Shown here: positions 1-55,635 of the stretch, one piece after another
Position numbering within the stretch: position 1 is the stretch's first letter
How the letters are laid out: each line of letters begins with the position of its first letter
From: an uncultured Clostridia bacterium
GTDB taxonomy: Bacteria; Bacillota; Clostridia; TANB77; CAG-508
NCBI GenBank assembly: GCA_947630445.1
Contig: CANRHQ010000005.1
Coordinates: 1 to 55,635, forward strand
DNA: 55,635 nt
Direction of reading: 5' to 3'
Notes under the pieces: generated by a model
The model's input: only the letters and a program-made list of their open reading frames with translations
Databases searched by the model: none
Told to the model about the DNA's origin: nothing
Program-made: the position numbers and the translations under genes

Positions 1-86
1 GTACCTACACTTATTCCTGCTAATATTATTAGCACTACTACTGTTATTACTACTGCTATTAATGTTATTCCTTTGTTTCTTTCCAT
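1..86 (-). CDS. Pilin-like protein (prepilin-type N-terminal hydrophobic module), 5' end only; the gene body lies left of the window
   Basis: ATG = rc of 84-86; AGGAGG = rc of 94-99 (7-nt spacer). Translates MERNKGITLIAVVITVVVLIILAGISVG.., the same basic-leader/Gly/hydrophobic module as the ORFs starting at 777, 6911 and 55512. Confidence 0.6.
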   Translation of the reverse strand, partial: MERNKGITLIAVVITVVVLIILAGISVG

Positions 87-106
87 ATTCATTCCTCCTT
101 TGCTTC

Positions 107-284
107 TCTTTAATTTATCTACTTAAAGATACTTATAAATTAATTATACCATGTTTTGACAAGAAATACAAGATATTTACAAAATGTAAAATCAGTATTT
201 TAATATAGCAAAAAAACAAGTTAAAAGTAATAAATAAAGACCTCCCGAAAAGAATAAAAAATCCTTAATTAGATAAATTAAGGA
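107..284 (-). promoter_or_regulatory. Candidate invertible promoter cassette, ON orientation toward the gene at 1-86
   Basis: 24-nt inverted repeats 107-130 / 261-284 (21 of 24 positions complementary) flank exactly 130 bp. That segment carries, on the minus strand, TTGTAT (rc 166-171), a 17-nt spacer, then TGgTATAAT (rc 143-151). The -10 box lies 12 nt from the gene-proximal repeat, as in the cassettes at 6934-7117 and 55557-55625. Caveat: the distal repeat is itself palindromic and could be a simple hairpin. Confidence 0.45.
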
Positions 285-300
285 TAAAATATTTAATTTT

Positions 301-352
301 CTTATATAATAAAAGATCAACTATATAAATAGCTGATCTTTTATTATATAAG
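301..352. terminator. Long AT-rich hairpin (19-bp perfect stem, 14-nt loop); probable bidirectional terminator/insulator between divergent pilin-like genes
   Basis: cttatataataaaagatca (301-319) is the exact reverse complement of tgatcttttattatataag (334-352). Confidence 0.5.
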
Positions 353-618
353 CGTAAAAAATACTTTCCCTTTTTAATTATTTTTGTTGTATAAAATTAT
401 ATATTTATGGTTTTAAATGCTTTTCTAAAAATAAAGAACCATCAAAGTATTTTCTTGTTCTACAGTTAAATAATATTTGATTTTTTTCTTATTGCATCAG
501 ATAATTTCATCGTTAATCTCCTACAAAACTTAAAATTCAATAAAATTATAACTAAATACAATAATTCACCACTTTGATACATTGAAAAATATATTTTTTC
601 AATTTGGAGAACAATTTG

Positions 619-647
619 TTGAATTTAAAAAATTAATATGTTATAAT
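619..647 (+). promoter_or_regulatory. Sigma-A-type promoter for the gene at 777
   Basis: TTGAAT (619-624), 17-nt spacer, TGt-TATAAT (639-647, extended -10). No convincing flanking inverted-repeat pair found here. Confidence 0.5.
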
Positions 648-776
648 TTAAATAACTTCAATTTACTAAAATATAAATGAAAGATAAAATTTCTGAAAAA
701 TGGAAAAAGTAATCTTTTTATAGTTAAATTAAGAAATACACATGTCTTCCACAAAAGACAAAGAAAGGGGTTAATT

Positions 777-2276
777 ATGAAAAATTTAAAAAGAAATGTT
801 GATGGTATTACACTTATTGCACTAGTTGTAACCATCGTAGTGCTTTTAATATTAGCAGGAGTAAGTATAAGAATGTTATTAGGAGAAGATGGATTAATAA
901 AAATGGCAACTAAATCTGTTGATGAATACAATAAATCATCAGATGAAGAACAAAAACAATTAGATGACGAAAATAAGTACATAAATGATTTACTAAACAC
1001 AAACCCAAGCGAAGAAAATTATGATGATGTTACAGGTGGAGAAATAAAATTAATGGATACACCACTTACAATTAACACTTGCGATGGATACTATGATACA
1101 TTTTTTACGAATGGAATTGCACAAAGTTTAAGTTATACTAATCAACAAGAAATAAGAATTATTGAAGATAAAGAAACTGGAAAAATTAGTGATAAATTTA
1201 CATCATTTAATTCTGTTTTAACACAAACCAAAAATGAGTCAGGTGCAAGAACAGATTTAATAGTGGGTTGGGATCCAGATAAATATTGGTCTGATATTCC
1301 AAACAACATGATGGCTAATGCACCATATGCATTAGAATTTATGACAGATGCAGACGAAATAATTTTTTATGCTTGTGGATATATAAGAATTTCTGTTGAT
1401 TATCTTGATGGAAAAGGATATTTAATGTCAACTCTAGAAGGTTTTAAGGTTGAAGCAAATGGTACTTATAATGGTTATGTATGTGTGAATTTTGGAGAAA
1501 ACGGCAATAAGCAAAAAAATGTAAAAATTGAAACAGAAGGATCACTTAATTCATTCATTATTGGTAGCGACAAAACAATAGAAAAAGTAGTAAACCGTAA
1601 TCCAAAAAAAATATTATTTATAGGAGATAGTTGGACCGAAGGAGTAGCTATAGATGATGGAAAACGTTATCTATCATTTTCAAACATTATAGCTGATCGA
1701 TTAAATATGGCTTGTATTAATAATGGAATAGGAGGATCTGGTTATAATGAATTAACAATATCTAAGCAAGGTACTGGTCAAGGTATTGAATATGCATATG
1801 AAAAGAGATTAAATAAACAGTTAACTACTTTTCATCCTGATGTTATTGTAATAAATGGTGGTGGAAATGATGTAACTAGTGAAAAAAACATAGACGTAGA
1901 AACAACTAAAGCTCAAGCTGATTCACTATATAGCAAATTAAAAGAATACAAAGACAGCAATGCTGGTTGCAAAGTTGTTATAATGGGAGTAGAATATTTA
2001 GGAGATCCAGTTTTAGAGGAGAAAACTAGAGCATTAAATAATGCTTTAATAGAAACAGCACAAAAATATAACCTTCCATATATAGACTATGTTACAGGAG
2101 ATACTTATGGAGAAAATGGAGAAAAAATAACCATCGGCTCAGGTCCATATATAACAGAAGATTTAAAATCAAAATATATTTATTCAGATAATTTCCATCC
2201 AACAGAAGAGGGTCATAAATATTTAGGAAATGTCTTAGCAGTAGAAATGGAGAAAGCACTTAGAAGTATAAAATAA
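777..2276 (+). CDS. Pilin-like N-terminal module fused to an SGNH/GDSL-family hydrolase domain
   Basis: GAAAGGGG ends at 770, 6 nt before the ATG. N-terminus MKNLKRNVDG/ITLIALVVTIVVLLILAGV. C-terminal half has SGNH blocks FIGDSWTEG (block I), GGNDV (block III) and DNFHPTEEGH (block V). Confidence 0.85.
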   Translation: MKNLKRNVDGITLIALVVTIVVLLILAGVSIRMLLGEDGLIKMATKSVDEYNKSSDEEQKQLDDENKYINDLLNTNPSEENYDDVTGGEIKLMDTPLTINTCDGYYDTFFTNGIAQSLSYTNQQEIRIIEDKETGKISDKFTSFNSVLTQTKNESGARTDLIVGWDPDKYWSDIPNNMMANAPYALEFMTDADEIIFYACGYIRISVDYLDGKGYLMSTLEGFKVEANGTYNGYVCVNFGENGNKQKNVKIETEGSLNSFIIGSDKTIEKVVNRNPKKILFIGDSWTEGVAIDDGKRYLSFSNIIADRLNMACINNGIGGSGYNELTISKQGTGQGIEYAYEKRLNKQLTTFHPDVIVINGGGNDVTSEKNIDVETTKAQADSLYSKLKEYKDSNAGCKVVIMGVEYLGDPVLEEKTRALNNALIETAQKYNLPYIDYVTGDTYGENGEKITIGSGPYITEDLKSKYIYSDNFHPTEEGHKYLGNVLAVEMEKALRSIK

Positions 2277-2296
2277 TTATAAAATATTTATAAAGT

Positions 2297-2323
2297 CATA
2301 ACCACCAAAAATTGGTGGTTATG
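2297..2323. terminator. Hairpin shared by convergent genes (777-2276 and clpC)
   Basis: cataaccacca (2297-2307) pairs with tggtggttatg (2313-2323), 5-nt loop. It overlaps the clpC stop codon. U-tracts are weak. Confidence 0.5.
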
Positions 2324-4763
2324 ATTGATAACTGATTTTAATTTTATTTTCATTTACACTTACAATTGCATTTCTATTTTTTTCTAAATTTCCATCAAGT
2401 ATTTCTTCTGAAATCTTATTCTCTATTACATTTTGTATTGTCCTTCTTAATGGTCTAGCACCAAATGCTTTATCAATTCCCTTTTGTGCAATCATTTTAA
2501 CAACATCTTGCTGTATTGTTATATAATATTTTTGTTCTCTCAATCTATTTTCTACTTGTTTTAGCATTATTTTTGTAATATTTTCAATATCTTTATCATC
2601 TAATTGATGAAATACGATAATTTCATCAATTCTATTTATAAATTCTGGTCTTAATTCTCTTTTTAATTCTTTTATAACTTCTTTTCTTATCTCTTGATAA
2701 TCATTATCTCCTGTATTTTCATTCTCTTTTCCAAAACCTAGATACTTTTTATCTGTTATATATCTTGCTCCTAAATTTGATGTCATTATTATTACAGTAT
2801 TTTTAAAATTGACTCTCCTTCCTTGTGAATCAGTTAAATGCCCATCTTCTAATATTTGTAATAATAAATTTATTACATCTGGATGTGCTTTTTCAATTTC
2901 ATCAAACAAAATAACTGAATATGGTTTTCTTCTTACTTTTTCTGTTAATTGCCCTCCATTCTCAAACCCAACATATCCTGGAGGAGAACCGATTAATTTA
3001 GAAACTGAATGTGCTTCCATATATTCTGACATATCTAATCTTAACATTGAATTTTCATTATCAAATAATATTTCTGACAATGCTTTTGATAGTTCAGTTT
3101 TACCTACTCCTGTTGGTCCAAGAAATAAAAAAGAACCTATAGGTCTTTTAGGATCTTTCAATCCTAATCTACTTCTTCTAATAGCTTTAGATACAGCTTC
3201 TACTGCTTCATTTTGTCCAACTACTCTCTCATGTAATTTTTGTTCTAATTGTCTTAATTTTTCATTATCATCTTCTGTTAATTTTTGTATTGGTATACCC
3301 GTCCATTTAGAAATAATTTCTGCTATATTTTCTTCTGATACTTGTATTACATTATTATTTTTTCTTTTTCTCCATTTTTCTAATTCTTTATTTAATTCTT
3401 CTTGCATTCTTCTTTCTGTATCTCTAATTGTAGCAGCCTTTTCAAATTCTTGATTATAAATTGCTTCCTCTTTTTCTTTTGCTGATATTTCTATTTTTTC
3501 TTGTAAACGTTTTATCTCTTCTGGTTCTGTAAAAACTTTCATTCTTACTTGAGAAGCCGCTTCATCTATCAAATCAATTGCTTTATCTGGTAAAAATCTA
3601 TCTGTTATATATCTTACTGATAAACTTACTGCCATTTCTATAGCCTCATCAGTTATTTTTACATTATGATGTGCCTCATATTTATCTCTTATTCCTTTTA
3701 GCATTTGTATAGATTCTTTCTCTGTAGGTTCACCAACATTCACAGGACTAAATCTTCTTTCTAATGCAGAATCTTTTTCTATATATCTTCTATATTCATC
3801 TATTGTAGTCGCTCCTATTAATTGTATATCACCTCTTGCTAACATAGGTTTAAGGATATTAGCTGCATCTATTGCTCCTTCTGCTGCACCAGCTCCAACT
3901 ATTGTATGTATTTCATCTATAAATAGTATTACATCTCCTACTTTTTTTACCTCTCCTAATGCCTTTTTTATCCTTTCTTCAAAATCCCCCCTATATTTAG
4001 CTCCTGCAACCATTCCTGATATATCTATACTAACAATTCTTTTCTCTTTTAAAACTTCTGGTACTTCTCCTGATACTATTTTTTCTGCCAATCCTTCTAC
4101 TATTGCTGTTTTTCCTACTCCAGGTTCTCCTATTAAACATGGATTATTTTTTGTCCTTCTCGATAATATTTGAATTATTCTTTCTATTTCTTTGTCTCTC
4201 CCTATTATATTATCAAATTTTCCCTCTTCTGCTTTTATTGTTAAGTCCTCTCCAAATTGATTTAAAGTAGTTGTTACTGAATAACTTTCCTTATTTCTTT
4301 TTATATCTTTTTCTACTTCTTTATCACTTTCCTCTTCATTTATTACTTTTGCAATTTCATTAAATATTTTATAAGGTTCAACATTTAACTCTATTAATAT
4401 TTTTACAGCTACACATTCTCCTTCTTTCATTATTGCTAACAATAAATGTTCTGTTCCTATATAGTTATATCCTATTCTTTTGGATTCTATAAACGCATTT
4501 TCTAGGACTCTTTTTGTTCTAGGTGTAAATCCTAATGATTCTTTTATTTCTTCTCCTTTTCCTAACATTTCTTCTATTTTTTTTATTACATTTTCTTCTG
4601 TAATTCCCTTATTGGTTAATACTTTTGAAGCAATTCCTTCTCCTTCTTTTACTAGTCCATATAAAATATGTTCTGTTCCTATATAATTATGTCCTAATTC
4701 AACTGATATATCATTTGCAATTTCTATTACTTTTTTAGCTCTATTTGTAAATTTATATATCAT
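2319..4763 (-). CDS. clpC: ATP-dependent Clp protease ATP-binding subunit ClpC (class III stress AAA+ chaperone)
   Basis: 814 aa. N-terminal Clp-N repeats (GHNYIGTEHILYGL / GYNYIGTEHLLLAI), two AAA+ modules with Walker A GEPGVGKT and GPTGVGKT, and a coiled-coil middle domain. Confidence 0.95.
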   Translation of the reverse strand: MIYKFTNRAKKVIEIANDISVELGHNYIGTEHILYGLVKEGEGIASKVLTNKGITEENVIKKIEEMLGKGEEIKESLGFTPRTKRVLENAFIESKRIGYNYIGTEHLLLAIMKEGECVAVKILIELNVEPYKIFNEIAKVINEEESDKEVEKDIKRNKESYSVTTTLNQFGEDLTIKAEEGKFDNIIGRDKEIERIIQILSRRTKNNPCLIGEPGVGKTAIVEGLAEKIVSGEVPEVLKEKRIVSIDISGMVAGAKYRGDFEERIKKALGEVKKVGDVILFIDEIHTIVGAGAAEGAIDAANILKPMLARGDIQLIGATTIDEYRRYIEKDSALERRFSPVNVGEPTEKESIQMLKGIRDKYEAHHNVKITDEAIEMAVSLSVRYITDRFLPDKAIDLIDEAASQVRMKVFTEPEEIKRLQEKIEISAKEKEEAIYNQEFEKAATIRDTERRMQEELNKELEKWRKRKNNNVIQVSEENIAEIISKWTGIPIQKLTEDDNEKLRQLEQKLHERVVGQNEAVEAVSKAIRRSRLGLKDPKRPIGSFLFLGPTGVGKTELSKALSEILFDNENSMLRLDMSEYMEAHSVSKLIGSPPGYVGFENGGQLTEKVRRKPYSVILFDEIEKAHPDVINLLLQILEDGHLTDSQGRRVNFKNTVIIMTSNLGARYITDKKYLGFGKENENTGDNDYQEIRKEVIKELKRELRPEFINRIDEIIVFHQLDDKDIENITKIMLKQVENRLREQKYYITIQQDVVKMIAQKGIDKAFGARPLRRTIQNVIENKISEEILDGNLEKNRNAIVSVNENKIKISYQS

Positions 4764-4924
4764 TTCTGCCTCCCATTTTCTTTTTTAGTCATTTTATCCA
4801 TTTCTTCCGCTTTTTCTTTTTGATCTGGTAATGGAACCCATGCAAAATATGATGAAACAAATTCCCCATATTGTGTAGCATCTTCTCCAACTTCTGGATG
4901 TGTTTGTTTTTGTTTTTTACTCAT
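4760..4924 (-). CDS. Small hypothetical protein (54 aa), translationally coupled to clpC
   Basis: Below the ORF-track cutoff. ATG = rc 4922-4924 with GGAGAG upstream. Encodes MSKKQKQTHPEVGEDATQYGEFVSSYFAWVPLPDQKEKAEEMDKMTKKENGRQK. Its TGA overlaps the clpC ATG (ATGA), and the clpC RBS GGGAGG lies in its last codons. Confidence 0.45.
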   Translation of the reverse strand: MSKKQKQTHPEVGEDATQYGEFVSSYFAWVPLPDQKEKAEEMDKMTKKENGRQK

Positions 4925-4981
4925 AAAAATAGCACTCTCCTTTCTTTATAAGGTATGTGCTATTTTTATTTTTTTATTCAA

Positions 4982-5056
4982 TTAATCTTTAATTCCGAAT
5001 AATAATTTTACTATTCCTCTTAAACATTTTGGAACTTTTTTTACAACAATAGTCAT
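4982..5056 (-). CDS. Possible 24-aa peptide (MTIVVKKVPKCLRGIVKLLFGIKD)
   Basis: ATG = rc 5054-5056, preceded by AAGGAGG (rc 5063-5069) that overlaps the stop of the upstream small ORF. No recognisable family. Confidence 0.2.
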   Translation of the reverse strand: MTIVVKKVPKCLRGIVKLLFGIKD

Positions 5057-5068
5057 ATGTAACCTCCT

Positions 5069-5215
5069 TTAGCAGAGTAACCATAATATTCCAACTAATA
5101 TTACTATTACTCCTATTAAAAACAACCACCCTATTGTTGGAAGGAATAATACTAATAATATACCCATTCCTAATCCTACTAAACATACTCCAAATGTTTT
5201 CTTCAAGATTTTCAT
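5069..5215 (-). CDS. Small hydrophobic membrane protein (48 aa)
   Basis: ATG = rc 5213-5215, preceded by GGAGGAA (rc 5220-5226). Encodes MKILKKTFGVCLVGLGMGILLVLFLPTIGWLFLIGVIVILVGILWLLC (two predicted TM segments). Replaces the out-of-frame track ORF 4989-5186. Confidence 0.45.
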   Translation of the reverse strand: MKILKKTFGVCLVGLGMGILLVLFLPTIGWLFLIGVIVILVGILWLLC

Positions 5216-5241
5216 TATGATTCCTCCAAGATTTTTATTAT

Positions 5242-5270
5242 ATTATATTCTTAAAGGAATTTTATGTGAA
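5242..5270 (-). promoter_or_regulatory. Possible promoter for the small-ORF/clpC transcription unit
   Basis: TTCACA (rc 5265-5270), 17-nt spacer, TATAAT (rc 5242-5247). AT-rich background makes chance matches likely. Confidence 0.3.
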
Positions 5271-5354
5271 TTATTTTGATAGTTTTTCTATATATTTTCT
5301 ATTTATAATTTTTTACTCATAGTTGTAACTTTAAAATATTGTTGATTTATTTTT

Positions 5355-6911
5355 TTAATATAAAAGAACTTTTCCTTTTATCTTTGTTCCTTTGCTTTCT
5401 ACCTCAATGTCATACGATCCATCTTCAAAAGTACTATAATCTATATAATTTCCACCTTCTTCTATATCATTTATTATATTATTTGATATATTTATAGTCC
5501 CTTTTTCATAATTATTAAATAAATAATAATCACATTTTCCACTATCTATTGTTAAGATTTTCTCATTTACAAAATCATATACAAGAATACCACGACCATT
5601 ATACATAGTGTAATCGTAACCATCTTCAGGAAGGCCAACTGCACGTAATATTTCATATTGGTCAATACTTATTGATAATTTTTTTAATATTTCTCCATCT
5701 ATTTTTATTACAAACTCATATTGTCCCATACCACCTATAAGACAACCATCAACTTCTTGACCATCAGCATCTTCAATCGTAATATCACAAAAATAATTTC
5801 TCAAACTAAAAATAATACCGGCATAAGATTCTTCCGTAAACTCTCCTTCATAGACTAGTCCCTCTGCATACATAAAAAAATCCTTTGCATTTGTATACAG
5901 TTTTACAGAATTACATACTTCTTGCATAAAATCCTCAAAATTCCCTGTTTTCGTTACTTCTGCTTCTTGTGCAGCTTTTAATACTAATTCTTCTACTGTT
6001 AATGTACCTGCATCATCATATTTAGTTCTTAATATTTCTATATATGATTCATATGCTTCTTCTGAATGATATCCCATAAAATTCATAACATAATCTTTTG
6101 GTGTAGTGGATAGCTTCTGCTTATCATATATTTCTTGCATATATCCTTCAAAACTATCTTGGGTTGTTAGTCCATCTTCTTGTGCAGCTTTTAATACTAA
6201 TTCCTCGTCTGTCATAAATTTATCTGGATTTTCTTTTAAAATTCTATCTTTCAAGTCTAAAGAAAATTTTAATGTGATAGTTTCTATTTTTCCACTTTCT
6301 CTATTATAACTCCCCTCAAGATAATACATATCTTCTATTTTTTCTTGTTCTGTTACTTCTTGTCCACTTCCATCTACTAACTTTCCTAATTGTACATCTT
6401 CACTTATATTTTTTCCATAGTATACCACATTATATGTGCCACCTGATGTAGCTGCTATAGAAGGGATCCATGGCATCGAATTTGGATGGGAAACCAACGC
6501 AGCCATCCTAGTCTTTCCTGTTACACCCTCTTCGACTACTTTTTCCAATTTATATACATCTTTTAGACCATCTTTTCCGTTTCCATATATCATTTTCTCT
6601 CCCATTAATTTTTCTACATTAATGATATATCCATCTATTCCTTCTTTTATACTTATTATTTCTTTCTCTGTCAAATAATCTATTAATGTTTTTGTATATT
6701 TACCTGTTTGTTTTTCTGTAGCATATTCTGTTGCTTTTAACTCTATTGCCTCATATATTCCTCTATGAGTTGTTTCTATTTTTGCTTTTTTGGCTTGTTC
6801 TATTATTCCGTTATCTCCTGCTAACATTGATATACTTACACCTGCTAATATTAAAAGCACCACTATTGTTACTACTAATGCTATTAATGTTATTCCTTTA
6901 TTCTTTTGCAT
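5355..6911 (-). CDS. Pilin-like N-terminal module fused to an unassigned extracellular region with an internal duplication
   Basis: Preferred start MQKNKG (ATG = rc 6909-6911) with AGGAGGA = rc 6921-6927; the track start 6941 lacks an RBS. N-terminus MQKNKG/ITLIALVVTIVVLLILAGVSI. The remaining ~480 aa carry no motif I can assign. Confidence 0.85.
   Translation of the reverse strand: MQKNKGITLIALVVTIVVLLILAGVSISMLAGDNGIIEQAKKAKIETTHRGIYEAIELKATEYATEKQTGKYTKTLIDYLTEKEIISIKEGIDGYIINVEKLMGEKMIYGNGKDGLKDVYKLEKVVEEGVTGKTRMAALVSHPNSMPWIPSIAATSGGTYNVVYYGKNISEDVQLGKLVDGSGQEVTEQEKIEDMYYLEGSYNRESGKIETITLKFSLDLKDRILKENPDKFMTDEELVLKAAQEDGLTTQDSFEGYMQEIYDKQKLSTTPKDYVMNFMGYHSEEAYESYIEILRTKYDDAGTLTVEELVLKAAQEAEVTKTGNFEDFMQEVCNSVKLYTNAKDFFMYAEGLVYEGEFTEESYAGIIFSLRNYFCDITIEDADGQEVDGCLIGGMGQYEFVIKIDGEILKKLSISIDQYEILRAVGLPEDGYDYTMYNGRGILVYDFVNEKILTIDSGKCDYYLFNNYEKGTINISNNIINDIEEGGNYIDYSTFEDGSYDIEVESKGTKIKGKVLLY
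5802..6212 (-). repeat. Internal tandem duplication (about 70-75 aa unit) inside the 5355-6911 CDS
   Basis: EELVLKAAQEDGLTTQDSFEGYMQEIYDKQKL..DYVMNFMGY..EEAYESYI is followed by EELVLKAAQEAEVTKTGNFEDFMQEVCNSVKL..DFFMYAEGL..EESYAGII. The DNA motif tcttgtgcagcttttaatactaattc occurs twice, about 220 bp apart. Confidence 0.7.
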
Positions 6912-6933
6912 AATTTTATTTCCTCCTTTGTTT

Positions 6934-7117
6934 TTTATCATTAATTTTATTAACTTAAAGAATTCTAAAATCCTCGGAGGCTTTTATTTTCTAGCTTTTA
7001 TCTTTTTATTAATCTTCATGAAATTCAAAAAAATTTTTTTAAATTCCTTGTAATCATTATTATATTATGTTATAATCACTTTATATATTTCTTTAAGTTA
7101 ATAAAATTAATGATAAA
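6934..7117. promoter_or_regulatory. Candidate invertible promoter element (inverton), OFF orientation relative to the gene at 5355-6911
   Basis: Perfect 29-bp inverted repeats: tttatcattaattttattaacttaaagaa (6934-6962) and ttctttaagttaataaaattaatgataaa (7089-7117). They flank 126 bp containing one strong promoter that faces away from the adjacent gene. Confidence 0.65.
7048..7076 (+). promoter_or_regulatory. Near-consensus sigma-A-type promoter inside the invertible segment
   Basis: TTGTAA (7048-7053), 17-nt spacer, TGt-TATAAT (7068-7076). The -10 box lies 12 nt from the right inverted repeat. Confidence 0.6.
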
Positions 7118-7134
7118 TTTTTACTATAACTATA

Positions 7135-7164
7135 AAAAAGATTGTTGTTTCCAACAATCTTTTT
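7135..7164. terminator. Rho-independent terminator after the GH15 gene (bidirectional)
   Basis: aaaaagattgttg (7135-7147) pairs with caacaatcttttt (7152-7164), 4-nt loop. The A/T runs allow function on both strands. Confidence 0.75.
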
Positions 7165-7167
7165 CTT

Positions 7168-9063
7168 TTATTTATTAAGTTTTTCTAAAACAATTATAAA
7201 CATTGCATGAGACCAACCTAATCCTAATACCCAGTTTGGTTTTAAAGTACTATTATCAATTTGTTCTCCTAAAAAACTATGCTTTCCTGCAGTTTTTATA
7301 ACAAAATCAAATGTTTCCTTTGCTTTTTTCTTTTCTCCATTTTCTAAATAATACAATGTCATCCATAAATTTGCAATTGGCCAAGGTGCACCATTTCTAT
7401 AATGGTCATTTTCAAATCTTTGGTATCCCCCTGTATATGTTCTAATTGTTAAATTAATATTTTCAATAGTATTTTGTATTCTTCTTTCTTTAGGAGAAAA
7501 TACATTAAATGGTATTACAGCCCCTAATAAGCTAATATCTATCCTTTTATCATCTGTATTTCTTACATAAGATTTTCTATTTTCATCATATAAATTTTCT
7601 TCTATATATTTCTTTATTTCAACCTGTAATTTTGATATTGCATCTATATTTTTAGATATTTTTTCTTCTTTTAATCTATTATTTTCAAATTCAGAAACAT
7701 CATCACCTAAAGCATTGTAAATTTTTATCATAGCTCCAAAAGCAGCAAATATACTTGCTAATGAATACAAATGTGTTCCTTCATACATTTCCCACAAGTC
7801 ATAACTTACATGAAACTTTTGAGTTCCATCTATAATATCTCTAGCATATTTTTTCAAAAATTCTATAGCTTTTTCACACATATGTAAATTTACTTTTAAA
7901 AATTTTTCATTTTTTGTATATTCATAGTGTGAATATACTCCATATACTACACTTGCTGTTTCATCAACTTGATATCCCCAACAAGGTGCTAATCTACCAT
8001 CTGTGTAAAAACGTTGTTCCCACATACCATTTTTACTTTGAGTCATTCTACAAAAATTACTGTAAAATTTTTCTGTCTCTTTTGTCATATTCAATATATC
8101 TAATGCTCTTGTTATAAATACTGCATCTCTTGGCCAACAATAAGCATATCTTCCACATTGTGTTAAATCTTCATCAACTTCTGGAGCAGCTATTATTCCT
8201 CCTGTTGATTGATTTGTGAGTAATGGAAATAATAATATACTTCTTTTATAAATATCATATATTTTTTCTTCATAACTATTTTTTGGTTCTTTTATTTCTA
8301 GTCCATTATGTTCTCTAACATATTTTCTCCAGTAAGATTTTGTTTTTGTATATTCCTTTTCTAAATCTATTTTTCTAATTCTTTCAACTTGATCTTCAAC
8401 AGCTTGCATAGTCTTTTTTTCTTCATCAATATATATGCATATTTCAATTTCTTTTTTTTCTCCAGGATTAATTTTTCCTATATCATAGCTTATGCTTGAG
8501 TCTTTTGACATTCCTATATAATCTTTATCATATATTATTGCTGAATGTATCGTATTCTGACTTCCATTTATTTGATGACTTAATAATTTATTTGACTTTG
8601 CAAATGTTGCTACTGAAAATTCATGTGCATATTGAATCATTCCTGTATCTGTTTTCATTCCACTAACAAAATTATTTTGATCTGATAATAATTCTGAATA
8701 GATTAAGAAATTTACATTTAGTTCAATATTTCCATCATTTATAAAAGTATATTTTTTTACTAATACATCTTCTTTTATAATTGCAAAATCTGTTTGTAAA
8801 ATTTTTAAATTAAAATATGTGTTAGTTATTTCTGTATTTAAAATATTTGTGTCTGTATCATAATATTGTAAATATGTATTATTTACATCATCATGTAAAT
8901 ATATTAAATTTGAATCATTTATTTTTACTCCAGTATAGAAAAATTTTAAATATTGTCTATTATCCCTATTAGGATAAGATAAACGTAACATCTCTCCTTT
9001 TCCTGAAAATGTTGCTAATATATTTTTATTTCCTATAATTGCTTCATTTAAGTATTTTTCCAT
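7168..9063 (-). CDS. Glycoside hydrolase family 15 protein (glucoamylase/glucodextranase-like)
   Basis: 631 aa. GGIIAAPEVDEDLTQCGRYAYCWPRDAVF, YDLWEM and GAPWPIANLW motifs are typical of the GH15 (alpha/alpha)6 barrel. RBS AGGGAAGGA upstream. Confidence 0.8.
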   Translation of the reverse strand: MEKYLNEAIIGNKNILATFSGKGEMLRLSYPNRDNRQYLKFFYTGVKINDSNLIYLHDDVNNTYLQYYDTDTNILNTEITNTYFNLKILQTDFAIIKEDVLVKKYTFINDGNIELNVNFLIYSELLSDQNNFVSGMKTDTGMIQYAHEFSVATFAKSNKLLSHQINGSQNTIHSAIIYDKDYIGMSKDSSISYDIGKINPGEKKEIEICIYIDEEKKTMQAVEDQVERIRKIDLEKEYTKTKSYWRKYVREHNGLEIKEPKNSYEEKIYDIYKRSILLFPLLTNQSTGGIIAAPEVDEDLTQCGRYAYCWPRDAVFITRALDILNMTKETEKFYSNFCRMTQSKNGMWEQRFYTDGRLAPCWGYQVDETASVVYGVYSHYEYTKNEKFLKVNLHMCEKAIEFLKKYARDIIDGTQKFHVSYDLWEMYEGTHLYSLASIFAAFGAMIKIYNALGDDVSEFENNRLKEEKISKNIDAISKLQVEIKKYIEENLYDENRKSYVRNTDDKRIDISLLGAVIPFNVFSPKERRIQNTIENINLTIRTYTGGYQRFENDHYRNGAPWPIANLWMTLYYLENGEKKKAKETFDFVIKTAGKHSFLGEQIDNSTLKPNWVLGLGWSHAMFIIVLEKLNK

Positions 9064-9076
9064 CTAATTTCCTTCC

Positions 9077-10720
9077 CTATCCTTCAATTACATTTAGTAT
9101 TTGTTTTTCTAATTCTTTTATTTTTTCATTTATTCTAAACATATCTTCATTTCTTAAACTTGCATCATCAACATCTTGTTTTACAATGATTTCCATATCT
9201 CTTATTTCATTATTTAATTTGTTTAATCTACTTAATATTTCTTGCTTTAATGTATTTGATTTCTTTACTACAATTTTGTTTACTATTCTTAACTCATCAT
9301 TTAATTCATAGGTTTCTCCAAATTCTGGTATTGATACTCCTATTCCTGTTTCCTCTAAAATTTTATTTTTTAATACTTCTTGTGATTCTTCTTCACCATG
9401 TACTAAAAATATGTGTTTTGGTTTTGATATAAATGAATATATAAAGTTCATTAACCATTGTTGATCTGCATGTCCAGAATATCCTTCAATATATTCAATT
9501 CTAGCATTTACAGCAATTTCTTCACCAAAAATTGTTACTTTTTTTGCCCCATTTACTATTGAATATCCTAATGTTCCTGGTGCCTGGTATCCTACAAATA
9601 ATATTGTATTATTTGGATTCCATATATTATGTTTTAAATGATGTTTAATCCTTCCAACATCACACATTCCACTTGCTGATATTATTATTGCTGGTTCTTG
9701 ACTTTCATTTAATGCTTTTGATTCATCTGCTGTTTGTGTAAATTTAAGTCCTGGAAATTCTAATGGGTTATCACCTTTTTCCATTTCTTCTTTTATTTCA
9801 TCATCAAATAAATCTGTATTTTGTCTAAATATCTCTGTAGCAGATATTGCTAAAGGACTATCAACATATACAGGTACTTTCATTAATGTCTTATATTTTC
9901 TTCTGAATTCTTCATCATCTCTATTTTCTTTTATCTTGTTTAATTCATAAAGTATTTCCTGTGTTCTTCCTACTGCAAAAGATGGTATTATTACTGTTCC
10001 ACCATTATCTATTGTTTCTGATACTATATCTAGGAATAATTCTGCTTTTTGTTCATTCCTCATATGTAACCTGCTACCATAAGTTGATTCCATAACTAGA
10101 TAATCGCAATTATCTATCATTGTTGGTGAAGCTAATAATGGTATGTCATTATTTCCTAGGTCTCCTGTAAATACAGCTTTTGTTTCTTTTCCATTTTCAG
10201 TTGCCCATATTTCAATAATACTAGAACCTAACATATGTCCAGCATCATTATATCTTACATATATATCTGGTGCTACTTCTATTATTTCATCATATTTTAC
10301 AGGTACAAATAGCTCCAAACAATTTATAGCATCTTCTGCTGTGTATAAAGGAGGTAAAATTTCTTCTCCTTTTCTTTGTCTTTTCTTATTCTTCCATTCT
10401 GATTCCATTTCTTGTATATGTCCACTATCTGGTAACATTATTCCACATAAATCACATGTTGCTTTATGTGCATATATTGGCTTTTTAAAGCCATCATTAT
10501 ATAATTTTGGTATTCTTCCAGAATGATCTATATGTGCATGTGTTAATAACATAAAATCTATTTCTGTTGGTTCAAATTCAAATGGCTTATAATTTTCCAT
10601 TTCAAGTTCTGCTTTACCTTGGTACATTCCACAATCTACTAAAAACTTTTTTCCTGCTGCTTCTACTAAAAAGTTTGAACCTGTAACCATCTTAGTTGCT
10701 CCTAAGAATGTTATTTTCAT
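9077..10720 (-). CDS. Metallo-beta-lactamase fold, beta-CASP-type nuclease with coiled-coil C-terminal tail
   Basis: 547 aa. HAHIDHSG (HxHxDH) motif and a later GHADQ-type motif. Layout resembles RNA-metabolising MBL/beta-CASP enzymes. The last ~80 aa are heptad-rich. RBS AAGGAGA. Confidence 0.8.
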   Translation of the reverse strand: MKITFLGATKMVTGSNFLVEAAGKKFLVDCGMYQGKAELEMENYKPFEFEPTEIDFMLLTHAHIDHSGRIPKLYNDGFKKPIYAHKATCDLCGIMLPDSGHIQEMESEWKNKKRQRKGEEILPPLYTAEDAINCLELFVPVKYDEIIEVAPDIYVRYNDAGHMLGSSIIEIWATENGKETKAVFTGDLGNNDIPLLASPTMIDNCDYLVMESTYGSRLHMRNEQKAELFLDIVSETIDNGGTVIIPSFAVGRTQEILYELNKIKENRDDEEFRRKYKTLMKVPVYVDSPLAISATEIFRQNTDLFDDEIKEEMEKGDNPLEFPGLKFTQTADESKALNESQEPAIIISASGMCDVGRIKHHLKHNIWNPNNTILFVGYQAPGTLGYSIVNGAKKVTIFGEEIAVNARIEYIEGYSGHADQQWLMNFIYSFISKPKHIFLVHGEEESQEVLKNKILEETGIGVSIPEFGETYELNDELRIVNKIVVKKSNTLKQEILSRLNKLNNEIRDMEIIVKQDVDDASLRNEDMFRINEKIKELEKQILNVIEG

Positions 10721-10733
10721 AAGTTATCTCCTT

Positions 10734-12236
10734 TTAAATAAATATTTTTATTTTTTTATTTATTTTTATATTATCTTTTGATTTTATTTCAAATCGTTCT
10801 TCAGTTATATTTTCATCAAATATTTGTACATAATATTTTTCCATTTCATTTGTTATTTTAAAATATAATTCTTCTAATATCATTATTCTTGTTTTAAATA
10901 AATGTTGCATTATTTCAAATGGCATATTTACAATAACCTTTTTTTCTACTGCCTTATCAAATACTTTTTTTTCTATTTGTGTAAGTGATTTTTGTAATTC
11001 TTTTACATCTTTTATACTTTTCTTTTCATTAAATGGCAATAATTCAAAATATCTTAATTTATATATTAGTTTTACAATTTCTTCTAATTGCTCAATATTT
11101 TTTATTCTTTTTTCCCAAAATGTTAAAAATAATTGTTCAAATTCAATTATCAATGTTTCTTTTTGTTCTTTTGAAAAATCTACTACTTCTAGTAATTGCT
11201 TTTCACTTTCTAATTTAGCTTTTTCATTCAAATAATTTTTTGGTTTTAGAATATAATTACATTCTTCTATTTCATTTAATAATTGCTGTTTTCTTTCATT
11301 TAATTGTTTCTTTAATACTTTTATACTAAATATTTTTTCTTGTATTGGAAGATTTTCGTTTCTTTTATCATATTCTTGTTTTAATCTTGATTCTTGACTT
11401 AATATTTTTTCTATATTTCTTATTTCTTCTGCTTTTTCTTTCTTTAATTTGGTTATTTGTGTTAAAGTTTCTTGTGTATTTTTAAATTCTGTTAATTTTG
11501 TTTCAACTTCTTTCAATTTTTCTAAAAGTTCACTTTTTAAATTTTCACTTTTTTCTGTTCCATCTATTATTGCAATTTGTGCTAATTTTTCTATAAATTC
11601 ATTTGAAACATCTTTTTTCATTAATTCTATGTAGTCAATTATTCCATCTGTATCTTGAGTCCAACCATTTAGAAATTCTTCTCCAAATAATATTCTTAAA
11701 GTTTGATATACTAAATTTGCAGTTATATCTTCTAATTCTGTATTTATTGTAGTCCAAGACCATCCATTAAAATCTCTAAATACTTCTACTCTGTCTATAC
11801 TTTTTCCAGTGTTTATTAAGTTTGATATGGTCTGTGATGCTATTCCATATCTATTGTTTACTATTTTTTTATTATTAGAATTTTGTTCTATTGCATATAA
11901 AATCTTTCTTTCGATTGGATAACTAATAATTTCATTATTAGCTATATAATAATTATTTTTTTCTAATTCTTTTCTAATTTGGTCATCTTCTACTTTTTCA
12001 CTCAATTTTACAGTTTTTATTTGAATACATTTTCGCGAAATGTTATTTAATAATTCTTCTATATATTTTGACTTTGTTATATCTGTTACTTTTACTTTTT
12101 TATAATCTTTATATGATACTTCTATTTTATACAAAATGCCTTGGAGAAGATTTTTAGCATGTTCTTCTATGTTTTTTTCTTCTAAAATCTTTTCTAGTTC
12201 TTCATTTTTGTCTGTTTTTATGAACTTTTCTAACAT
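10734..12236 (-). CDS. Hypothetical coiled-coil-rich protein (500 aa)
   Basis: Long ORF with RBS AGGAGAAAGGAGAA, 13 nt from the downstream gene and 30 nt from ftsK. No recognisable catalytic motif. The central ~200 aa are K/E-rich heptads. Confidence 0.75.
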   Translation of the reverse strand: MLEKFIKTDKNEELEKILEEKNIEEHAKNLLQGILYKIEVSYKDYKKVKVTDITKSKYIEELLNNISRKCIQIKTVKLSEKVEDDQIRKELEKNNYYIANNEIISYPIERKILYAIEQNSNNKKIVNNRYGIASQTISNLINTGKSIDRVEVFRDFNGWSWTTINTELEDITANLVYQTLRILFGEEFLNGWTQDTDGIIDYIELMKKDVSNEFIEKLAQIAIIDGTEKSENLKSELLEKLKEVETKLTEFKNTQETLTQITKLKKEKAEEIRNIEKILSQESRLKQEYDKRNENLPIQEKIFSIKVLKKQLNERKQQLLNEIEECNYILKPKNYLNEKAKLESEKQLLEVVDFSKEQKETLIIEFEQLFLTFWEKRIKNIEQLEEIVKLIYKLRYFELLPFNEKKSIKDVKELQKSLTQIEKKVFDKAVEKKVIVNMPFEIMQHLFKTRIMILEELYFKITNEMEKYYVQIFDENITEERFEIKSKDNIKINKKIKIFI

Positions 12237-12266
12237 TTCTTCTCCTTTCTCCTAGAAAAATCATAT

Positions 12267-14642
12267 TTATTCTTCTGTAATTTCATCTTTTCCCATCTTT
12301 AGTTCTTGTAATTTTTCTAAAGTCATTAATACTTGACGAGGTTTACTTCCTTGGTATCCAGATATTACTCCTCTTTCTTCCATTTGGTCGATAATTCTTC
12401 CTGCTCTTGCATATCCTACTTTAAACTTTCTTTGTATAAATGATGTTGATGCTTGTCCTGTTTCAACAACAACATCTATTGCATCCATTAAAAATGGATC
12501 TGTGTCATCATCCTCATCTGTTTCTTCAGATATTTCTTTGTCTGTTTTATTACTGTTTTCTATACTTTCTAATATGTCTTCACTATATACAGCCTCTCCA
12601 TTTGATTTTACAAATGATACTATTTTTTCTACTTCTTCATCTGATACAAATGCTCCTTGAATTCTTGTTGGTTTTGGTGCACCTGATGGATAGAATAACA
12701 TATCACCTTTACCTAATAATTTTTCTGCTCCTATTTGGTCTAATATTGTTCTTGAGTCAATTTGTGAAGATACTGAAAATGCTATTCTTGATGGTATATT
12801 TGCTTTTATTATTCCAGTAATTACATCAACAGATGGACGTTGTGTAGCTATTATTAAATGCATTCCTGCTGCCCTTGCTTTTTGTGCTAATCTACATATT
12901 GAATCTTCTACATCTTTTGCAGCTACCATCATTAAATCTGCCAACTCATCTATTATTATTACTATTTGTGGTAATTTACCTGTTCCTTCTTCTTTTTCTA
13001 CTAATGCATTATAACCTTTTAAATCTCTTACTCCTTTTTGAGCAAATACATTATATCTATTATCCATTTCTTGTACTGCCCATGCTAATGCACCTGCTGC
13101 CTTCTTTGGGTCTGTTACAACTGGTATTAATAAATGTGGTATTCCATTATATACAGATAGTTCAACAACTTTTGGATCTACCATTACAAGTTTTACTTCA
13201 CTTGGTTTTGATTTATAAATTATACTTGTTATTATTGTATTTATACATACACTTTTTCCAGAACCTGTTGCACCAGCAATTAATGCATGTGGCATCTTTG
13301 ATATATCTGCAACTGCAATTTTTCCAGCTACATCTTTTCCAAGTCCAACACTTAATTTTGATTTACTATCTTTGAACTCATCACTTTCTAATACTTCTCT
13401 TAATGTTACCATTTCTTTTTCTGAATTTGGAACTTCAATTCCAACAGCTTGTTTTCCTGGTATTGGTGCTTCTATTCTTATAGTTTCTGCTGCTAAATTT
13501 AATGCAATATCATCTGCTAAATTGGCTATTTTACTTACTCTAACTCCTTCTGCTGGTTTTAATTCATATCTTGTTATTGCAGGTCCTACTGATACATTTT
13601 CTACTTTTGCCTGTACTCCAAAACTATATAAAGTTTTTTGTAATTTTGTTGCTACATCAGCTAATGCTTTTGTTCCACCTTTTAGTGCTTTTTTATTTCC
13701 TTTACTTAATAATTCAATTGGTGGATATTCATAAGCCTCATCTTCAACAACTAATGCATGCTCTAATTGTAATACTTCTTTTACTTTTTCTTCTTTCTTT
13801 TCTTCTTCTTTTTTAAATAGATTGCCTTCTATGTAATCTGGTTGCATTTTTTGTGCATCATTTTCTAGTCCTAATGGAACTAAATCGTCTTTATCATGAT
13901 TATATTTTTTTCGTCCTTTATTATCTTCTTCTATAGCTCTACCATTTAAATTTATTTTTATTTGGTCTGCATCTGTTTCTTTGTCCTCTAAATCTAAATA
14001 TGCTTTTCTGTTTTCTTTTGTTACTTTTTCTCTTTTACTTTCTGCCTCTTCTTTTGCAAGCATCCTTTCTTCATATTTTTCTTTTCTTCTTTCAACTCCA
14101 GCTTGAATCCAATTACTTATTAATCCAGATAAATCTATTCCAAAAACGACTGCAAATAGTATTATAGCAGCTCCTATGCTTAATACTATTGTTCCAATTT
14201 TGCCAAATAATTTGAATAATGGAACTGCTGCAATTGTTCCTAATGCTCCTCCTCCTATATTGTTTTCTCCTAATTGATATGCCTCTTTAACAATTTCTGA
14301 AATGTTTTGATCTATGTTAATTGATCCATTGTATATTTGATATACACTTAATATTACTGCAACAAATATTAATAATAAAGTGTATTGAAATATTCTTGAA
14401 GATAAATAATCATCATCATCTTTGCATGCCATTTTTACAGCTACAATAAATGAACCTATTGGTAATACATATTTAATTATTCCAAATAGTCCACCTACAA
14501 AATCACTTAAAACTACTCCTATATATCCTGATTCTCCATATATTAGAACTGCTAATAATAAGCTAAATATAATTGTAATTATTACTCCTAAATCTGGTAT
14601 ATTTTTTTGATTTTTTCTTTTTTTATAACTTCTTTTGGCCAT
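12267..14642 (-). CDS. ftsK: DNA translocase FtsK/SpoIIIE
   Basis: 791 aa. N-terminal TM segments, acidic linker, motor domain with Walker A GATGSGKS and Walker B IIIDELADLM, and a C-terminal gamma wHTH (TSFIQRKFKVGYARAGRIIDQMEERGVI). Confidence 0.95.
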   Translation of the reverse strand: MAKRSYKKRKNQKNIPDLGVIITIIFSLLLAVLIYGESGYIGVVLSDFVGGLFGIIKYVLPIGSFIVAVKMACKDDDDYLSSRIFQYTLLLIFVAVILSVYQIYNGSINIDQNISEIVKEAYQLGENNIGGGALGTIAAVPLFKLFGKIGTIVLSIGAAIILFAVVFGIDLSGLISNWIQAGVERRKEKYEERMLAKEEAESKREKVTKENRKAYLDLEDKETDADQIKINLNGRAIEEDNKGRKKYNHDKDDLVPLGLENDAQKMQPDYIEGNLFKKEEEKKEEKVKEVLQLEHALVVEDEAYEYPPIELLSKGNKKALKGGTKALADVATKLQKTLYSFGVQAKVENVSVGPAITRYELKPAEGVRVSKIANLADDIALNLAAETIRIEAPIPGKQAVGIEVPNSEKEMVTLREVLESDEFKDSKSKLSVGLGKDVAGKIAVADISKMPHALIAGATGSGKSVCINTIITSIIYKSKPSEVKLVMVDPKVVELSVYNGIPHLLIPVVTDPKKAAGALAWAVQEMDNRYNVFAQKGVRDLKGYNALVEKEEGTGKLPQIVIIIDELADLMMVAAKDVEDSICRLAQKARAAGMHLIIATQRPSVDVITGIIKANIPSRIAFSVSSQIDSRTILDQIGAEKLLGKGDMLFYPSGAPKPTRIQGAFVSDEEVEKIVSFVKSNGEAVYSEDILESIENSNKTDKEISEETDEDDDTDPFLMDAIDVVVETGQASTSFIQRKFKVGYARAGRIIDQMEERGVISGYQGSKPRQVLMTLEKLQELKMGKDEITEE

Positions 14643-14669
14643 TTTTCTACTTCCTTCCTATTCTTCTAC

Positions 14670-14719
14670 AAAAATAGGGGACACTCCTTTTTTAAACGGG
14701 TGTCCCCCAGGGTGTCCCC
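14670..14719 (-). terminator. GC-rich hairpin terminator downstream of 14725-15228, with a duplicated arm
   Basis: On the minus strand, GGGGACACCC occurs twice (rc of 14698-14707 and 14710-14719). Either copy can pair with GTGTCCCC (rc 14677-14684), which is followed by TATTTTTG. Confidence 0.65.
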
Positions 14720-14724
14720 AGATT

Positions 14725-15228
14725 TTATTGAAGTTCTTTTTTACTGTTTTGTATTGTTTTTATTGTATCTTCTAGCGACATTTCCATTAAACTTATTGCT
14801 TCTCCCATATTTTTTTCTAATTTTGCTAATGTATCTGTTAATACTTTTTCTGTTGTGTCTAATAAATTATTAGCATATTCTTTTGTTCCTTGAGATATTT
14901 CTCTTGACATTTCATTTGCTGTTTCTATGATTTCTGCTTTTTGGTCATATGCTTTTCTAGTTATCTCATGTTCATCTATCATTGCAATAATTCTATTTTC
15001 AGCTTCTTTAACAATTCCATCAGCTTCTTTTTGTGCCTCAACTAAAATTCTTTGTCTTTCTTCTTTTACCCATTTTGCTTGTTTTAGTTCATCTGGTAGT
15101 TTTATTCTTATTTCTTTTATTATTTCAAGTAGTTCTTCTTTATCTACCACTCCTTTATTAGTGAATGGTAGGCTTTTACTGTTTTCTAATATATCTTCTA
15201 TTGTTTCTAATAATGTAAAGATTTCCAT
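14725..15228 (-). CDS. Hypothetical coiled-coil protein (167 aa)
   Basis: ATG lies 3 nt after the rsmD stop, RBS GGAAAGGGG. Charged helical sequence (KQAKWVKEERQRILVEAQKEADGIVKEAENRI) resembles ATP-synthase-b/DivIVA-like helices. No firm family. Confidence 0.7.
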   Translation of the reverse strand: MEIFTLLETIEDILENSKSLPFTNKGVVDKEELLEIIKEIRIKLPDELKQAKWVKEERQRILVEAQKEADGIVKEAENRIIAMIDEHEITRKAYDQKAEIIETANEMSREISQGTKEYANNLLDTTEKVLTDTLAKLEKNMGEAISLMEMSLEDTIKTIQNSKKELQ

Positions 15229-15231
15229 TGT

Positions 15232-15801
15232 TTACCCCTTTCCAGTTTCAGTCTTTTTACTTAAAAATATTATTATTGCTCTTCCATATTTTCTTTTGTC
15301 GATAACTTGCATATCTAAATTACTTATTTCTTTCAAAATTCTTTGCTCATCATCTGTTTCTAATATTATTTTACTATTTTCTTTTATTATATCTAATTCT
15401 ATTATCTTTTTTAATGCTTGAAATATATAATCTGTATTATATGGTGGATCTATATATACTATATCAAATTTTTGTGTTTTACATTTTTCTATTGCAATAC
15501 TAAAATCTAAATTATATAATTCAACTTTTTGGCTAAAATGAGTTTTTTCTATATTCTTTTTTATTATTTCTATTGCTTTTTTTGAATTATCACATAATAC
15601 TGCCCTATTTGCACCTCTACTTAGCATTTCTAGTCCTATAGCACCACTTCCAGCAAATAGATCTAAAACATCTGCTTCTTCTATATCTCCTTGTATGATA
15701 TTAAATATTGATTCTTTTACTCTATCTAGTGTAGGTCTAGTCTCTAGTCCTTCTAAAGTATAAAGTTTTGTTCCTCGAGCCTTTCCTCCTATTATCCTCA
15801 T
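15232..15801 (-). CDS. rsmD: 16S rRNA (guanine966-N2)-methyltransferase RsmD
   Basis: 189 aa. MRIIGGKARG..L....RPT, DLFAGSGAIGLE (SAM motif I) and DPPY motifs. Confidence 0.9.
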   Translation of the reverse strand: MRIIGGKARGTKLYTLEGLETRPTLDRVKESIFNIIQGDIEEADVLDLFAGSGAIGLEMLSRGANRAVLCDNSKKAIEIIKKNIEKTHFSQKVELYNLDFSIAIEKCKTQKFDIVYIDPPYNTDYIFQALKKIIELDIIKENSKIILETDDEQRILKEISNLDMQVIDKRKYGRAIIIFLSKKTETGKG

Positions 15802-15831
15802 ATTTACACTTTCAGCCTTTCTTATACTACT

Positions 15832-15859
15832 ATTTTATTCTTTTTTTACTTATTGTCAA
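15832..15859 (-). promoter_or_regulatory. Possible promoter for rsmD
   Basis: TTGACA (rc 15854-15859), 16-nt spacer, TAAAAT (rc 15832-15837). Confidence 0.3.
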
Positions 15860-15910
15860 GAGTATTCATAAAATTGTAATATACATTTAATATTTCTGTA
15901 ATATTGTAAA

Positions 15911-15940
15911 AAAAAACCTATGTTTTTTCATAGGTATTTT
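15911..15940. terminator. Rho-independent terminator after divIVA
   Basis: A-run, CCTATG (15917-15922), loop TTTTTT, CATAGG (15929-15934), T-run. Lies immediately beyond the divIVA stop at 15941. Confidence 0.65.
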
Positions 15941-16432
15941 TTATTCTTCTTCTCCTTTATTTATCTCTTTTAATAATTCTGTCTGTGATACTAATAGTGA
16001 TTCCATTTTAGCTCTATATATATCAAATTGTTTTTTTAAATCATTATATTCTTTTTCTTTAACTTTTATTTGTTCATCTAATTCATCCAAGGCTTTCTTT
16101 GCAGAGATTTTTGATTCTTTTACCATATCTTCTGCTTGTTTTTTTGCTTCATTTAAAATTTGTTCTGATTGTTGCTTTGCTACATTTTTTACCTCTTCAG
16201 AGGCAGTTTGTGCCATAACTAATGTATTTTGTAAAGTAGTTTCAATGTTCTTATAATGGTTCAAACTATTAGTAAGTTCATCTATTTTTGATTTTGCTGT
16301 TGCTAATTCCTTATAATTTTTCTCATAGTCCTCTACTATTTCATCCAAAAATTCATCAACTTCAACAACATTATATCCATTCATCATTTGTCTATTAAAT
16401 TTTTTATTTTCTATATCTAATGGTGTAATCAT
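15941..16432 (-). CDS. divIVA: Cell-division/polarity protein DivIVA
   Basis: 163 aa. N-terminus MITPLDIENKKFNRQMMNGYNVVEVDEFLDEIVEDYE is the canonical DivIVA lipid-binding domain, followed by coiled coil. Confidence 0.9.
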   Translation of the reverse strand: MITPLDIENKKFNRQMMNGYNVVEVDEFLDEIVEDYEKNYKELATAKSKIDELTNSLNHYKNIETTLQNTLVMAQTASEEVKNVAKQQSEQILNEAKKQAEDMVKESKISAKKALDELDEQIKVKEKEYNDLKKQFDIYRAKMESLLVSQTELLKEINKGEEE

Positions 16433-16462
16433 ATTGGGTTGCCTCCGTTCTTTTTTTAGCTA

Positions 16463-16945
16463 TTAGTTTATATTATTGTTTTTTAACCATGAAACAGATA
16501 ATTTACTTTTAATTTCTTCTCTTGCCATTTCATTTGTTATTTCATAATTTACTGGTGCTATTAAAAATATTGAATTAGATATTTTTTGAATATGTCCATC
16601 TAATGCATATACGCCACCACTAATAAAGTCTACTATTCTTCTAGCGACATCTTTGTTTACATATTCTAAATTAACAATTACAGATTTCTTTTCTTTTAAT
16701 AAACTACAAATTTCCTCTGATTGTTCAAATGTAGTTGGTTGAGAAATTACCATCTTTACTGATTGTCCTTGGTTCATAGGTACTACTTTACCTTTTCTAC
16801 CAAAGAATTTTCTGTCATCTTCTTCTACTTCATTTTCTGCTCTATCTTCATAATCATAAACATCATCATCTTCAACTTCATCTACATCATCTTGTTGGTT
16901 AATTCCAAACATTCCCCAAACTTTGTCCATTATAGCTCCTGCCAT
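16463..16945 (-). CDS. sepF: Cell division protein SepF
   Basis: 160 aa. Acidic linker, then a SepF core (VISQPTTFEQSEEICSLLKEKKSVIVNLEYVNKDVARRIVDFISGGVYALDGHIQKISNSIFLIAP). Confidence 0.9.
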   Translation of the reverse strand: MAGAIMDKVWGMFGINQQDDVDEVEDDDVYDYEDRAENEVEEDDRKFFGRKGKVVPMNQGQSVKMVISQPTTFEQSEEICSLLKEKKSVIVNLEYVNKDVARRIVDFISGGVYALDGHIQKISNSIFLIAPVNYEITNEMAREEIKSKLSVSWLKNNNIN

Positions 16946-17075
16946 TTTTTACCCTCCTAATATTTTACACTTTTATTTTTTTATTCGCATATAGTATCTA
17001 TCTTTTTTAAATTTTTGTCAATAGTTTTTAAGATTGTAATAGAAACTTAATACTTTTGTAACATTATTGTAATAT

Positions 17076-18284
17076 TTATTGTGAGTTTAATAGTATTTCA
17101 TCATAGTTAGTTATTTTTTTATAATTTCTTATACTTTGTTCATCATATCCTAAATTTTTTAATTCTTCTGTTGTATATTCTGATATAATTGAAAATTTAT
17201 CTGTTTTCATTTCAACTTTAACTAATATTTTAGATTGTACTCCTGCCCTATTTCTTATTACATAATATAATCCATTTTCCTCTATTAAACCTTGATTAGG
17301 TATTTTTAACCCAGTTGTATCCCACCATATAACATCTACAATTATTTTTCTATGACTAATTAAATCTTCTGTCATTTTATTTATTTTAAAAATTATCGTT
17401 CTTTTTCCACTTTCTTCATTTATTTGTTCTATTTTTGCATCAATTTCTTCTTTGTTTGACAATCTTAATTTGATAGTATCTCCTACTTTTGCATTCATGG
17501 CTTCTGCAGAGTCAAGTGTTACTGCAATATAGCATTTAAAATTATCTATGACTTTTCCACTATCATTACTTGCACCTATAATTTGACCTGTTTTTAAATC
17601 TATTTGATTTAAATATTCTTCAGTTATTAAATTAAATTGTGATACTGATAATTTTTCTTCTAATCCATCTACTCTATATGATACTATTCCACTCATTGGT
17701 GCAGTTTTATATTCAGTACCACTTTTTAGTTGTTGTTCATAAGTTTGTTTTTCTTTTATTAGTTTCTTTATTTCCTTATTTTCTGTAGAATTTCCTATGA
17801 AATTAATTTTTTTGCCTATTAATGTATTTATATTATTTTTATATTCAACTATTTCCTGATAATTATTTAATTTTTTTGCATTTTCTATCTGATTTTCAAT
17901 TTCATTTTCTATTGCTTTTATATCTGCTGAACTAGTTTTCTTTTCTTCTTTTTCTAATAATTCTTGAATTTGATAATTTAATTCACTTATTTTATTACTT
18001 ATTTCTTTTTCATTATCACTATAGTATCTAAATATTGGATCTTGATATGCAACTTTTTTTCCTTCTCCAGCTATTGCATATATTCCATTTTCATAATTTT
18101 CTTCTTTTATAACAATTTCATTTCTTATAATATATCCTATAGATGTATCTTCTTTTGATAATGTTCCTTTGGTTATTATATATGTATCTTTGGGACTTAC
18201 TATAAGCAAATAAATAGCATAAAAAACATATGCAATTATTAATAATGCAAAGAAAATTGCTATAATCTTTTTACTTTTTTTCAA
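17076..18284 (-). CDS. Membrane-anchored protein with coiled coil and barrel-sandwich (HlyD-like) region; function unknown
   Basis: 402 aa. N-terminal TM (IIAIFFALLIIAYVFYAIYLLIV), central heptads, and a PMSGIVSY-type segment reminiscent of membrane-fusion/HlyD family proteins. Confidence 0.7.
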   Translation of the reverse strand: MKKSKKIIAIFFALLIIAYVFYAIYLLIVSPKDTYIITKGTLSKEDTSIGYIIRNEIVIKEENYENGIYAIAGEGKKVAYQDPIFRYYSDNEKEISNKISELNYQIQELLEKEEKKTSSADIKAIENEIENQIENAKKLNNYQEIVEYKNNINTLIGKKINFIGNSTENKEIKKLIKEKQTYEQQLKSGTEYKTAPMSGIVSYRVDGLEEKLSVSQFNLITEEYLNQIDLKTGQIIGASNDSGKVIDNFKCYIAVTLDSAEAMNAKVGDTIKLRLSNKEEIDAKIEQINEESGKRTIIFKINKMTEDLISHRKIIVDVIWWDTTGLKIPNQGLIEENGLYYVIRNRAGVQSKILVKVEMKTDKFSIISEYTTEELKNLGYDEQSIRNYKKITNYDEILLNSQ

Positions 18285-18296
18285 AAGATACCACTC

Positions 18297-19217
18297 CTAC
18301 TTTATATTTTTTAAAATAATTTGTATATTTTCTTCTTGACTATTAAGTCCATCAATCCAAATTGTTTGTTTGTTCTTTTTGAACCAAGTTATTTGTCTTT
18401 TTGCATATCTTCTACTTTCCATTTTTATTTTTTCTATTAGTTCTTCTTTAGTTATATGTCCTTGTAAATATTCTACAACTTCTTTATATCCTAATCCTTG
18501 CATTGCTGTAGGAAATTTTTTATACTTATTTAATAAACTTTTTACTTCTTCTATTAAACCATTTTCAATCATTTTATCTACTCTTTTATTAATTCTATCA
18601 TATAATATATTTCTATCCATATTAATTGCAAATACTTTAAAATCATATTTTAATTCTTTTTTTCTTGATTCAATTTCTTGTTCTGTTTTTGTTTTTCCTG
18701 TTGCCTTATATATTTCTAAAATTCTCATTATTCTTTTTTTATCATTAGGACTAATTTTTTCCATTGCTTTTTCATCTATTTTTATTGCTTCATTATATAA
18801 TTTTTGTAATCCTTCTTTTTCTGCAATTTCTTCAAGTTCTTTTCTATATTTTTCATCTATTTTTATATCTTGATATTCTATTCCATATATCAGGCTATCA
18901 ACATATAGTCCTGTTCCTCCAACAATTATAGGAATTTTTTTATCTTCTATAATTTTTTCTATGGCTATTTCTGCATCATGTTTAAAATCTGCTACACTAT
19001 ATCTCTGATCTGGTCTAATAAAATCTATCAAATAATGTTTTATTCCTTGCATTTCTTCTAATGTTGGTTTTGCAGTACCAATATTCATATCTTTATATAT
19101 TTGCATTGAATCACTAGAAATTATTTCTCCATCAATTTTTTTTGCTAATTCTATTGATAATGCTGTTTTTCCTACTCCTGTTGGTCCACAAATTACTATT
19201 ACTTTAGGTTTGTTCAT
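18297..19217 (-). CDS. miaA: tRNA dimethylallyltransferase MiaA
   Basis: 306 aa. P-loop GPTGVGKTALSIELA, SSDSMQIYKDMNIGTAKP and GGTGLY motifs. Confidence 0.95.
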   Translation of the reverse strand: MNKPKVIVICGPTGVGKTALSIELAKKIDGEIISSDSMQIYKDMNIGTAKPTLEEMQGIKHYLIDFIRPDQRYSVADFKHDAEIAIEKIIEDKKIPIIVGGTGLYVDSLIYGIEYQDIKIDEKYRKELEEIAEKEGLQKLYNEAIKIDEKAMEKISPNDKKRIMRILEIYKATGKTKTEQEIESRKKELKYDFKVFAINMDRNILYDRINKRVDKMIENGLIEEVKSLLNKYKKFPTAMQGLGYKEVVEYLQGHITKEELIEKIKMESRRYAKRQITWFKKNKQTIWIDGLNSQEENIQIILKNIK

Positions 19218-19228
19218 TTTTTTCCTTT

Positions 19229-19660
19229 CTAATGTTTTAAATTATTTGCTATATCAAAAATTCCTAATTGTATTTTTTTAAAATATAATACTTCTATGAA
19301 AAAGACTATTATTACTATTATTGCTATCCTTAGTATTTTTTTATCTAAATCTTCTATATTTTCTCCTATTCTGATTTTATTTATTATCCCTGATAAATAT
19401 GGCATATATGTAATTCCATTTATTGGAGTAAATACTAAAACAATCATTTTTGATATCTGCAATCTAACTTCTTCACTTTGATAATTTATCCCTTTTGATG
19501 ATATTGATAATAGTATATTAGTAATTATTAAACTTACTATTATCCCTCCTGCACATACCAATATTTTCTCTACATTTTCTAACATATCTAATCTATACCA
19601 TGTAAATCCTATTAGGACAAAAAATAATGCGAATACTACTATTATTATTAAAGGTATCAT
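19229..19660 (-). CDS. Hypothetical integral membrane protein (143 aa, about 4 TM)
   Basis: Hydrophobic ORF between mutL and miaA with short intergenic gaps. No family assignable. Confidence 0.65.
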   Translation of the reverse strand: MIPLIIIVVFALFFVLIGFTWYRLDMLENVEKILVCAGGIIVSLIITNILLSISSKGINYQSEEVRLQISKMIVLVFTPINGITYMPYLSGIINKIRIGENIEDLDKKILRIAIIVIIVFFIEVLYFKKIQLGIFDIANNLKH

Positions 19661-19673
19661 TTTCTATCTCCTC

Positions 19674-21893
19674 TTACTTTCTTGCAAATTTCTTTTCAAT
19701 TTCATATTTTGACATTTTTATTGCTGTTGGCCTTCCATGAGGACATGTAAATGGATTTGGCAAAGCAAGTAATTTATTCATTAAACTATCTACTTCTTCC
19801 TTTGTTAATGCCATATTTGCCTTTACTGCTGCTTTACATGCAATTGTTGCTATGAACCTTTCTTCTATTTCTTGTTTTGCAGTTCTTGAAATAGAGTCGA
19901 TTTCATCTAATGTTTCTAAAAACATTTCTTTTGTTTCTAGATCTAAACACATTTCAGGTACTCCTGTTAGTTTTAATGTGTTTTCTCCAAATTCTTCAAT
20001 CATAAATCCTGCTTTTTTAAACATTTCCATGTTTTCTTTAGCTATTTCCATTTCCTTATGTGATAATGTTATTATATCTGGTAATAACATTAATTGAGAA
20101 TCTTTAGTTTCATTATTATAGTAATTTTGTTTTACCTTTTCATATAAAATTCTTTCATGTGCTGCATGTTGGTCAATTATATACATTTCGTCTTTTATTT
20201 CTACTATTATATATGTTTTAAATACAATTCCAATAAATTTATATTCTGTTTTATTAAATTGAGGAAACTCATCAAAAACAGATGTATTTTTTAATTTTGA
20301 CATATCTGGTTCTGCACTTTCTTGCACAGGTCTTGTTCCAAAAAATTTTAAATACATTTCTTCAAAATTTTGTGAATTGTTTTCTTCTTGTTTTTCATTA
20401 TTTTCTATTTTTTCTATTTTTTCTATTTTTTCTATTTCACTATTTTTTTGCATTTCTTTTATTGCATAAGGTATTTCTTCCTCTTGTAAAACATTGTTTT
20501 CTTCATTATTTTCTTGCTGTGTTTCTTCTTGTTTTACTTCCTCTTGGACTTTTTCTTGTATTTCTTCTTGTTTTGCTTCTTCCTGTTTTTCTTGTTCTTC
20601 TGTTTTTACTGTATCTTCTTTTAATTTAAAACCAGGTATATCTTGTATTAATTTATTTTTTATTTCTTGTATCTTTTTTAATACTTCTTGGCTTTTTTCT
20701 AAGTCTGGCATTTTTACTGTTTCATTATTTTTTTCTTCTGTTACAATTTGTTTAACTGGTTCTTCTGTTTTGTTTGTTGAAGCCATTGCAGCAAGTTGCC
20801 TTGCTTTATATACTTGTTCTATTATTGTTTCTTTTGGCTTATTTCCAAATAGTCCACTTTCTTCTCTGCTTTCAGTTGAAACATGATCTGTATCTGCAAC
20901 TAACTCAGATTTTAATAGTGCATCTTTTATAGCATGATATAATCCTTTAAATACTTTATTTTCATCTTCAAATCTAACTTCTAGTTTTGCTGGATGCACA
21001 TTTACATCAACTTTACTTGGATCCATATCTATATTTAATATTAAAAATCCAAATTTTCCTATAGGTATTATTCCTTTATATGCCTTTTCTACTGCTGATG
21101 ATAGTGTTTTATCTTTTATAAATCTTTTGTTTACAAAAAATGTTTGATATGCTCTGTTAGAACGAGCTATTTCTGGTTTTCCAATTACTCCATGTATATG
21201 AATATCCTCATATGTGTAATCTGTGTCTATTAATCCTCCTGCTACATCTTTTCCATATATACTATATACTACTGTTTTTAAATCTCCATTTCCATTAGTT
21301 TGAATTACTGTTTTTCCTGAACTTATTAATTTTATTGAAATTTCAGGATGAACTAATGCTACTCTTGTAACAGCATCTTCTATATATCCTGCTTCTGTAA
21401 AATCTTTTTTTAAAAATTTATATCTTACTGGTGTATTGAAAAATAAATTTGTAACAGTTATTGAAGTTCCTACTGGTGCTCCTGTTTCTGTTTTTTCTAA
21501 TACATTTCCCCCTTCTACTATAACTTTATATCCACTTTGTTGATTTTCTGTTTTAGATACCATTTCTACTTTTGCAATTGCTGCAATACTTGCTAATGCC
21601 TCTCCTCTGAACCCCATAGATGTAACTGTATTTAAGTCATCTGCACATCTTATTTTACTAGTAGCATGTCTTTCAAATGCCATTTCTAAATCATCTTCTG
21701 GAATTCCTTTTCCATTGTCTGTTACTTTTATGTATGAAATTCCCCCATTTTTTATTTCTACAGTTATATTAGTTGCTCCTGCATCAATAGAGTTTTCCAT
21801 CATTTCTTTTATTACAGATGCCGGTCTTTCTATTACTTCTCCTGCTGCAATCTTATTTATTGTTAGATCATCTAATAATACTATATTTCCCAT
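19674..21893 (-). CDS. mutL: DNA mismatch repair protein MutL with an expanded low-complexity linker
   Basis: 739 aa. GHKL ATPase N-terminus (INKIAAGEVIERPASVIKEMMENSIDAGA, GFRGEALASI), a long E/K/Q-rich linker, and a C-terminal dimerisation/endonuclease domain (DQHAAHERILYE, CPHGRP). Confidence 0.95.
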   Translation of the reverse strand: MGNIVLLDDLTINKIAAGEVIERPASVIKEMMENSIDAGATNITVEIKNGGISYIKVTDNGKGIPEDDLEMAFERHATSKIRCADDLNTVTSMGFRGEALASIAAIAKVEMVSKTENQQSGYKVIVEGGNVLEKTETGAPVGTSITVTNLFFNTPVRYKFLKKDFTEAGYIEDAVTRVALVHPEISIKLISSGKTVIQTNGNGDLKTVVYSIYGKDVAGGLIDTDYTYEDIHIHGVIGKPEIARSNRAYQTFFVNKRFIKDKTLSSAVEKAYKGIIPIGKFGFLILNIDMDPSKVDVNVHPAKLEVRFEDENKVFKGLYHAIKDALLKSELVADTDHVSTESREESGLFGNKPKETIIEQVYKARQLAAMASTNKTEEPVKQIVTEEKNNETVKMPDLEKSQEVLKKIQEIKNKLIQDIPGFKLKEDTVKTEEQEKQEEAKQEEIQEKVQEEVKQEETQQENNEENNVLQEEEIPYAIKEMQKNSEIEKIEKIEKIENNEKQEENNSQNFEEMYLKFFGTRPVQESAEPDMSKLKNTSVFDEFPQFNKTEYKFIGIVFKTYIIVEIKDEMYIIDQHAAHERILYEKVKQNYYNNETKDSQLMLLPDIITLSHKEMEIAKENMEMFKKAGFMIEEFGENTLKLTGVPEMCLDLETKEMFLETLDEIDSISRTAKQEIEERFIATIACKAAVKANMALTKEEVDSLMNKLLALPNPFTCPHGRPTAIKMSKYEIEKKFARK
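20401..20436 (-). repeat. In-frame 9-bp microsatellite (4 perfect copies of ttttctatt) in the mutL linker
   Basis: ttttctatt x4 at 20401-20436, encoding the (EKI)n run in ..EIEKIEKIEKIENNEK.. Confidence 0.9.
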
Positions 21894-22080
21894 TTATATC
21901 ATTCCTTTTCTTCAGCTTTTCATTCACTTGTATTGTATCATTTCTATTTTTTATTATCAAGTATTTTTTATATTTTAATGTAACACAAATTTGCTAACTT
22001 CCATATTATATATTATCAAAAGAAAAATTCTAAAGTTTTTACTTTGGTTTAAAGATGTATTTCTGAAAGGGGGGTTTTAT

Positions 22081-22197
22081 ATGCCAGAAAATAGAGGATG
22101 CGGTGGTTTCGGATTTGGTGATGACTGCTGTTGGATAATCATTCTTATACTTTTAATTTGTTGCTGTTGTGGTGGTAACAGAGGAGGATGTTGCTAA
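22081..22197 (+). CDS. 38-aa Cys/Gly-rich small membrane peptide (YjcZ-like style)
   Basis: ATG 22081, preceded by GAAAGGGGGG. Encodes MPENRGCGGFGFGDDCCWIIILILLICCCCGGNRGGCC, followed by a terminator. The track start at 21991 has no RBS. Confidence 0.6.
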   Translation: MPENRGCGGFGFGDDCCWIIILILLICCCCGGNRGGCC

Positions 22198-22211
22198 TCC
22201 TTTAGACATAT

Positions 22212-22247
22212 AAGAAGACCCCGTTAAGGAGTCTTCTTTATTTTTTC
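22212..22247 (+). terminator. Rho-independent terminator after the Cys-rich peptide gene
   Basis: aagaagac (22212-22219) pairs with gtcttctt (22231-22238), followed by tatttttt. Confidence 0.7.
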
Positions 22248-22266
22248 GATTTATTTCCTTTTAATA

Positions 22267-22295
22267 TTGCAAATTATTTTCTTTTATATTAAAAT
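22267..22295 (+). promoter_or_regulatory. Possible promoter for the LPXTG/VWA gene
   Basis: TTGCAA (22267-22272), 17-nt spacer, TAAAAT (22290-22295). Confidence 0.35.
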
Positions 22296-22313
22296 AATAT
22301 TGAGGTGTTTTAT

Positions 22314-23702
22314 ATGAGAAAATTTTTTACATTAATAATATTTATATTAATGATTTTAATTTCAACTAATGTATTTGCTATAAATACTACTATGGAAGTA
22401 GTTGAAGATAATGTCTGTAGAATTGATTTAAATGAATCATCTTATTTAGAGAAAAAACTTATAGATACTGATTTAATAAATCATCAAGTTACATTACAAT
22501 TACAAGTAAATAATGATGCAGAAATTATTATTCCTTCTGGAGAACTTGTATTAGTAATTGATAGTTCAGATAGTATGGATAATACAATAGCTGAATCAAA
22601 AACAAGAAAAGATGTTGTTTTACAATCTGCTCAAAAATTAGTAACTGATTTATTAGCAGCAAATAGTACATCCTTAAAAATAGGTGTTGTTTCATTTTCA
22701 TCAAGCAGTGAAACAGATGAAGAGTCTGGATATGTGGTAATGGGAACTAATAAAGATGCTGAAAAAGTATGTGATTTAACAAATGAATTATCTACATTAA
22801 CTAGCAGTATTTCAGCCATAGAAGGAACTGGTCAATGTACAAACTTAGATGCTGGTCTTAAATTAGGTAAAAGTTTATTTACTTCTGAAGAAACAAATAA
22901 ATATATGATTGTTTTAACAGATGGTTTACCAAATTTAGCTGTTGGATTCAATGATTTAGTTTCTATGGAAGGCTTAAATAATATAATTAATGAAACAAAA
23001 TCAACTCTTACTTCTATGACAAATGTTAATCTTATAACAATGCTAACTGGTATCGATAATGAACAAGCTAAGTTTAGAGAAGATGTTTCTGCTGGAACAT
23101 CATATACATATGGTCAAGTAATTGAAGAAGTTTTTGGAACACAATCAAATCCTACATATGGAAAATTTTATAAAATAGATGATAGTGAAATTGAAAAAAC
23201 TATTACAGATGACATCTATCATGATTTATTACCTATAGCTCATTCATTAGATGATATTTCTGTTATAGATTATTTTCCACAATATATAGTTGATAATTTT
23301 GAAATGACTTATGTTGAAGGTATAGATGTTAGTAATGTTTCTAGTCAAATTTCTCCAGAAACAAATAGCATTACTTGGACTATTGCAAAATTAGAACCAG
23401 GTCAATCAGCAAAGATTCAATATAATTTAAAGTTAAAAGATACTTTTGATGAACAAATAATTGATCAAATACTTGATACAAATGAAAAGGTAGATGTTAA
23501 TTATAAAGATTTTGATGAAACTACAAAAACTAAAACTTCTGATGTTACTCCAAAAATAAAATTAACAGCTGTAAAAGAAGATACTACTATTGCTCCTACA
23601 CCTTTACCTAAAACTGGTAGTCCTGTATTTATAATTGGTGGATTTGTTACACTTATAGCTGTTTCAATATTCTTTGGTATTAAATCTAGAAAAATTAGAT
23701 AA
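22314..23702 (+). CDS. LPXTG-anchored von Willebrand factor A (VWA) domain surface protein
   Basis: Preferred ATG 22314 (GAGG at 22302-22305). Signal peptide MRKFFTLIIFILMILISTNVFA. MIDAS motif LVIDSSDSMD. C-terminal sorting signal LPKTGSPVFIIGGFVTLIAVSIFFGIKSRKIR. Confidence 0.85.
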   Translation: MRKFFTLIIFILMILISTNVFAINTTMEVVEDNVCRIDLNESSYLEKKLIDTDLINHQVTLQLQVNNDAEIIIPSGELVLVIDSSDSMDNTIAESKTRKDVVLQSAQKLVTDLLAANSTSLKIGVVSFSSSSETDEESGYVVMGTNKDAEKVCDLTNELSTLTSSISAIEGTGQCTNLDAGLKLGKSLFTSEETNKYMIVLTDGLPNLAVGFNDLVSMEGLNNIINETKSTLTSMTNVNLITMLTGIDNEQAKFREDVSAGTSYTYGQVIEEVFGTQSNPTYGKFYKIDDSEIEKTITDDIYHDLLPIAHSLDDISVIDYFPQYIVDNFEMTYVEGIDVSNVSSQISPETNSITWTIAKLEPGQSAKIQYNLKLKDTFDEQIIDQILDTNEKVDVNYKDFDETTKTKTSDVTPKIKLTAVKEDTTIAPTPLPKTGSPVFIIGGFVTLIAVSIFFGIKSRKIR

Positions 23703-23706
23703 ACAT

Positions 23707-23740
23707 AAAAAGGAAGAAATTTAAAATTTCTTCCTTTTTT
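23707..23740. terminator. Bidirectional terminator between convergent genes
   Basis: aaaaaggaagaaa (23707-23719) pairs with tttcttccttttt (23727-23739). A-run and T-run on either side. Confidence 0.75.
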
Positions 23741-23754
23741 ATGTTTTTTATTTA

Positions 23755-24240
23755 CTATTTCATAGTTATATTTATATCATATACATTTGCATAATCTAAA
23801 GTTGTACTTACTATAAATTGTACAGTTTGTCCAACTTTTAATGGTTCTATCATTCCATCTGCAGTAGTTATTTGTTGACCATTTTCATCTACAAATTGAA
23901 CAGTTACAAATGTAAGATCTTCTATGTCTTTACCAGTATTATTAACTACATCTGCTAATAGCTCTGTTTGATTACTTTTACTTGTTAATTGTATATTACT
24001 AAATTGTAAACCATTAACATTCTTTGTTTCTTTTAATTTGTCGCTTATGTTAACTTTAGTATTATCTTCTAATACTTGTACATATTGTTCATCCTGATTA
24101 TTGGTATTTGTATTTCCTGTATCAGTTGAAGTATTGTTTGGTACATCTGAATTTCTTCTTACAAAAAATACTACCACTATTAATATTACTACAGCTACTG
24201 CTAATAATATTAAACCAATTTTTTTGCTTTCGTTTTTCAT
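23755..24240 (-). CDS. Membrane-anchored hypothetical protein (161 aa)
   Basis: N-terminal TM (IGLILLAVAVVILIVVVFFV), T/N-rich linker, and a beta-rich ~100-aa ectodomain. No family assignable. Confidence 0.65.
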   Translation of the reverse strand: MKNESKKIGLILLAVAVVILIVVVFFVRRNSDVPNNTSTDTGNTNTNNQDEQYVQVLEDNTKVNISDKLKETKNVNGLQFSNIQLTSKSNQTELLADVVNNTGKDIEDLTFVTVQFVDENGQQITTADGMIEPLKVGQTVQFIVSTTLDYANVYDINITMK

Positions 24241-24334
24241 ATTTTAATTCCCTCTTTCTTTACTTTTGTTTTCTAAATTATATCATTTAAAAATTTTTTT
24301 GGCAATACTTATTTTAAAAAAATATTACTATTAT

Positions 24335-25342
24335 TTATTTTATTTTTCTATCTATCGTATCCAAATTGTCTAAAGCCTTTCCTGTTCCTAATGCAACACA
24401 TGAAACAGCATCATTTGCTATCATTACATTTATCCCTGTTTTTTCTTGTAATAATTTGTCTAATCCGTCTACTAAACATCCTCCACCAGTCATATAAATT
24501 CCTTTATCACTTATATCTGCTGCAAGTTCTGGTGGAGTTTTTTCTAAAACTGAATGTACAGCATCAACTATCATCATAGCTGGTTCTATAAGTGCTTCCA
24601 TCATTTCGCTTGAATAAACTACAACTGTTTTTGGCAACCCTGTAATTAGATCTCTTCCTCTTATCTCCATTTCAGTATCTTGTATTTTTGGATAGACACA
24701 ACCTATATTTATTTTTAAATCCTCAGCTGTTCTTTCTCCAATCATTATATTATGTTTTTTCTTAATATATTTTACTATATACTCATCAAATTTATCTCCT
24801 GCTACTTTTAGAGAAGTACTTTCTACAGAACCTCCTAGTGAAATAACAGCTATATCTGTTGTTCCACCTCCTATATCAACAACCATATTTCCACATGGTT
24901 TTGCTATATCAATTCCAGCACCAATTGCAGCAGCAATTGGTTCTTCTATTAAAAATACTTTTCGTGCTCCTGCTTGTGTTGCTGCATCTATTACAGCCTT
25001 TTTTTCAACTTCCGTTACTCTTGATGGAATACATATCATTGTTCTAGGTGAAAATAATGATCTTCCATTAACTTTACTTATAAAATATTTTAACATTTTT
25101 TCAGTAACTGTATAATCAGATATTACACCCTCTCTTAATGGTCTTGTTGCTACTATATTACCTGGTGTTCTTCCAAGCATTCTTCTGGCTTCTTGTCCTA
25201 CAGCCAATACTTCTTTTGTATTACTATCTACTGCTACAACAGATGGTTCTCTTAATACTACACCTTTTCCTTTTACATAAGCAATTACTGTTGCAGTTCC
25301 CAAGTCTATTCCAATGTCTTGACCTAAACCAAATTTAAACAT
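24335..25342 (-). CDS. mreB: Rod shape-determining actin homologue MreB
   Basis: 335 aa. GIDLGTATV, VVDIGGGTTD and GIYMTGGG motifs of the MreB/Mbl family. Confidence 0.95.
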   Translation of the reverse strand: MFKFGLGQDIGIDLGTATVIAYVKGKGVVLREPSVVAVDSNTKEVLAVGQEARRMLGRTPGNIVATRPLREGVISDYTVTEKMLKYFISKVNGRSLFSPRTMICIPSRVTEVEKKAVIDAATQAGARKVFLIEEPIAAAIGAGIDIAKPCGNMVVDIGGGTTDIAVISLGGSVESTSLKVAGDKFDEYIVKYIKKKHNIMIGERTAEDLKINIGCVYPKIQDTEMEIRGRDLITGLPKTVVVYSSEMMEALIEPAMMIVDAVHSVLEKTPPELAADISDKGIYMTGGGCLVDGLDKLLQEKTGINVMIANDAVSCVALGTGKALDNLDTIDRKIK

Positions 25343-25356
25343 TCCTATCTACTCCT

Positions 25357-25734
25357 CTATCTTTTTAAATTCATTATAATTACACCAGCAATTATTAATA
25401 ATGCTCCTCCTATTGTGTTTATTGAATATTGTTCTTTTAAAAATATTATAGATGCAATTACTATAACTCCTTGTGCAATTCCATTACATATTGGTGAAAT
25501 ATAACTTACATTTTCAAACATCATTATTATTCTTGTAAATAGCAAGAAACTTAATATATAACATATAAAGCCTAAAGCACTTATTAAACTGATGCTAAAT
25601 CCCAATTCTCCTGAACCTATGGATATTTTTCCTGCATTTCCTCCCTTTTTCATTAATATCAGTCCTGATACTGTTAATATTACATATATTATTATCATTA
25701 ATATTCTCATTATATTTTTTCTCCTTATTTGCAT
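25357..25734 (-). CDS. Small EamA/SMR-like 4-TM membrane protein; candidate lipid-linked sugar flippase subunit (ArnE/ArnF-like)
   Basis: 125 aa hydrophobic protein. An alternative start MRILMII at 25710 follows AAGGAGA. Sits directly downstream of the polyprenyl-phosphate GT2 gene. Confidence 0.6.
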   Translation of the reverse strand: MQIRRKNIMRILMIIIYVILTVSGLILMKKGGNAGKISIGSGELGFSISLISALGFICYILSFLLFTRIIMMFENVSYISPICNGIAQGVIVIASIIFLKEQYSINTIGGALLIIAGVIIMNLKR

Positions 25735-25772
25735 TTTTATTCCTTTCTTGAAATTAATTTACAATATTATTA

Positions 25773-26714
25773 CTAATTATCTTTTTCTGTTTCTTTTACT
25801 ATATAGATTGGTCTATTTTTTACCTCTAAATATGTTTTAGATAAATATTGTCCTATTATTCCAATTGAAAATAATTGAATTCCACTTACAAATACAATTA
25901 TACATGCTAATGATGGCCAACCTGAAGTTGGATCTCCAAAAATTAATGTTTTGATTATTATAAATATAATTGCTATAAATGCTATTAAACAAAATAATAT
26001 TCCTATAAGTGATGACATTATTAGTGGTGTTGTTGAAAATGCCGTTATCCCTTCTATTGCATATCTAAATAATTTCCAAAATGACCACTTAGTTTCTCCA
26101 GCAACTCTTTCTACATTTTCATATTCTAACCACTTTGTATTAAATCCTACAAAACTAAATAATCCTTTTGAATATCTGTTATATTCTTTTAATGAAACTA
26201 TACTATCAACTACTTTTCTTTTCATTAATCTATAATCTCTAGCTCCATCCACCATTTCTATAGATGACATTTTATTTATGATTTTGTAAAACATTCTTGC
26301 AAAAAGACTTCTAATAGGAGGTTCTCCTTTTCTTGTTACTCTCCTTGTTCCTACTGCATCATAGTCCTCTGTTTTAATTATGTCAAACATTTTTCTTAAT
26401 AGTGATGGTGGGTCTTGTAAGTCTGCATCCATTAATGTAACATAGTCTCCTGTTGCATTTTCTAGTCCTGCTAGCATTGCCGCTTCTTTTCCAAAATTTC
26501 TCGAAAATGATATATATCTTACTTTCTCATCTTGTTTTCTTAAATCCTTTATTATTTGTAATGTATTATCTTTTGAGCCATCATTTACAAATATATATTC
26601 AAAGTCTGCTATATTTTCAAAATCTTGTTTTCTAACTCTTTCCATTTCTTCATAAAATAGTGGTAATGCTTTTTCTTCATTGTAACATGATATAACTACT
26701 GAAATTTTTTCCAT
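25773..26714 (-). CDS. GT2 polyprenyl-phosphate glycosyltransferase (ArnC/GtrB/CsbB-like)
   Basis: 313 aa. ISVVISCYNEE, NDGSKD and MDADLQDPP motifs, plus two C-terminal TM helices typical of the undecaprenyl-phosphate sugar synthase subgroup. Confidence 0.85.
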   Translation of the reverse strand: MEKISVVISCYNEEKALPLFYEEMERVRKQDFENIADFEYIFVNDGSKDNTLQIIKDLRKQDEKVRYISFSRNFGKEAAMLAGLENATGDYVTLMDADLQDPPSLLRKMFDIIKTEDYDAVGTRRVTRKGEPPIRSLFARMFYKIINKMSSIEMVDGARDYRLMKRKVVDSIVSLKEYNRYSKGLFSFVGFNTKWLEYENVERVAGETKWSFWKLFRYAIEGITAFSTTPLIMSSLIGILFCLIAFIAIIFIIIKTLIFGDPTSGWPSLACIIVFVSGIQLFSIGIIGQYLSKTYLEVKNRPIYIVKETEKDN

Positions 26715-26722
26715 TTTTCCTC

Positions 26723-28213
26723 CTAATTTGATACTAATATATTATTATCATAAAATTTTGATGTTTTCATTAGTTCATTATTTACATATTCTAATCCATG
26801 TTTCTCCAGTAATGTTTGTTCATCTGAAAATAAATTTGTTCCAAGTGCTAGTTTGTTTCCTTTAATATTAACTCCTAATGCTGCTAGCGTTGTAGGATAT
26901 AAATCCATAGTTGAATATAATCTATTTTTAGTATTTGTAGCTTGTATTGCAGAATTTATTATTACATTTACTACTTTTTTGTTATAATCTTGTCCATCTT
27001 CTAAATCAAAAAAATGTGATTGCATTGTTAAATGATCTCCTACTATTACAATTGTAGTATCTTTGTAAAATTTTTGTTTCTTAATCCAATTTATAAATTC
27101 CCCTACTCTTTTACTTGAACAAGATATAACATTTTTGTATTGTTCATCCCATTTATTAGGGCAATCTTCACATAAATATCCATCTTGAAAATGTGTATCT
27201 GCTGTTAACATTGTAAAATTAAATGGTTCTTCTTGTTTTGATAAGTCTAACAATTTTTCTTTGGCATAATTAAATAATAATTCATCTGTATATCCCCACC
27301 ATATTTTTTCTGTTATTTTATGTTCATCCATTGCAGATTTAAAATCCCATATTTCATAATTACCATGTTGTTCAAATAGATTTTTTCTTCCTCCAAATGT
27401 TGCATCAGAGCCTAATAGCAAAAAATTGTGGTATCCTTCTTTTTCTAGTACTTCTCCTATACTATATGCTCCTCCTAAAAATGTACTATATTCTCCTAAA
27501 GCATTAACATCTATACTTAACTTTAATGGTACTCCTGCAGTTTGAGCAGACATTGCACCAACTGTCCATGTTGTTCCATATAGTGTGTAGGCTCCTCCTA
27601 ACTTTTCTGTATCTGAAAAACTTATATTTTGTTTTGCTAATTTTGATATTTCTGGTATTAAATCTGCTTCTGATAAACCTCCATCTTCTACTGAATAATA
27701 TGTTGCTTCCATTGATTCTAAAAAAATGTATATTAAATTTCTTTTTTTCTCTGGAAATTCTAACTCTACTTGCTCTGGTTTTACATATTCTTCTTCAATA
27801 AAATTTGATTTGTCTATTTGATTTGCTATATATTGTTTTATATCTGTTAATATCATTATTCTAGTTACACTAACTAATAATATTATAATTGATATTGTAA
27901 GGCTTAATATAGTCGTTTGTCGAGCTTCAGCTGTATGTACTTTATTTTTAAACATTTTTAGATTTTTTATCATTGGATATATTAATATAAATGATATTAT
28001 CGCTGTTGGTACTATTACTTTCAGTATGCATTGTTTTGCAAATGTTACTAATATGTCTGTATTAGTTCCCTCCATTGGCACTTTTAAATGAAATATTATT
28101 TCATCCATAGATAAATGTCCAAATGTTTCATAAAGCCATTCTATTGTTACTGTTGCACTAAATGCTATTAGAATAAATATTACGATTAAAGTACATATTA
28201 TACTTTTCTTCAT
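26723..28213 (-). CDS. LtaS-family (sulfatase-fold) membrane phosphotransferase
   Basis: 496 aa. N-terminal multi-TM region plus an extracellular alkaline-phosphatase-superfamily domain (NLIYIFLESME.., TIVIVGDH). Resembles LTA synthase / glycerol-phosphate transferases. Confidence 0.75.
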   Translation of the reverse strand: MKKSIICTLIVIFILIAFSATVTIEWLYETFGHLSMDEIIFHLKVPMEGTNTDILVTFAKQCILKVIVPTAIISFILIYPMIKNLKMFKNKVHTAEARQTTILSLTISIIILLVSVTRIMILTDIKQYIANQIDKSNFIEEEYVKPEQVELEFPEKKRNLIYIFLESMEATYYSVEDGGLSEADLIPEISKLAKQNISFSDTEKLGGAYTLYGTTWTVGAMSAQTAGVPLKLSIDVNALGEYSTFLGGAYSIGEVLEKEGYHNFLLLGSDATFGGRKNLFEQHGNYEIWDFKSAMDEHKITEKIWWGYTDELLFNYAKEKLLDLSKQEEPFNFTMLTADTHFQDGYLCEDCPNKWDEQYKNVISCSSKRVGEFINWIKKQKFYKDTTIVIVGDHLTMQSHFFDLEDGQDYNKKVVNVIINSAIQATNTKNRLYSTMDLYPTTLAALGVNIKGNKLALGTNLFSDEQTLLEKHGLEYVNNELMKTSKFYDNNILVSN

Positions 28214-28216
28214 TTT

Positions 28217-29230
28217 TTACTCCTTATTTTGCTTTTTTTGTATATATGCCCATGAATCTTTACACATATCTTTTAAAGTTTTTTCTGCTTTCCATCCTAG
28301 TTCTCTCTTTGCTTTTTCTGGATTTGAATAACATGTTGCTATGTCTCCTGGTCTACGAGCAACTATTTTATATTTTACCTTTTTTCCTGTTGATTCTTCA
28401 AATGCCTTTACCATATCTAATACACTATAACCTACACCTGTTCCTAAATTATATATATATATTCCTTTTCCTTCTTTTTCTAATTTCTCTAATGCTTTTA
28501 AATGTCCTTTTGCTAAATCTACTACATGTATATAATCTCTTACTCCAGTTCCATCTGGTGTATTGTAGTCATTTCCAAATACTGATAATTGCTCTAATTC
28601 TCCTGATGCAACTCTTACTATATATGGCATTAAATTGTTTGGTATTCCTCTAGGTTCTTCTCCAATTAAACCACTTTCATGTGCTCCCACTGGATTAAAG
28701 TACCTTAATATAGCTATATCCCAAGTATTATCTGATTTATATAAATCTTGTAATATTTGTTCTATAAATAATTTTGTTGTACCATATGGGTTTGTAGTTC
28801 CACCAATTTTACATTCTTCTGTTAATGGTATTTTTTCTGGATCTCCATATACAGTTGCAGATGAACTAAATATAAATTTTTTTACATTATATTTTTTCAT
28901 TGTTTCTAATAATACTACTGCTCCTGATATATTGTTTTCATAGTATTCTAATGGTTTTTGCACAGATTCTCCTACTGCCTTGAATCCTGCAAAATTTAAT
29001 ACTGCTTCTATTTTATTTTCCTGAAATACTTTTTCTAAATTTTCTCTATCTAAATAATCTATTTCATAAAATTTGAATTTCTTTCCTGTTATTTTTTCTA
29101 TTGCTTCTAAAACCTCTTTTTTACTATTAGAAAAGTTATCTATTATTACAACTTCTCTTCCTGCATTTAAAAGTTCTACTACTGTATGGCTTCCTATATA
29201 ACCTGCTCCACCTGTTACTAAAATTGCCAT
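28217..29230 (-). CDS. galE: UDP-glucose 4-epimerase GalE
   Basis: 337 aa. [13 protein letters not shown] Rossmann motif, SSSATVYG, catalytic YGTTK. Confidence 0.9.
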
Positions 29231-29302
29231 TTTATACCTCCAATCTTATGCCCTAGTATATCATTAAATAATAATTATTTCAATAGTTTTAGGGAAATAA
29301 AC

Positions 29303-29341
29303 AAACCTAATTATTAAACTTTTAATTTAATAATTAGGTTT
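29303..29341 (-). terminator. Rho-independent terminator after 29346-29906
   Basis: 16-bp perfect stem: aaacctaattattaaa (29303-29318) pairs with tttaataattaggttt (29326-29341). On the minus strand it is followed by GTTTATTT. Confidence 0.75.
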
Positions 29342-29345
29342 TATT

Positions 29346-29906
29346 TTATTGTGCAAAAGATGTTAATTCTTCTAAAATTTCTTGTAATTTTAATTTGTTT
29401 TCTTTATTTGTCGTTAAAAATATTATTATATCATTTTCACTTTCTACTATCTTACTTGCTTGATATGGATCAATTTGTTCAAATGAATTATCTAAAATTT
29501 CTCCAGTTACAACATCTGCTTCATAGTAAGTTCCAGAAATAGAAACTATATATTTTTTGTCTCCCTCTATCATTTGTATTAATGCTCTATCTTGATCATT
29601 AGATTCTTTTAAATCCTTAACTTTTAAATATCCACTTTCGGTTATTTCATATTCATTATTTGTATTTGTTTTTAATAAATCTAAAAATTGCGTTCTACTT
29701 TCTGCATCAATCCATATTCCATTATTTTTAGGATAATAATCTTTAAAAATATTATCTATTTCTTCTAATAATGGTGTTTCTTTTTTTTGTATTCCTGCAA
29801 ATGCAATTTTATATTGTATTTCTGGTTTTATATTTAACACTTTTCTACCATCAGATTCTACTTGAATCTCATATAATTCACTTCCGTGCTTTTTGTCCTG
29901 TTTCAT
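29346..29906 (-). CDS. Hypothetical protein (186 aa); possibly the frameshifted C-terminal part of a membrane-anchored protein
   Basis: Long ORF with no signal sequence and only a weak RBS (GAAGA). Its first 29 nt overlap the ORF 29878-30057, which is in another frame. Confidence 0.6.
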   Translation of the reverse strand: MKQDKKHGSELYEIQVESDGRKVLNIKPEIQYKIAFAGIQKKETPLLEEIDNIFKDYYPKNNGIWIDAESRTQFLDLLKTNTNNEYEITESGYLKVKDLKESNDQDRALIQMIEGDKKYIVSISGTYYEADVVTGEILDNSFEQIDPYQASKIVESENDIIIFLTTNKENKLKLQEILEELTSFAQ

Positions 29907-30057
29907 TTTTAATGTCTTCTATTTGTGAATTTTTTGAATCATTTTGTGCATCTTGTGTTTTAGGTTCTGTGGATAAATTTCTCATATAAAAATATATACT
30001 TACTAAAATAATAATTAATACTAATATCAATATGAAAATTATATTTCTTAATTTCAT
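29878..30057 (-). CDS. 59-aa signal-anchor ORF; possibly the N-terminal part of the 29346-29906 product
   Basis: ATG = rc 30055-30057 with AGGAG (rc 30064-30068, 6-nt spacer). Encodes MKLRNIIFILILVLIIILVSIYFYMRNLSTEPKTQDAQNDSKNSQIEDIKNETGQKARK. Ends at TGA 29878-29880, inside the next ORF. Confidence 0.45.
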   Translation of the reverse strand: MKLRNIIFILILVLIIILVSIYFYMRNLSTEPKTQDAQNDSKNSQIEDIKNETGQKARK

Positions 30058-30069
30058 TACTTACTCCTA

Positions 30070-32688
30070 TTAAATTAATCCATGTAACATTGATAGCGTT
30101 GCCCATATATATTTATCTGGTAATTTCTGTCTGTCAACATCACTTTGACTATATACTGCTCTTGGTAATTCTATTAAAGCTGTTCTTGCAGCTCTACCAT
30201 TACTTGCTAATGCAGTTCTTGCCCAAGATATTAAATATCCATCACCATATCTGTCTAATTGACTTCCGTTACTATTTGGAAATTGAACAGCGTAATACAT
30301 TCCAATTGCTCTATCTCCAATTAATTGTTGATACCATCCATGTAAATCAACTAAAACCGTCTGTCCTTTTTGAGATTTATGTGATATTAAAAAATCTCTT
30401 AATGCTTGTGCTTCATATGCTTGAAATGGTGCTGTTCCTGCATAATTTCTACTTTTTTCATTTGCATTAAATCCTGATGATTTCCAAGCTCTATTCATGT
30501 CAATTCCTTTATGTCCTGGTGCTGCACTATATAATGTAGTTCTTCCTGGTCCATTGTTATCAGTTCCATAATATACACCATCTGGATTTAATGTAGGTAA
30601 TATGTATATTGTCCATTTATCTGCTAATTCATAATCATAAGAATGGTTGTTTTTCAATTCTTCATAAAATTTATTTGCGATTTTTACTAATGCTTCTCCG
30701 TCATGTGCCCAATTATCTTCAAATCCATGTATAGCAAATGTTGCGAAAAATACATTAGGTCCATCTCCATATCTATAATATTTTAAATTTGAACCTCTTG
30801 GATCTCCTTTAATTGCTAAACCACTTACTCCATATATTCCCTCTTCAAATGTAATACCTCTATTTAAGAAAATATATATTACTTCTTCTCCAACAATTGA
30901 ACCTTGTTCATTTTCTATTCTAATTGCTATTTGATGTAATCCTAAACTAAATTGTGAAAAATCTACACTTATATCAAATCCAGGTAGTGGGTTTGTTTGC
31001 GTGTTTCCACAATCTTGTATTGCATTTAAAACATCTTGTCTTGCAGATCTTGTAGCAGTCTCATTTCTATAATATCCATCTATTAATAATTTTACTGTAG
31101 TATTTGGAACTGTAGTCATCATCCATCCACTAATACTCTGTCTTTTATTAAATATCGTATTTCTGTCAAATGGATATTCTATATGTATTCTTGTTCTGTT
31201 TTCTGGAATAGTTGCTGTTACCTCTTCTAAAACATTTCCATTTTCTTCTATCATTTGTAGTTTTAATTTATTATTCCCACTTTGAAATTCTGTAACTGGT
31301 ATTATTAAAGTAAAGTTTGGTGTTGGATTTTCTTCATATGTTCCATATCCTTTTACTATTGAAATTAAATCATATGCATAATATGTATATATTTGTGCAT
31401 TTTCAACTTTTTTATTGTTTAAATATGCAACTATAGTTGTATTAGGTTCTGTTGCTAGTTTCCAACCAGTTATTTCTATTCCTTTTTGTCCCCATGTTAA
31501 GTTATTCAAATTAGTATCTAAATTTAATATATGTTTTATACTTTTATCTATTTTTATTTCTTTTTCAAATGTATCTAATACTTTATTATCTGCTGTTACA
31601 AATTGTATCGTTAATTTATACTTTCCAGTTTGTAAAGTATCTGTTGGTATTTCTATTGTAAAATTTGGAGTTGGATTTTCTTCATATGTTCCATACCCTT
31701 TTACTATTGAGATTAAATCATAAGCATAATATGTGTATATTTGTGTATTTTCAATTTCCTTGCCATTTATTTTTGCAACTAATTTTGTATTAGGTTCTGT
31801 TGCTAATTTCCAACCAGTTACTTTTATTCCATATTTATCAAAAGTTACTCCATCTAATCTTGTATCTATATTCAAAATGTGTTTTATTGTTTTGTCTATA
31901 TTAATTTGTTTTTCTACTTTTTCTAGTAGAATATTATCAGATGTTAAAAATTGAATTTCTACCTTATGTTTTCCTTGACTTATCGTGTCTGTTGGTATCT
32001 TTATTGTAAAATTTGGTGTTGGATTTTCTGCATATGTTCCATATCCTTTTACTATTGAAATTAAATCATATGCATAATATGTGTATATTTGTGTATTTTC
32101 AATTTCTTTTCCATCTATTTTAGCAACTAATTTTGTATTAGCTTCTGTTGCTAGTTTCCAACCAGTTATTTCTATTCCTGTTTTATTAAATGTTGCTCCT
32201 TCTAATATAGTATCTATATTTAATACATGTTTTATGTCTCTAGTAATTAATATTTGCTTTTCTATCATTTGTATAACTTTAGATCCGTCTGATGTTATAC
32301 ATTCAATTCTTAATCTATGGTTTCCTACACTTAATTCTTCTTTTGGAATGTCTATATCAAAGTTTGGTAATGGATTTTCTGCATATGTTCCATATCCTTT
32401 TATTATTGAGATTAAATCGTATTTTCTTGAATATTTTATATATTTACTATCCATTTTCTTGCCATCAATAGATACTACAATTTGCGTATCTTTTTCTGTT
32501 GCAAGTTTCCATCCTTCTATATGTAATCCTTTATCTATAATTACATCTTTATTTAAGTCTGTGTCAATACACCATATTGATATAATTTTATTTTCTGCAT
32601 TTTTTTCATTTACTGCCATAACTATCTGATTTGTTAAAAGTATTGTTACAAATAATATTACTGCTATTATACTGATTATTTTTTTCAT
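30070..32688 (-). CDS. Secreted cell-wall peptidase: five ~115-aa repeats plus a C-terminal M14-like zinc carboxypeptidase domain
   Basis: 872 aa. Signal peptide MKKIISIIAVILFVTILLTNQIVMA. C-terminal domain has IHGFED (HxxE), TLNPDG, DMNRAW and VDLHGW, the M14 zinc-ligand/motif order. Confidence 0.85.
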   Translation of the reverse strand: MKKIISIIAVILFVTILLTNQIVMAVNEKNAENKIISIWCIDTDLNKDVIIDKGLHIEGWKLATEKDTQIVVSIDGKKMDSKYIKYSRKYDLISIIKGYGTYAENPLPNFDIDIPKEELSVGNHRLRIECITSDGSKVIQMIEKQILITRDIKHVLNIDTILEGATFNKTGIEITGWKLATEANTKLVAKIDGKEIENTQIYTYYAYDLISIVKGYGTYAENPTPNFTIKIPTDTISQGKHKVEIQFLTSDNILLEKVEKQINIDKTIKHILNIDTRLDGVTFDKYGIKVTGWKLATEPNTKLVAKINGKEIENTQIYTYYAYDLISIVKGYGTYEENPTPNFTIEIPTDTLQTGKYKLTIQFVTADNKVLDTFEKEIKIDKSIKHILNLDTNLNNLTWGQKGIEITGWKLATEPNTTIVAYLNNKKVENAQIYTYYAYDLISIVKGYGTYEENPTPNFTLIIPVTEFQSGNNKLKLQMIEENGNVLEEVTATIPENRTRIHIEYPFDRNTIFNKRQSISGWMMTTVPNTTVKLLIDGYYRNETATRSARQDVLNAIQDCGNTQTNPLPGFDISVDFSQFSLGLHQIAIRIENEQGSIVGEEVIYIFLNRGITFEEGIYGVSGLAIKGDPRGSNLKYYRYGDGPNVFFATFAIHGFEDNWAHDGEALVKIANKFYEELKNNHSYDYELADKWTIYILPTLNPDGVYYGTDNNGPGRTTLYSAAPGHKGIDMNRAWKSSGFNANEKSRNYAGTAPFQAYEAQALRDFLISHKSQKGQTVLVDLHGWYQQLIGDRAIGMYYAVQFPNSNGSQLDRYGDGYLISWARTALASNGRAARTALIELPRAVYSQSDVDRQKLPDKYIWATLSMLHGLI
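30856..32583 (-). repeat. Tandem coding repeats (period about 348 bp; 4 similar copies plus 1 divergent)
   Basis: Repeat core ..GWKLATEPNTKLVAKIDGKEIENTQIYTYYAYDLISIVKGYGTYAENPTPNFTI.IP... Track antisense ORFs starting MYICVFSIS recur at 31733 and 32081, giving a 348-bp spacing. Confidence 0.9.
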
Positions 32689-32752
32689 TTTTTAAATCTC
32701 CTCTTTACATTTGATAATTACAACTCAAAAAATGTTGCATTTTATAAAATTT

Positions 32753-35203
32753 TTAATATTTTTTATAACAAGAATTCAAATCTGTTTCAGTGTTTATTCC
32801 CCATACTGTTCCTTTGTCTGAATATTGCCACATTTGATATTCTCCAGCAAAATTTGATCTTACTGTTTCATCATATGTAAAATGTGCAAGCCAAATATCA
32901 TATATAGATAATTCTGAAAAATTTAAGTAATTATTAAAATAATTATAATTTGCATAAATCATAGGTGTATATCCATAATATCTTATTACATCACAAAATC
33001 CTCTACATATTAAAGTTCTTGTCTCTTTACTTAATAAATCTGCCCTTCCTGGAAGTTCTCCTTTTGATCTTGCTCCTGAATCTTCTACATCTATTGAAAT
33101 AGGAAAATCTATTTGTAATTTATTTTGATGTATTTGACTAATAACCCATAATGCTTCTTCTTGTGCTTCTTCTAGATTAACTGCTTGTGTTACAAAATAA
33201 ATTCCAACTTTTAATCCTGCTGATTTAGCTTCTTTTATATTATACAATGCTTTTGAATCTAAAGTACATATTGGATTTCTATATCCTCTATATCCTAATC
33301 TAATTATTGCAAAATCAACACCTGATGTTGCAACTTGTTTCCAATTTATATTTCCATTATGTTGACTAACATCTATTCCATTATACTTATCACCATATAT
33401 AGCAGTAAATTCTACATTTTTTAAAACTGTTTTTCCATCTGGTGCTAAAAATTGAATCTTTACTTTATGATTTTGCCAACTTAACTTTTCTGTTGGAATA
33501 TTTATATCAAAATTTGGTAATGGATTTTCTTCATATGTTCCATATCCTTTTACTATTGAAATCAAATCATATTTTCTTGAATATGTAATACAGTCTTCAT
33601 CTATTTTTTGTCCATCTACTAATACTGCTAATTTTGTTCCTTCTTCTGTTGCCAATTTCCATCCTGATATATGTATTTTTCTATTTTCATTAAATATTAC
33701 TGCATCTAAATTTGTATCTATTGTTAATATTGATTTTATTGATTTATCTATAATAATAGTATTAGTAACACTTTCTAATATTGTTCCATCTTGTAATACA
33801 AATTGTATTCTTAAACTATGTTTTCCATTACTTATTTCTTTTGTTGGAATATAAATATCATAATTTGGTTTTGGATTTTCTGCATATGTTCCATATCCTT
33901 TTATTATTGAAATTAAATCATATTTATAAGAATATATAATATTGTTTTCTACTTCTTGTCCATCTATTAATACTATTAGTTTTGTGTTTGGTTCTGTTGC
34001 AAGTTTCCATCCTTCTATATGTATTCCATATTTATCAAATTTTACATTATTTAGTATTGTATCAACTTGTAATAAATGTTTTACTTTTTCTACTGTTATT
34101 GTATTTTCAATACTTTCTAGTATCGTTCCGTCTTGTAATACAAATTGTATTTTTATGTTGTGCTTTCCATCACTTATATTAGTTGTTGGAATATCAACAT
34201 CATAATTTGGTAATGGGTTTTCTGTATATGTTCCATATCCTTTTATTATTGAGATTAAGTCATATTTTCTTGAATATTTTATATAATTATCATCTACTTT
34301 TTGTCCATCTATTAATACTTCTAATTTGGTATTTGGCTCTGTTGATAATTTCCATCCTTCTATATGTATTCCACTTTTTCCAAATACTATGCCACTTAAA
34401 TTTGTATCTAATTGTAATGCATGTCTTACTTTCTCTACTATTATTGTATTTTCAATACTTTCTAGTATTGTCCCGTCTTGTAGTACAAATTGTATTTTTA
34501 AATTATGTTTTCCATCACTTATATTAGTTGTTGGAATATCAACATCATAATTTGGTAATGGGTTTTCTGCATATGTTCCATATCCTTTTATTATTGAGAT
34601 TAAATCATATTTTATTGAATATTTTATATAATTATCATCTACTTTTTGTCCATCTATTAATACTTCTAATTTGGTATTTGGCTCTGTTGCTAATTTCCAT
34701 CCTTCTATATGTATTCCACTTTTTCCAAATACTGTGCTACTTAAATTTGTATCTAATTGTAATGCATGTCTTACTTTTTCTACTGTTATTATTGTTTCTA
34801 CATTTTTTAATACTGTTCCATTCTGTGATATAAATTGTATTTTTAAGTTATGTTTTCCATCACTTATATTAGTTGTTGGAATGTCAACATCATAATTTGG
34901 TAATGGATTTTCTGCATATGTTCCATATCCTTTTATTATTGAGATTAAATCATATTTTCTCGAATATTTTATATAATTATCATCTACTTTTTGTCCATCT
35001 ATTAATACTACTAATTTAGTATTTGGCTCTGTTGCTAATTTCCATCCTTCTATATGTATTCCGCTTTTATCAAATACTGCATTTTCTAAATTTGTATCTA
35101 TTTGTAATGCTGATTGTATATTTGTATTAGCATAAGCTATAGAAAATATACTTACACCAAATAATAATATAATTAAAATTATTAATAATTTAAGTCTTTT
35201 CAA
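32753..35203 (-). CDS. Secreted cell-wall muramidase: five ~115-aa repeats plus a C-terminal GH25 lysozyme domain
   Basis: Preferred TTG start at 35203 (AAGGAGA = rc 35214-35220) gives signal peptide MKRLKLLIILIILLFGVSIFSIAYA; the track start is 35224. GH25 motifs: YNGIDVSQHNGNINW, FAIIRLGYRG, ISIDVED, YQMWQYSDKG. Confidence 0.85.
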   Translation of the reverse strand: MKRLKLLIILIILLFGVSIFSIAYANTNIQSALQIDTNLENAVFDKSGIHIEGWKLATEPNTKLVVLIDGQKVDDNYIKYSRKYDLISIIKGYGTYAENPLPNYDVDIPTTNISDGKHNLKIQFISQNGTVLKNVETIITVEKVRHALQLDTNLSSTVFGKSGIHIEGWKLATEPNTKLEVLIDGQKVDDNYIKYSIKYDLISIIKGYGTYAENPLPNYDVDIPTTNISDGKHNLKIQFVLQDGTILESIENTIIVEKVRHALQLDTNLSGIVFGKSGIHIEGWKLSTEPNTKLEVLIDGQKVDDNYIKYSRKYDLISIIKGYGTYTENPLPNYDVDIPTTNISDGKHNIKIQFVLQDGTILESIENTITVEKVKHLLQVDTILNNVKFDKYGIHIEGWKLATEPNTKLIVLIDGQEVENNIIYSYKYDLISIIKGYGTYAENPKPNYDIYIPTKEISNGKHSLRIQFVLQDGTILESVTNTIIIDKSIKSILTIDTNLDAVIFNENRKIHISGWKLATEEGTKLAVLVDGQKIDEDCITYSRKYDLISIVKGYGTYEENPLPNFDINIPTEKLSWQNHKVKIQFLAPDGKTVLKNVEFTAIYGDKYNGIDVSQHNGNINWKQVATSGVDFAIIRLGYRGYRNPICTLDSKALYNIKEAKSAGLKVGIYFVTQAVNLEEAQEEALWVISQIHQNKLQIDFPISIDVEDSGARSKGELPGRADLLSKETRTLICRGFCDVIRYYGYTPMIYANYNYFNNYLNFSELSIYDIWLAHFTYDETVRSNFAGEYQMWQYSDKGTVWGINTETDLNSCYKKY
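33392..35110 (-). repeat. Tandem coding repeats (period 345 bp, 5 copies; the first three are near-identical)
   Basis: Repeat core ..GIHIEGWKLATEPNTKLEVLIDGQKVDDNYIKYSRKYDLISIIKGYGTYAENPLPNYDVDIPTTNISDGKHNLKIQF... Track antisense ORFs starting MLEYQHHNLVMGFL recur at 34183 and 34528, giving a 345-bp spacing. Confidence 0.9.
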
Positions 35204-35301
35204 TTTACCAAAATCTCCTTCCAATAATATAATTACCTATATAAATTTTAAATTATATTATATATAAAATCAATAGCAATAATTGGTTACACTTACTTAA
35301 T

Positions 35302-35649
35302 CTATTTTTTCGCATTTTTTTCTTCGTTTCTTTCTAAAGCAATGTTATGATTTAAATCTTTTATTTTTTCATTTAATATTGTTATATGTATATTATCTAT
35401 GAATGTTTGTACTAATAAAAATGCAATCATTATTAAAAATACAAAATTTACTGGTGAAATAAATCCTAATAAATGTGATAACCATTCTACAACATTTGAA
35501 AATATACTCATAAATATTAAAAGTACACTTCCTAGCATCCATATAACAGAATTTTCCACTTTTAACTTTGATTGTTTTATTTTTGTTACACACAATAAAA
35601 ATGATACAAAAGATCCAACTATTAATATTACTCTTAATGTTACAGACAT
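35302..35649 (-). CDS. DUF2304-type small membrane protein (partner of the adjacent GT2)
   Basis: 115 aa, 3-4 TM, then a short coiled tail (LNEKIKDLNHNIALERNE). Lies immediately downstream of a DPM1-like GT2, the usual DUF2304 context. Confidence 0.7.
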   Translation of the reverse strand: MSVTLRVILIVGSFVSFLLCVTKIKQSKLKVENSVIWMLGSVLLIFMSIFSNVVEWLSHLLGFISPVNFVFLIMIAFLLVQTFIDNIHITILNEKIKDLNHNIALERNEEKNAKK

Positions 35650-35662
35650 TTTTCCACCTCTT

Positions 35663-36352
35663 TTACTTATTTTTTCTTGTTATTGATCTAATAAATATAA
35701 TTGACGAAACCATATTAATCATGTATTTCATTGATTTAATTGGTGTTAAATAACTTTCGCCAAATTCTCTATCTTTCATTTCTACTTGAACTTCTTTAAT
35801 TTTTAATCCTTTTTTCAACATATATACTAAAGTATCAGGTTCTGGTGTCAAACTTGTATTTCTTATAAATTCCTCAATTGCCTTTTTATCATATGCTCTC
35901 ATACCTGATGTTGTATCTTTTATGGTTTGTCCTGTAGTAAGTTTTATAAAAAATGTTATTATCCTACTTCCTAACATTCTAGTTGTAAATGGTCTTTTTT
36001 CTGTTACAAACCTAGAACCAATTGCAATATCTATTCCATTGTTTTCAATTTCATTTACAAGATCTTTTAAATATTTAGCTTGATGTTGTCCATCTCCATC
36101 AAATTGAATAGCAATATCATAATTATTTTTATATGCATATTTCATTCCTAGTTGTATTCCACTTGTTAATCCAAAATTTATTGGTAATGATAACATGTTA
36201 TAATTATTTTTCTCGCAGATTTCCTTTGTATTATCTTTTGAACAATCATTTATTACTATATAATCATAATTTGTATTATCTGTTACATCTTTTACTGTTT
36301 TTTCTATATTTAATGCTTCATTATATGCAGGTATAATTATTAAAACTTTCAT
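35663..36352 (-). CDS. GT2 polyprenyl-phosphate glycosyltransferase (DPM1/GacI/PpgS-like, soluble type)
   Basis: 229 aa. KVLIIIPAYNEALNI, INDCSKDNT and QFDGDGQH motifs. Confidence 0.85.
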   Translation of the reverse strand: MKVLIIIPAYNEALNIEKTVKDVTDNTNYDYIVINDCSKDNTKEICEKNNYNMLSLPINFGLTSGIQLGMKYAYKNNYDIAIQFDGDGQHQAKYLKDLVNEIENNGIDIAIGSRFVTEKRPFTTRMLGSRIITFFIKLTTGQTIKDTTSGMRAYDKKAIEEFIRNTSLTPEPDTLVYMLKKGLKIKEVQVEMKDREFGESYLTPIKSMKYMINMVSSIIFIRSITRKNK

Positions 36353-36385
36353 AATATCTTTCTCCCTTTTTGAATTAACTATTTA

Positions 36386-37909
36386 TTATATAAAAAATCT
36401 AATTATATAGCCAGTTGCACACATATTTAATAATATTATTAATATAGGTTGAATTACTTCTATATATTTTACTTTTATATATCTTTCTTTTCCACATAAA
36501 GTTAACAATATTAATATTATAACTGGTACAAAATATCTTCCTTGAATTCCTTTTATATCACTTGTTCCAACACCTGAATGTCCAACATAAAGTGCAGTGA
36601 AAATTAATACTGCTATCACTAAAAATACTAACCAAAATATTATTTTATCTTTTAAATCTAGTTCTTTATCATGTTTTTCTAGGAATGGTGAAAAGATTAG
36701 TAATATAAAATAAAAGTCTAAAATCACTCTATCTACACCTATATCCATCCATCCCATACTATATCCCATAAACCATAAATAATAGTTTTCAAAATTCATA
36801 TTTATAGTATTTATTAGTACTTTTATATATGATATTGGATGTTGTAATACATATTTTACTTGTTCTACTGAATTTACATTATTTTTTATAGCATAAGTAT
36901 TGTTCTCTATTTCTCCTTTTGAAGAGAAAATCATCCAAACAATTCCAAATAATAACCCTATTATAACTACTGTGCTTATGAATTTTATTTTTTCTTTTTT
37001 GTCCATTTTCTTTGTTTTCATAAGAATTGCTGATATTAATACCATAGGGAAATATACTAATTTACAAAGTGAAACTAATGCTGCCATTATTAGATATATT
37101 ATTTTGTTCTTTTTGGTTATATCTTCTTTAAAATATAAATATAATGTATATGATATAAATAATAATGCTATTGAGTTTGTTAAACTATCTGCCGATAATG
37201 AGACTGCTTGATGAACTACCATTGGTATTAACAAATATGTCATCATTAGTATTTTGCCAATTGGTATTAATTTTATTGTATAATATCCTAAAATTAAATA
37301 TAAAATAAAGTTTATTATTCTTGCAAGATATATTACCATCATTCCATTGATACCAAAGATTCTTCCTATTAAAAACATTATTGTATTAGGAAAATATAAT
37401 GTTGGAGAATATGAATAAGCATTATTAGTAACTTCTTTTTTATTGTTATAATCCGTTTTTTCTGTCATTTTTGTATTTAAATCACTATATTTTCTTATAT
37501 TATGATGGTCATTATTTATAAAAAATTCTGGAATTATTGACTTTTTAAAATTATTTTCATTTACCCCTGTAAAAAGTCTTCCTTCTGAAATTTCATAACT
37601 TCTATATATGTGTGCATTCTCATCTGGTGCATATGTAGGTGCTAAAAATACTAAATATGCCATTCCTATTGGTATTGCTATTGATATGAAGATTTTTTCT
37701 ATTTTATCTCTATTTTTTATAAGTGTATATATAATAATTGCAAGTAAGATTATTGCTGATATAGCACATATAGCTAAATATATTTTTGAATAATAACCAA
37801 TATATGCTTTAGTTGTTATTAATTTATAATAATTTATCATAAAAATTATTGAAACAATAAATTCTACAACATATATACAATTTATATACTTTTTCAATAT
37901 ATCTTTCAT
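36386..37909 (-). CDS. DUF2142-type polytopic membrane protein (GT-C-like glycosyltransferase candidate)
   Basis: 507 aa, more than 10 TM. An early extracytoplasmic loop has APDENAHIYRSYEIS (the DUF2142 PDExxH-type motif). Confidence 0.7.
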   Translation of the reverse strand: MKDILKKYINCIYVVEFIVSIIFMINYYKLITTKAYIGYYSKIYLAICAISAIILLAIIIYTLIKNRDKIEKIFISIAIPIGMAYLVFLAPTYAPDENAHIYRSYEISEGRLFTGVNENNFKKSIIPEFFINNDHHNIRKYSDLNTKMTEKTDYNNKKEVTNNAYSYSPTLYFPNTIMFLIGRIFGINGMMVIYLARIINFILYLILGYYTIKLIPIGKILMMTYLLIPMVVHQAVSLSADSLTNSIALLFISYTLYLYFKEDITKKNKIIYLIMAALVSLCKLVYFPMVLISAILMKTKKMDKKEKIKFISTVVIIGLLFGIVWMIFSSKGEIENNTYAIKNNVNSVEQVKYVLQHPISYIKVLINTINMNFENYYLWFMGYSMGWMDIGVDRVILDFYFILLIFSPFLEKHDKELDLKDKIIFWLVFLVIAVLIFTALYVGHSGVGTSDIKGIQGRYFVPVIILILLTLCGKERYIKVKYIEVIQPILIILLNMCATGYIIRFFI

Positions 37910-37928
37910 TTTTTCCTCCTATTTTATC

Positions 37929-39665
37929 TTAAACAACTATTATCAAACAAATTAACTCAATTATAATAAATAATCCTGACACCATAGATATATTTACATC
38001 TATGGATTTTTCTTCTTCAATAGTCGTTTGGACATATCTTTTACTATTTACAAGCATCAATATAATTGGAAAAACTGGTAATAAATATCTTGGCTGATAT
38101 CCACTAATCTGAATTTGTCCTACTGGAGTAAATGTTAAATACAACATTAAGCTCGTAGTTACAAATATTCCTAAAAATGTTATCAAAGATACTATACTTG
38201 TTCTCATACTAACCTTTTTACAATTGTCTGTTATAGAAACATACATTATAAATATTGTTTCTATTAAAAATATTTGACTGCAATATTTTCCGAAAAATTC
38301 ACGCATATTCAAATATGTGTACCAATCTATATTTAAGATTGAATTCATTGTATGTTCAAAGCCAACTTTTATAATATTAACTGGTGAACTTATTAGAAAT
38401 TCAATTTGTCCGATTACACTTGTATCTCCTCCTCTAGGATCTCCTCCTTCTATAGCTTTACTTTCTAATAATTTCACTAACAAAAACACTCCAATAATTG
38501 CAAATACTACCATTACTGGTATTAATATTGATAGTTTGTTTTTATTATTTTTTAATATTTTAAATATTGGTAATATTAATACAAATAATATTATTGCAAA
38601 ATATGCAAGATTTTTACATGTCAAAACTAAAGCAAATAATGCCAATAATGTTAATATATGCTTTAAACTTATTTGTTTATAATCTTTTTCTGATAAGTTT
38701 AGGCAATATGCTATAAATATACTAATAATACCTATACAAATTCCATCTATAGAACAAGTTGCAGATAATAATAATGTAAATGGAAGTACATTTATTATAT
38801 AAAATATCTTTTGTTTATATGGTAATAGTTTTAAAGAAATAACTAGCATAATTGTATATGTTATTAAATTAAATAATCTTCCTGTTATATAAACATCTGC
38901 TATACTTCCTCCTAATATATCTGCAAATTTTATGCCAAGTGCTGATGGAATATATGTAATAAAATTATAATCAGCTGGAGATGAAAAAGTATAATAGTTT
39001 TCCATTTCAGAATTATTATTCCATTCATTAGTTAAATTTGATTCATATTTTATTCCATAGTACTTTGCAAATGAATCTATATCACAAATAAAATTCATGT
39101 CATTAAATACAGGTTCATTAAGTGGATTATTTATATAATCAAAATTTCCATTTGCTAAATTTAAGGCTGATGCTATATGTCTTTTTTCATCTAGTGTATG
39201 GTGAAAGTCAGTTGCAAATGTAAAAACTATGCCAAATGTACATGCTACAATTACAGTATTTTTTATGTAATCAGCTGATATATATATTATAAATATTGAT
39301 CCCATTAATAATGCTATTATTAATGTTAATATCTTATATATTGATGTCCATCTTATACAAACAAATAATATTGTAATAATACTGATTAAAACATATAATC
39401 CTAGTATAATTTTTTTCCTTTTTAAATTCAAGGTGTCTAATGCATTTTCTAAAAATTTATCTATATACTTAAATAGTAATATAAAAAATATCACATAAAT
39501 TACTATTCTACATAAAGAAAAGTTATAAGATATCTCATTACTAAAGAAAAGATTTTGTACATTACATATTCCAATTTCATAAATTAAGATTGAAATTACA
39601 TATATTAAAATTGTTAAGATTTTTAATACATTTTTCTTTTTTTTAGTAAATTCTTCTAATTTCAT
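37929..39665 (-). CDS. Second DUF2142-like polytopic membrane protein (GT-C-like candidate)
   Basis: 578 aa, more than 10 TM. Loop motif TLDEKRHIASALNLANG, analogous to the paralogue at 36386-37909. Confidence 0.65.
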   Translation of the reverse strand: MKLEEFTKKKKNVLKILTILIYVISILIYEIGICNVQNLFFSNEISYNFSLCRIVIYVIFFILLFKYIDKFLENALDTLNLKRKKIILGLYVLISIITILFVCIRWTSIYKILTLIIALLMGSIFIIYISADYIKNTVIVACTFGIVFTFATDFHHTLDEKRHIASALNLANGNFDYINNPLNEPVFNDMNFICDIDSFAKYYGIKYESNLTNEWNNNSEMENYYTFSSPADYNFITYIPSALGIKFADILGGSIADVYITGRLFNLITYTIMLVISLKLLPYKQKIFYIINVLPFTLLLSATCSIDGICIGIISIFIAYCLNLSEKDYKQISLKHILTLLALFALVLTCKNLAYFAIILFVLILPIFKILKNNKNKLSILIPVMVVFAIIGVFLLVKLLESKAIEGGDPRGGDTSVIGQIEFLISSPVNIIKVGFEHTMNSILNIDWYTYLNMREFFGKYCSQIFLIETIFIMYVSITDNCKKVSMRTSIVSLITFLGIFVTTSLMLYLTFTPVGQIQISGYQPRYLLPVFPIILMLVNSKRYVQTTIEEEKSIDVNISMVSGLFIIIELICLIIVV

Positions 39666-39675
39666 ATGTCCCCCA

Positions 39676-41955
39676 TTACTTTTTATATTTTTCTAATACA
39701 TTTCTAGTAGCTTGAATATAGGCATATCCATAATTTCTATCTGGTTCAAGGCATGCTCCTTCTGCCCATTCATTCCATGCATTAACAAATATTATTTTAT
39801 CATCTAACTCATCATTTTCTAGTGTTTCTTTTACAAGGTCTTCTAACCATGTTTCATATAATTTTGGTGTAGAACCCCAGAAAATATCTGGTGTATATTG
39901 TCTTCTTGCAGTATTGTCCCACGCTGGGAATATTCCACGATATAATTTGTGATCAAATGGTCTTAAATATGTTTTTTCATCTACCATTCTCTTATAATCA
40001 TATACTACACCTTTGAAATTTGGATTAAAGAATTTTAATTGATCATTCATTACTTTAACTTCCATTCCAAATGGTGGAAATTCTATAAATCCATCAAATA
40101 TTCTCTTATAATCATCTGTTATATCAAAAGTCTTTACTCCCATTATATAAGCCTCGCCAATTCCAACATCTCTTAAATATCTTCTCCAATTTTCAATCAT
40201 TATTCCTATGTTAGGGATTAGACTTGGTTTATATATTATTATTAGAGGTTTTCCATTTATTTTTATATACCTATCATCTCTAATATATTTTTCCATGTCT
40301 TTTATACAATCTAAAAGTTTTTCTTCTGTATAAGTTTGAGCCATTAGGATTTCTTTATCTCCTCCATCCCATCTTTTGGTCCAGTTTTCATTTGCCCAAT
40401 TTATACAGAAATTTATATCTAAATCTTTATTTTCCAATATCATATCTAATGGTTTTTCCATTAATCTATGATTATCAAACCAATAATAATATATTGAAAA
40501 TCCATATATTCCATATTGTTTTGCAAGTTCTATTTGCTTTTTTATATTTTCTTTTTGACTTAAATCATAAAAACCTATGTCATGTGGTAATTTAGGTTGC
40601 ATTTGTCCTACAAAATGTGGTGTCGCCTTAGTTACATTATTCCATTCAGTAAATCCTTTTCCCCACCATTCTTCATTTTCTTTAAATGAATGGTATTGTG
40701 GTAAATAGTGTGCAATAATTTTAACATCTTTTTCTGTTTTTTCATAAGGCTTTTCATTATATGCAACAAATGTGCTCTTTTTTTCTGGCTTTTCAAAATT
40801 GCTATACATTTGTTCCATAATTTTTTTATAATCTTCTAAATTAACATCATAGTTATACTGTAATCCACCATTTGATTCCATTTGTTTTTTATTTCTATAA
40901 TTATGTATTGGTGCATATACAGATGGAAAATAAGTTTGTAATACTTTTTTTATAAATTGTTTCATTCCAATTTTCTCCTTAAATAATTTTACATTCATTA
41001 CATAAAATGCTCTATATATATAAGCAATTAATGGATAATTATACATTAAAGAAAATTGTTTTATATATTTATCATCTTCATATTTATATAAGTTTTTAAA
41101 AGGTCTTTTACTTTTCAAAACTATAAATCTTGTATTTAAAATTGAATTTAAATATTTTATACCATCTTCCACAATTGGTTTTAAATCAGGATTCAAAACA
41201 TTCATTCTTTTTTGTAAGGTTTCTAATATTTGAATATGATTTGTTATTAAATGTCTTCTTAAAGTTCTTGAAAATTTATATATTGTTTTTGTTGTTACAT
41301 ATCCAATCTGATTGTTTCCATGTTGTCTATATTTAATTAATGGTTTTTCTATATATCCTATATCACCTTTCGCACCTGCTACAAGTCCAATCCACCAATC
41401 ATGAACAATTGGATAACCTGGTAATGGCAATAATTTTTTTATTAATTTACTTCTTACTATTGTTGTACAACCTGTTATACAATTTGTCATTAAACAACTT
41501 CTATAATCTCTACTCTTTTTTATTTTATTTTTTATATTATAATCTGGCCAAAAATCCCACATAGAGGGATGTATTGTATTTAGTTCTTTATCTACTACTT
41601 CTAAATCTGAACATACTAAATCTAATTTTTCTGAAGTAATTTTATTATATGATTCTTCTACTTTGTTTGGTAGCCAAACATCATCTTGATCTGATAACAT
41701 AAAATATTCTGATTTTACAAACTTAAGTAATTTTTCAAAATTCTTGTTATATCCCAAGTTTTTTTCATTTTTATAAATTTTTATTCTTTCATCTTTATTT
41801 TTATATTCTTCTAATATTTTCCATGTATTATCTTTTGAACAATCATCACAAATAATTAAATTAAAATCTTTAAATGTTTGATTTAATATACTATCAATTT
41901 GTTGTCTTAGGTATTTTTCTCCATTATATGTTGCCATTAATATGTCTATTTTCAT
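39676..41955 (-). CDS. Bifunctional fusion: N-terminal GT2 (rhamnosyltransferase-like) plus C-terminal WbsX/GH99-like domain
   Basis: 759 aa. N-terminus MKIDILMATYNGEKYLRQQIDSILNQT..DDCSKDNT..SDQDDVW. C-terminal half IIAHYLPQYHSFKENEEWWGKGFTEWNNV..YYWF..NAWNEWAEG is typical of WbsX-type domains. Confidence 0.8.
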   Translation of the reverse strand: MKIDILMATYNGEKYLRQQIDSILNQTFKDFNLIICDDCSKDNTWKILEEYKNKDERIKIYKNEKNLGYNKNFEKLLKFVKSEYFMLSDQDDVWLPNKVEESYNKITSEKLDLVCSDLEVVDKELNTIHPSMWDFWPDYNIKNKIKKSRDYRSCLMTNCITGCTTIVRSKLIKKLLPLPGYPIVHDWWIGLVAGAKGDIGYIEKPLIKYRQHGNNQIGYVTTKTIYKFSRTLRRHLITNHIQILETLQKRMNVLNPDLKPIVEDGIKYLNSILNTRFIVLKSKRPFKNLYKYEDDKYIKQFSLMYNYPLIAYIYRAFYVMNVKLFKEKIGMKQFIKKVLQTYFPSVYAPIHNYRNKKQMESNGGLQYNYDVNLEDYKKIMEQMYSNFEKPEKKSTFVAYNEKPYEKTEKDVKIIAHYLPQYHSFKENEEWWGKGFTEWNNVTKATPHFVGQMQPKLPHDIGFYDLSQKENIKKQIELAKQYGIYGFSIYYYWFDNHRLMEKPLDMILENKDLDINFCINWANENWTKRWDGGDKEILMAQTYTEEKLLDCIKDMEKYIRDDRYIKINGKPLIIIYKPSLIPNIGIMIENWRRYLRDVGIGEAYIMGVKTFDITDDYKRIFDGFIEFPPFGMEVKVMNDQLKFFNPNFKGVVYDYKRMVDEKTYLRPFDHKLYRGIFPAWDNTARRQYTPDIFWGSTPKLYETWLEDLVKETLENDELDDKIIFVNAWNEWAEGACLEPDRNYGYAYIQATRNVLEKYKK

Positions 41956-41975
41956 TGCTACATCCTTTCTTATTT

Positions 41976-43709
41976 CTAAATCTTTAGCTCAAATAACTTA
42001 TTTTTTTCAAATTTCAAATTAACATTATAATTACTATCTGGAACTTGTAATTCTTTTTCCCATTTTTGATAAAATTTATTTTTTCCATCTTTCGATGTTA
42101 TTTCCAAACATTCTATTTCTATATGTGGATTTATTACATTTACTTTTTTTAGTTTTTTTAATAATTTAAAAGATAAATCAGCAAAAGCATCTGTATAATC
42201 CATTTTCTCATCCAAAAATTCAACATCTGATAAATCTTTTTTATTTACCATTATACATTCTGATTTAATTATAGAATAATTTTGAATGACTGCCCCTCTT
42301 GTAATATATCCATAACTTCCTGCTACATCTATATAATCTAAATATCCTATCTTGTCTTTATCAATTCCATAAACTGTTCCATTATATTGTGAACTTGTAT
42401 ATTTATATATAATTCTAGGAGAAATTACTCCTACATCTCCTCTTTGAATAAATCCTAATAATTGTTCTATAAAATCTTTTGTTTTTATATCTTGAAAATC
42501 TTTTGCAAAGATTATTTGTTCACTATCTATTTGTTTTGATAACTCATTTAATTTTGAAATTATTTTATTTTTTTCAATAATTACAGACTTTTTTATGTGT
42601 GCATTTTTAATGAACTCTGCATAATTTGCATTTTTTGAAATACTTTGAGTTGTAATTAATATAATTTCATAATTATTGTAAGTAATTTCATTTATATCTT
42701 GCTTTAATTTATTTAAGTCAATTCTCTCATCCTGTAAATATAATAATATTGTAACTTTTGAGTCATTTTTTCTATTGTAAATTGCTCTATTTCTTACTAT
42801 TGCTACCCCAAATTCCATTTTAGCTTGATTTAAGCCTTTTCTTTTTAAATGTTCTTGTACTGCATTTTTTCCCGCTTCAAAGCAATATGGTTTTGCCTCT
42901 GCATTACCTGCAGTTGAACTTGGGTGTACTCTCCAATGGTATAATATTTTCGGTATATGAACAACTTGCTTTGCATTTTCTACTGCTCTTAAGATTAAAT
43001 CATAATCTTGACTTCCATCAAATTGTTCATTAAATCCTTTTAACTTGTCCATCAATTCCTTTTTGAAAATACTAAAGTGGCAAATATAGTTATAACTTGT
43101 AAATGTATCAAAAGCATAATCAGGTTTAAAGTTTGGTTCATATCTAGTTTTTTTCTTTATATTGATGAATTTATCTTCATCAGTAAAAATATATTCTACT
43201 TCTGGATTATCGTTAATTGCTTTTACTATTTCGAATAATGAATTTATAGGTATTAAATCATCATGATCAAGTAATGCTATATATTCTCCTGTTGCAAGTT
43301 TTAATGCCTCATTTGTATTTCCAGAAATTCCTTTATTTTCTTTTAACCTATCATATTTAATTCTTGCTTCTTTTTTTACTATTTTATTTAGATATGTTAA
43401 TGGCTCTGTGCTTCCATCTGCCAAGCATAATTCCCAATTAGAATAAGTTTGAGCTTGTACTGATTTTATCAGTTCTAATAAATATTTCTTTGGTGTGTTA
43501 TATAATGGTACTATTATGCTTATTTTAGGATTTTTTACAAATTTATATTTTTTTTGCTCTTTTATTTCTTTTTTTGATGGCGAATTCTCTTTTATCCATT
43601 TATAATATTCTTGTTTTTCTTTATTATTAAAATGATTTTTTACTTTTATTGCAAAGCCTCTTATTCCATCATTTTTTAAAGAATTTACAATCTTTTTTAC
43701 TATTTTCAT
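41976..43709 (-). CDS. Glycosyltransferase family 2 protein (two-domain)
   Basis: 577 aa. ISIIVPLYNTPKKYLLELIKSVQAQTY, LDHDDL and WRVHP motifs in the N-terminal half. A second Rossmann-like half has no clear DxD. Confidence 0.8.
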   Translation of the reverse strand: MKIVKKIVNSLKNDGIRGFAIKVKNHFNNKEKQEYYKWIKENSPSKKEIKEQKKYKFVKNPKISIIVPLYNTPKKYLLELIKSVQAQTYSNWELCLADGSTEPLTYLNKIVKKEARIKYDRLKENKGISGNTNEALKLATGEYIALLDHDDLIPINSLFEIVKAINDNPEVEYIFTDEDKFINIKKKTRYEPNFKPDYAFDTFTSYNYICHFSIFKKELMDKLKGFNEQFDGSQDYDLILRAVENAKQVVHIPKILYHWRVHPSSTAGNAEAKPYCFEAGKNAVQEHLKRKGLNQAKMEFGVAIVRNRAIYNRKNDSKVTILLYLQDERIDLNKLKQDINEITYNNYEIILITTQSISKNANYAEFIKNAHIKKSVIIEKNKIISKLNELSKQIDSEQIIFAKDFQDIKTKDFIEQLLGFIQRGDVGVISPRIIYKYTSSQYNGTVYGIDKDKIGYLDYIDVAGSYGYITRGAVIQNYSIIKSECIMVNKKDLSDVEFLDEKMDYTDAFADLSFKLLKKLKKVNVINPHIEIECLEITSKDGKNKFYQKWEKELQVPDSNYNVNLKFEKNKLFELKI

Positions 43710-43723
43710 TTTGACCTCTTTCG

Positions 43724-45553
43724 CTATTTTTTAAAAGTATGTTTTATATTTGATAATTTTCTTGCAAATTTCCAACTTTTTGAATTATATATTTTTTCTA
43801 TATTATCATTTAATTTAGTTATTTCATTTTTACCATTATCAATTTCTTCTTGCAATTTCTGTATTTCACTTTGCAAGTCATTTTTTTCTTGATTTATTTT
43901 TTCGTTCTCATTTGTTAATTTTTTAACTTCTTCTTGTAAACTATAATTATCATAAATAGGATTTTTATGTTTTCTTATATAAAAATCAAAAATTTCTCTA
44001 TCTATAATTTGCTCTGTTATTTTATTATCTAATTCTTCAAAAATTGAAATATAATCTTTAATTCCCATCTTCTCATAAAGTTCATATTCTGCTATTTTAT
44101 TTCGTATTTTTTCTATGTTAACAATACTTCTATATAATAAGAACTCTAATGGAACATTTTTTTCCATCCATTCTTGGTCAAAAAATACACATTTATCATC
44201 AATGATAAAACAATTCTTTAAAATCATGTCCCAATATCCATATTTTAAATAAGTAAATTTAGATAATATTTCTTTATCTACATTAATATTATATTTTTCA
44301 AAAACTGTATCTTCCCCTTCATCATAAGGAACAGATAAAGTTGATATTGTTTGTTTATATTTACTTAAAATTTTAAAAATTTCTTCAGGTCTTTTTACAT
44401 TATCTGATATTATCTGTGAAGCTAGTTTTTGTTTTACAAACTGGCTTACTACTATACCATCTTGTTCTTTATCTAACAATGGAATATTTTCACTTTTTAA
44501 TTGTTTAATATTTTCTATCATATTTTTTAAATGATCTTCTGATTTCTCATTTATGAACGTTTTTTCTACTGTATTTTCTTTTATTTTTGTCATTAGTCTA
44601 TATTCTTCTTTACGATAATTATTAAAAGAAACATATTTTGTATCATTTAAAAATTGGTTTTGTGATGCTTCTATAAAATAAGAATTTGCAAAAAACGGAA
44701 ACATTTCTTTATTTTCTTTTATTATAGTGTCATAAGCATCTACTTCACTAAAAAATACTGAACTATTTTCTTTATAATATGGAAAATATCCATTTATTTT
44801 TGAACTACTTGGTAAATATTCATCAGAAAAAATCAAACTAGGTAATTTATAGTCTGGTAATGGATATAAAAATTTATAATAATTCATACCAGTTTCCTGT
44901 AAAATATTTTCTAATTGTTTTTTTCCTAATTTATATGCTTTTTTGCTACTTTTGTATCCTGTAATTGAATCAAAAGTAATTCCTGTATATTCATCAATAT
45001 CTCCTACAAAAGATTTTAAAGCAAATTTATTATCTGTTGCAATTAACAATTTACCATCAGGTTTTAATAATTTTACACAATCTAATATTAAATCATAAGC
45101 TGGTAATTCTGTATTATAAATTTTTTGTGCAATTTCTATAACACCAAATAATGTTATATAATCAAATTTTTCTTTAAATTCAATATCTTGTAATCTACCT
45201 ACTATAACTTCTAAGTTTTCTTTATCTTCATGTCTTTTTGCAATTGCCTCTGCTTTTGCTTTCATAAATTCTAAAGAAACTACTTTTTCGTTTTTTTCAC
45301 ATAAAGCTCCTGTAAGTTCTCCTAAATGTCCTCCTATTTCCAAAACTGTTGAATTTGGCTTAAAATCATAAGCATATACAAGATTCTTTCTCATATTTGA
45401 CATTCCTAATATAACTGCATCTGATAAATCTTGTCTTACTATTTTTCCGTATTCATCTTGTTTACTAGTATTAATATATTCTATTACTTTTTCTTCATCT
45501 GGTTCTAGCCTAGAAATGATATCCTCTTTATAATAATCTAGATTTAACCTCAT
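43724..45553 (-). CDS. Class I SAM-dependent methyltransferase with a large middle region and C-terminal coiled coil (WbdD-like chain-terminator candidate)
   Basis: 609 aa. SAM motif I VLEIGGHLGELTGAL, LKPDGKLLIA. The last ~70 aa are heptads (LTNENEKINQEKNDLQSEIQKLQEEIDNGKNEITKLNDNIEKI), followed by SKSWKFARKL. Confidence 0.8.
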   Translation of the reverse strand: MRLNLDYYKEDIISRLEPDEEKVIEYINTSKQDEYGKIVRQDLSDAVILGMSNMRKNLVYAYDFKPNSTVLEIGGHLGELTGALCEKNEKVVSLEFMKAKAEAIAKRHEDKENLEVIVGRLQDIEFKEKFDYITLFGVIEIAQKIYNTELPAYDLILDCVKLLKPDGKLLIATDNKFALKSFVGDIDEYTGITFDSITGYKSSKKAYKLGKKQLENILQETGMNYYKFLYPLPDYKLPSLIFSDEYLPSSSKINGYFPYYKENSSVFFSEVDAYDTIIKENKEMFPFFANSYFIEASQNQFLNDTKYVSFNNYRKEEYRLMTKIKENTVEKTFINEKSEDHLKNMIENIKQLKSENIPLLDKEQDGIVVSQFVKQKLASQIISDNVKRPEEIFKILSKYKQTISTLSVPYDEGEDTVFEKYNINVDKEILSKFTYLKYGYWDMILKNCFIIDDKCVFFDQEWMEKNVPLEFLLYRSIVNIEKIRNKIAEYELYEKMGIKDYISIFEELDNKITEQIIDREIFDFYIRKHKNPIYDNYSLQEEVKKLTNENEKINQEKNDLQSEIQKLQEEIDNGKNEITKLNDNIEKIYNSKSWKFARKLSNIKHTFKK

Positions 45554-45569
45554 TATTTTTCCTTTCTAT

Positions 45570-46880
45570 CTATTTTTTTATTTTTATGTCTGTATCTAAA
45601 CTTAGTACTCCAACATGTTCTTTTGATGAAATTACTTCTACTAATAAGGCATCATATTTTCTACTTAACACTTCTAGTTCACCATTTGGTTTAAAATGTG
45701 TGCAACTAAAAGATAGTGTATATTTATTTGGTGCAACTTGTAATCTGGTTTTAAAAGAAACTTCTACTACTTCTCCTTTTAAATACTTGCCTGTCGCAAT
45801 TTTTTCTATTAGTGTATTTGTACCACAAACTTCTAGTCCATTAAAATCTTTTAATGTCATTGTAAATATTGGCTCATTTACATTTTCATTAAATTTTATT
45901 TTTGATTTTAAAACTACTTCTTTAGAATTGTCTATTGATTGTAAATATCTTCCTTCTTCATCAAATATCCCATAATCAATTACTTCTGCTTGTCCATTTC
46001 CATATTCTATGATTTTATCATTTTGATTAAAATGAGATTTCCATGTATCTTTTTCTTTGGTTTTCTTAAAATTCTTTTCTAATTTTTTGGTTTTATCTTC
46101 TTTTTCTTTTAGTCCATCATCTAATCCAACTATAATTTTCTTATATTTTTCTACTCCTTCTTTTACTCCACCATCAAATATTTTTTTACCAGAATTTATT
46201 ATTATTGTTCTTGTACAATTTTTTAATACATCTGTAATACTGTGTGTTACAAAAAGAATAGTTTTTCCTTTTTTCTTAAATTGATCAAATTTTTTAAAAC
46301 ATTTTAATTGAAATGCCATATCTCCAACTGATAGAACTTCATCTACAATTAATATTTCTGGATCTACATTTATAGCACATGAAAATGCAAGTCTTGCAAA
46401 CATACCTGAAGAATAAGTCTTTACTGGTTGATACAAATGGTCTCCAATGTCAGCAAAATCAATTATTTCTTGTTTTCTTTCTTCTATTTGCTCATTTGTA
46501 AGTCCCATTACTTGTCCATGTTGATAAATATTCTCTACTCCTGTTAGTTCCATATTAAAAGCTGTTCCTAATTCTAGTAAAGAACTTATTTTTCCTTTTG
46601 TTATAATTTCTCCACTTGATGGTGTTACAACCCCTGTTACCATTTTTAATAGAGTTGATTTTCCTGCACCATTTTTTCCTAGTATTCCAAGTATTTCCCC
46701 TTTTTTTACTTCAAGGCTAAAATTATCCAATGCCCTAAATGTTGAATGTCTTTTTACACTTGGAAGTATAGCTTCTATCATTCTATCTTTTTTGGTTGGA
46801 TACATCTTATATTCTTTTGTCAAATTTTTTATTTCAATTACTGTTTCTTTATTTTCATTGTTATTTTCCAATTTTCTCAT
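45570..46880 (-). CDS. Polysaccharide-export ABC transporter ATP-binding protein (Wzt/TagH-like) with a C-terminal beta-rich extension
   Basis: 436 aa. Walker A GKNGAGKST, signature YSSGMFARL, Walker B ILIVDEVLSVGD. About 180 extra C-terminal residues resemble Wzt_C carbohydrate-binding modules. Confidence 0.85.
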   Translation of the reverse strand: MRKLENNNENKETVIEIKNLTKEYKMYPTKKDRMIEAILPSVKRHSTFRALDNFSLEVKKGEILGILGKNGAGKSTLLKMVTGVVTPSSGEIITKGKISSLLELGTAFNMELTGVENIYQHGQVMGLTNEQIEERKQEIIDFADIGDHLYQPVKTYSSGMFARLAFSCAINVDPEILIVDEVLSVGDMAFQLKCFKKFDQFKKKGKTILFVTHSITDVLKNCTRTIIINSGKKIFDGGVKEGVEKYKKIIVGLDDGLKEKEDKTKKLEKNFKKTKEKDTWKSHFNQNDKIIEYGNGQAEVIDYGIFDEEGRYLQSIDNSKEVVLKSKIKFNENVNEPIFTMTLKDFNGLEVCGTNTLIEKIATGKYLKGEVVEVSFKTRLQVAPNKYTLSFSCTHFKPNGELEVLSRKYDALLVEVISSKEHVGVLSLDTDIKIKK

Positions 46881-46897
46881 CCTTCCAATAAATCTGT

Positions 46898-47890
46898 TTA
46901 TCTTTTTTTCATTAATTTTAATACCATATACCTAATATCAAAAAGAATTCTTCCAAAAAGTGGCAAGTTCATTATAATAAAATTTAAAACATAATATGAA
47001 AATGTTTCATTTTTATATAATTCATGATATATATTCCAATTTTTAAAATTAAAGTTTTTCTTTTTTTGAACCATTTGAAAATAATTTAATGCTTTTTTAT
47101 TTAACTCTTGTAACTCTTTTGGAAAACACTTATTATTTTCTACATATGTTCCAAATACTCCTAATTTTACATTTATAAATAATTCTCGAACTTGATCTAA
47201 TTTTTTAAATTTGTGTGAAATTTTATCTGTTCCTATTTGATTATTACCATGTTGCCTATATTTGATATATTTTTCTGTCATATAAGCACTTTTACCATTT
47301 AATGAAACTATTAATCCTATCCAATGGTCATGTACTACATATTTTGAATAATTAGGAATTGGTATTATTTCATTTATATATTGTTTTTTGGATAATAATG
47401 TACATCCTGTTATACAATTATATAAATAGTTTAATTTATAAGTATTTATTTGTTTTTTTATTTTTCTATTTAGTAGCATAAAATCCCCAAATGATGGATA
47501 AATTGTGTTTAAATTTTCATCTACTACTTCTAAATCTCCAAAAACTAAATCTGCATTCTTTTCTTTTAATGTTTGCATTGTTTTTTCTATTTTTTCTTCT
47601 AACCACACATCATCTTGGTCTGACAACATATAGTAATTACTTTCAACTTTTTTTAGCAAAAATTCAAAATTTTTTACATATCCTAAATTTTCTTCTTGTA
47701 GATAAACTGTAATTCTTTTATCTTTATTTTCATATTCTTTTAAGATTTCTCTTGTCATATCTTGAGAATTGTCATCTGAAATTATTAAGTGTATATTTTT
47801 ATAAGTTTGATTTAATATACTATCAATTTGTTCTCGTAAATACTTTTCACCATTATATGTAGCTAAAAGAACATCTATCTTTTCTTCCAT
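46898..47890 (-). CDS. Glycosyltransferase family 2 (rhamnosyltransferase-like)
   Basis: 330 aa. IDVLLATYNGEKYLREQIDSILNQTY, SDDNSQD and SDQDDVW motifs. Paralogue of 48761-49753 and of the N-domain of 39676-41955. Confidence 0.85.
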   Translation of the reverse strand: MEEKIDVLLATYNGEKYLREQIDSILNQTYKNIHLIISDDNSQDMTREILKEYENKDKRITVYLQEENLGYVKNFEFLLKKVESNYYMLSDQDDVWLEEKIEKTMQTLKEKNADLVFGDLEVVDENLNTIYPSFGDFMLLNRKIKKQINTYKLNYLYNCITGCTLLSKKQYINEIIPIPNYSKYVVHDHWIGLIVSLNGKSAYMTEKYIKYRQHGNNQIGTDKISHKFKKLDQVRELFINVKLGVFGTYVENNKCFPKELQELNKKALNYFQMVQKKKNFNFKNWNIYHELYKNETFSYYVLNFIIMNLPLFGRILFDIRYMVLKLMKKR

Positions 47891-47909
47891 CTATTCCTCC
47901 GATTTTATA

Positions 47910-48701
47910 TTACAATACATCTGCAAAGTCTTTTTTATTCTTTTTAAATAAATGATTTCCCCATACAAAAATTATAATTGTTAAAATCCAAAATATTGCT
48001 GTATATATTCCATGTCCTGCTGTAATTATATTTCCTCCCATAAAAGCCTGTCTAAATGCTGTTACTAAATATGTAAATGGCATACATTGAAATATTCTTA
48101 AAATTGTTGTATGTTCTGAAATCATCGTTAATCCCCAAACAATTGGTGTTGCCCAGAAAAATAGTTGCATTACTATTGCTAGTAAATTTGAAAAGTCTGG
48201 TACTAGTGTTGTAATAGCAGAAGTAAATCTTGTTAATGCTATGATAAATATATAAGCTGAAACTAATACATATATTACTTCTAGTATATTAGGTATATAA
48301 CCAAATATTATACAAACAACTGCTGCTATTAAAAATAAAAATATAGATACTATGCTATTTCCTGTTATTGTAATCATTGGTATTATATCAACTGGGAAAA
48401 CTACTTTTTTTACTAAATATGCATATGCTCTAATAGAAGTACTTGCTCCCATAATATTATCATTTAAACACATCCACATTGCCATACCTGGTAAAAACCA
48501 AACTACATATGGTGAGTTTCCTTCTCCTGTTGTTTTAAATATAAATTGAAATACTACTACATACATCATCATAAATACAAAAGGTTGTAAAAATCCCCAT
48601 ATGCTTCCTAGGCTTGTACTTGCAAATCTATTTTTAAAATCATTTTTTCCTAATTTTAAAATTAATTTTCTGTTTTTTATAATTTCTTTTATAAACTCCA
48701 T
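47910..48701 (-). CDS. Polysaccharide-export ABC-2 type permease (Wzm/TagG-like)
   Basis: 263 aa, 6 TM. N-terminal LILKLGKNDFKNRFASTSLGSIWGFLQP is typical of ABC-2 permeases. Confidence 0.85.
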   Translation of the reverse strand: MEFIKEIIKNRKLILKLGKNDFKNRFASTSLGSIWGFLQPFVFMMMYVVVFQFIFKTTGEGNSPYVVWFLPGMAMWMCLNDNIMGASTSIRAYAYLVKKVVFPVDIIPMITITGNSIVSIFLFLIAAVVCIIFGYIPNILEVIYVLVSAYIFIIALTRFTSAITTLVPDFSNLLAIVMQLFFWATPIVWGLTMISEHTTILRIFQCMPFTYLVTAFRQAFMGGNIITAGHGIYTAIFWILTIIIFVWGNHLFKKNKKDFADVL

Positions 48702-48760
48702 TTTTATGCTCCTATCTTTTGGAAATTATATTATATCATCTTTAAAAAATCAATATTCTA

Positions 48761-49753
48761 TTATTCTACTTTTATATTAGAAAATTTTAAATATCCTATT
48801 ATAGGAAAATGAAATAAGATTATCTCTCTAATCATTTTCTTTCCTAAGTTTTTTCCTGCTAAAATATAAAAATAATCTTTTATGTTTTTTAGATTTATTT
48901 TTTTCGTTTCTAATATTGCTTCATAGTATTTTGAAGCATATTCTATAAATTGTTTATTTTCCTCATTTTTTACATATTTTTTGCACATTCTAATTCCATC
49001 TGCATATGCTTTTGTTATTGCACTTTTTCTATAATCCAAATAAGATTTATAATCTCCTCCATTTTCCTTTTTCCACCTACTAATATTTTGAGATAGACTT
49101 CTACCTCCAAATACATTTGTACTATGTAATCTATAGTCAAATAAAGGTTCATATATATAACTTATTCCTTTTTCTTCGTTAGCTAAAAATGCTGATAACC
49201 AATCATGTGCTACAAACCATTTTTTAAATGGTATCATTTTATTTCTAATTTCTTTTGTAATCATTTGTGAGCATCCAATGCCAACACATCTTGATATTGC
49301 TAATTTACTTTTTCCTTTTACTAATGGTACATTTTTATATTTAAAATAATCTTTTTTTATAACTTCATCTTTTTCATTTATTTGTCTACAGTTACAATAT
49401 ACCATATCAACATTATCTTCTTGTAATTTTTTTAATGTTTTTTCTACTTTGTCTTTATACCATATATCATCATGATCAGAAAACATGATATATTTCGCTT
49501 TAGATTTTTTTAATAAGAATTCAAAGTTTTTATTATATCCTAAATTTATTGGTTGAATATAAATTTTTATCCTTGGATCGTTTTTTTCGTATTCTCTTAA
49601 TATTGGCTCTATTTTGTCATTTGTTGATCTATCATCACTTATGTATATTTTTATATTTTTGTATGTTTGTTGCAATATACTATCTATTTGCTTTTTTAAA
49701 AATATTTCGTTTGTGTTATAAGTTGTGAGTAATATATCTACTAATTCCTCCAT
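48761..49753 (-). CDS. Glycosyltransferase family 2 (rhamnosyltransferase-like)
   Basis: 330 aa. VDILLTTYNTNEIFLKKQIDSILQQTY, SDDRSTND and SDHDDIW motifs. Confidence 0.85.
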   Translation of the reverse strand: MEELVDILLTTYNTNEIFLKKQIDSILQQTYKNIKIYISDDRSTNDKIEPILREYEKNDPRIKIYIQPINLGYNKNFEFLLKKSKAKYIMFSDHDDIWYKDKVEKTLKKLQEDNVDMVYCNCRQINEKDEVIKKDYFKYKNVPLVKGKSKLAISRCVGIGCSQMITKEIRNKMIPFKKWFVAHDWLSAFLANEEKGISYIYEPLFDYRLHSTNVFGGRSLSQNISRWKKENGGDYKSYLDYRKSAITKAYADGIRMCKKYVKNEENKQFIEYASKYYEAILETKKINLKNIKDYFYILAGKNLGKKMIREIILFHFPIIGYLKFSNIKVE

Positions 49754-49786
49754 TTAATGTTCCTTTCAATTCTATAATTCTGTTTA

Positions 49787-49815
49787 ATTATATCATTGTT
49801 CTTTATATTTTTCTA
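49787..49815 (-). promoter_or_regulatory. Possible promoter for the glycopolymer operon
   Basis: TAGAAA (rc 49810-49815), 17-nt spacer, TGa-TATAAT (rc 49787-49795, extended -10), in the 70-bp gap after recO. Confidence 0.4.
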
Positions 49816-49823
49816 CATATATG

Positions 49824-50540
49824 CTAAAATTTATACTGTTTTTCCAATTTCTCATTAAAATATAATTTTGATATTAATTTTAGTTCATTTAAAGATTCAT
49901 CTTTTAAATTAAATGAATAAAGTTTTTTAGCTGGTGCCATTATAATATATTTTATTGCATTCATAGTGCTTTCACTCATTTGCAAACAGCTTTTGTCTTG
50001 TTTACTGCATGGTTCACATTTGAATCCATTATCTTTTAAGCTAAAATATTTTAGTTTTTCCTTTTCATCACAATTTGTACATTTGGATATTATTGGTGTA
50101 AATCCTAGGAAACATAATAATTTCATTTTAAAAATACTTATTATTAATTCGGGATCTTTATCTGTTTCTGATAATGTGTATAATGTATTTAAGAACAATT
50201 GTAGTATTTTATAACAATTTTGATTTTCTTCTGTTACATCTCTTATTATTTTTGTCATCTCAACAGCATAATTTAATTTGTCTAAATCTGTTCTTATATT
50301 GTAAAACACTTCTATTGTTTCACATGAGTTTATATTATATGTATTTGCTCCTTTATACATTAAGTATTCCCCAAAACACAAAAATTGTGTGCCAGCAAGT
50401 AAGGCGCTTTTTTGTCTTCTTGCGCCCTTTGCTACACACGATATTTTTCCTAATCCTGGTGTTAACATTGTTAACATTTTATCATAATCTCCTAAGTTAT
50501 TTTCAGAAATTATTATTCCACTCATTTTTATTGTTCCCAT
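49824..50540 (-). CDS. recO: DNA repair protein RecO
   Basis: 238 aa. N-terminal OB-fold segment (GIIISENNLGDYDKMLTMLTPGLGKISCVAKGARR) and a zinc-finger-like CxxC..CxxC (CTNCDEK...CEPC). An alternative ATG lies at 50525. Confidence 0.85.
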   Translation of the reverse strand: MGTIKMSGIIISENNLGDYDKMLTMLTPGLGKISCVAKGARRQKSALLAGTQFLCFGEYLMYKGANTYNINSCETIEVFYNIRTDLDKLNYAVEMTKIIRDVTEENQNCYKILQLFLNTLYTLSETDKDPELIISIFKMKLLCFLGFTPIISKCTNCDEKEKLKYFSLKDNGFKCEPCSKQDKSCLQMSESTMNAIKYIIMAPAKKLYSFNLKDESLNELKLISKLYFNEKLEKQYKF

Positions 50541-50658
50541 TTTGCTCCGCCTTTTGTCCTTGTATTTGTTCTTCTAAACTTTGAATTTCTTTTAGTTCTA
50601 AAAAAGTATTTACATCTCCTGTATTTTTAAAGGTATTCCATGCGATTTTTTTAATCAT
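50503..50658 (-). CDS. yqzL: YqzL-like small protein (51 aa)
   Basis: Below the track cutoff. ATG = rc 50656-50658 with GGAAGTGAG upstream. Encodes MIKKIAWNTFKNTGDVNTFLELKEIQSLEEQIQGQKAEQNGNNKNEWNNNF. Position between era and recO and the W..F..TG....YL..KE pattern match Bacillus yqzL. Confidence 0.6.
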   Translation of the reverse strand: MIKKIAWNTFKNTGDVNTFLELKEIQSLEEQIQGQKAEQNGNNKNEWNNNF

Positions 50659-50725
50659 AAGCTCACTTCCTTTAATTCTATCTTTTGCAATTAATTGAAT
50701 AATTATTCAAAATTTTAAATTACAA

Positions 50726-51628
50726 TTATTTTAGTTTAAATCTTTTTATTATTGATGGATCATCTTGCCAATCTTCTTTAACTTTTACCCATGTTTTTAG
50801 GTTTACTTTTGTACCAAAACTTTTTTCCATTTCTATTCTAGCAGATTGACCTATTCTTTTTAACATGTTGCCATCTTTACCTATTATTATTCCTTTATGT
50901 GAATTTCGTAAACAATATATTGTTGCAATAATATCATATATTTGTTCATGTTGCTTATTTTTTCTTAACTTCATTTTTTCTACTTCTACATATATACCAT
51001 GTGGTACTTCATCTTGTAAAAGATTTAATGCTTTTTCTCTAATTATTTCTTCTGCTAGTTGTCTCATTGTTTGATCTGTATATTCTTCTACACTATAATA
51101 TGCAGGTCCTGGTTTTAAGTTCTTTTCGATTTCACATAAAATAGTTTCTTTATATTTTTCTTTTAGTGAAGAAACTGGTATTACAGCTTCAAAAGGATAT
51201 TCTTTTTGATATAGACTAATTAATTTTAACAAGCATTCTTTTTTTACTAAGTCGATTTTGTTAATAATCAAAATTGCTTTTTTGTGTGATTCTTTAATTT
51301 TTTCAAGAATCCTCATGTCTCCTCTACCTATTTCATTACTCGTTGCTTCTATTACAAATAATATTATATCTATTTCACTTATAGTTGAAAATGATGTTTC
51401 TATCATTGTTTCATTTAATTTTGTTTTTGGTTTATGAATTCCTGGTGTATCTATAAATATAATTTGTGAATTTTCTCTATTTACAATCCCTTTGATTGCT
51501 GTTCTAGTTGTTTGTACTTTATTTGCCGTTGCAGCAACTTTTTCTCCTACAAGTAGGTTAACTAATGTGGATTTTCCCACATTAGTTCTTCCTAGTACTG
51601 CTACAAAGCCTGATTTGAATTCTGACAC
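50726..51628 (-). CDS. era: GTPase Era
   Basis: 300 aa. G1 GRTNVGKST, G3 DTPG, G4 NKID, and a C-terminal KH domain (IIGKDGNMLKRIG). Confidence 0.95.
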   Translation of the reverse strand: MSEFKSGFVAVLGRTNVGKSTLVNLLVGEKVAATANKVQTTRTAIKGIVNRENSQIIFIDTPGIHKPKTKLNETMIETSFSTISEIDIILFVIEATSNEIGRGDMRILEKIKESHKKAILIINKIDLVKKECLLKLISLYQKEYPFEAVIPVSSLKEKYKETILCEIEKNLKPGPAYYSVEEYTDQTMRQLAEEIIREKALNLLQDEVPHGIYVEVEKMKLRKNKQHEQIYDIIATIYCLRNSHKGIIIGKDGNMLKRIGQSARIEMEKSFGTKVNLKTWVKVKEDWQDDPSIIKRFKLK

Positions 51629-51643
51629 TGTTTTCTCCTTTTA

Positions 51644-53956
51644 TTAATTATCTATTTTTTCAGCTGGCTTAACTGTATATTCTAAAATATTAATTGTTTT
51701 TATTATTAGTTTAGAGGCTTCATCTTTTTCGTCTTCTAACATTCCTACTCTAACTATTTTTTTACTTTCTAATTTTAAATCTGTATCTAAAATATTTGCT
51801 ATTATCCTTGTATCTTTATCCATTCCTACTGGCAATGTCTTATTTTGATTGTCATAATATACACAATTTGAAAATGCAATTGCATTTATATTCTGTCCCA
51901 AATTTACTTTATATAAATTTATTTTTGTACTTTCTGTTTCTTTTAATGCCTTTTCTATTTCTTTTTCTGGGTTTAGATTAAATACATTTAAAGCATTTGG
52001 ATTTATTGTTTCATCTTCTTCTGTCCACTTATATCCTGAAATTTCTTGGTCTAATTTATTTTTCTTTAGAGCATCCATCATTACTATTATTTGATGATTT
52101 AGTGCTACTTTATAGTCTACTGCTTGAGTTTCTTTAGATATTCTTAATATTGAATATTTATTTTTTGGTTGCTCTCTATGCGTTTTATTTGCTAATTTTG
52201 TTACTTTTCTAGTATCTTCTGCTAAACTTCCAAATATATCTATGACATCTTCTTCTGTCATGTCTTTTTCATTTTTTAAATCTGTTTTTATTTTTCTTAA
52301 TGATTGCTCTAATTCTTTTGGTTCTACTGTATTTGTTTTTAATTTATTCATTATTTTTATTTGTTCTGTTGTAGCTAGATATAAACTATCTAATTCTTCT
52401 TTTGTTAGTATTTTTCTTTGAATTTCATCCATATTTTTTCCGAATTCATCAAAGTCTTCTTCATAGTCAAATACTTTTGAATGTGTTTTTACATTTACTT
52501 GTTCTTCTTCTCCTTCTTGTAGTGTTTGAACTTCATCTTTATTACTATATTTCCAAAATTCAAATATACTTTTTTTATGACTGTCTATTTCTTGAATATA
52601 TGCTGTTGCATTTTCTATTTTCTTTACTAAATTTACATTTTTTAGTTTTAATGCATTTATATCTAATCTAGCATTTTTTACTTCTGTTTCTTTTTCATTT
52701 GCTTTTTTTCCTAATTCTAAAAGTTCATCTAGTGTATATTGTTTTTTTATTGTTTCTTTTATTTCTTCTATTTGTGGTTCGATATTATTTTCTTGTTTTA
52801 TTCTGCCTTCTACTATATTTTCCTCTTTTTGTCTTGCCTTTTTTCCACTGTATTTAAAATAATATTTTACTTTTCCAAAGAAAGATTTTTTACATTCTAA
52901 AAATGTTGATATTTGTTTTTCTTTTGCCAAATATTCTTTTTCTAATGATTCTGATTGTCTCTTTAATTTTTCTAATTTTCCTTTTAATTCAAAGTTTTCT
53001 TTATTTGCTGTTTTTTCTATTTCTAATAATTTTTTATATTCATCATTTACCCAATCACTTAATTCATCATATTGTAATAATTTATCTTGATAGTGAAATT
53101 CTAAACTTCCTTGTTTGTCTATTTGTGTATCTATTTGATAATATGATGGTAGTTCTGATGCTAAAATGAATAATGCTTTTACTAATTTAAAGAATTTGGT
53201 TGATTCGATTTTGTTTGAAAGTTTTACTTTGTATTCTGATTTTATTTTCCCATATACTTCAGTCTGTCCAACTATTTGTAAACTTGCTTTTTCATTTTTG
53301 TCATATACTTCATATATTGATGGCCAATCTTTTGTAAATAGCCATAAGTAATTTTCTAAACTTTGTATTTCTGTTTTATTTAATAATTCTTTGGTATAAT
53401 CTGCATTGCTTATTGGAACAAATACTTTTCCTGCTTTTTTCTTTTCTATTTGTTTTTTTAATACATAAAAAAATGTTGAATAGTCTTTGTCTTCTGTTGG
53501 TACTATCATAAAATATTTTTGACTTTGTGAAGAATAATATATTTGCCATAAATAATTTCCTGGATATCTTACTTTGAATGGAATTTTTTTGTTGATCTCT
53601 TGTTGTTCTTTTTCTATATTTTCTATTTCTTCTATTTTAACTTCTTTTAACATTCTTAAAAATGTTTCATTTTTTTCTTTATCTTCTTCATTGTTTGGGA
53701 GTAAATAAGATATCAATGGGCTTGCTTTTGCATATTTGTCTTTTACATCATCTAATCTATTTGTTGGAGATAGTAAAATTTCTATTTCTTTTGGAGAAAC
53801 AAATCTATATTGTCTATACTTCTTTTCATCAAATCCTACATTTGGTTTGAATTGTAAGTCTTCTATTAATTTTAATGATTCTGGTATTTCTTTTAGATTT
53901 AGTCCTATATATTCTAATTTTTTTGTTAGTTCTTGTTCTCTGTTTTTCTTTTCCAA
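51644..53956 (-). CDS. Large hypothetical protein (about 770 aa), coiled-coil-rich centre
   Basis: Preferred TTG start at 53956 (GGGAG = rc 53965-53969, 8-nt spacer); an alternative ATG at 53977 has no RBS. The track start 54061 would place the terminator at 54008-54039 inside the gene. No recognisable catalytic motif. Confidence 0.7.
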   Translation of the reverse strand: MEKKNREQELTKKLEYIGLNLKEIPESLKLIEDLQFKPNVGFDEKKYRQYRFVSPKEIEILLSPTNRLDDVKDKYAKASPLISYLLPNNEEDKEKNETFLRMLKEVKIEEIENIEKEQQEINKKIPFKVRYPGNYLWQIYYSSQSQKYFMIVPTEDKDYSTFFYVLKKQIEKKKAGKVFVPISNADYTKELLNKTEIQSLENYLWLFTKDWPSIYEVYDKNEKASLQIVGQTEVYGKIKSEYKVKLSNKIESTKFFKLVKALFILASELPSYYQIDTQIDKQGSLEFHYQDKLLQYDELSDWVNDEYKKLLEIEKTANKENFELKGKLEKLKRQSESLEKEYLAKEKQISTFLECKKSFFGKVKYYFKYSGKKARQKEENIVEGRIKQENNIEPQIEEIKETIKKQYTLDELLELGKKANEKETEVKNARLDINALKLKNVNLVKKIENATAYIQEIDSHKKSIFEFWKYSNKDEVQTLQEGEEEQVNVKTHSKVFDYEEDFDEFGKNMDEIQRKILTKEELDSLYLATTEQIKIMNKLKTNTVEPKELEQSLRKIKTDLKNEKDMTEEDVIDIFGSLAEDTRKVTKLANKTHREQPKNKYSILRISKETQAVDYKVALNHQIIVMMDALKKNKLDQEISGYKWTEEDETINPNALNVFNLNPEKEIEKALKETESTKINLYKVNLGQNINAIAFSNCVYYDNQNKTLPVGMDKDTRIIANILDTDLKLESKKIVRVGMLEDEKDEASKLIIKTINILEYTVKPAEKIDN

Positions 53957-54007
53957 AATAGTCGCTCCCTTCCTCATTTTTATATAGTATATTTTACTAT
54001 TCAATTC

Positions 54008-54039
54008 AAAAAATAGCAAGATTTTTCTTGCTATTTTTT
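54008..54039 (-). terminator. Rho-independent terminator after the pilin-like FGE gene
   Basis: aaaaaatagcaag (54008-54020) pairs with cttgctatttttt (54027-54039), 6-nt loop. Confidence 0.75.
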
Positions 54040-54105
54040 GTTTTTTTATATTCAAAATCATAATGCTCTATATCTTTTGAGTAATTAATTTGAAAGCACA
54101 AATTT

Positions 54106-54262
54106 TTACTTGACGTACAGTGTGGCACGTGAACTAAGATCGATGATGCTGTCGGCAGGACTATTGCTGTCGCGGTAACTAGCTGGCCAGTTAGAACCGG
54201 AAACGCCGTAAGCGCCCCCACGATTATCACGAGAGTTGATGCCGTAAGCCTCTAGAGACCAT
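54106..54262 (-). other. Candidate DGR variable region (VR) at the 3' end of the FGE-domain gene
   Basis: Right after ..REW the codon usage flips. 21 of the last 50 codons end in C (TAC GGC ATC AAC TCC CGC GAC AGC GCC GTC..). All four Arg codons are CGT/CGC. The apparent scaffold codons lack adenine (GGG GGC GCT GTT GGT TCT TGG CCT CTT CTG). I counted 33 A in 150 nt, in an otherwise A-rich gene. Confidence 0.55.
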
Positions 54263-55512
54263 TCCCTCATGTTTCCTGCTAGGTCATATATATTTTTTAC
54301 TCTATTTAATACTTGTTCATCTTTTTTTAAATCTACTCCTGTTTTATGGTCGCTATTAGTATTATTATCACTTCCTTTTACTCCACTGTACCAGCCCATT
54401 CCACTACTATCTGTTATATAATACTTATTTCCTCCTGTTAATGTTGGATTTTTTTCATCTTTCATCCACAACATTACTTGGTCCCACTGGCATCCCCATA
54501 TCATGCTACTTGTTACACTTGACTGTGTTTTTCCTTGTGTTTTTTCTTCCTCTGTTAATGCTCCTTTTGCTATTTCTTTACTATTTTTATACATTGTATA
54601 CCAATTTGTGTCTACTGTTGGATTTTCTCCCTTTTTTACTTTTGGAATTTCATTGTCTTTTAATCCTGATGTCTCGTATCTTCCTATATAAAAACCTCCA
54701 TATTTTCCTACACTTTTTGCCATTTCATAAAATTCGTTTTGTAATTGTTCTAAAAACTTTTCACTTGTTTTTACTTCTCCTTCTACTACTTTATTTAAGT
54801 TTGTATCGCTTCCATCACATTGTGTTCCATCTCCACTAGAATTGCCAGTTACTACTGCTGGCTCTCTATATCCACTGTTCGCATTATATGTTGTATTTGA
54901 TGTTAATGTATTACCATTAATAGTTGTATATAGCTTTCCTACCAATTCTTGGTTGCTTGGCGTATGTGTTTCACTTTCACCATGAGTACAAGTGAATGTA
55001 TTTGTTTCCTTATTAAAAGTAATTGTAGATCCTGAATGCGTTTTACACATTACCATATCATTTATTGCTACTGGCACCCATACAAATTCATTTCCATCTC
55101 TATCTTGTACTACTATTCCTTCATCTATTTTGTCTCCTTCTGTTATTTTAAATCCTGCTGGTATAGTCATACTTTTGTCTCCATCTTTTACCTCTGTTGT
55201 TTCGTTAAATGGGTCAGTTTTTTCCTTTGCTTCTTCTAATGTTGTTTGTGTTGTTCCTCCACCAGAACCATCTCCTCCTGTTCCTCCGTTTACCCAATTT
55301 GGTATATCTTCTGCTGTTTTGTTAAGGTCTTGCTCTTCTTTTGCTTCCTCTTCCCTTGTTCTTTCTGCTGCTAGCTTTGCTTGGGCTATTATTCCATTTT
55401 CTCCAGTTAACATAGCAATAGCTACTCCTGCTAATATTAAAAGTACTACTATTGTTACTACTAATGCGATTAAAGTGATACCTCTTGTTGCCTTCAAATT
55501 TTTCTTTTTCAT
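54106..55512 (-). CDS. Pilin-like N-terminal module fused to an FGE-sulfatase / C-type-lectin-fold domain
   Basis: 468 aa. RBS GGAGGAAG. N-terminus MKKKNLKATRG/ITLIALVVTIVVLLILAGVAI and a Gly-rich linker. The FGE-type domain runs from MTIPAGF..FVWVP to YDLAGNMREW..RGGAY..SYR....P, matching the GN(V)WEW / RGGSW / R..R pattern of that fold. Confidence 0.85.
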   Translation of the reverse strand: MKKKNLKATRGITLIALVVTIVVLLILAGVAIAMLTGENGIIAQAKLAAERTREEEAKEEQDLNKTAEDIPNWVNGGTGGDGSGGGTTQTTLEEAKEKTDPFNETTEVKDGDKSMTIPAGFKITEGDKIDEGIVVQDRDGNEFVWVPVAINDMVMCKTHSGSTITFNKETNTFTCTHGESETHTPSNQELVGKLYTTINGNTLTSNTTYNANSGYREPAVVTGNSSGDGTQCDGSDTNLNKVVEGEVKTSEKFLEQLQNEFYEMAKSVGKYGGFYIGRYETSGLKDNEIPKVKKGENPTVDTNWYTMYKNSKEIAKGALTEEEKTQGKTQSSVTSSMIWGCQWDQVMLWMKDEKNPTLTGGNKYYITDSSGMGWYSGVKGSDNNTNSDHKTGVDLKKDEQVLNRVKNIYDLAGNMREWSLEAYGINSRDNRGGAYGVSGSNWPASYRDSNSPADSIIDLSSRATLYVK

Positions 55513-55556
55513 TTTTTCTTCCTCCGTTCTTTTGTTTATTATATTTCCTTGTAAAA

Positions 55557-55625
55557 TTTCTTTAATTTTTTATGCTTAAAGAAAATGTATGAACTAATTA
55601 TAACAAAGAGGGACAATAAGTTCAA
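55557..55625 (-). promoter_or_regulatory. Promoter plus gene-proximal repeat of a third cassette, ON orientation; distal part lies beyond the window
   Basis: TTGAAC (rc 55620-55625), 17-nt spacer, TGt-TATAAT (rc 55597-55605), 12 nt, then TTTCTTTAAGCATAAAAAATTAAAGAAA (rc 55557-55584). This element is related to the CTTTAAG..ATAAA.TTAA repeats at 107-130 and 7089-7117. Confidence 0.5.
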
Positions 55626-55635
55626 GCATTTTACT

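Follow-up and report, generated by a model that had tools for sequence, protein, structure and literature searches.

Four genes with a common leader and different C-terminal domains

The 55,635-nt stretch of DNA analyzed here (the window) contains exactly four genes that share the leader [KR]G-ITLIALVVTIVVLLILAG, as determined by a six-frame motif scan of its whole length, i.e., 86-, 777+, 6911-, and 55512- (named by start position and strand). Gene 86- is cut by the window start and is represented by its 5′ end (positions 1 to 86, minus strand), 28 codons encoding MERNKG followed by ITLIAVVITVVVLIILAGISVG. Gene 777+ (positions 777 to 2276, plus strand) encodes a 499-aa protein with a class III-like leader, a linker region, and a C-terminal SGNH/GDSL esterase domain at residues 279 to 485 (PF13472, E 2e-21). 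The 518-aa product of 6911- (positions 5355 to 6911, minus strand) consists of a pilin-sized module of ~190 aa, homologous to stand-alone proteins of 130 to 210 aa, followed by a cargo for which no family match was found and which contains an internal duplication (positions 5915 to 5990 versus 6128 to 6203). An alternative ORF start for this gene lies at position 6941. Gene 55512- (positions 54263 to 55512, minus strand) encodes, in a total of 468 aa, the leader, a Gly-rich linker, and an FGE-sulfatase/C-type-lectin-fold cargo, the last ~51 codons of the gene (positions 54109 to 54262, minus strand) forming a block of GC-rich codons that resembles the variable region (VR) of a diversity-generating retroelement (DGR). 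The lectin-like fold was modeled by AF2 with a pLDDT of 87.7, and it matched PvdO, FGE, TvpA, and TaqVP in Foldseek and SUMF2 in a profile search (E 0.002). Thus, of the cargos proposed in a first-pass annotation of this DNA, the SGNH esterase and the FGE/C-type-lectin fold are both borne out, while the third showed the duplication and matched no family. SGNH and FGE/C-type-lectin-fold domains are not pilus specific, and relatives add further kinds of cargo to the same pilin module, including LRR (LRR_5), GLUG, DUF285, dockerin, and GH5 cellulase domains.

Three of the four leader copies encode an identical 19-aa segment, GITLIALVVTIVVLLILAG, whose DNA differs between copies at 7 to 11 of 57 nt, all differences being synonymous; the fourth copy is the truncated one at window positions 1 to 86. 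The four matches and the synonymous drift agree with the previous reading of a single leader design conserved at the protein level. The leader peptides proper are hydrophilic and end in Gly (MERNKG, MKNLKRNVDG, MQKNKG, and MKKKNLKATRG) and are followed by ~21 mostly hydrophobic residues, ITLIALVVTIVVLLILAGVSI. In the AF2 model of the 6911- module (pLDDT 79), this region forms a long helix (residues 5 to 31 and 36 to 68) followed by four strands; a Foldseek search of the PDB returned no significant match to a solved pilin for this N-terminal module. Each protein is probably built on a modular plan of basic Gly-ended leader, hydrophobic alpha-1 stalk, and grafted C-terminal cargo.

The leader family includes the pilins of complete type IV pilus operons

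Glu at position +5 is part of the definition of type IV pilins, including the class III signal peptide (PMC6916266). The four window genes all encode Ala at this position, as do the operon pilin genes of relatives. The window proteins score 13.3 to 18.4 bits with the pilin-motif profile PF07963, below its cutoff of 21.2, and only 5 of 74 modular members match it at E ≤ 1e-3; an operon pilin with the same stalk (locus L079) scores above the cutoff, at 24.3 bits. More than 3,700 proteins carry the leader, most of them 80 to 210 aa long.

At 11 related loci, the same leader heads pilins of 127 to 173 aa encoded within complete type IV pilus operons, and the gene order PilMN-PilO-pilins-PilD-PilB-PilT-PilC was constant in all 11 loci fetched with such proteins. 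The operons in which P0068 and P0115 lie encode a prepilin peptidase (A24_N_bact), two or three T2SSE ATPases, and T2SSF; a Peptidase_A24 domain was undetectable in the operon's PilD homologue. Whereas the search for peptidase, ATPase, and platform genes found them next to same-leader pilins in these relatives, the window and the 10 kb past its end contain no pilus machinery, and by extrapolation from the relatives the organism itself is expected to carry such an operon. One metagenome-assembled genome (BRZ_EF bin101) combines a pilus operon (L079), pilin genes flanked by inverted repeats (L015), and a DGR-associated pilin (L067). Major and modular pilins agree at 35.3 of the first 40 stalk residues within one genome and at 30.3 of 40 between genomes, so that the modular stalk sequence follows that of its own genome's major pilin.

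The Ala5 leader had been taken as a hint that these proteins are not fiber subunits. An alternative along these lines is that the leader is solely a PilD-processed export or membrane-anchor signal, the cargo being shown on or released from the surface with no pilus filament, as in a bindosome. Replacement by Ala eliminates a charge to which subunit docking has been attributed (PMC10191384). The cargos are bulky, with enzymes among them (SGNH, GH5 cellulase, dockerin), their genes are distant from any pilus operon, and the large proteins have leader peptides that exceed those of the operon pilins in both length and variability. Yet the operon-encoded, major-pilin-sized proteins, located beside PilD, PilB, PilT, and PilC, also carry Ala5, which is therefore the norm for this pilus and no argument against fiber subunits. 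Moreover, the resemblance to the major pilin within a genome extends over ~35 to 40 stalk residues, far more than membrane anchoring requires, and modular pilins with bulky domains are proven pilus subunits in Streptococcus sanguinis (PMC8179133). We consequently consider a bindosome-like route unlikely and co-assembly into a pilus the more likely fate of the predicted products. The description of the genes as encoding pilin-like proteins with swapped cargo is supported by the occurrence of the same leader in pilus operons and by the differing cargo domains, and on sequence grounds the window proteins are probably modular type IV pilins in which Ala5 replaces Glu5.

Inverted-repeat promoter cassettes upstream of three of the genes

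As previously annotated, each of the four genes has its own extended −10 promoter. In three of the four, the promoter lies in a cassette of ~110 to 140 nt bounded by inverted repeats of 21 to 37 nt. Cassette 1 has 27-nt arms, 85% complementary and 130 nt apart; the gene-proximal arm (positions 104 to 130) is a dyad, TCTTTAAG-TAGATAA-ATTAAAGA, and the distal arm (positions 261 to 287) carries the spacer TTATCTA, the reverse complement of the proximal spacer. Its interior (positions 131 to 260, minus strand) contains the extended −10 box TGGTATAAT at 151 to 143, directed toward gene 86- (ON). Cassette 2, upstream of 6911-, has 37-nt arms (positions 6934 to 6970, gene proximal, and 7081 to 7117, distal) that are 92% complementary, 110 nt apart, and score 29; its interior (positions 6971 to 7080, plus strand) carries TTGTAA-17-TGTTATAAT at 7048 to 7076, directed away from the gene (OFF). 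Cassette 3 has 24-nt arms (96%), the gene-proximal one at positions 55559 to 55582 and the distal one ~130 nt past the window end, at 9775 to 9798 of L005; the part of its interior within the window (positions 55583 to 55635, minus strand) contains TTGAAC-17-TGTTATAAT at 55625 to 55597, directed toward 55512- (ON). Gene 777+ is preceded by a fixed promoter, TTGAAT-17-TATAAT with TG (positions 619 to 647, plus strand), and no inverted repeat flanks these positions. Fixed promoters are also found in most lineages, the syntenic relative L068 included.

The window contains only three inverted repeats scoring at least 14, two of which are cassette pairs; the scores observed were 29, 21, and 15, compared to a maximum of 14 to 15 in simulated sequence. 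A perfect 21-nt repeat pair was also found upstream of L101, probably a paralogue from the same genome. The CTTTAAG..TTAA repeat noted earlier in three of the genes was recovered as that arm of each inverted-repeat pair which is nearer the gene, but its spacing from the −10 box is 14 to 15 nt rather than 12. The two arms of each of the three window cassettes carry the spacer in opposite orientations and are therefore true inverted repeats and not two copies of a palindromic operator.

The claim that the cassette at 6934 to 7117 is flipped away from its gene was confirmed by alignment to its paralogues, with scores of 58 and 49.5 when flipped compared to 22.5 and 14 as is. Cassette 1 aligns as is with cassette 3, and with cassette 2 and the cassette of L090, a locus from another sample, only after flipping those. 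The L090 cassette matches cassette 1 at 110 of 131 positions, again only when flipped, and the ribosome-binding site plus the 86 nt of gene 86- are identical in L090 (105/105). Because the distal flank of L090 differs and its cassette is 84% identical to cassette 1, L090 does not simply represent the opposite orientation of one locus. Homologous cassettes thus occur in both orientations, ON at 86-, 55512-, and L101 and OFF at 6911- and L090; those of L015 and L020 gave weak orientation calls. No single locus was found in both orientations, the 6911- cassette having the same orientation in the three assemblies compared.

These data bear on whether the repeats could instead be paired operators or 5′-UTR regulator elements, the flipped segment at 6934 to 7117 being a fixed rearrangement with no phase variation today. 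Each arm is itself a dyad, as is typical of repressor operators, and the proximal arm lies within the 5′ UTR. In addition, Pfam, motif, and tblastn searches found no recombinase in the window, L005, L015, or L020, nor in the 10 kb past the window end, which together with the single orientation of the 6911- cassette would fit a static element. Against this stand the inversion of a nonpalindromic spacer between the arms and the existence of homologous cassettes both ways round, one such pair beside an identical gene start; contig ends also cluster at cassette borders in several samples, which is no more than suggestive. On balance, we regard a purely regulatory role as improbable. By their sequence features the window cassettes have the anatomy of invertible switches, and present-day switching may be inferred from it. 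The idea of phase-variable control is hence upheld as regards switch anatomy and one flipped cassette but not as regards active switching, given one orientation in three assemblies and no recombinase.

The VR-like 3′ end of 55512- and retroelements beside related pilins

The last 154 nt of 55512- have a GC content of 53% and an A content of 21%, compared to 34% and 46% elsewhere in the gene, and GC-rich, A-poor codon usage is limited to these last ~150 nt in a genome of 26% GC. The compositional anomaly reported for positions 54106 to 54262 is thus real, but no template repeat (TR) was found nearby, either in the window, L005, or the L101 locus. Likewise, no TR, Avd, or reverse transcriptase (RT) was detected within the ~65 kb formed by the window and the 10 kb past its end, or in 15 kb around the L101 paralogue.

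TR/VR pairs were identified at five related pilins, L085, L067, L027, L009, and L060, with 22/25, 21/22, 23/24, 9/10, and 23/29 mismatches in the individual pairs falling at TR adenines. An RVT_1 reverse transcriptase gene adjoins four of these pairs (L067, L027, L009, and L085) and bAvd adjoins three (L067, L027, and L009), the flanks of L060 being outside the scan. Compared with the L067 template, which is from another species, the window VR has mismatches at 29 of 46 A sites and 21 of 65 other sites (P = 0.001). The window VR also shares its GC-rich scaffold with the VR of L101, from which it differs at 20 of 48 template-A sites and 13 of 70 others (P = 0.006), the template here too being that of L067 from another species.

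Alternatively, the block may be no more than a C terminus that the FGE/C-type-lectin fold conserves, or may be left over from earlier retrohoming, with no retroelement acting now. In favor of this are the negative searches around 55512- and the L101 paralogue and the 32% of non-A template positions that also differ from the L067 template; in addition, the 55512- product is identical on both contigs carrying it, so that ongoing diversification is not seen. This alternative is harder to reconcile with a codon bias confined to the last ~150 nt, with a paralogue having the same nucleotide scaffold and differences enriched at template-A columns, and with retroelements adjoining five related pilins (RVT_1 beside four). 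A DGR can also act on remote targets, as in Treponema denticola, and this too counts against the alternative. We regard this alternative as a genuine possibility, though not one we favor. The window VR block was most likely written by a DGR located elsewhere in the genome or since lost, and retroelement activity on 55512- is in that sense inferred. The suggestion of hypermutational control accordingly holds for the pilin family, which contains DGR targets, but for the window's own gene it lacks a TR, Avd, or RT nearby.

Relationship to described systems

Modular type IV pilins have already been described, namely PilB and PilC of S. sanguinis (Raynaud et al. 2021, PMC8179133), and as the shared-leader/different-cargo design corresponds to these, that part is not of a new kind. 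Both comprise an N-terminal pilin module with a grafted non-pilus domain in many architectures, and the S. sanguinis proteins are minor or tip adhesion subunits in a monoderm host with PilT in the machinery, as would apply to the window family. The present family differs in having Ile1 and Ala5 rather than the canonical Phe/Met1 and Glu5, in genes scattered singly over the chromosome rather than in a pil locus, and in its several copies per genome, some behind invertible promoters or beside DGRs. Since most members fall below the PF07963/IPR012902 threshold, they would have escaped the InterPro census (PMC8179133).

The cassettes resemble fimS of Escherichia coli, the Mpi capsule promoters of Bacteroides fragilis, and the RecV switches of Clostridioides difficile in having short inverted repeats around a promoter segment of ~100 to 300 bp just upstream of a surface-structure gene. 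As in those invertons, one repeat motif recurs at several dispersed switches, and this implies a master recombinase acting in trans. Unlike them, the arms here are dyads with a cassette-specific spacer, the targets are single pilin-cargo fusions instead of operons, and neither a recombinase nor switching has been observed.

DGRs diversify type V pilus adhesins in Bacteroides (bioRxiv 10.1101/2024.11.15.621889). Those adhesins, as well as TvpA (2Y3C), TaqVP (5VF4), and Mtd, have a C-type-lectin/FGE fold with a C-terminal variable region, and the Bacteroides system shares with the relatives analyzed here adenine-directed TR/VR mismatches, Avd plus RT, and a hypervariable ligand-binding module on a pilus. 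In Clostridia the stalk is that of a type IV rather than a type V pilin, and no retroelement lies in cis to the window copy. Among DGR targets, one survey mentions a G-type pilin domain, only in passing (PMC11661182). Lastly, archaeal class III signal-peptide proteins (the Sulfolobus bindosome and archaeal pilins) also combine a Glu5-less leader with binding or enzymatic proteins bearing a pilin-type signal, but here the machine is a bacterial PilB/PilT/PilC/PilMNO with a PilD having the bacterial A24 N-terminal domain, and the stalk sequence is common to the major pilins. Each component is known, and their combination on a Glu5-less pilus family is new; the assertion that no described system combines the three properties is fair for type IV pilins, the Bacteroides type V pili being a close analogue. 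As a whole, the sequence observations of the first-pass annotation stand and its interpretation is supported in part.

Proposed mechanism and significance

Collectively, the data make it likely that the four genes encode modular type IV pilins of an uncultured, low-GC, spore-forming gut Clostridium, three of them behind promoter cassettes with the anatomy of invertible switches and one with a VR-like 3′ end. We propose that a divergent PilD-type peptidase would cut the leader after the Gly and that the shared stalk would then allow the cargo-pilin to enter, probably in low abundance or at the tip, a pilus made of the major pilin with the same stalk, so that the cargo is displayed. The genes for the assembly machine (PilMN/PilO/PilB/PilT/PilC) would lie elsewhere in the genome. 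The choice of cargo would be set gene by gene through promoter inversion, a trans-acting site-specific recombinase flipping the ~110- to 140-nt promoter cassette between inverted dyad sites of the form TCTTTAAG-N7-8-ATTAAAGA, with a cassette-specific spacer. In the assembly analyzed, the promoter is directed toward the gene in two cassettes (ON) and away from it in one (OFF). For the lectin-fold cargo of 55512-, the 3′ VR-like block was most likely written by a remote or lost DGR, related pilins having a DGR directly downstream.

A bolder and more tentative extension is that the Glu5-less pilus serves across a large clade of uncultured gut Clostridia as a programmable display. Numerous scattered cargo-pilin genes, for adhesins, lectin folds, esterases, and cellulases, would be turned on or off independently of one another, with private invertible promoters operated by one master recombinase, spacers that block cross-recombination, and one DGR hypervarying several remote lectin-fold cargos. 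A single organelle would then be subject to both combinatorial phase variation and targeted hypermutation.

Gut metagenomes encode thousands of pilins with the same leader, and the three from the window fall short of the curated pilin-motif threshold. If our reading is correct, they would represent a type IV pilus of bacteria with no Glu5 in its major subunits, although subunit docking has been attributed to that residue, with the choice of cargo-pilin made by individual promoter switches and the binding site of some genes rewritten by a retroelement. This would show how abundant uncultured gut Clostridia vary what they adhere to or degrade, in parallel to the use of type V pili and capsules by Bacteroides.

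Four leader genes in a housekeeping region

A six-frame scan of the window for the leader motif gave exactly four matches, the same four genes to which the first-pass annotation had assigned a common leader: gene 86- (1-86, minus strand, 5' end only), gene 777+ (777-2276, plus strand), gene 6911- (5355-6911, minus strand, its ORF with a possible start up to 6941), and gene 55512- (54106-55512, minus strand). The peptide GITLIALVVTIVVLLILAG is identical in three of the copies and the underlying DNA differs at 7 to 11 of 57 positions. As had been noticed on first reading, all these differences are synonymous, and therefore the leader peptide is under selection and is not a fresh duplication. For the truncated gene 86-, a padded 28-aa query retrieved only a 32-aa product, encoded at a different locus (L090, see below).

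The window has a GC content of 26% and carries nearly all its genes on the minus strand. Pfam searches of all its ORFs identified housekeeping and cell-envelope genes (ClpC, FtsK, MutL, MiaA, MreB, DivIVA, SepF, Era, and RecO), together with a long polysaccharide gene cluster and cell-wall hydrolases, and detected no pilus machinery, recombinase, reverse transcriptase, or phage genes. In the 10 kb past the window end, covered by an overlapping contig, SpoIIID, HtrA, and RNase HII are encoded and nothing relevant to a pilus, a recombinase, or a reverse transcriptase was found. The partner genes for which the first-pass annotation had suggested looking (pilus genes, a recombinase, and a retroelement reverse transcriptase) are thus absent from the window and the 10 kb beyond its end. 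Rfam and tRNA scans of the window gave no matches. A prophage-remnant origin of the leader genes was rejected on the housekeeping and cell-envelope content of the window and on the finding of only 8 leader matches in 2.9 million viral contigs.

Two other loci concern the cell surface. The sole large plus-strand gene in mid-window (22305-23702) encodes a VWA and Ig-like protein with LPKTG near its C-terminus, followed by a hydrophobic stretch and then a basic tail, which identifies it as a sortase-anchored adhesin and hence as a second, unrelated surface-display route in this organism; its upstream region lacks an inverted repeat. Two large minus-strand paralogues (30070-32688 and 32753-35224), both matching DUF6941, are probably cell-wall hydrolases, one with a C-terminal M14 carboxypeptidase and the other with a GH25 muramidase. 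A contig from another assembly appears to be broken within this paralogue repeat.

Leader proteins as probable Glu5-less type IV pilins

With residues 1-125 of the 6911 protein as query, a search recovered over 3,700 proteins that share this leader, mostly of 80 to 210 aa and almost all unnamed. Two of these, P0068 and P0115, sit in a textbook monoderm type IV pilus operon from a spore-former of 26-29% GC. The operon encodes, in order, a PilM/N-like protein and a PilO-like protein, tandem pilins beginning with M(R/K)NNKG followed by ITLIALVVTIIVLLILAGVSIAMLTGDNGIL, a prepilin peptidase with the bacterial A24 N-terminal domain, two more pilin-like proteins, and finally PilB, PilT, and PilC. At least 555 leader loci were detected among 185,579 species genomes scanned, all in uncultured gut Clostridia, with human, rabbit, chicken, and deer hosts.

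Comparison of 80 fetched loci separated a small class (127 to 173 aa, leaders of 5 or 6 residues, often in tandem) from a large class (200 to 1,481 aa, dispersed genes, longer leaders). The full pilus machinery was present in conserved order at 11 fetched small-class loci, that is, all but two of such loci. A single MAG, BRZ_EF bin101, holds a pilus operon (L079), repeat-flanked pilin genes (L015), and a retroelement-linked pilin (L067). When the 40 residues that follow the Gly are compared, operon pilins match dispersed large proteins at 35.3 of 40 positions in the same genome versus 30.3 of 40 between genomes; the pairs are non-independent, yet the shift is large. Such a within-genome match would be the expected outcome of co-assembly into one filament, or of gene conversion maintained for it.

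By the published definition, a class III signal comprises a leader ending in Gly and then 21 hydrophobic residues with Glu5 (PMC6916266). The window proteins have the Gly-ending leader and the 21-residue hydrophobic stretch and lack Glu5. The Ala at +5, correctly read on first pass in the large proteins, is equally found in the small operon pilins; of two other pilin-like operon proteins, one has Ser and another Asp at this position. In known systems, the tip-capping subunit alone is without Glu5 (PMC10191384). The pilin profile PF07963 scores 13 to 18 bits on the window proteins, below its cut-off of 21.2, and 24.3 bits, above it, on an operon pilin with the same stalk. The AlphaFold2 (AF2) model of the 6911 module (pLDDT 79) consists of a long helix followed by four strands; a Foldseek search of this N-terminal module against the PDB gave no significant match to any solved pilin or other structure. 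From genomic context, not biochemistry, we conclude that the leader proteins are type IV pilins of a Glu5-less lineage.

At L001, the prepilin peptidase homologue encoded by the pilus operon (10445-11251) matches the bacterial A24 N-terminal domain strongly (E 1e-30); the Peptidase_A24 catalytic domain was undetected in it, and IDSIKL stands in the expected place of GxGD-type motifs. The divergent leader may be paired with a divergent peptidase.

Exchange of cargo domains

The C-terminal domains differ between the window genes much as first described. The 777+ protein ends in the SGNH/GDSL domain of the predicted esterase cargo. The cargo of gene 6911- does contain the duplication attributed to it (5915-5990 versus 6128-6203, ~81% DNA identity, with the repeated motif EELVLKAAQE...FMQE) and matched no family. 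At least 4,995 proteins make up the family of the 55512- cargo. The profile of this cargo matches SUMF2 and TvpA, a Treponema retroelement target, and its AF2 model (pLDDT 87.7, pTM 0.91) matches PvdO, FGE, TvpA, TaqVP, and Mtd. The FGE/C-type-lectin fold proposed for this cargo is therefore right; as a single sequence the protein had no match in the PDB, and only the profile and the model gave results.

A Pfam census of 74 large family members identified BspA-type LRR (12 members), GLUG (7), DUF285, Dockerin, and FGE-sulfatase (4 each), and GH5 cellulase (3) domains. In a related genome, L068 is syntenic to window 45960-55544 at 75-83% nucleotide identity. The leader gene that occupies the site of 55512- there (9974-11437) has a fixed promoter and a cargo of another subfamily, and therefore both cargo and control are exchanged at a chromosomal position that is itself conserved. 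Among long contigs, the homologue closest to the lectin-fold cargo is P0244 (L099 7001-7933, 310 aa, 66% identity). The region around it has a Mob_Pre relaxase and numerous small ORFs without annotation, and its gene may be on a mobile element.

Inverted-repeat promoter cassettes

The CTTTAAG..TTAA repeat reported near the -10 box is real and proved to be the gene-proximal arm of an inverted-repeat pair; its spacing from the extended -10 promoter is 14-15 nt, not 12. Cassette 1 (gene 86-, window 104-287) has 27-nt arms at 104-130 and 261-287 (85% complementarity) and cassette 2 (gene 6911-, window 6934-7117) 37-nt arms at 6934-6970 and 7081-7117 (92%). Cassette 3 (gene 55512-) has a 24-nt arm at 55559-55582 with its partner ~130 nt past the window end (96%), at 9775-9798 of the overlapping contig L005; the whole cassette spans L005 9775-9954. 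Only three inverted-repeat pairs in the whole window score at least 14, two of them promoter cassettes; the observed scores are 29, 21, and 15 and the maxima in Markov-simulated windows 14-15. Gene 777+ and most lineages have plain promoters. The same repeat family lies beside pilin genes in two related genomes, three times in L015 and once in L020; promoter orientation in the L015 and L020 cassettes is ambiguous in this AT-rich DNA and was not counted as evidence.

Each arm is itself a dyad, TCTTTAAG-N7-8-ATTAAAGA, with an asymmetric spacer that is inverted in the partner arm and different in each cassette. A recombinase core site is organised in this way; two copies of an operator are not.

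In cassettes 1 and 3 the promoter points towards the gene (ON). In cassette 2, TTGTAA-17-TGTTATAAT lies on the plus strand, directed away from it (OFF). Cassette 2 aligns with cassettes 1 and 3 only after reverse-complementing (scores of 58 and 49.5 versus 22.5 and 14), which bears out the flipped cassette at 6934-7117. Its other orientation was not found: three assemblies are identical, all OFF, and a JGI metagenome scan for the 6911 locus gave no matches. No single locus was observed in both orientations. A second flipped case comes from L090, a contig of the same project assembled from a fourth sample. From the ribosome-binding site through the first 86 nt of its gene it agrees with gene 86- at 105/105 positions, and its cassette (1305-1481) matches cassette 1 at 110 of 131 positions only when flipped. 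Because its distal flank differs from that of the gene 86- locus, L090 is a second or rearranged locus, not simply the other state.

The L090 gene (1501-1805), whose cassette is OFF, shares its first 28 codons with gene 86-. Its codon 33 is a TAA stop in frame, against Glu, Asp, or Gln in relatives, and the pilin frame continues beyond it. Similar leader-only truncated ORFs of 41-60 aa occur in L014, L015, L053, L054, L058, and L084.

Contigs L101/L102, from the same samples and at about the same 4x coverage, carry a further leader gene with a perfect 21-nt pair and a gene-facing promoter (L101 6784-6977), a probable same-genome paralogue.

No recombinase was identified by Pfam in the window ORFs and L015, or in the cassette-bearing loci by a serine-recombinase motif scan or by tblastn with XerD, FimB, and Hin queries. 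Tyrosine-recombinase-like ORFs lie within 3 kb of leader genes at four unrelated loci (L045 ~8033-8638, L077 ~11256-11688, L009 ~7009-7506, and L016 ~12178-12627), with no convincing inverted repeats around them.

In several samples contig ends cluster at cassette borders, and reads of mixed orientation may be the cause. Window 54 is the first base of three SPAdes contigs, which come from three samples, and lies 76 nt outside the proximal arm's inner end; the window end (55635) is 76 nt inside the outer end of another proximal arm; and L102 begins (= L101 6978) at the first base past an arm. The agreement with k = 77 at window positions 54 and 55635 is striking, but the imperfect arms and the 105-nt exact repeat predict other break points, and an assembly-graph account was set aside for that reason.

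Proposed retroelement diversification of lectin-fold cargo

The end of gene 55512- had been likened to the variable region (VR) of a diversity-generating retroelement (DGR). No second copy (template repeat, TR) of its last ~150 nt was found in the window, L005, or any fetched locus searched, no reverse transcriptase (RT) lies in the window or flank, and its product is identical on its two contigs. On these observations alone, the DGR claim would fail.

When the 3' ends of all large members of the family were scanned, five had a repeat of the 3' end downstream, the mismatches falling almost only at adenines of the downstream copy: 22/25 in L085, 21/22 in L067, 23/24 in L027, 9/10 in L009, and 23/29 in L060. 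An RVT_1 gene adjoins four of the five TR/VR pairs and the accessory protein gene bAvd three (flanks scanned for L085, L067, L027, and L009). L085, L067, L027, and L009 are complete DGRs targeting a type IV pilin fusion. Between the pilin VR gene and bAvd, L067 (11829-12299) and L027 (2974-3465) have a ~160-aa ORF with a MutS domain I-like match.

The window block 54109-54262 is 53% GC and 21% A, versus 34% and 46% for the rest of gene 55512-. In a gapless alignment with the L067 template, 29/46 adenine positions and 21/65 others are mismatched (p 0.001). The same GC-rich nucleotide scaffold is found at the end of the L101 paralogue, down to uncommon GC-rich codons for Gly and Arg, and the two VRs differ preferentially at template-A columns of L067 (20/48, versus 13/70 others; p 0.006). 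These features are the signature expected of a DGR target. On the most economical reading, towards which we lean, a single retroelement located elsewhere in the genome has, or once had, both the 55512- and the L101 gene as remote targets. The proposed TR would resemble ATCGTGGGGGCAAYTACGGC..., with adenines where the two VRs differ.

Discussion

The best-supported picture is of a Glu5-less type IV pilus that would be able to carry any of several cargo-pilins. Individual cargo genes would be gated by invertible promoters with a common recombinase motif and private spacers, and lectin-fold cargos would be diversified by retroelements in at least some genomes. For the window system, cleavage, pilus incorporation, live switching, and live mutagenesis are predictions from sequence.

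Modular pilins with a common stalk and swapped cargo are the concept of Raynaud et al. 2021 (PMC8179133); the window-type proteins share this design but would mostly miss its InterPro-based census. Invertons are widely catalogued (e.g., PMC11602134), DGR-diversified pilus adhesins are known in Bacteroides type V pili (bioRxiv 10.1101/2024.11.15.621889), and one survey includes, with no remark on it, a G-type pilin domain in its list of rare retroelement targets (PMC11661182). Literature searches found neither the leader peptide nor a DGR together with a type IV pilin, and for invertons, pilin, and Clostridia together returned only a paper on another subject. Every component (modular pilins, invertons, and DGR-diversified pilus adhesins) is known singly; it is their combination that is of real interest to pilus and microbiome researchers.

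Follow-up and report, generated by a model that had tools for sequence, protein, structure and literature searches.

A putative promoter inverton, caught in the OFF orientation, upstream of a gene with a pseudopilin-like N-terminus in an uncultured gut Clostridia bacterium

Anatomy of the locus

The DNA analysed here corresponds to a contig from a rabbit-gut metagenome that belongs to an uncultured Clostridia bacterium (its ENA assemblies are ERZ27249xxx, and 'Lapin' is the label of relatives). The whole stretch of 55,635 nucleotides (55.6 kb), referred to as the window, has a G+C content of 26%. It encodes housekeeping proteins (ClpC, RNase J, FtsK, MutL, MiaA, MreB, DivIVA, SepF, Era and RecO) together with a cell-wall polysaccharide cluster that includes Wzm/Wzt. 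Two adjoining large proteins (872 and 823 aa, window positions 30070–35224) each join a DUF6941 region to a cell-wall hydrolase domain, which is a peptidase M14 in one and a GH25 muramidase in the other. The element studied here occupies 184 bp (6934–7117) and has the following surroundings:

5355–6911, minus strand: the putatively controlled gene, with a 518-aa product; public gene calls agree
6922–6926, minus strand: RBS of this gene (GGAGG), just outside the left arm
6934–6962, plus strand: gene-proximal inverted-repeat arm, 29 nt, perfect, TTTATCATTAATTTTATTAACTTAAAGAA, found by repeat search
6938–6961: core site of the proximal arm, TCATTAA-TTTTATTAAC-TTAAAGA
6963–7088, no strand assigned: segment predicted to invert, 126 bp, unique in the window
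7048–7076, plus strand: predicted sigma-70/SigA-type promoter TTGTAA-17-TGtTATAAT, a consensus match from a promoter scan
7089–7117, minus strand: gene-distal arm, the exact reverse complement of 6934–6962, with its core site at 7090–7113
7135–7164, both strands: bidirectional intrinsic terminator, from hairpin folding and U-runs
7168–9063, minus strand: GH15 gene, the upstream neighbour that shares the strand of the controlled gene, given for context only

An earlier note on this DNA had described exact 29-bp inverted repeats around 126 bp, and our search confirmed them. TTTATCATTAATTTTATTAACTTAAAGAA occurs exactly twice in the window, and no third copy appeared even when 3 mismatches were allowed. 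In 100 dinucleotide-preserving shuffles, again tolerating 3 mismatches, 29-nt arms were matched 0 times. With the repeat finder, each arm grew to 37 nt, at 92% (6934–6970 and 7081–7117).

The promoter at 7048–7076 scored 10/12 plus an upstream TG and was the top site in 6700–7400. It is directed away from the 5355–6911 gene, and its −10 box ends 12 nt from the arm, or 13 nt if the core site is taken as the reference. The note's claim of one strong internal promoter pointing off the gene was thereby borne out, and so was its placing of the RBS and the ATG (A at 6911) just beyond the left repeat. It had also seen no comparable promoter facing the gene, which held: the sole gene-facing promoter-like site scored 9/12 (6941–6913), and it overlaps the RBS and the start codon and is thus unable to serve the gene.

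The hairpin at 7135–7164 folds with −13.0 and −16.1 kcal/mol on the two strands (z = −6.5 and −6.8), with a U-run after each. On the minus strand it terminates GH15, and on the plus strand it would stop the transcript of the OFF-oriented promoter. The terminator had previously been read as a device that limits antisense transcription into the GH15 gene. Its bidirectional nature and its position facing the promoter stand, whereas its primary role is rather that of GH15's own terminator, which also insulates against read-through. Within the segment itself, a terminator candidate at 6963–7010 folded no better than shuffles (z = +0.4), and no Rfam family matched 6500–7600 at E ≤ 1.

The 518-aa protein combines a conserved pseudopilin-like hydrophobic N-terminus (KGITLIALVVTIVVLLILAGV) with a unique C-terminal part for which no Pfam match was obtained. 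Calling it pilin-like, as had been done from the sequence alone, is justified only by a weak N-terminal resemblance: pseudopilin models stayed below threshold (GspG, E 0.006–0.02, 15–17 bits, cut-off 88.85), and Ala replaces the Glu5 of pilins (position +5). One distant homologue (P0230) is named 'pseudopilin PulG' in one JGI source. The N-terminus GITLIALVVTIVVLLILAGV is common to four window genes, which start at 86 (−), 777 (+), 6911 (−) and 55512 (−); the gene at 777 has a GDSL-lipase C-terminus. Elements are present at three of these four family genes seen in the window's genome. Members of this very large family vary widely, with 6405 database proteins matching at E ≤ 0.001 and C-terminal domains that differ and often contain LRRs. 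Among full-length relatives, P0003 is the nearest to the target protein, at 38–39% identity. Its locus (L003 2230–2500; the same in L004 and L005) has no inverton. There the palindrome ACATAATAAATTATGTATA stands on either side of the promoter, twice in direct orientation, and the adjoining gene is divergent and of the HTH_3 (XRE-type) family, a layout which suggests repressor control.

Sister elements and a shared site architecture

Two of the other family genes of the window have elements of their own:

104–287, minus strand: sister element of the paralogue with its ATG at 86 (p86), arms 104–130 and 261–287
55559–55625, minus strand: sister element of the paralogue at 54106–55512 (p55512), proximal arm 55559–55582

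The arms at p86 are 27 nt long, 85% identical and 130 bp apart. At p55512 the distal arm lies past the window end and was found in contig L009 (3775–3798), where the complete pair has 24 nt, 96% identity and 132 bp between the arms. Both promoters are directed at their genes, that is, ON (TTGTAT-17-TGgTATAAT, 171→143, at p86; TTGAAC-17-TGtTATAAT, 55625→55597, at p55512), and in both the −10 box ends 12 nt short of the arm. The order of −10 box, 12 nt, repeat, RBS and ATG that the earlier note had pointed out at these paralogues is therefore real; it had not recorded that at both of them the promoter is itself enclosed by a pair of repeats and oriented ON. When 6963–7088 of the target was inverted in silico, the entire intergenic stretch between the upstream terminator and the start codon could be aligned with its p86 counterpart. 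The window's genome thus has at least three of these elements, two ON and one OFF.

Some further observations concern the ends of these contigs. The first letters of the window already belong to the conserved part of p86 that encodes the N-terminus, and the last ones to the upstream promoter element of p55512, so that both ends (1–86 and 55512–55635) lie at family paralogues. The breaks of the sister contigs L002, L010 and L011 coincide with these positions or are close to them; assembly breaks hence tend to fall at repeated family sequences. In L009, a tRNA-like sequence (GGTGGATTCGAACC..., ~3630–3705, read by eye) is located about 70 nt upstream of the p55512 distal arm on the opposite strand.

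Beyond the window, the succession of an arm, 110–165 bp with a promoter, the second arm, an RBS and the gene recurs at about 30 related loci, found in gut Clostridia MAGs and in metagenomes. A search of the species-representative genomes of GTDB, with the N-terminal peptide as the query, gave 80 loci, and all of them lie in uncultured Clostridia gut MAGs. Inverted repeats (score ≥13, gap 90–180 bp, end ≤90 nt from the start codon) were detected in 15 of 76 upstream regions, versus a shuffle expectation of 0.1. The core pattern TC[CT]TTAA[GT]-N8/9-TTAA[AG]GA matched 27 times in the 367 kb scanned, each time at an arm (27/27). Metagenome contigs searched with the two-arm pattern gave 16 loci, among them 14 with the same kind of element beside family genes. 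We excluded the matches L104 and L110 as unrelated. L104 (JGI contig Ga0213829) has a 52-bp tandem array at 4243–4475, in which the words TCTTTAAT...CTCTTAAAGAC occur five times in direct orientation, and no family gene was seen nearby.

Alignment of the arms revealed a common architecture. Each arm consists of the symmetric half-sites TCTTTAA and TTAAAGA, which flank an asymmetric 9–10-bp spacer with G or T as its usual first base. Arm lengths range from 21 to 30 bp across the family, with only 21–23 nt at some loci, and the −10 box lies 12–18 nt from the core site in ON and OFF elements alike. Every locus has a spacer of its own: among 29 arm pairs, partner arms in the inverted register were 98% identical in their spacers, versus 53% across loci. 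Read as direct repeats, partner spacers agreed at only 2–8 of 9–10 positions. Symmetric half-sites around a locus-private, partner-matched asymmetric spacer look like the core site of a recombinase. The resulting signature is searchable (TCTTTAA, a private spacer of 9–10 bp, TTAAAGA; two copies 140–190 bp apart, start to start). Two loci of sample ERZ1643246, L098 (349–537) and L099 (1024–1211), have the same arm sequence with the spacer GTATATTAC, in opposite polarity relative to their genes. Since their spacers are identical, recombination between these two loci could occur.

Could the arms instead be operators, that is, palindromic sites for a dimeric transcription factor which loops or represses the promoter through a pair of sites about 150 bp apart? 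Each arm is internally dyad-symmetric, as such a model would have it, and the locus of P0003 shows two direct palindromes, albeit a different one, around a promoter next to a divergent HTH_3 gene. Operator spacers need not be mutual reverse complements, yet here they match at 98% in the inverted register. The model also leaves unexplained that the homologous promoter module between the arms occurs in either orientation, and no regulator gene adjoins in the window. We therefore regard an operator pair as very unlikely.

A chance insertion upstream of the gene of a MITE, a terminal-inverted-repeat element with an outward promoter, is scarcely credible, even though 184 bp with terminal inverted repeats fit the size and shape of such elements. 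The interior is unique in the window, interiors of paralogous copies are just 70–88% alike, and the arm spacers differ in every copy. Moreover, copies with a resolvable neighbour sit at a fixed site, where the RBS or leader of a gene from one family follows directly; a few lie too near a contig end. Reading the flanks gave no target-site duplication, and no transposase was found among the scanned ORFs.

Orientation states, recombinase search and the proposed switch

We called the state of each element by comparing the direction of the best promoter inside it, taken as a consensus match, with the side of the family gene. The tally was about 8 ON and about 23 OFF:

ON: p86, p55512, L023, L025, L041, L082, L098 and L107 (181–348)
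OFF: the target, L014, L018, L076, L091, L016a, L016b, L022, L027, L028, L039, L066, L069, L084, L088, L095, L096, L097, L100, L101, L107 (2191–2382), L108 and L109

Both states were met within single MAGs, on one contig and in one sample:

Lapin-027 bin8: ON at L082; OFF at L014, L018, L076 and L091
BRZ_EF bin101: ON at L023 (perfect 23-nt arms); OFF at L016, L039 and L069
Contig L107: ON at 181–348; OFF at 2191–2382
Sample ERZ1643246: ON at L098; OFF at L095

BRZ_EF bin101 has at least five elements and Lapin-027 bin8 has five. In the sample ERZ1643246, L095 and L098 are 91% identical over 926 nt across element and gene, and their interiors aligned with a score of 38 when one was reverse-complemented, versus 14 without. 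The L082 contig begins inside the element and matches the reverse complement of the L076 distal end at 95%. The possibility that L082 is a second assembly of an OFF locus of the same MAG was rejected; it is a distinct paralogue.

Individual loci were then compared across all public contigs that encode the target protein, its neighbours or the L016a protein. No orientation polymorphism was found at the target locus, where the window, L001, L002 and L010 are all OFF (4/4 assemblies), and the L016a locus likewise showed a single orientation in 4/4 assemblies. A junction specific to the ON state of the target was not found in JGI metagenome contigs. When the contigs of P0131 (22), P0162 (11) and P0195 (9) were examined for both states, no inverton was present upstream.

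These uniform orientations bear on the main alternative to an inverton, namely a relic: the family inverted in the course of evolution, and this copy or the species' whole system is now locked, with the gene silent or expressed by other means. One orientation per locus across assemblies would fit a locked system, as would the lack of a recombinase among the genes found nearby. The decayed arms at several ON loci (p86 with 85%, L025 and L041) point the same way; the ON loci of our first scan of 76 regions had imperfect arms, and ON examples with perfect arms were found later (L023 and L098). Yet assemblies report the majority state, so uniform orientation is weak evidence against switching. A single orientation is indeed what consensus assemblies are expected to give, as a survey at the level of reads covered 1837 gut invertons and had a minor-orientation frequency above 0.1 for only 389 of them (PMC11892184). 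The target arms are perfect over 29 nt in an intergenic region of a 26% G+C sequence. Above all, 29 loci keep the spacers of partner arms identical (98%) while these differ between loci (53%), which needs continuing selection or homogenisation driven by recombination. Overall, we judge a relic unlikely.

We searched for the enzyme as well. Pfam and NCBIfam scans revealed no recombinase among the window ORFs, with no hit to an integrase or resolvase family. Homologues of FimB, FimE, XerC and PinE (phmmer, E < 0.01) were absent from 776 ORFs in the 444 kb of window and related loci, and no recombinase was found within about 1.5 kb of ~100 related loci. That the window has no recombinase gene, as the earlier note had stated, was thus upheld, and with none found beside any related locus either, the enzyme would have to act in trans. 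The site architecture suggests a recombinase of the tyrosine type.

If no dedicated recombinase existed, RecA could flip the segment by homologous recombination on the 29-bp repeats. The outcome of the search agrees with this, and 29 bp is about the minimum length for RecA-dependent exchange. Arms of merely 21–23 nt at some loci speak against it. So do the half-site words TCTTTAA and TTAAAGA, which are kept across loci, genomes and hosts while the spacers vary; conserved half-sites with freely varying spacers point to recognition by a protein and not to mere homology. Exchange by RecA alone hence appears highly improbable to us. Neither this, nor an operator pair, nor a MITE accounts for the combination of matched private spacers, both orientations and a fixed position at one gene family.

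Some related loci have other regulatory features. At eight loci, a short and conserved leader, ATGAAA...GCCTTGrGGCTGTA, and a (CA)6-17 tract of varying length lie just upstream of the family gene:

L013 1292–1303; L021 1251–1272; L026 1322–1345; L035 1341–1358
L055 1291–1314; L057 1456–1489; L067 1156–1173; L086 1333–1350

The L057 leader forms one reading frame with the family gene (MRKHESLEAVHTHTHTHTHTHTNVLKNKGITLVALV). These loci look like cases of slipped-strand phase variation, which would be a second type of switch in the same protein family. In a human-gut 'group B' (L096, L097, L100–L103, L105, L106 and L109; e.g. L097 2709–3159), a hairpin terminator is located inside the invertible segment beside one arm. 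The leader that follows has 200–450 nt; two distant stretches of it show conserved complementarity (AAATCCATAAAAA ... TTTTTATGGATTT), and a very small ORF (MVFFQKEKQKS) precedes the family gene. Wherever the gene side of a group B locus is resolvable, the promoter is directed away from the gene. At L016 (~1430–1490), L022, L023, L028, L088 and L094, 45–60 nt separate the proximal arm from the RBS. In these gaps a GGTATTTACAAATACC-like palindrome overlaps a second, fixed promoter-like site (TTTACA-16/17-TATAAT), and in L094 the palindrome shows a compensatory change relative to L016. An operator-controlled promoter may exist there besides the inverton.

Taken together, we consider the element at 6934–7117 to be a promoter inverton caught OFF, with a probability of roughly 75%. 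The same reading had been put forward in the earlier note, and it now gains support from the about 30 comparable loci in which both orientations occur. We infer that the segment flips in present-day cells and that its promoter is active. A recombinase encoded elsewhere in the genome would bind both arms, and strand exchange inside the identical spacers would turn the 126-bp segment around. In the OFF state the segment promoter would fire at the terminator at 7135–7164, which would also block GH15 read-through into 5355–6911; facing away from the gene, and with read-through blocked, it would leave the gene promoterless. In the ON state the −10 box would come to lie 12 nt from the proximal arm, and transcription would pass through arm and RBS into the gene; the ON paralogues have this arrangement. 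The predicted junctions of the inverted target read ...TATAATCACTTTATATAT|arm|AAACAAAGGAGG. Many members of this very large, hypervariable family of uncultured gut Clostridia, presumably surface proteins with an N-terminal anchor, carry an element of their own. As each locus has a private spacer, the genes could switch independently, without cross-recombination between loci.

Relation to known switches and possible meaning

The earlier note had likened the element to E. coli fimS and to the capsule invertons of Bacteroides. Both hold as functional analogues, and only as such; the mpl system of Mycoplasma penetrans, in which the genes of a multigene family each have an invertible promoter, is closer, by analogy and not by homology. 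According to PMC2268961, which summarises Horino et al. 2003, most genes of the mpl (P35) lipoproteins have their own invertible promoter, and candidate recombinase genes are placed near mpl genes. Unlike in mpl, no recombinase was found close to the loci described here. What both systems have in common is a variable surface-protein family spread over the chromosome, a short promoter element upstream of the genes and, as predicted here, independent switching. Several members, each with its own inverton, are represented in our case by the target, p86 and p55512. The mpl proteins are lipoproteins from a different phylum-level lineage, whereas a pseudopilin-like N-terminal anchor is predicted here. 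Moreover, the repeats of M. penetrans are short (about 12 bp) compared with our arms of 21–30 bp, which are built of half-site, spacer and half-site.

In Bacteroides fragilis, the promoter invertons of capsular polysaccharides are reportedly flipped globally by Mpi. Many dispersed promoter invertons with a common repeat motif, a recombinase acting in trans and most loci OFF would be shared with the system proposed here. The Bacteroides repeat motif appears unrelated to our arms. The predicted promoter here is of the sigma-70/SigA type (TTGnnn-17-TGnTATAAT) and not of the Bacteroides type, and the targets are single protein genes instead of polysaccharide operons. Mpi is a serine recombinase, whereas the site here, with its asymmetric spacer of 9–10 bp, is more like the core of a tyrosine-recombinase site.

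The E. coli fimS switch, 314 bp with 9-bp repeats, resembles our element in that a short invertible segment holds the promoter of an adjoining surface-structure gene and sets it ON or OFF. Its recombinases FimB and FimE are encoded beside the switch, while we found no homologue in the window or the 444 kb of related loci. Furthermore, fimS is one locus and the present elements form a family.

Clostridioides difficile, a member of the same class Clostridia, has the tyrosine recombinase RecV, which acts in trans on several switches (cwpV, flgB and others) with repeats of 20–30 bp at surface or motility genes. In the best-studied of these, a fixed promoter is located upstream of the switch, which works by termination in the 5′ leader, unlike the present elements with a promoter inside the invertible segment. 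The repeats of these switches appear unrelated to our arms.

The hCom2 survey of cultured gut bacteria contains inverton groups dominated by Clostridia, such as group 139, which is linked to a tyrosine recombinase group (PMC11892184). These groups are read-supported, come from cultured gut Clostridia, were formed by repeat homology and are statistically linked to tyrosine recombinases (PMC11892184). The words of our arm motif do not occur in the accessible portion of the supplementary text of that survey. Our organisms are uncultured and lie outside the hCom2 community.

The concept of an invertible promoter is itself not new. There is ample documentation of such promoters for Bacteroides, enterobacteria, mycoplasmas and C. 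difficile, and much less for uncultured Clostridia, which make up a large share of gut communities. The literature searched contained neither this site motif nor any account of switching by proteins of this family, and no paper on the N-terminal peptide word.

For annotators, the locus holds a caution, as a gene that appears promoterless in an assembly may just be OFF. The site signature opens a route to phase-variable surface proteins directly from MAGs and provides a defined substrate for finding the responsible recombinase. The clade occurs in rabbit, Hadza, Nepali and other human guts. As a tentative proposal, to which we give somewhat less than even odds, these widespread AT-rich uncultured gut Clostridia might practise antigenic variation in the style of mycoplasmas. 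Dozens of pseudopilin-anchored, LRR-rich genes would stand under promoter invertons with private spacers, one trans-acting recombinase (probably a tyrosine recombinase) would serve them with few genes ON at once, and others would vary by (CA)n slippage within a leader peptide. If this is true, the family, with more than 6000 public proteins, would form an important phase-variable interface, not recognised until now, at which commensal Firmicutes meet their host or phages.

Follow-up and report, generated by a model that had tools for sequence, protein, structure and literature searches.

A probable DGR variable region at the 3' end of a pilin-leader lectin gene in an uncultured gut Clostridia bacterium

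The window analysed here is a stretch of 55,635 nucleotides from the chromosome of an uncultured Clostridia bacterium, with an overall GC content of 0.26 (over the 55.6 kb). According to its Pfam annotation it carries housekeeping and cell-envelope genes only. The gene under study encodes a protein with an N-terminal pilin-like transmembrane helix, a low-complexity linker rich in Gly and Thr, an ectodomain of the FGE/C-type-lectin fold and, at the C-terminus, a segment that we assign to a variable region (VR). An AlphaFold model built on 29 relatives (mean pLDDT of 83.7) has the N-terminal helix at residues 10-36, followed by the disordered G/T-rich linker and by a well-folded domain that begins at about residue 90. 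A Foldseek search with this model against the PDB returned exclusively FGE-type C-type-lectin folds, namely PorK, Treponema TvpA (PDB code 2Y3C, probability 1.0), pFGE/FGE, PvdO and the DGR proteins TaqVP and Mtd, with Mtd among the weaker matches. The family profile, when compared with the PDB, matched pFGE (PDB code 1Y4J, E = 1e-4) over the C-terminal ~55 residues, and its leader gave weak matches to MshA, PilA and geopilin. A Pfam search with the window protein alone found no domain at E ≤ 0.01, and the domain calls needed family, profile and structure searches; the FGE-sulfatase family (PF03781) is touched by 11 of the 29 relatives. Taken with the Foldseek matches to TvpA, FGE and TaqVP and with the 1Y4J profile match, this supports the FGE-type C-type-lectin C-terminus that a preliminary description of the locus had proposed.

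The leader reads RG/ITLIALVVTIVVLLILAG (RG/ITLIA) and has Ala at position +5 where pilins have Glu; we call it pilin-like, and not pilin. The Pfam N_methyl model scores 13.3 bits on the window protein (E = 0.064), which is below its cut-off of 21.2 bits, and is matched weakly by 22 of the 29 relatives, with a best E-value of 1e-4. The pilin-like N-terminus claimed earlier is supported, in that the window protein has the helix and a general likeness to the motif, but the window protein itself stays under the threshold. Neither a prepilin peptidase nor pilus assembly genes appear in the Pfam annotation of the window. The product is a membrane-anchored surface protein with a pilin-like leader. 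The features of the locus are collected in Table 1.

Table 1. Coordinates of the features at the locus, numbered along the window.
Feature	Position	Strand	Remarks
Target gene	54106..55512	-	ORF, 468 aa; same gene called on an independent ENA contig
Leader KATRGITLIALVVTIVVLLILAGVA	55420..55494	-	Resembles the prepilin N-methylation motif, but Ala at +5
Probable DGR variable region, TR-homologous core	54119..54252	-	134 nt, encodes EAYGINSRDNRGGAYGVSGSNWPASYRDSNSPADSIIDLSSRAT; codon switch, family columns, heterologous TRs
VR 3' boundary CACTGTACGTCAAGTAAAAATT, candidate IMH-like element	54101..54122	-	22 nt; conserved in four loci
Weak AT-rich hairpin	54080..54110	-	Begins at the stop codon; DNA fold -5.1 kcal/mol, z = -1.4
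Bidirectional intrinsic-terminator-like palindrome after the gene	54007..54040	.	15-pair stem with T-run; none expected in shuffles
Proximal arm TCTTTAAGCATAAAAAATTAAAGA of inverted repeat	55559..55582	-	24 nt, arms 96% complementary; flanks a 132-nt segment
Promoter-like TTGAAC-17-TGnTATAAT	55597..55625	-	Inside the flanked segment, directed toward the gene (ON orientation)

Upstream of the gene, the promoter-like sequence is enclosed by inverted repeats. The distal arm lies 80-103 nt past the window end, at positions 9775-9798 of contig L001, and the promoter, which is of the extended -10 type, occupies positions 9888-9916 on the plus strand of that contig. Inverted repeats surrounding a short promoter segment just upstream of a gene are the arrangement of an inverton, and the promoter cassette reported here previously is real in the sense of these arms and their spacer. 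Two more such cassettes are present in the window, at 6934-7117 and 104-287, each directly upstream of a minus-strand gene with the same leader, KGITLIALVV. Analogous arms precede the homologues in L002 and L005, and a TCTTTAAG core is shared. Only one orientation was observed, the window being identical to L001 in this respect and L002 to L003, and contig L004 breaks exactly at an arm. The Pfam annotation of the window contains no recombinase.

At the opposite end of the gene, the 22-nt boundary CACTGTACGTCAAGTAAAAATT is identical in the window and in L002, L016 and L017, which are paralogues from different MAGs and elsewhere only 44-59% identical; its codons end in G or C and are of a kind seldom used elsewhere in these genomes. 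In three of the four loci, the end of CACTGTACGTCAAGTAAAAATT is succeeded by an AT-rich inverted repeat next to the stop codon. At the homologous position the stem of L016 is perfect, with 9 bp and a loop of 4 nt (z = -3.2), L002 also forms a stem of 9 bp, and L017 has none. The window hairpin sits where a hairpin or cruciform occurs downstream of DGR VRs. The terminator that had been placed downstream of the gene (at 54008-54039) corresponds to the palindrome of Table 1.

The 3' end of the gene is set apart from its surroundings by composition. The final 150 nt before the stop codon have a GC content of 0.53 and an A content of 0.21, compared with 0.34 and 0.46 in the remaining gene. Measured over 150 nt along the whole 55.6 kb, GC content peaks at 54111, and a value of 0.45 or more is reached solely at 54068-54321. 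The final 51 codons include four for Arg, each of them CGT or CGC, whereas the part of the gene before them encodes all of its eight Arg residues with AGA or AGG; CGN accounts for 25 of 483 Arg codons (5.2%) when 38 further ORFs of the window are counted, so that four out of four would be expected with P ~ 7e-6. NNC makes up 21 of the 51 tail codons (41%), compared with a share of 4.0% in those further ORFs (binomial P = 1.5e-16), and NNA 7.8% against 56%. The switch in codon usage occurs immediately after the YDLAGNMREW motif. The preliminary description had located it there and had reported the same Arg contrast and the same number of NNC codons, which our recount reproduces; its count of 33 adenines in the last 150 nt was right to within one base (32 on recount). 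The compositional anomaly of the tail is real and far beyond chance.

Homologues of the window protein number at least 7,873, the best of them 61-65% identical. Their C-terminal alignment (EWTLEAxxxxxRVxRGGxxxxSGSxxPASxRxxxxPTxxxxxxSSRxTLYV) displays an invariant scaffold with variability in fixed columns, and the variable and scaffold columns of the window VR agree with it. Canonical cis cassettes occur in this family and consist of the target, a MutS_I-like gene, bAvd, a reverse transcriptase (RT) and a template repeat (TR). In L007/L009, the target is accompanied by the MutS_I-like gene, bAvd and RVT_1, and in L007 the TR (11490-11614) and the VR (9241-9368) differ at TR adenines. L014, from a rabbit-gut MAG listed as ‘uncultured Clostridia bacterium’, has a target that shares 55-59% identity with the window protein, together with an accessory gene, bAvd (NCBIfam DivGenRetAVD NF033474, E = 3e-20), an RT of 349 residues and a TR downstream of the RT. 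The mismatches between the TR of L021 and its cis VR are at adenines only, and further TRs are found in L018/L019 and L022. The cis cassettes of the family are chromosomal, being located for instance beside hrcA-grpE-dnaK-dnaJ.

The window target is thus homologous to targets with verified cis TR, VR and RT (L007, L009, L014, L021). In common with the cis loci of the family (L007/L009, L014, L018-L022) it has the leader and the FGE/C-type-lectin domain, the same VR scaffold, and the codon logic of the TRs with AAC/AAT at contact positions, at a protein identity of 38-65%. In those loci, however, the MutS_I-like gene, bAvd, RT and TR lie directly downstream, whereas the window locus has none of them. 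The gene ends also differ, with LYVK, the stop codon and an AT-rich hairpin in the window and LYVNL, the stop codon and the hairpin AAACCC-GTAA-GGGTTT in the cis loci. The window gene is one of several dispersed paralogues in uncultured rabbit-gut Clostridia, some of which stand beside complete cassettes.

Four related TRs (L014, L018/L019, L021, L022) were recovered via RT homologues, all from genomes other than that of the window. The TRs with which the window VR is compared here derive from sister rabbit-gut Clostridia MAGs. When the window VR is compared with the L014 TR over 96 nt, mismatches fall on 19 of 37 TR adenines and on 6 of 59 other positions (Fisher P = 1.2e-5). Over 81 colinear nt of the L018 TR, 16 mismatches are at adenines and 4 at other bases, and in the number of non-adenine mismatches to this TR the window VR equals the cis VR of L014. 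The AAC/AAT codons of the TRs fall on the columns in which the amino acid varies (4.4 distinct residues, versus 1.9, across seven VRs). This adenine-biased divergence from related TRs indicates that the tail segment descends from such a TR via adenine mutagenesis, and the adenine-specific pattern that had been read from codon composition alone is recovered against heterologous TRs. Identity at synonymous codons in the VR relative to the gene remainder proved uninformative among paralogues, as codon bias alone yields ~0.8 outside the VR.

An explanation unrelated to DGRs would attribute the anomaly to amino-acid composition, or to selection on a motif rich in Gly, Ser, Arg and Tyr, and the segment is indeed rich in these four residues. 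The shift, however, is synonymous (CGY instead of AGR; NNC at 41% against 4%), and when the DNA is aligned to genuine TRs the differences are adenine-specific, so that we regard this explanation as effectively refuted.

We therefore conclude, with a probability of roughly 0.87, that the ~135 nt at the end of the gene form a variable region written by a DGR. The presence of homologues in canonical cis cassettes with adenine-specific TR/VR mismatches upholds the DGR reading put forward earlier, and the segment takes the expected place, at the C-terminal end of an FGE-type fold in which the scaffold is constant and the contact positions vary. In the proposed mechanism, the TR RNA would have been reverse-transcribed by a complex of the DGR RT and bAvd with misincorporation opposite template adenines, and the resulting cDNA would have replaced the 3' end of the target gene. 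The adenine-poor, GC-rich codons CGT GGG GGC, TCC GGT TCT, CCA GCT AGT and CGC would be the legacy of the TR scaffold, and AAC/AAT positions of the TR would have given rise to the randomised NNC/NNT codons of the VR. The VR is predicted to encode the ligand-binding face of the FGE/C-type-lectin fold. The RT, Avd and TR would reside, or would formerly have resided, elsewhere in the chromosome, as they do for remote targets of the Treponema type.

None of the four recovered TRs qualifies as the donor. From CCT to the final CGT there are nine intervening codons in the window VR and ten in the TRs of L014 and L018, the L021 TR is shorter than the window VR, and the L022 TR is of a different type; the codon register of the window VR (four codons, then nine) is found in none of the four. 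Between the window VR and the closest TRs there are 4-6 non-adenine differences, and C-to-T changes, which run in the direction of the AT pressure of the genome, make up three of the 5-6 non-adenine differences from the nearest ones.

The tail might also have been imported from a paralogue, through gene conversion or horizontal transfer; the DGR would then have targeted that paralogue, and no retrohoming would have occurred at this locus. Several paralogues with near-identical scaffold DNA exist per lineage, and the identical 22-nt 3' boundary in four loci could be a recombination anchor. On the other hand, the variable codons are unlike those of every paralogue seen, which leaves no known paralogue as donor; the 5' junction coincides with the start of TR homology in verified cassettes; and even an imported tail would still imply a DGR origin of the sequence. 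We consider such an import improbable.

The search for the element that would have written the VR covered the window and the adjoining sequence. A second copy of the segment was not found in the window by blastn with a word size of 7. Neither tblastn nor Pfam detected a homologue or remnant of the RT, Avd or accessory gene, whether in the window or in L001 over the next 10 kb, where YkuD, TruA, CdaA, RNase HII and HtrA are encoded, and no TR is present in the window or in these extra 10 kb. The cassette is absent from -54 kb to +10 kb of the gene. The earlier statement that the 55 kb hold no TR, RT or Avd is thus confirmed by blastn, tblastn and Pfam, and extends 10 kb further. A phage-borne DGR was considered and dismissed, given that the window is core chromosome (ClpB, FtsK, MutL, MiaA, MreB, Era, RecO and cell-wall glycosyltransferases) and that related cassettes adjoin hrcA-grpE-dnaK.

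We also looked for the donor TR in larger collections. GTDB genomes, JGI metagenomes and IMG/VR were scanned with sequence patterns, and no donor emerged; the scanned genomes evidently exclude the source genome, since the window VR did not match itself. The exact pattern CGTGGGGGC-N12-TCCGGTTCT-N6-CCAGCTAGT matched nothing in genome or viral contigs, and the relaxed donor pattern matched only the L014 TR and the L015 VR; both patterns fixed CGTGGGGGC, so that a TR with GGA or CGA at this point, as in L018, would escape them. An IUPAC pattern that allows at each position the VR base itself or A had no match in the JGI metagenomes or IMG/VR, and neither had the 22-nt boundary used as a query. 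A blastn search of the VR against phage and plasmid collections gave no match. The C-terminal 129 residues, used as a query for near-identical fragments with variant VRs, gave 11 candidates and two weak matches, and the window protein is a singleton in the database, with no close variants.

As no element lies nearby, the gene is to be seen as a target of a known kind that is present here in remote or orphaned form, and homing at this locus would have taken place in trans. Of the remote (trans) target that was proposed in the preliminary description, the absence of a nearby cassette stands; functioning in trans is a different matter, as no cognate TR or RT was found and the related TRs are not donors. 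Close relatives offer precedents for the arrangement. In the case of L013, L002, L016 and L017, no RT turned up on the contig or up to 10 kb away. The targets of the ‘LYVNL’ type (L012-L014) share a conserved downstream block with AAACCC-GTAA-GGGTTT, and L013 has this block but no cassette. The VR of L012/L015 differs from the L014 TR by 22 mismatches at adenines and 2 at other bases, and the cassette of L012/L015 has decayed, with the accessory gene fused to Avd, the RT cut after 28-33 residues and no TR, in two independent assemblies. Together, L012/L015 and the RT-less paralogues document trans-type homing, or persistence of a VR after decay of its cassette, in close relatives of the window gene. 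The decayed cassette adjoins the closest homologue.

Two readings of the present state of the window VR follow, and the second of them is at least as likely as the first. The VR could belong to a live remote target, in which a cassette elsewhere in the genome, with a TR colinear with 54119-54252, still rewrites it in trans. The compositional contrast is undiminished in a genome of 26% GC, the ORF is intact, and the 22-nt boundary is conserved with its G/C-ending codons and followed by a hairpin. The four non-adenine differences from the L018 TR in 81 nt are as many as are counted for a cis VR that stands beside an intact RT. The same sample series is rich in RTs of this clade, and because DGR cassettes there assemble into short and easily unbinned contigs, the missing cassette is weak evidence. 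Remote targets are, moreover, typical of chromosomal, non-phage DGRs (PMC5758913). Against continued rewriting speak the lack of a matching TR in anything searchable, a codon register (four, then nine) that none of the four recovered TRs has, and the weakness of the hairpin at the window locus. The L021 cassette, which is the only one detected in MAG GCA_947632525.1, is unable to serve the gene of the same type in L016. The VRs of the nearest relatives, finally, do not vary between samples: the clusters P0001, P0003 and P0004 show differences across samples outside the VR and never inside it, and P0002 is identical in three samples. We give a live VR somewhat less than even odds.

Alternatively, the VR could be orphaned or quiescent, having been written by a DGR in the past and now changing by ordinary mutation after the donor TR changed or the cassette was lost. 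Signs of such decay are seen among the relatives. Besides the decayed cassette beside the closest homologue (L012, L015) and the static VRs in the four clusters, the cis VR of L014 is out of codon register with its own TR, L017 is partly ameliorated (AGG and AGA codons, GC 0.49), and P0007 has a frameshifted VR; in the window VR itself, the C-to-T share of the non-adenine differences points the same way. However, the rare G/C-ending codons have hardly decayed despite the extreme AT bias, and as the sampled TRs are from other genomes, each genome may have its own unsampled TR. We judge an orphaned or quiescent state to have about an even chance. More distant clusters, P0053 and P0063, do vary in VR columns, which indicates that the family is actively diversified somewhere. 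The preliminary description was largely right about the identity of the segment, and unproven on its present function.

Bordetella phage BPP-1, with Mtd, Brt and Avd, is the paradigm of DGRs and has an IMH and a hairpin downstream of its VR. The window gene has in common with it adenine-specific mutagenic retrohoming, here probable, into a C-terminal VR of the C-type-lectin fold. It differs in being chromosomal, dispersed and part of an AT-rich genome, whereas in BPP-1 the target is the tail-fibre protein of a phage, its cassette lies in cis and the IMH is GC-rich. Another parallel is Treponema TvpA, where target genes lie far from the RT, and remote chromosomal VRs of the FGE-type C-type-lectin fold are known (PMC5758913, PMC4891356). 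Like the window protein, TvpA of Treponema denticola, with six further chromosomal targets of its DGR, combines an FGE-type C-type-lectin fold with a VR in the last ~130 nt, and it is a cell-envelope protein of a host-associated bacterium; its structure (2Y3C) is among the top structural matches. The two proteins are only ~16% identical in sequence, TvpA is a lipoprotein whereas the window protein would be anchored by its pilin-like N-terminal helix, and in Treponema the TR behind the remote VRs has been identified, whereas our searches found no cognate TR for the window gene.

Bacteroides has DGRs that act on the tip adhesins of its type V pili (bioRxiv 10.1101/2024.11.15.621889). As in the window, the host is a gut commensal and the DGR acts, or in the window would have acted, on a pilus-associated or pilin-like adhesive surface protein; the phylum is a different one, and a type V pilus stands in place of a type IV-like N-methyl leader. 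That report makes no mention of the terms invertible, inverton, phase variation or remote, and in the searchable literature we found no description of a DGR target behind an invertible promoter. Membrane-anchored targets are the rule among cellular DGRs, and standard pipelines require a TR/VR pair on one contig and therefore miss such loci (PMC8144416). The kind of target described here is already known; what is new is its locus in an unnamed Clostridial family.

The window gene illustrates that a DGR VR can be recognised by composition alone in a very AT-rich genome, even with no TR or RT nearby. With it, a large Clostridial family of surface lectins with pilin-like leaders joins the DGR targets, in cis, remote and decayed copies. 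We may speculate, tentatively and as something less likely than not, that one chromosomal DGR serves dispersed surface lectins with pilin-like leaders in trans, each of them switched independently by an invertible promoter with a shared arm of the TCTTTAAG type, and that the window gene is a live member of this set. If so, ON/OFF inversion of the promoter and DGR hypermutation of the binding site would be stacked on one adhesin, and a live VR behind an invertible promoter would amount to two-layer variation of a single adhesin in an uncultured gut clade. If the VR is instead orphaned, the locus would document the persistence of DGR targets once the element has moved on.

In the cassettes of four relatives (L007, L009, L014 and L022), a gene for a small protein with a MutS_I domain (PF01624) is placed between the target gene and bAvd, an arrangement that differs from the classical BPP-1 layout, which lacks this accessory gene. 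A conserved and relatively GC-rich block of ~200 nt separates the VR from the accessory gene; it carries the hairpin AAACCC-GTAA-GGGTTT and two copies of CCACTTCGTGGTATA in tandem, and may serve as a target-recognition or RNA element. The cassette-less locus L013 retains the first ~90 nt of this block. All four TRs have CTCTAATACAAATTC[CT]AGATAATATATTTTA after them; the TR bodies themselves differ. This sequence probably belongs to the DGR RNA, 3' of the TR.

Coordinates of genes, inverted-repeat arms and conserved elements in the window and in contigs of relatives
Feature	Location	Strand
Lys/Glu-rich protein gene, 770-805 aa, directly downstream of target gene	window 51644-54061 (start probably 53956)	-
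Leader-bearing gene	window 777-2276	+
Leader-bearing gene	window 5355-6941	-
Leader-bearing gene, running off window start	window, start at about 85	-
Inverted-repeat cassette, arms	window 6934-6970 / 7081-7117	
Inverted-repeat cassette, arms	window 104-130 / 261-287	
Inverted-repeat cassette of target gene, arms	window 55559-55582; distal arm L001 9775-9798	
MutS_I-domain protein gene	L007 9634-10056	
MutS_I-domain protein gene	L009 5037-5459	
MutS_I-domain protein gene	L014 2975-3364	-
MutS_I-domain protein gene	L022 310-720	
VR-accessory gene block	L012 2240-2470	
VR-accessory gene block	L013 6785-6880	
VR-accessory gene block	L014 3400-3633	-
VR-accessory gene block	L018 1-250	
Sequence 3' of TR	L014 ~1280-1300	-
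Sequence 3' of TR	L018 ~2480-2510	
Sequence 3' of TR	L021 ~3590-3620	
Sequence 3' of TR	L022 ~2290-2320	

The closest homologue adjoins a decayed DGR cassette (L012 2240-3320), and L015 is arranged likewise. In both, the MutS_I-like gene and Avd are fused in frame, the RT is cut off after 28-33 aa, and the decayed cassette contains no TR. The match between the VRs of these loci and the TR of L014 persists, with differences at adenines only; L014 and the decayed-cassette locus come from the same sample and were binned to different MAGs. In another homologue, P0007 (66% identical), the VR carries a frameshift and is truncated; P0007 is therefore a decaying copy. Within L014, the cis VR and its own TR (3634-3800 versus 1299-1442) differ in codon register, the VR being a codon longer ahead of CCT and a codon shorter beyond it, and the cassette adjoining this VR is apparently intact. 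Either the VR is older than an indel in the TR, or this contig is a metagenomic chimera.

Downstream of the target gene, the Lys/Glu-rich protein returned no Pfam match, and its gene is followed by era and recO. P0122, the representative of the window protein's 90% cluster, is a JGI peptide of 56 aa that is unrelated to it; this looks like an artefact of the clustering.

All three inverted-repeat cassettes span ~110-130 nt between the repeats, and their arms have the core TCTTTAAG/CTTAAAGA in common. Each lies 10-25 nt from the RBS of a downstream minus-strand gene, and these three genes share the leader KGITLIALVVTIVVLLILAG. The cassettes resemble invertible promoters of one family, under one recombinase. 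For the gene of the homologue P0002, a contig from a third sample (L004) begins, at its position 1 (corresponding to L002 9978), with the base directly past the proximal arm. Promoters present in both orientations, or an arm that is repeated, would have this effect on an assembly. Next to the distal arm of the target gene's cassette is a tRNA-Met gene (L001 9627-9703, minus strand, ~115-190 nt past the window end), whose promoter, TTGACA-17-TATAAT, is strong.

The three leader-bearing genes join one pilin-like leader to unrelated ectodomains; a GDSL/SGNH hydrolase (PF13472, E=2e-21) is among these, and another leader-bearing protein, of 528 aa, had no match in Pfam. Since the same leader is found on unrelated ectodomains, it behaves as an export or anchoring module common to several surface proteins.
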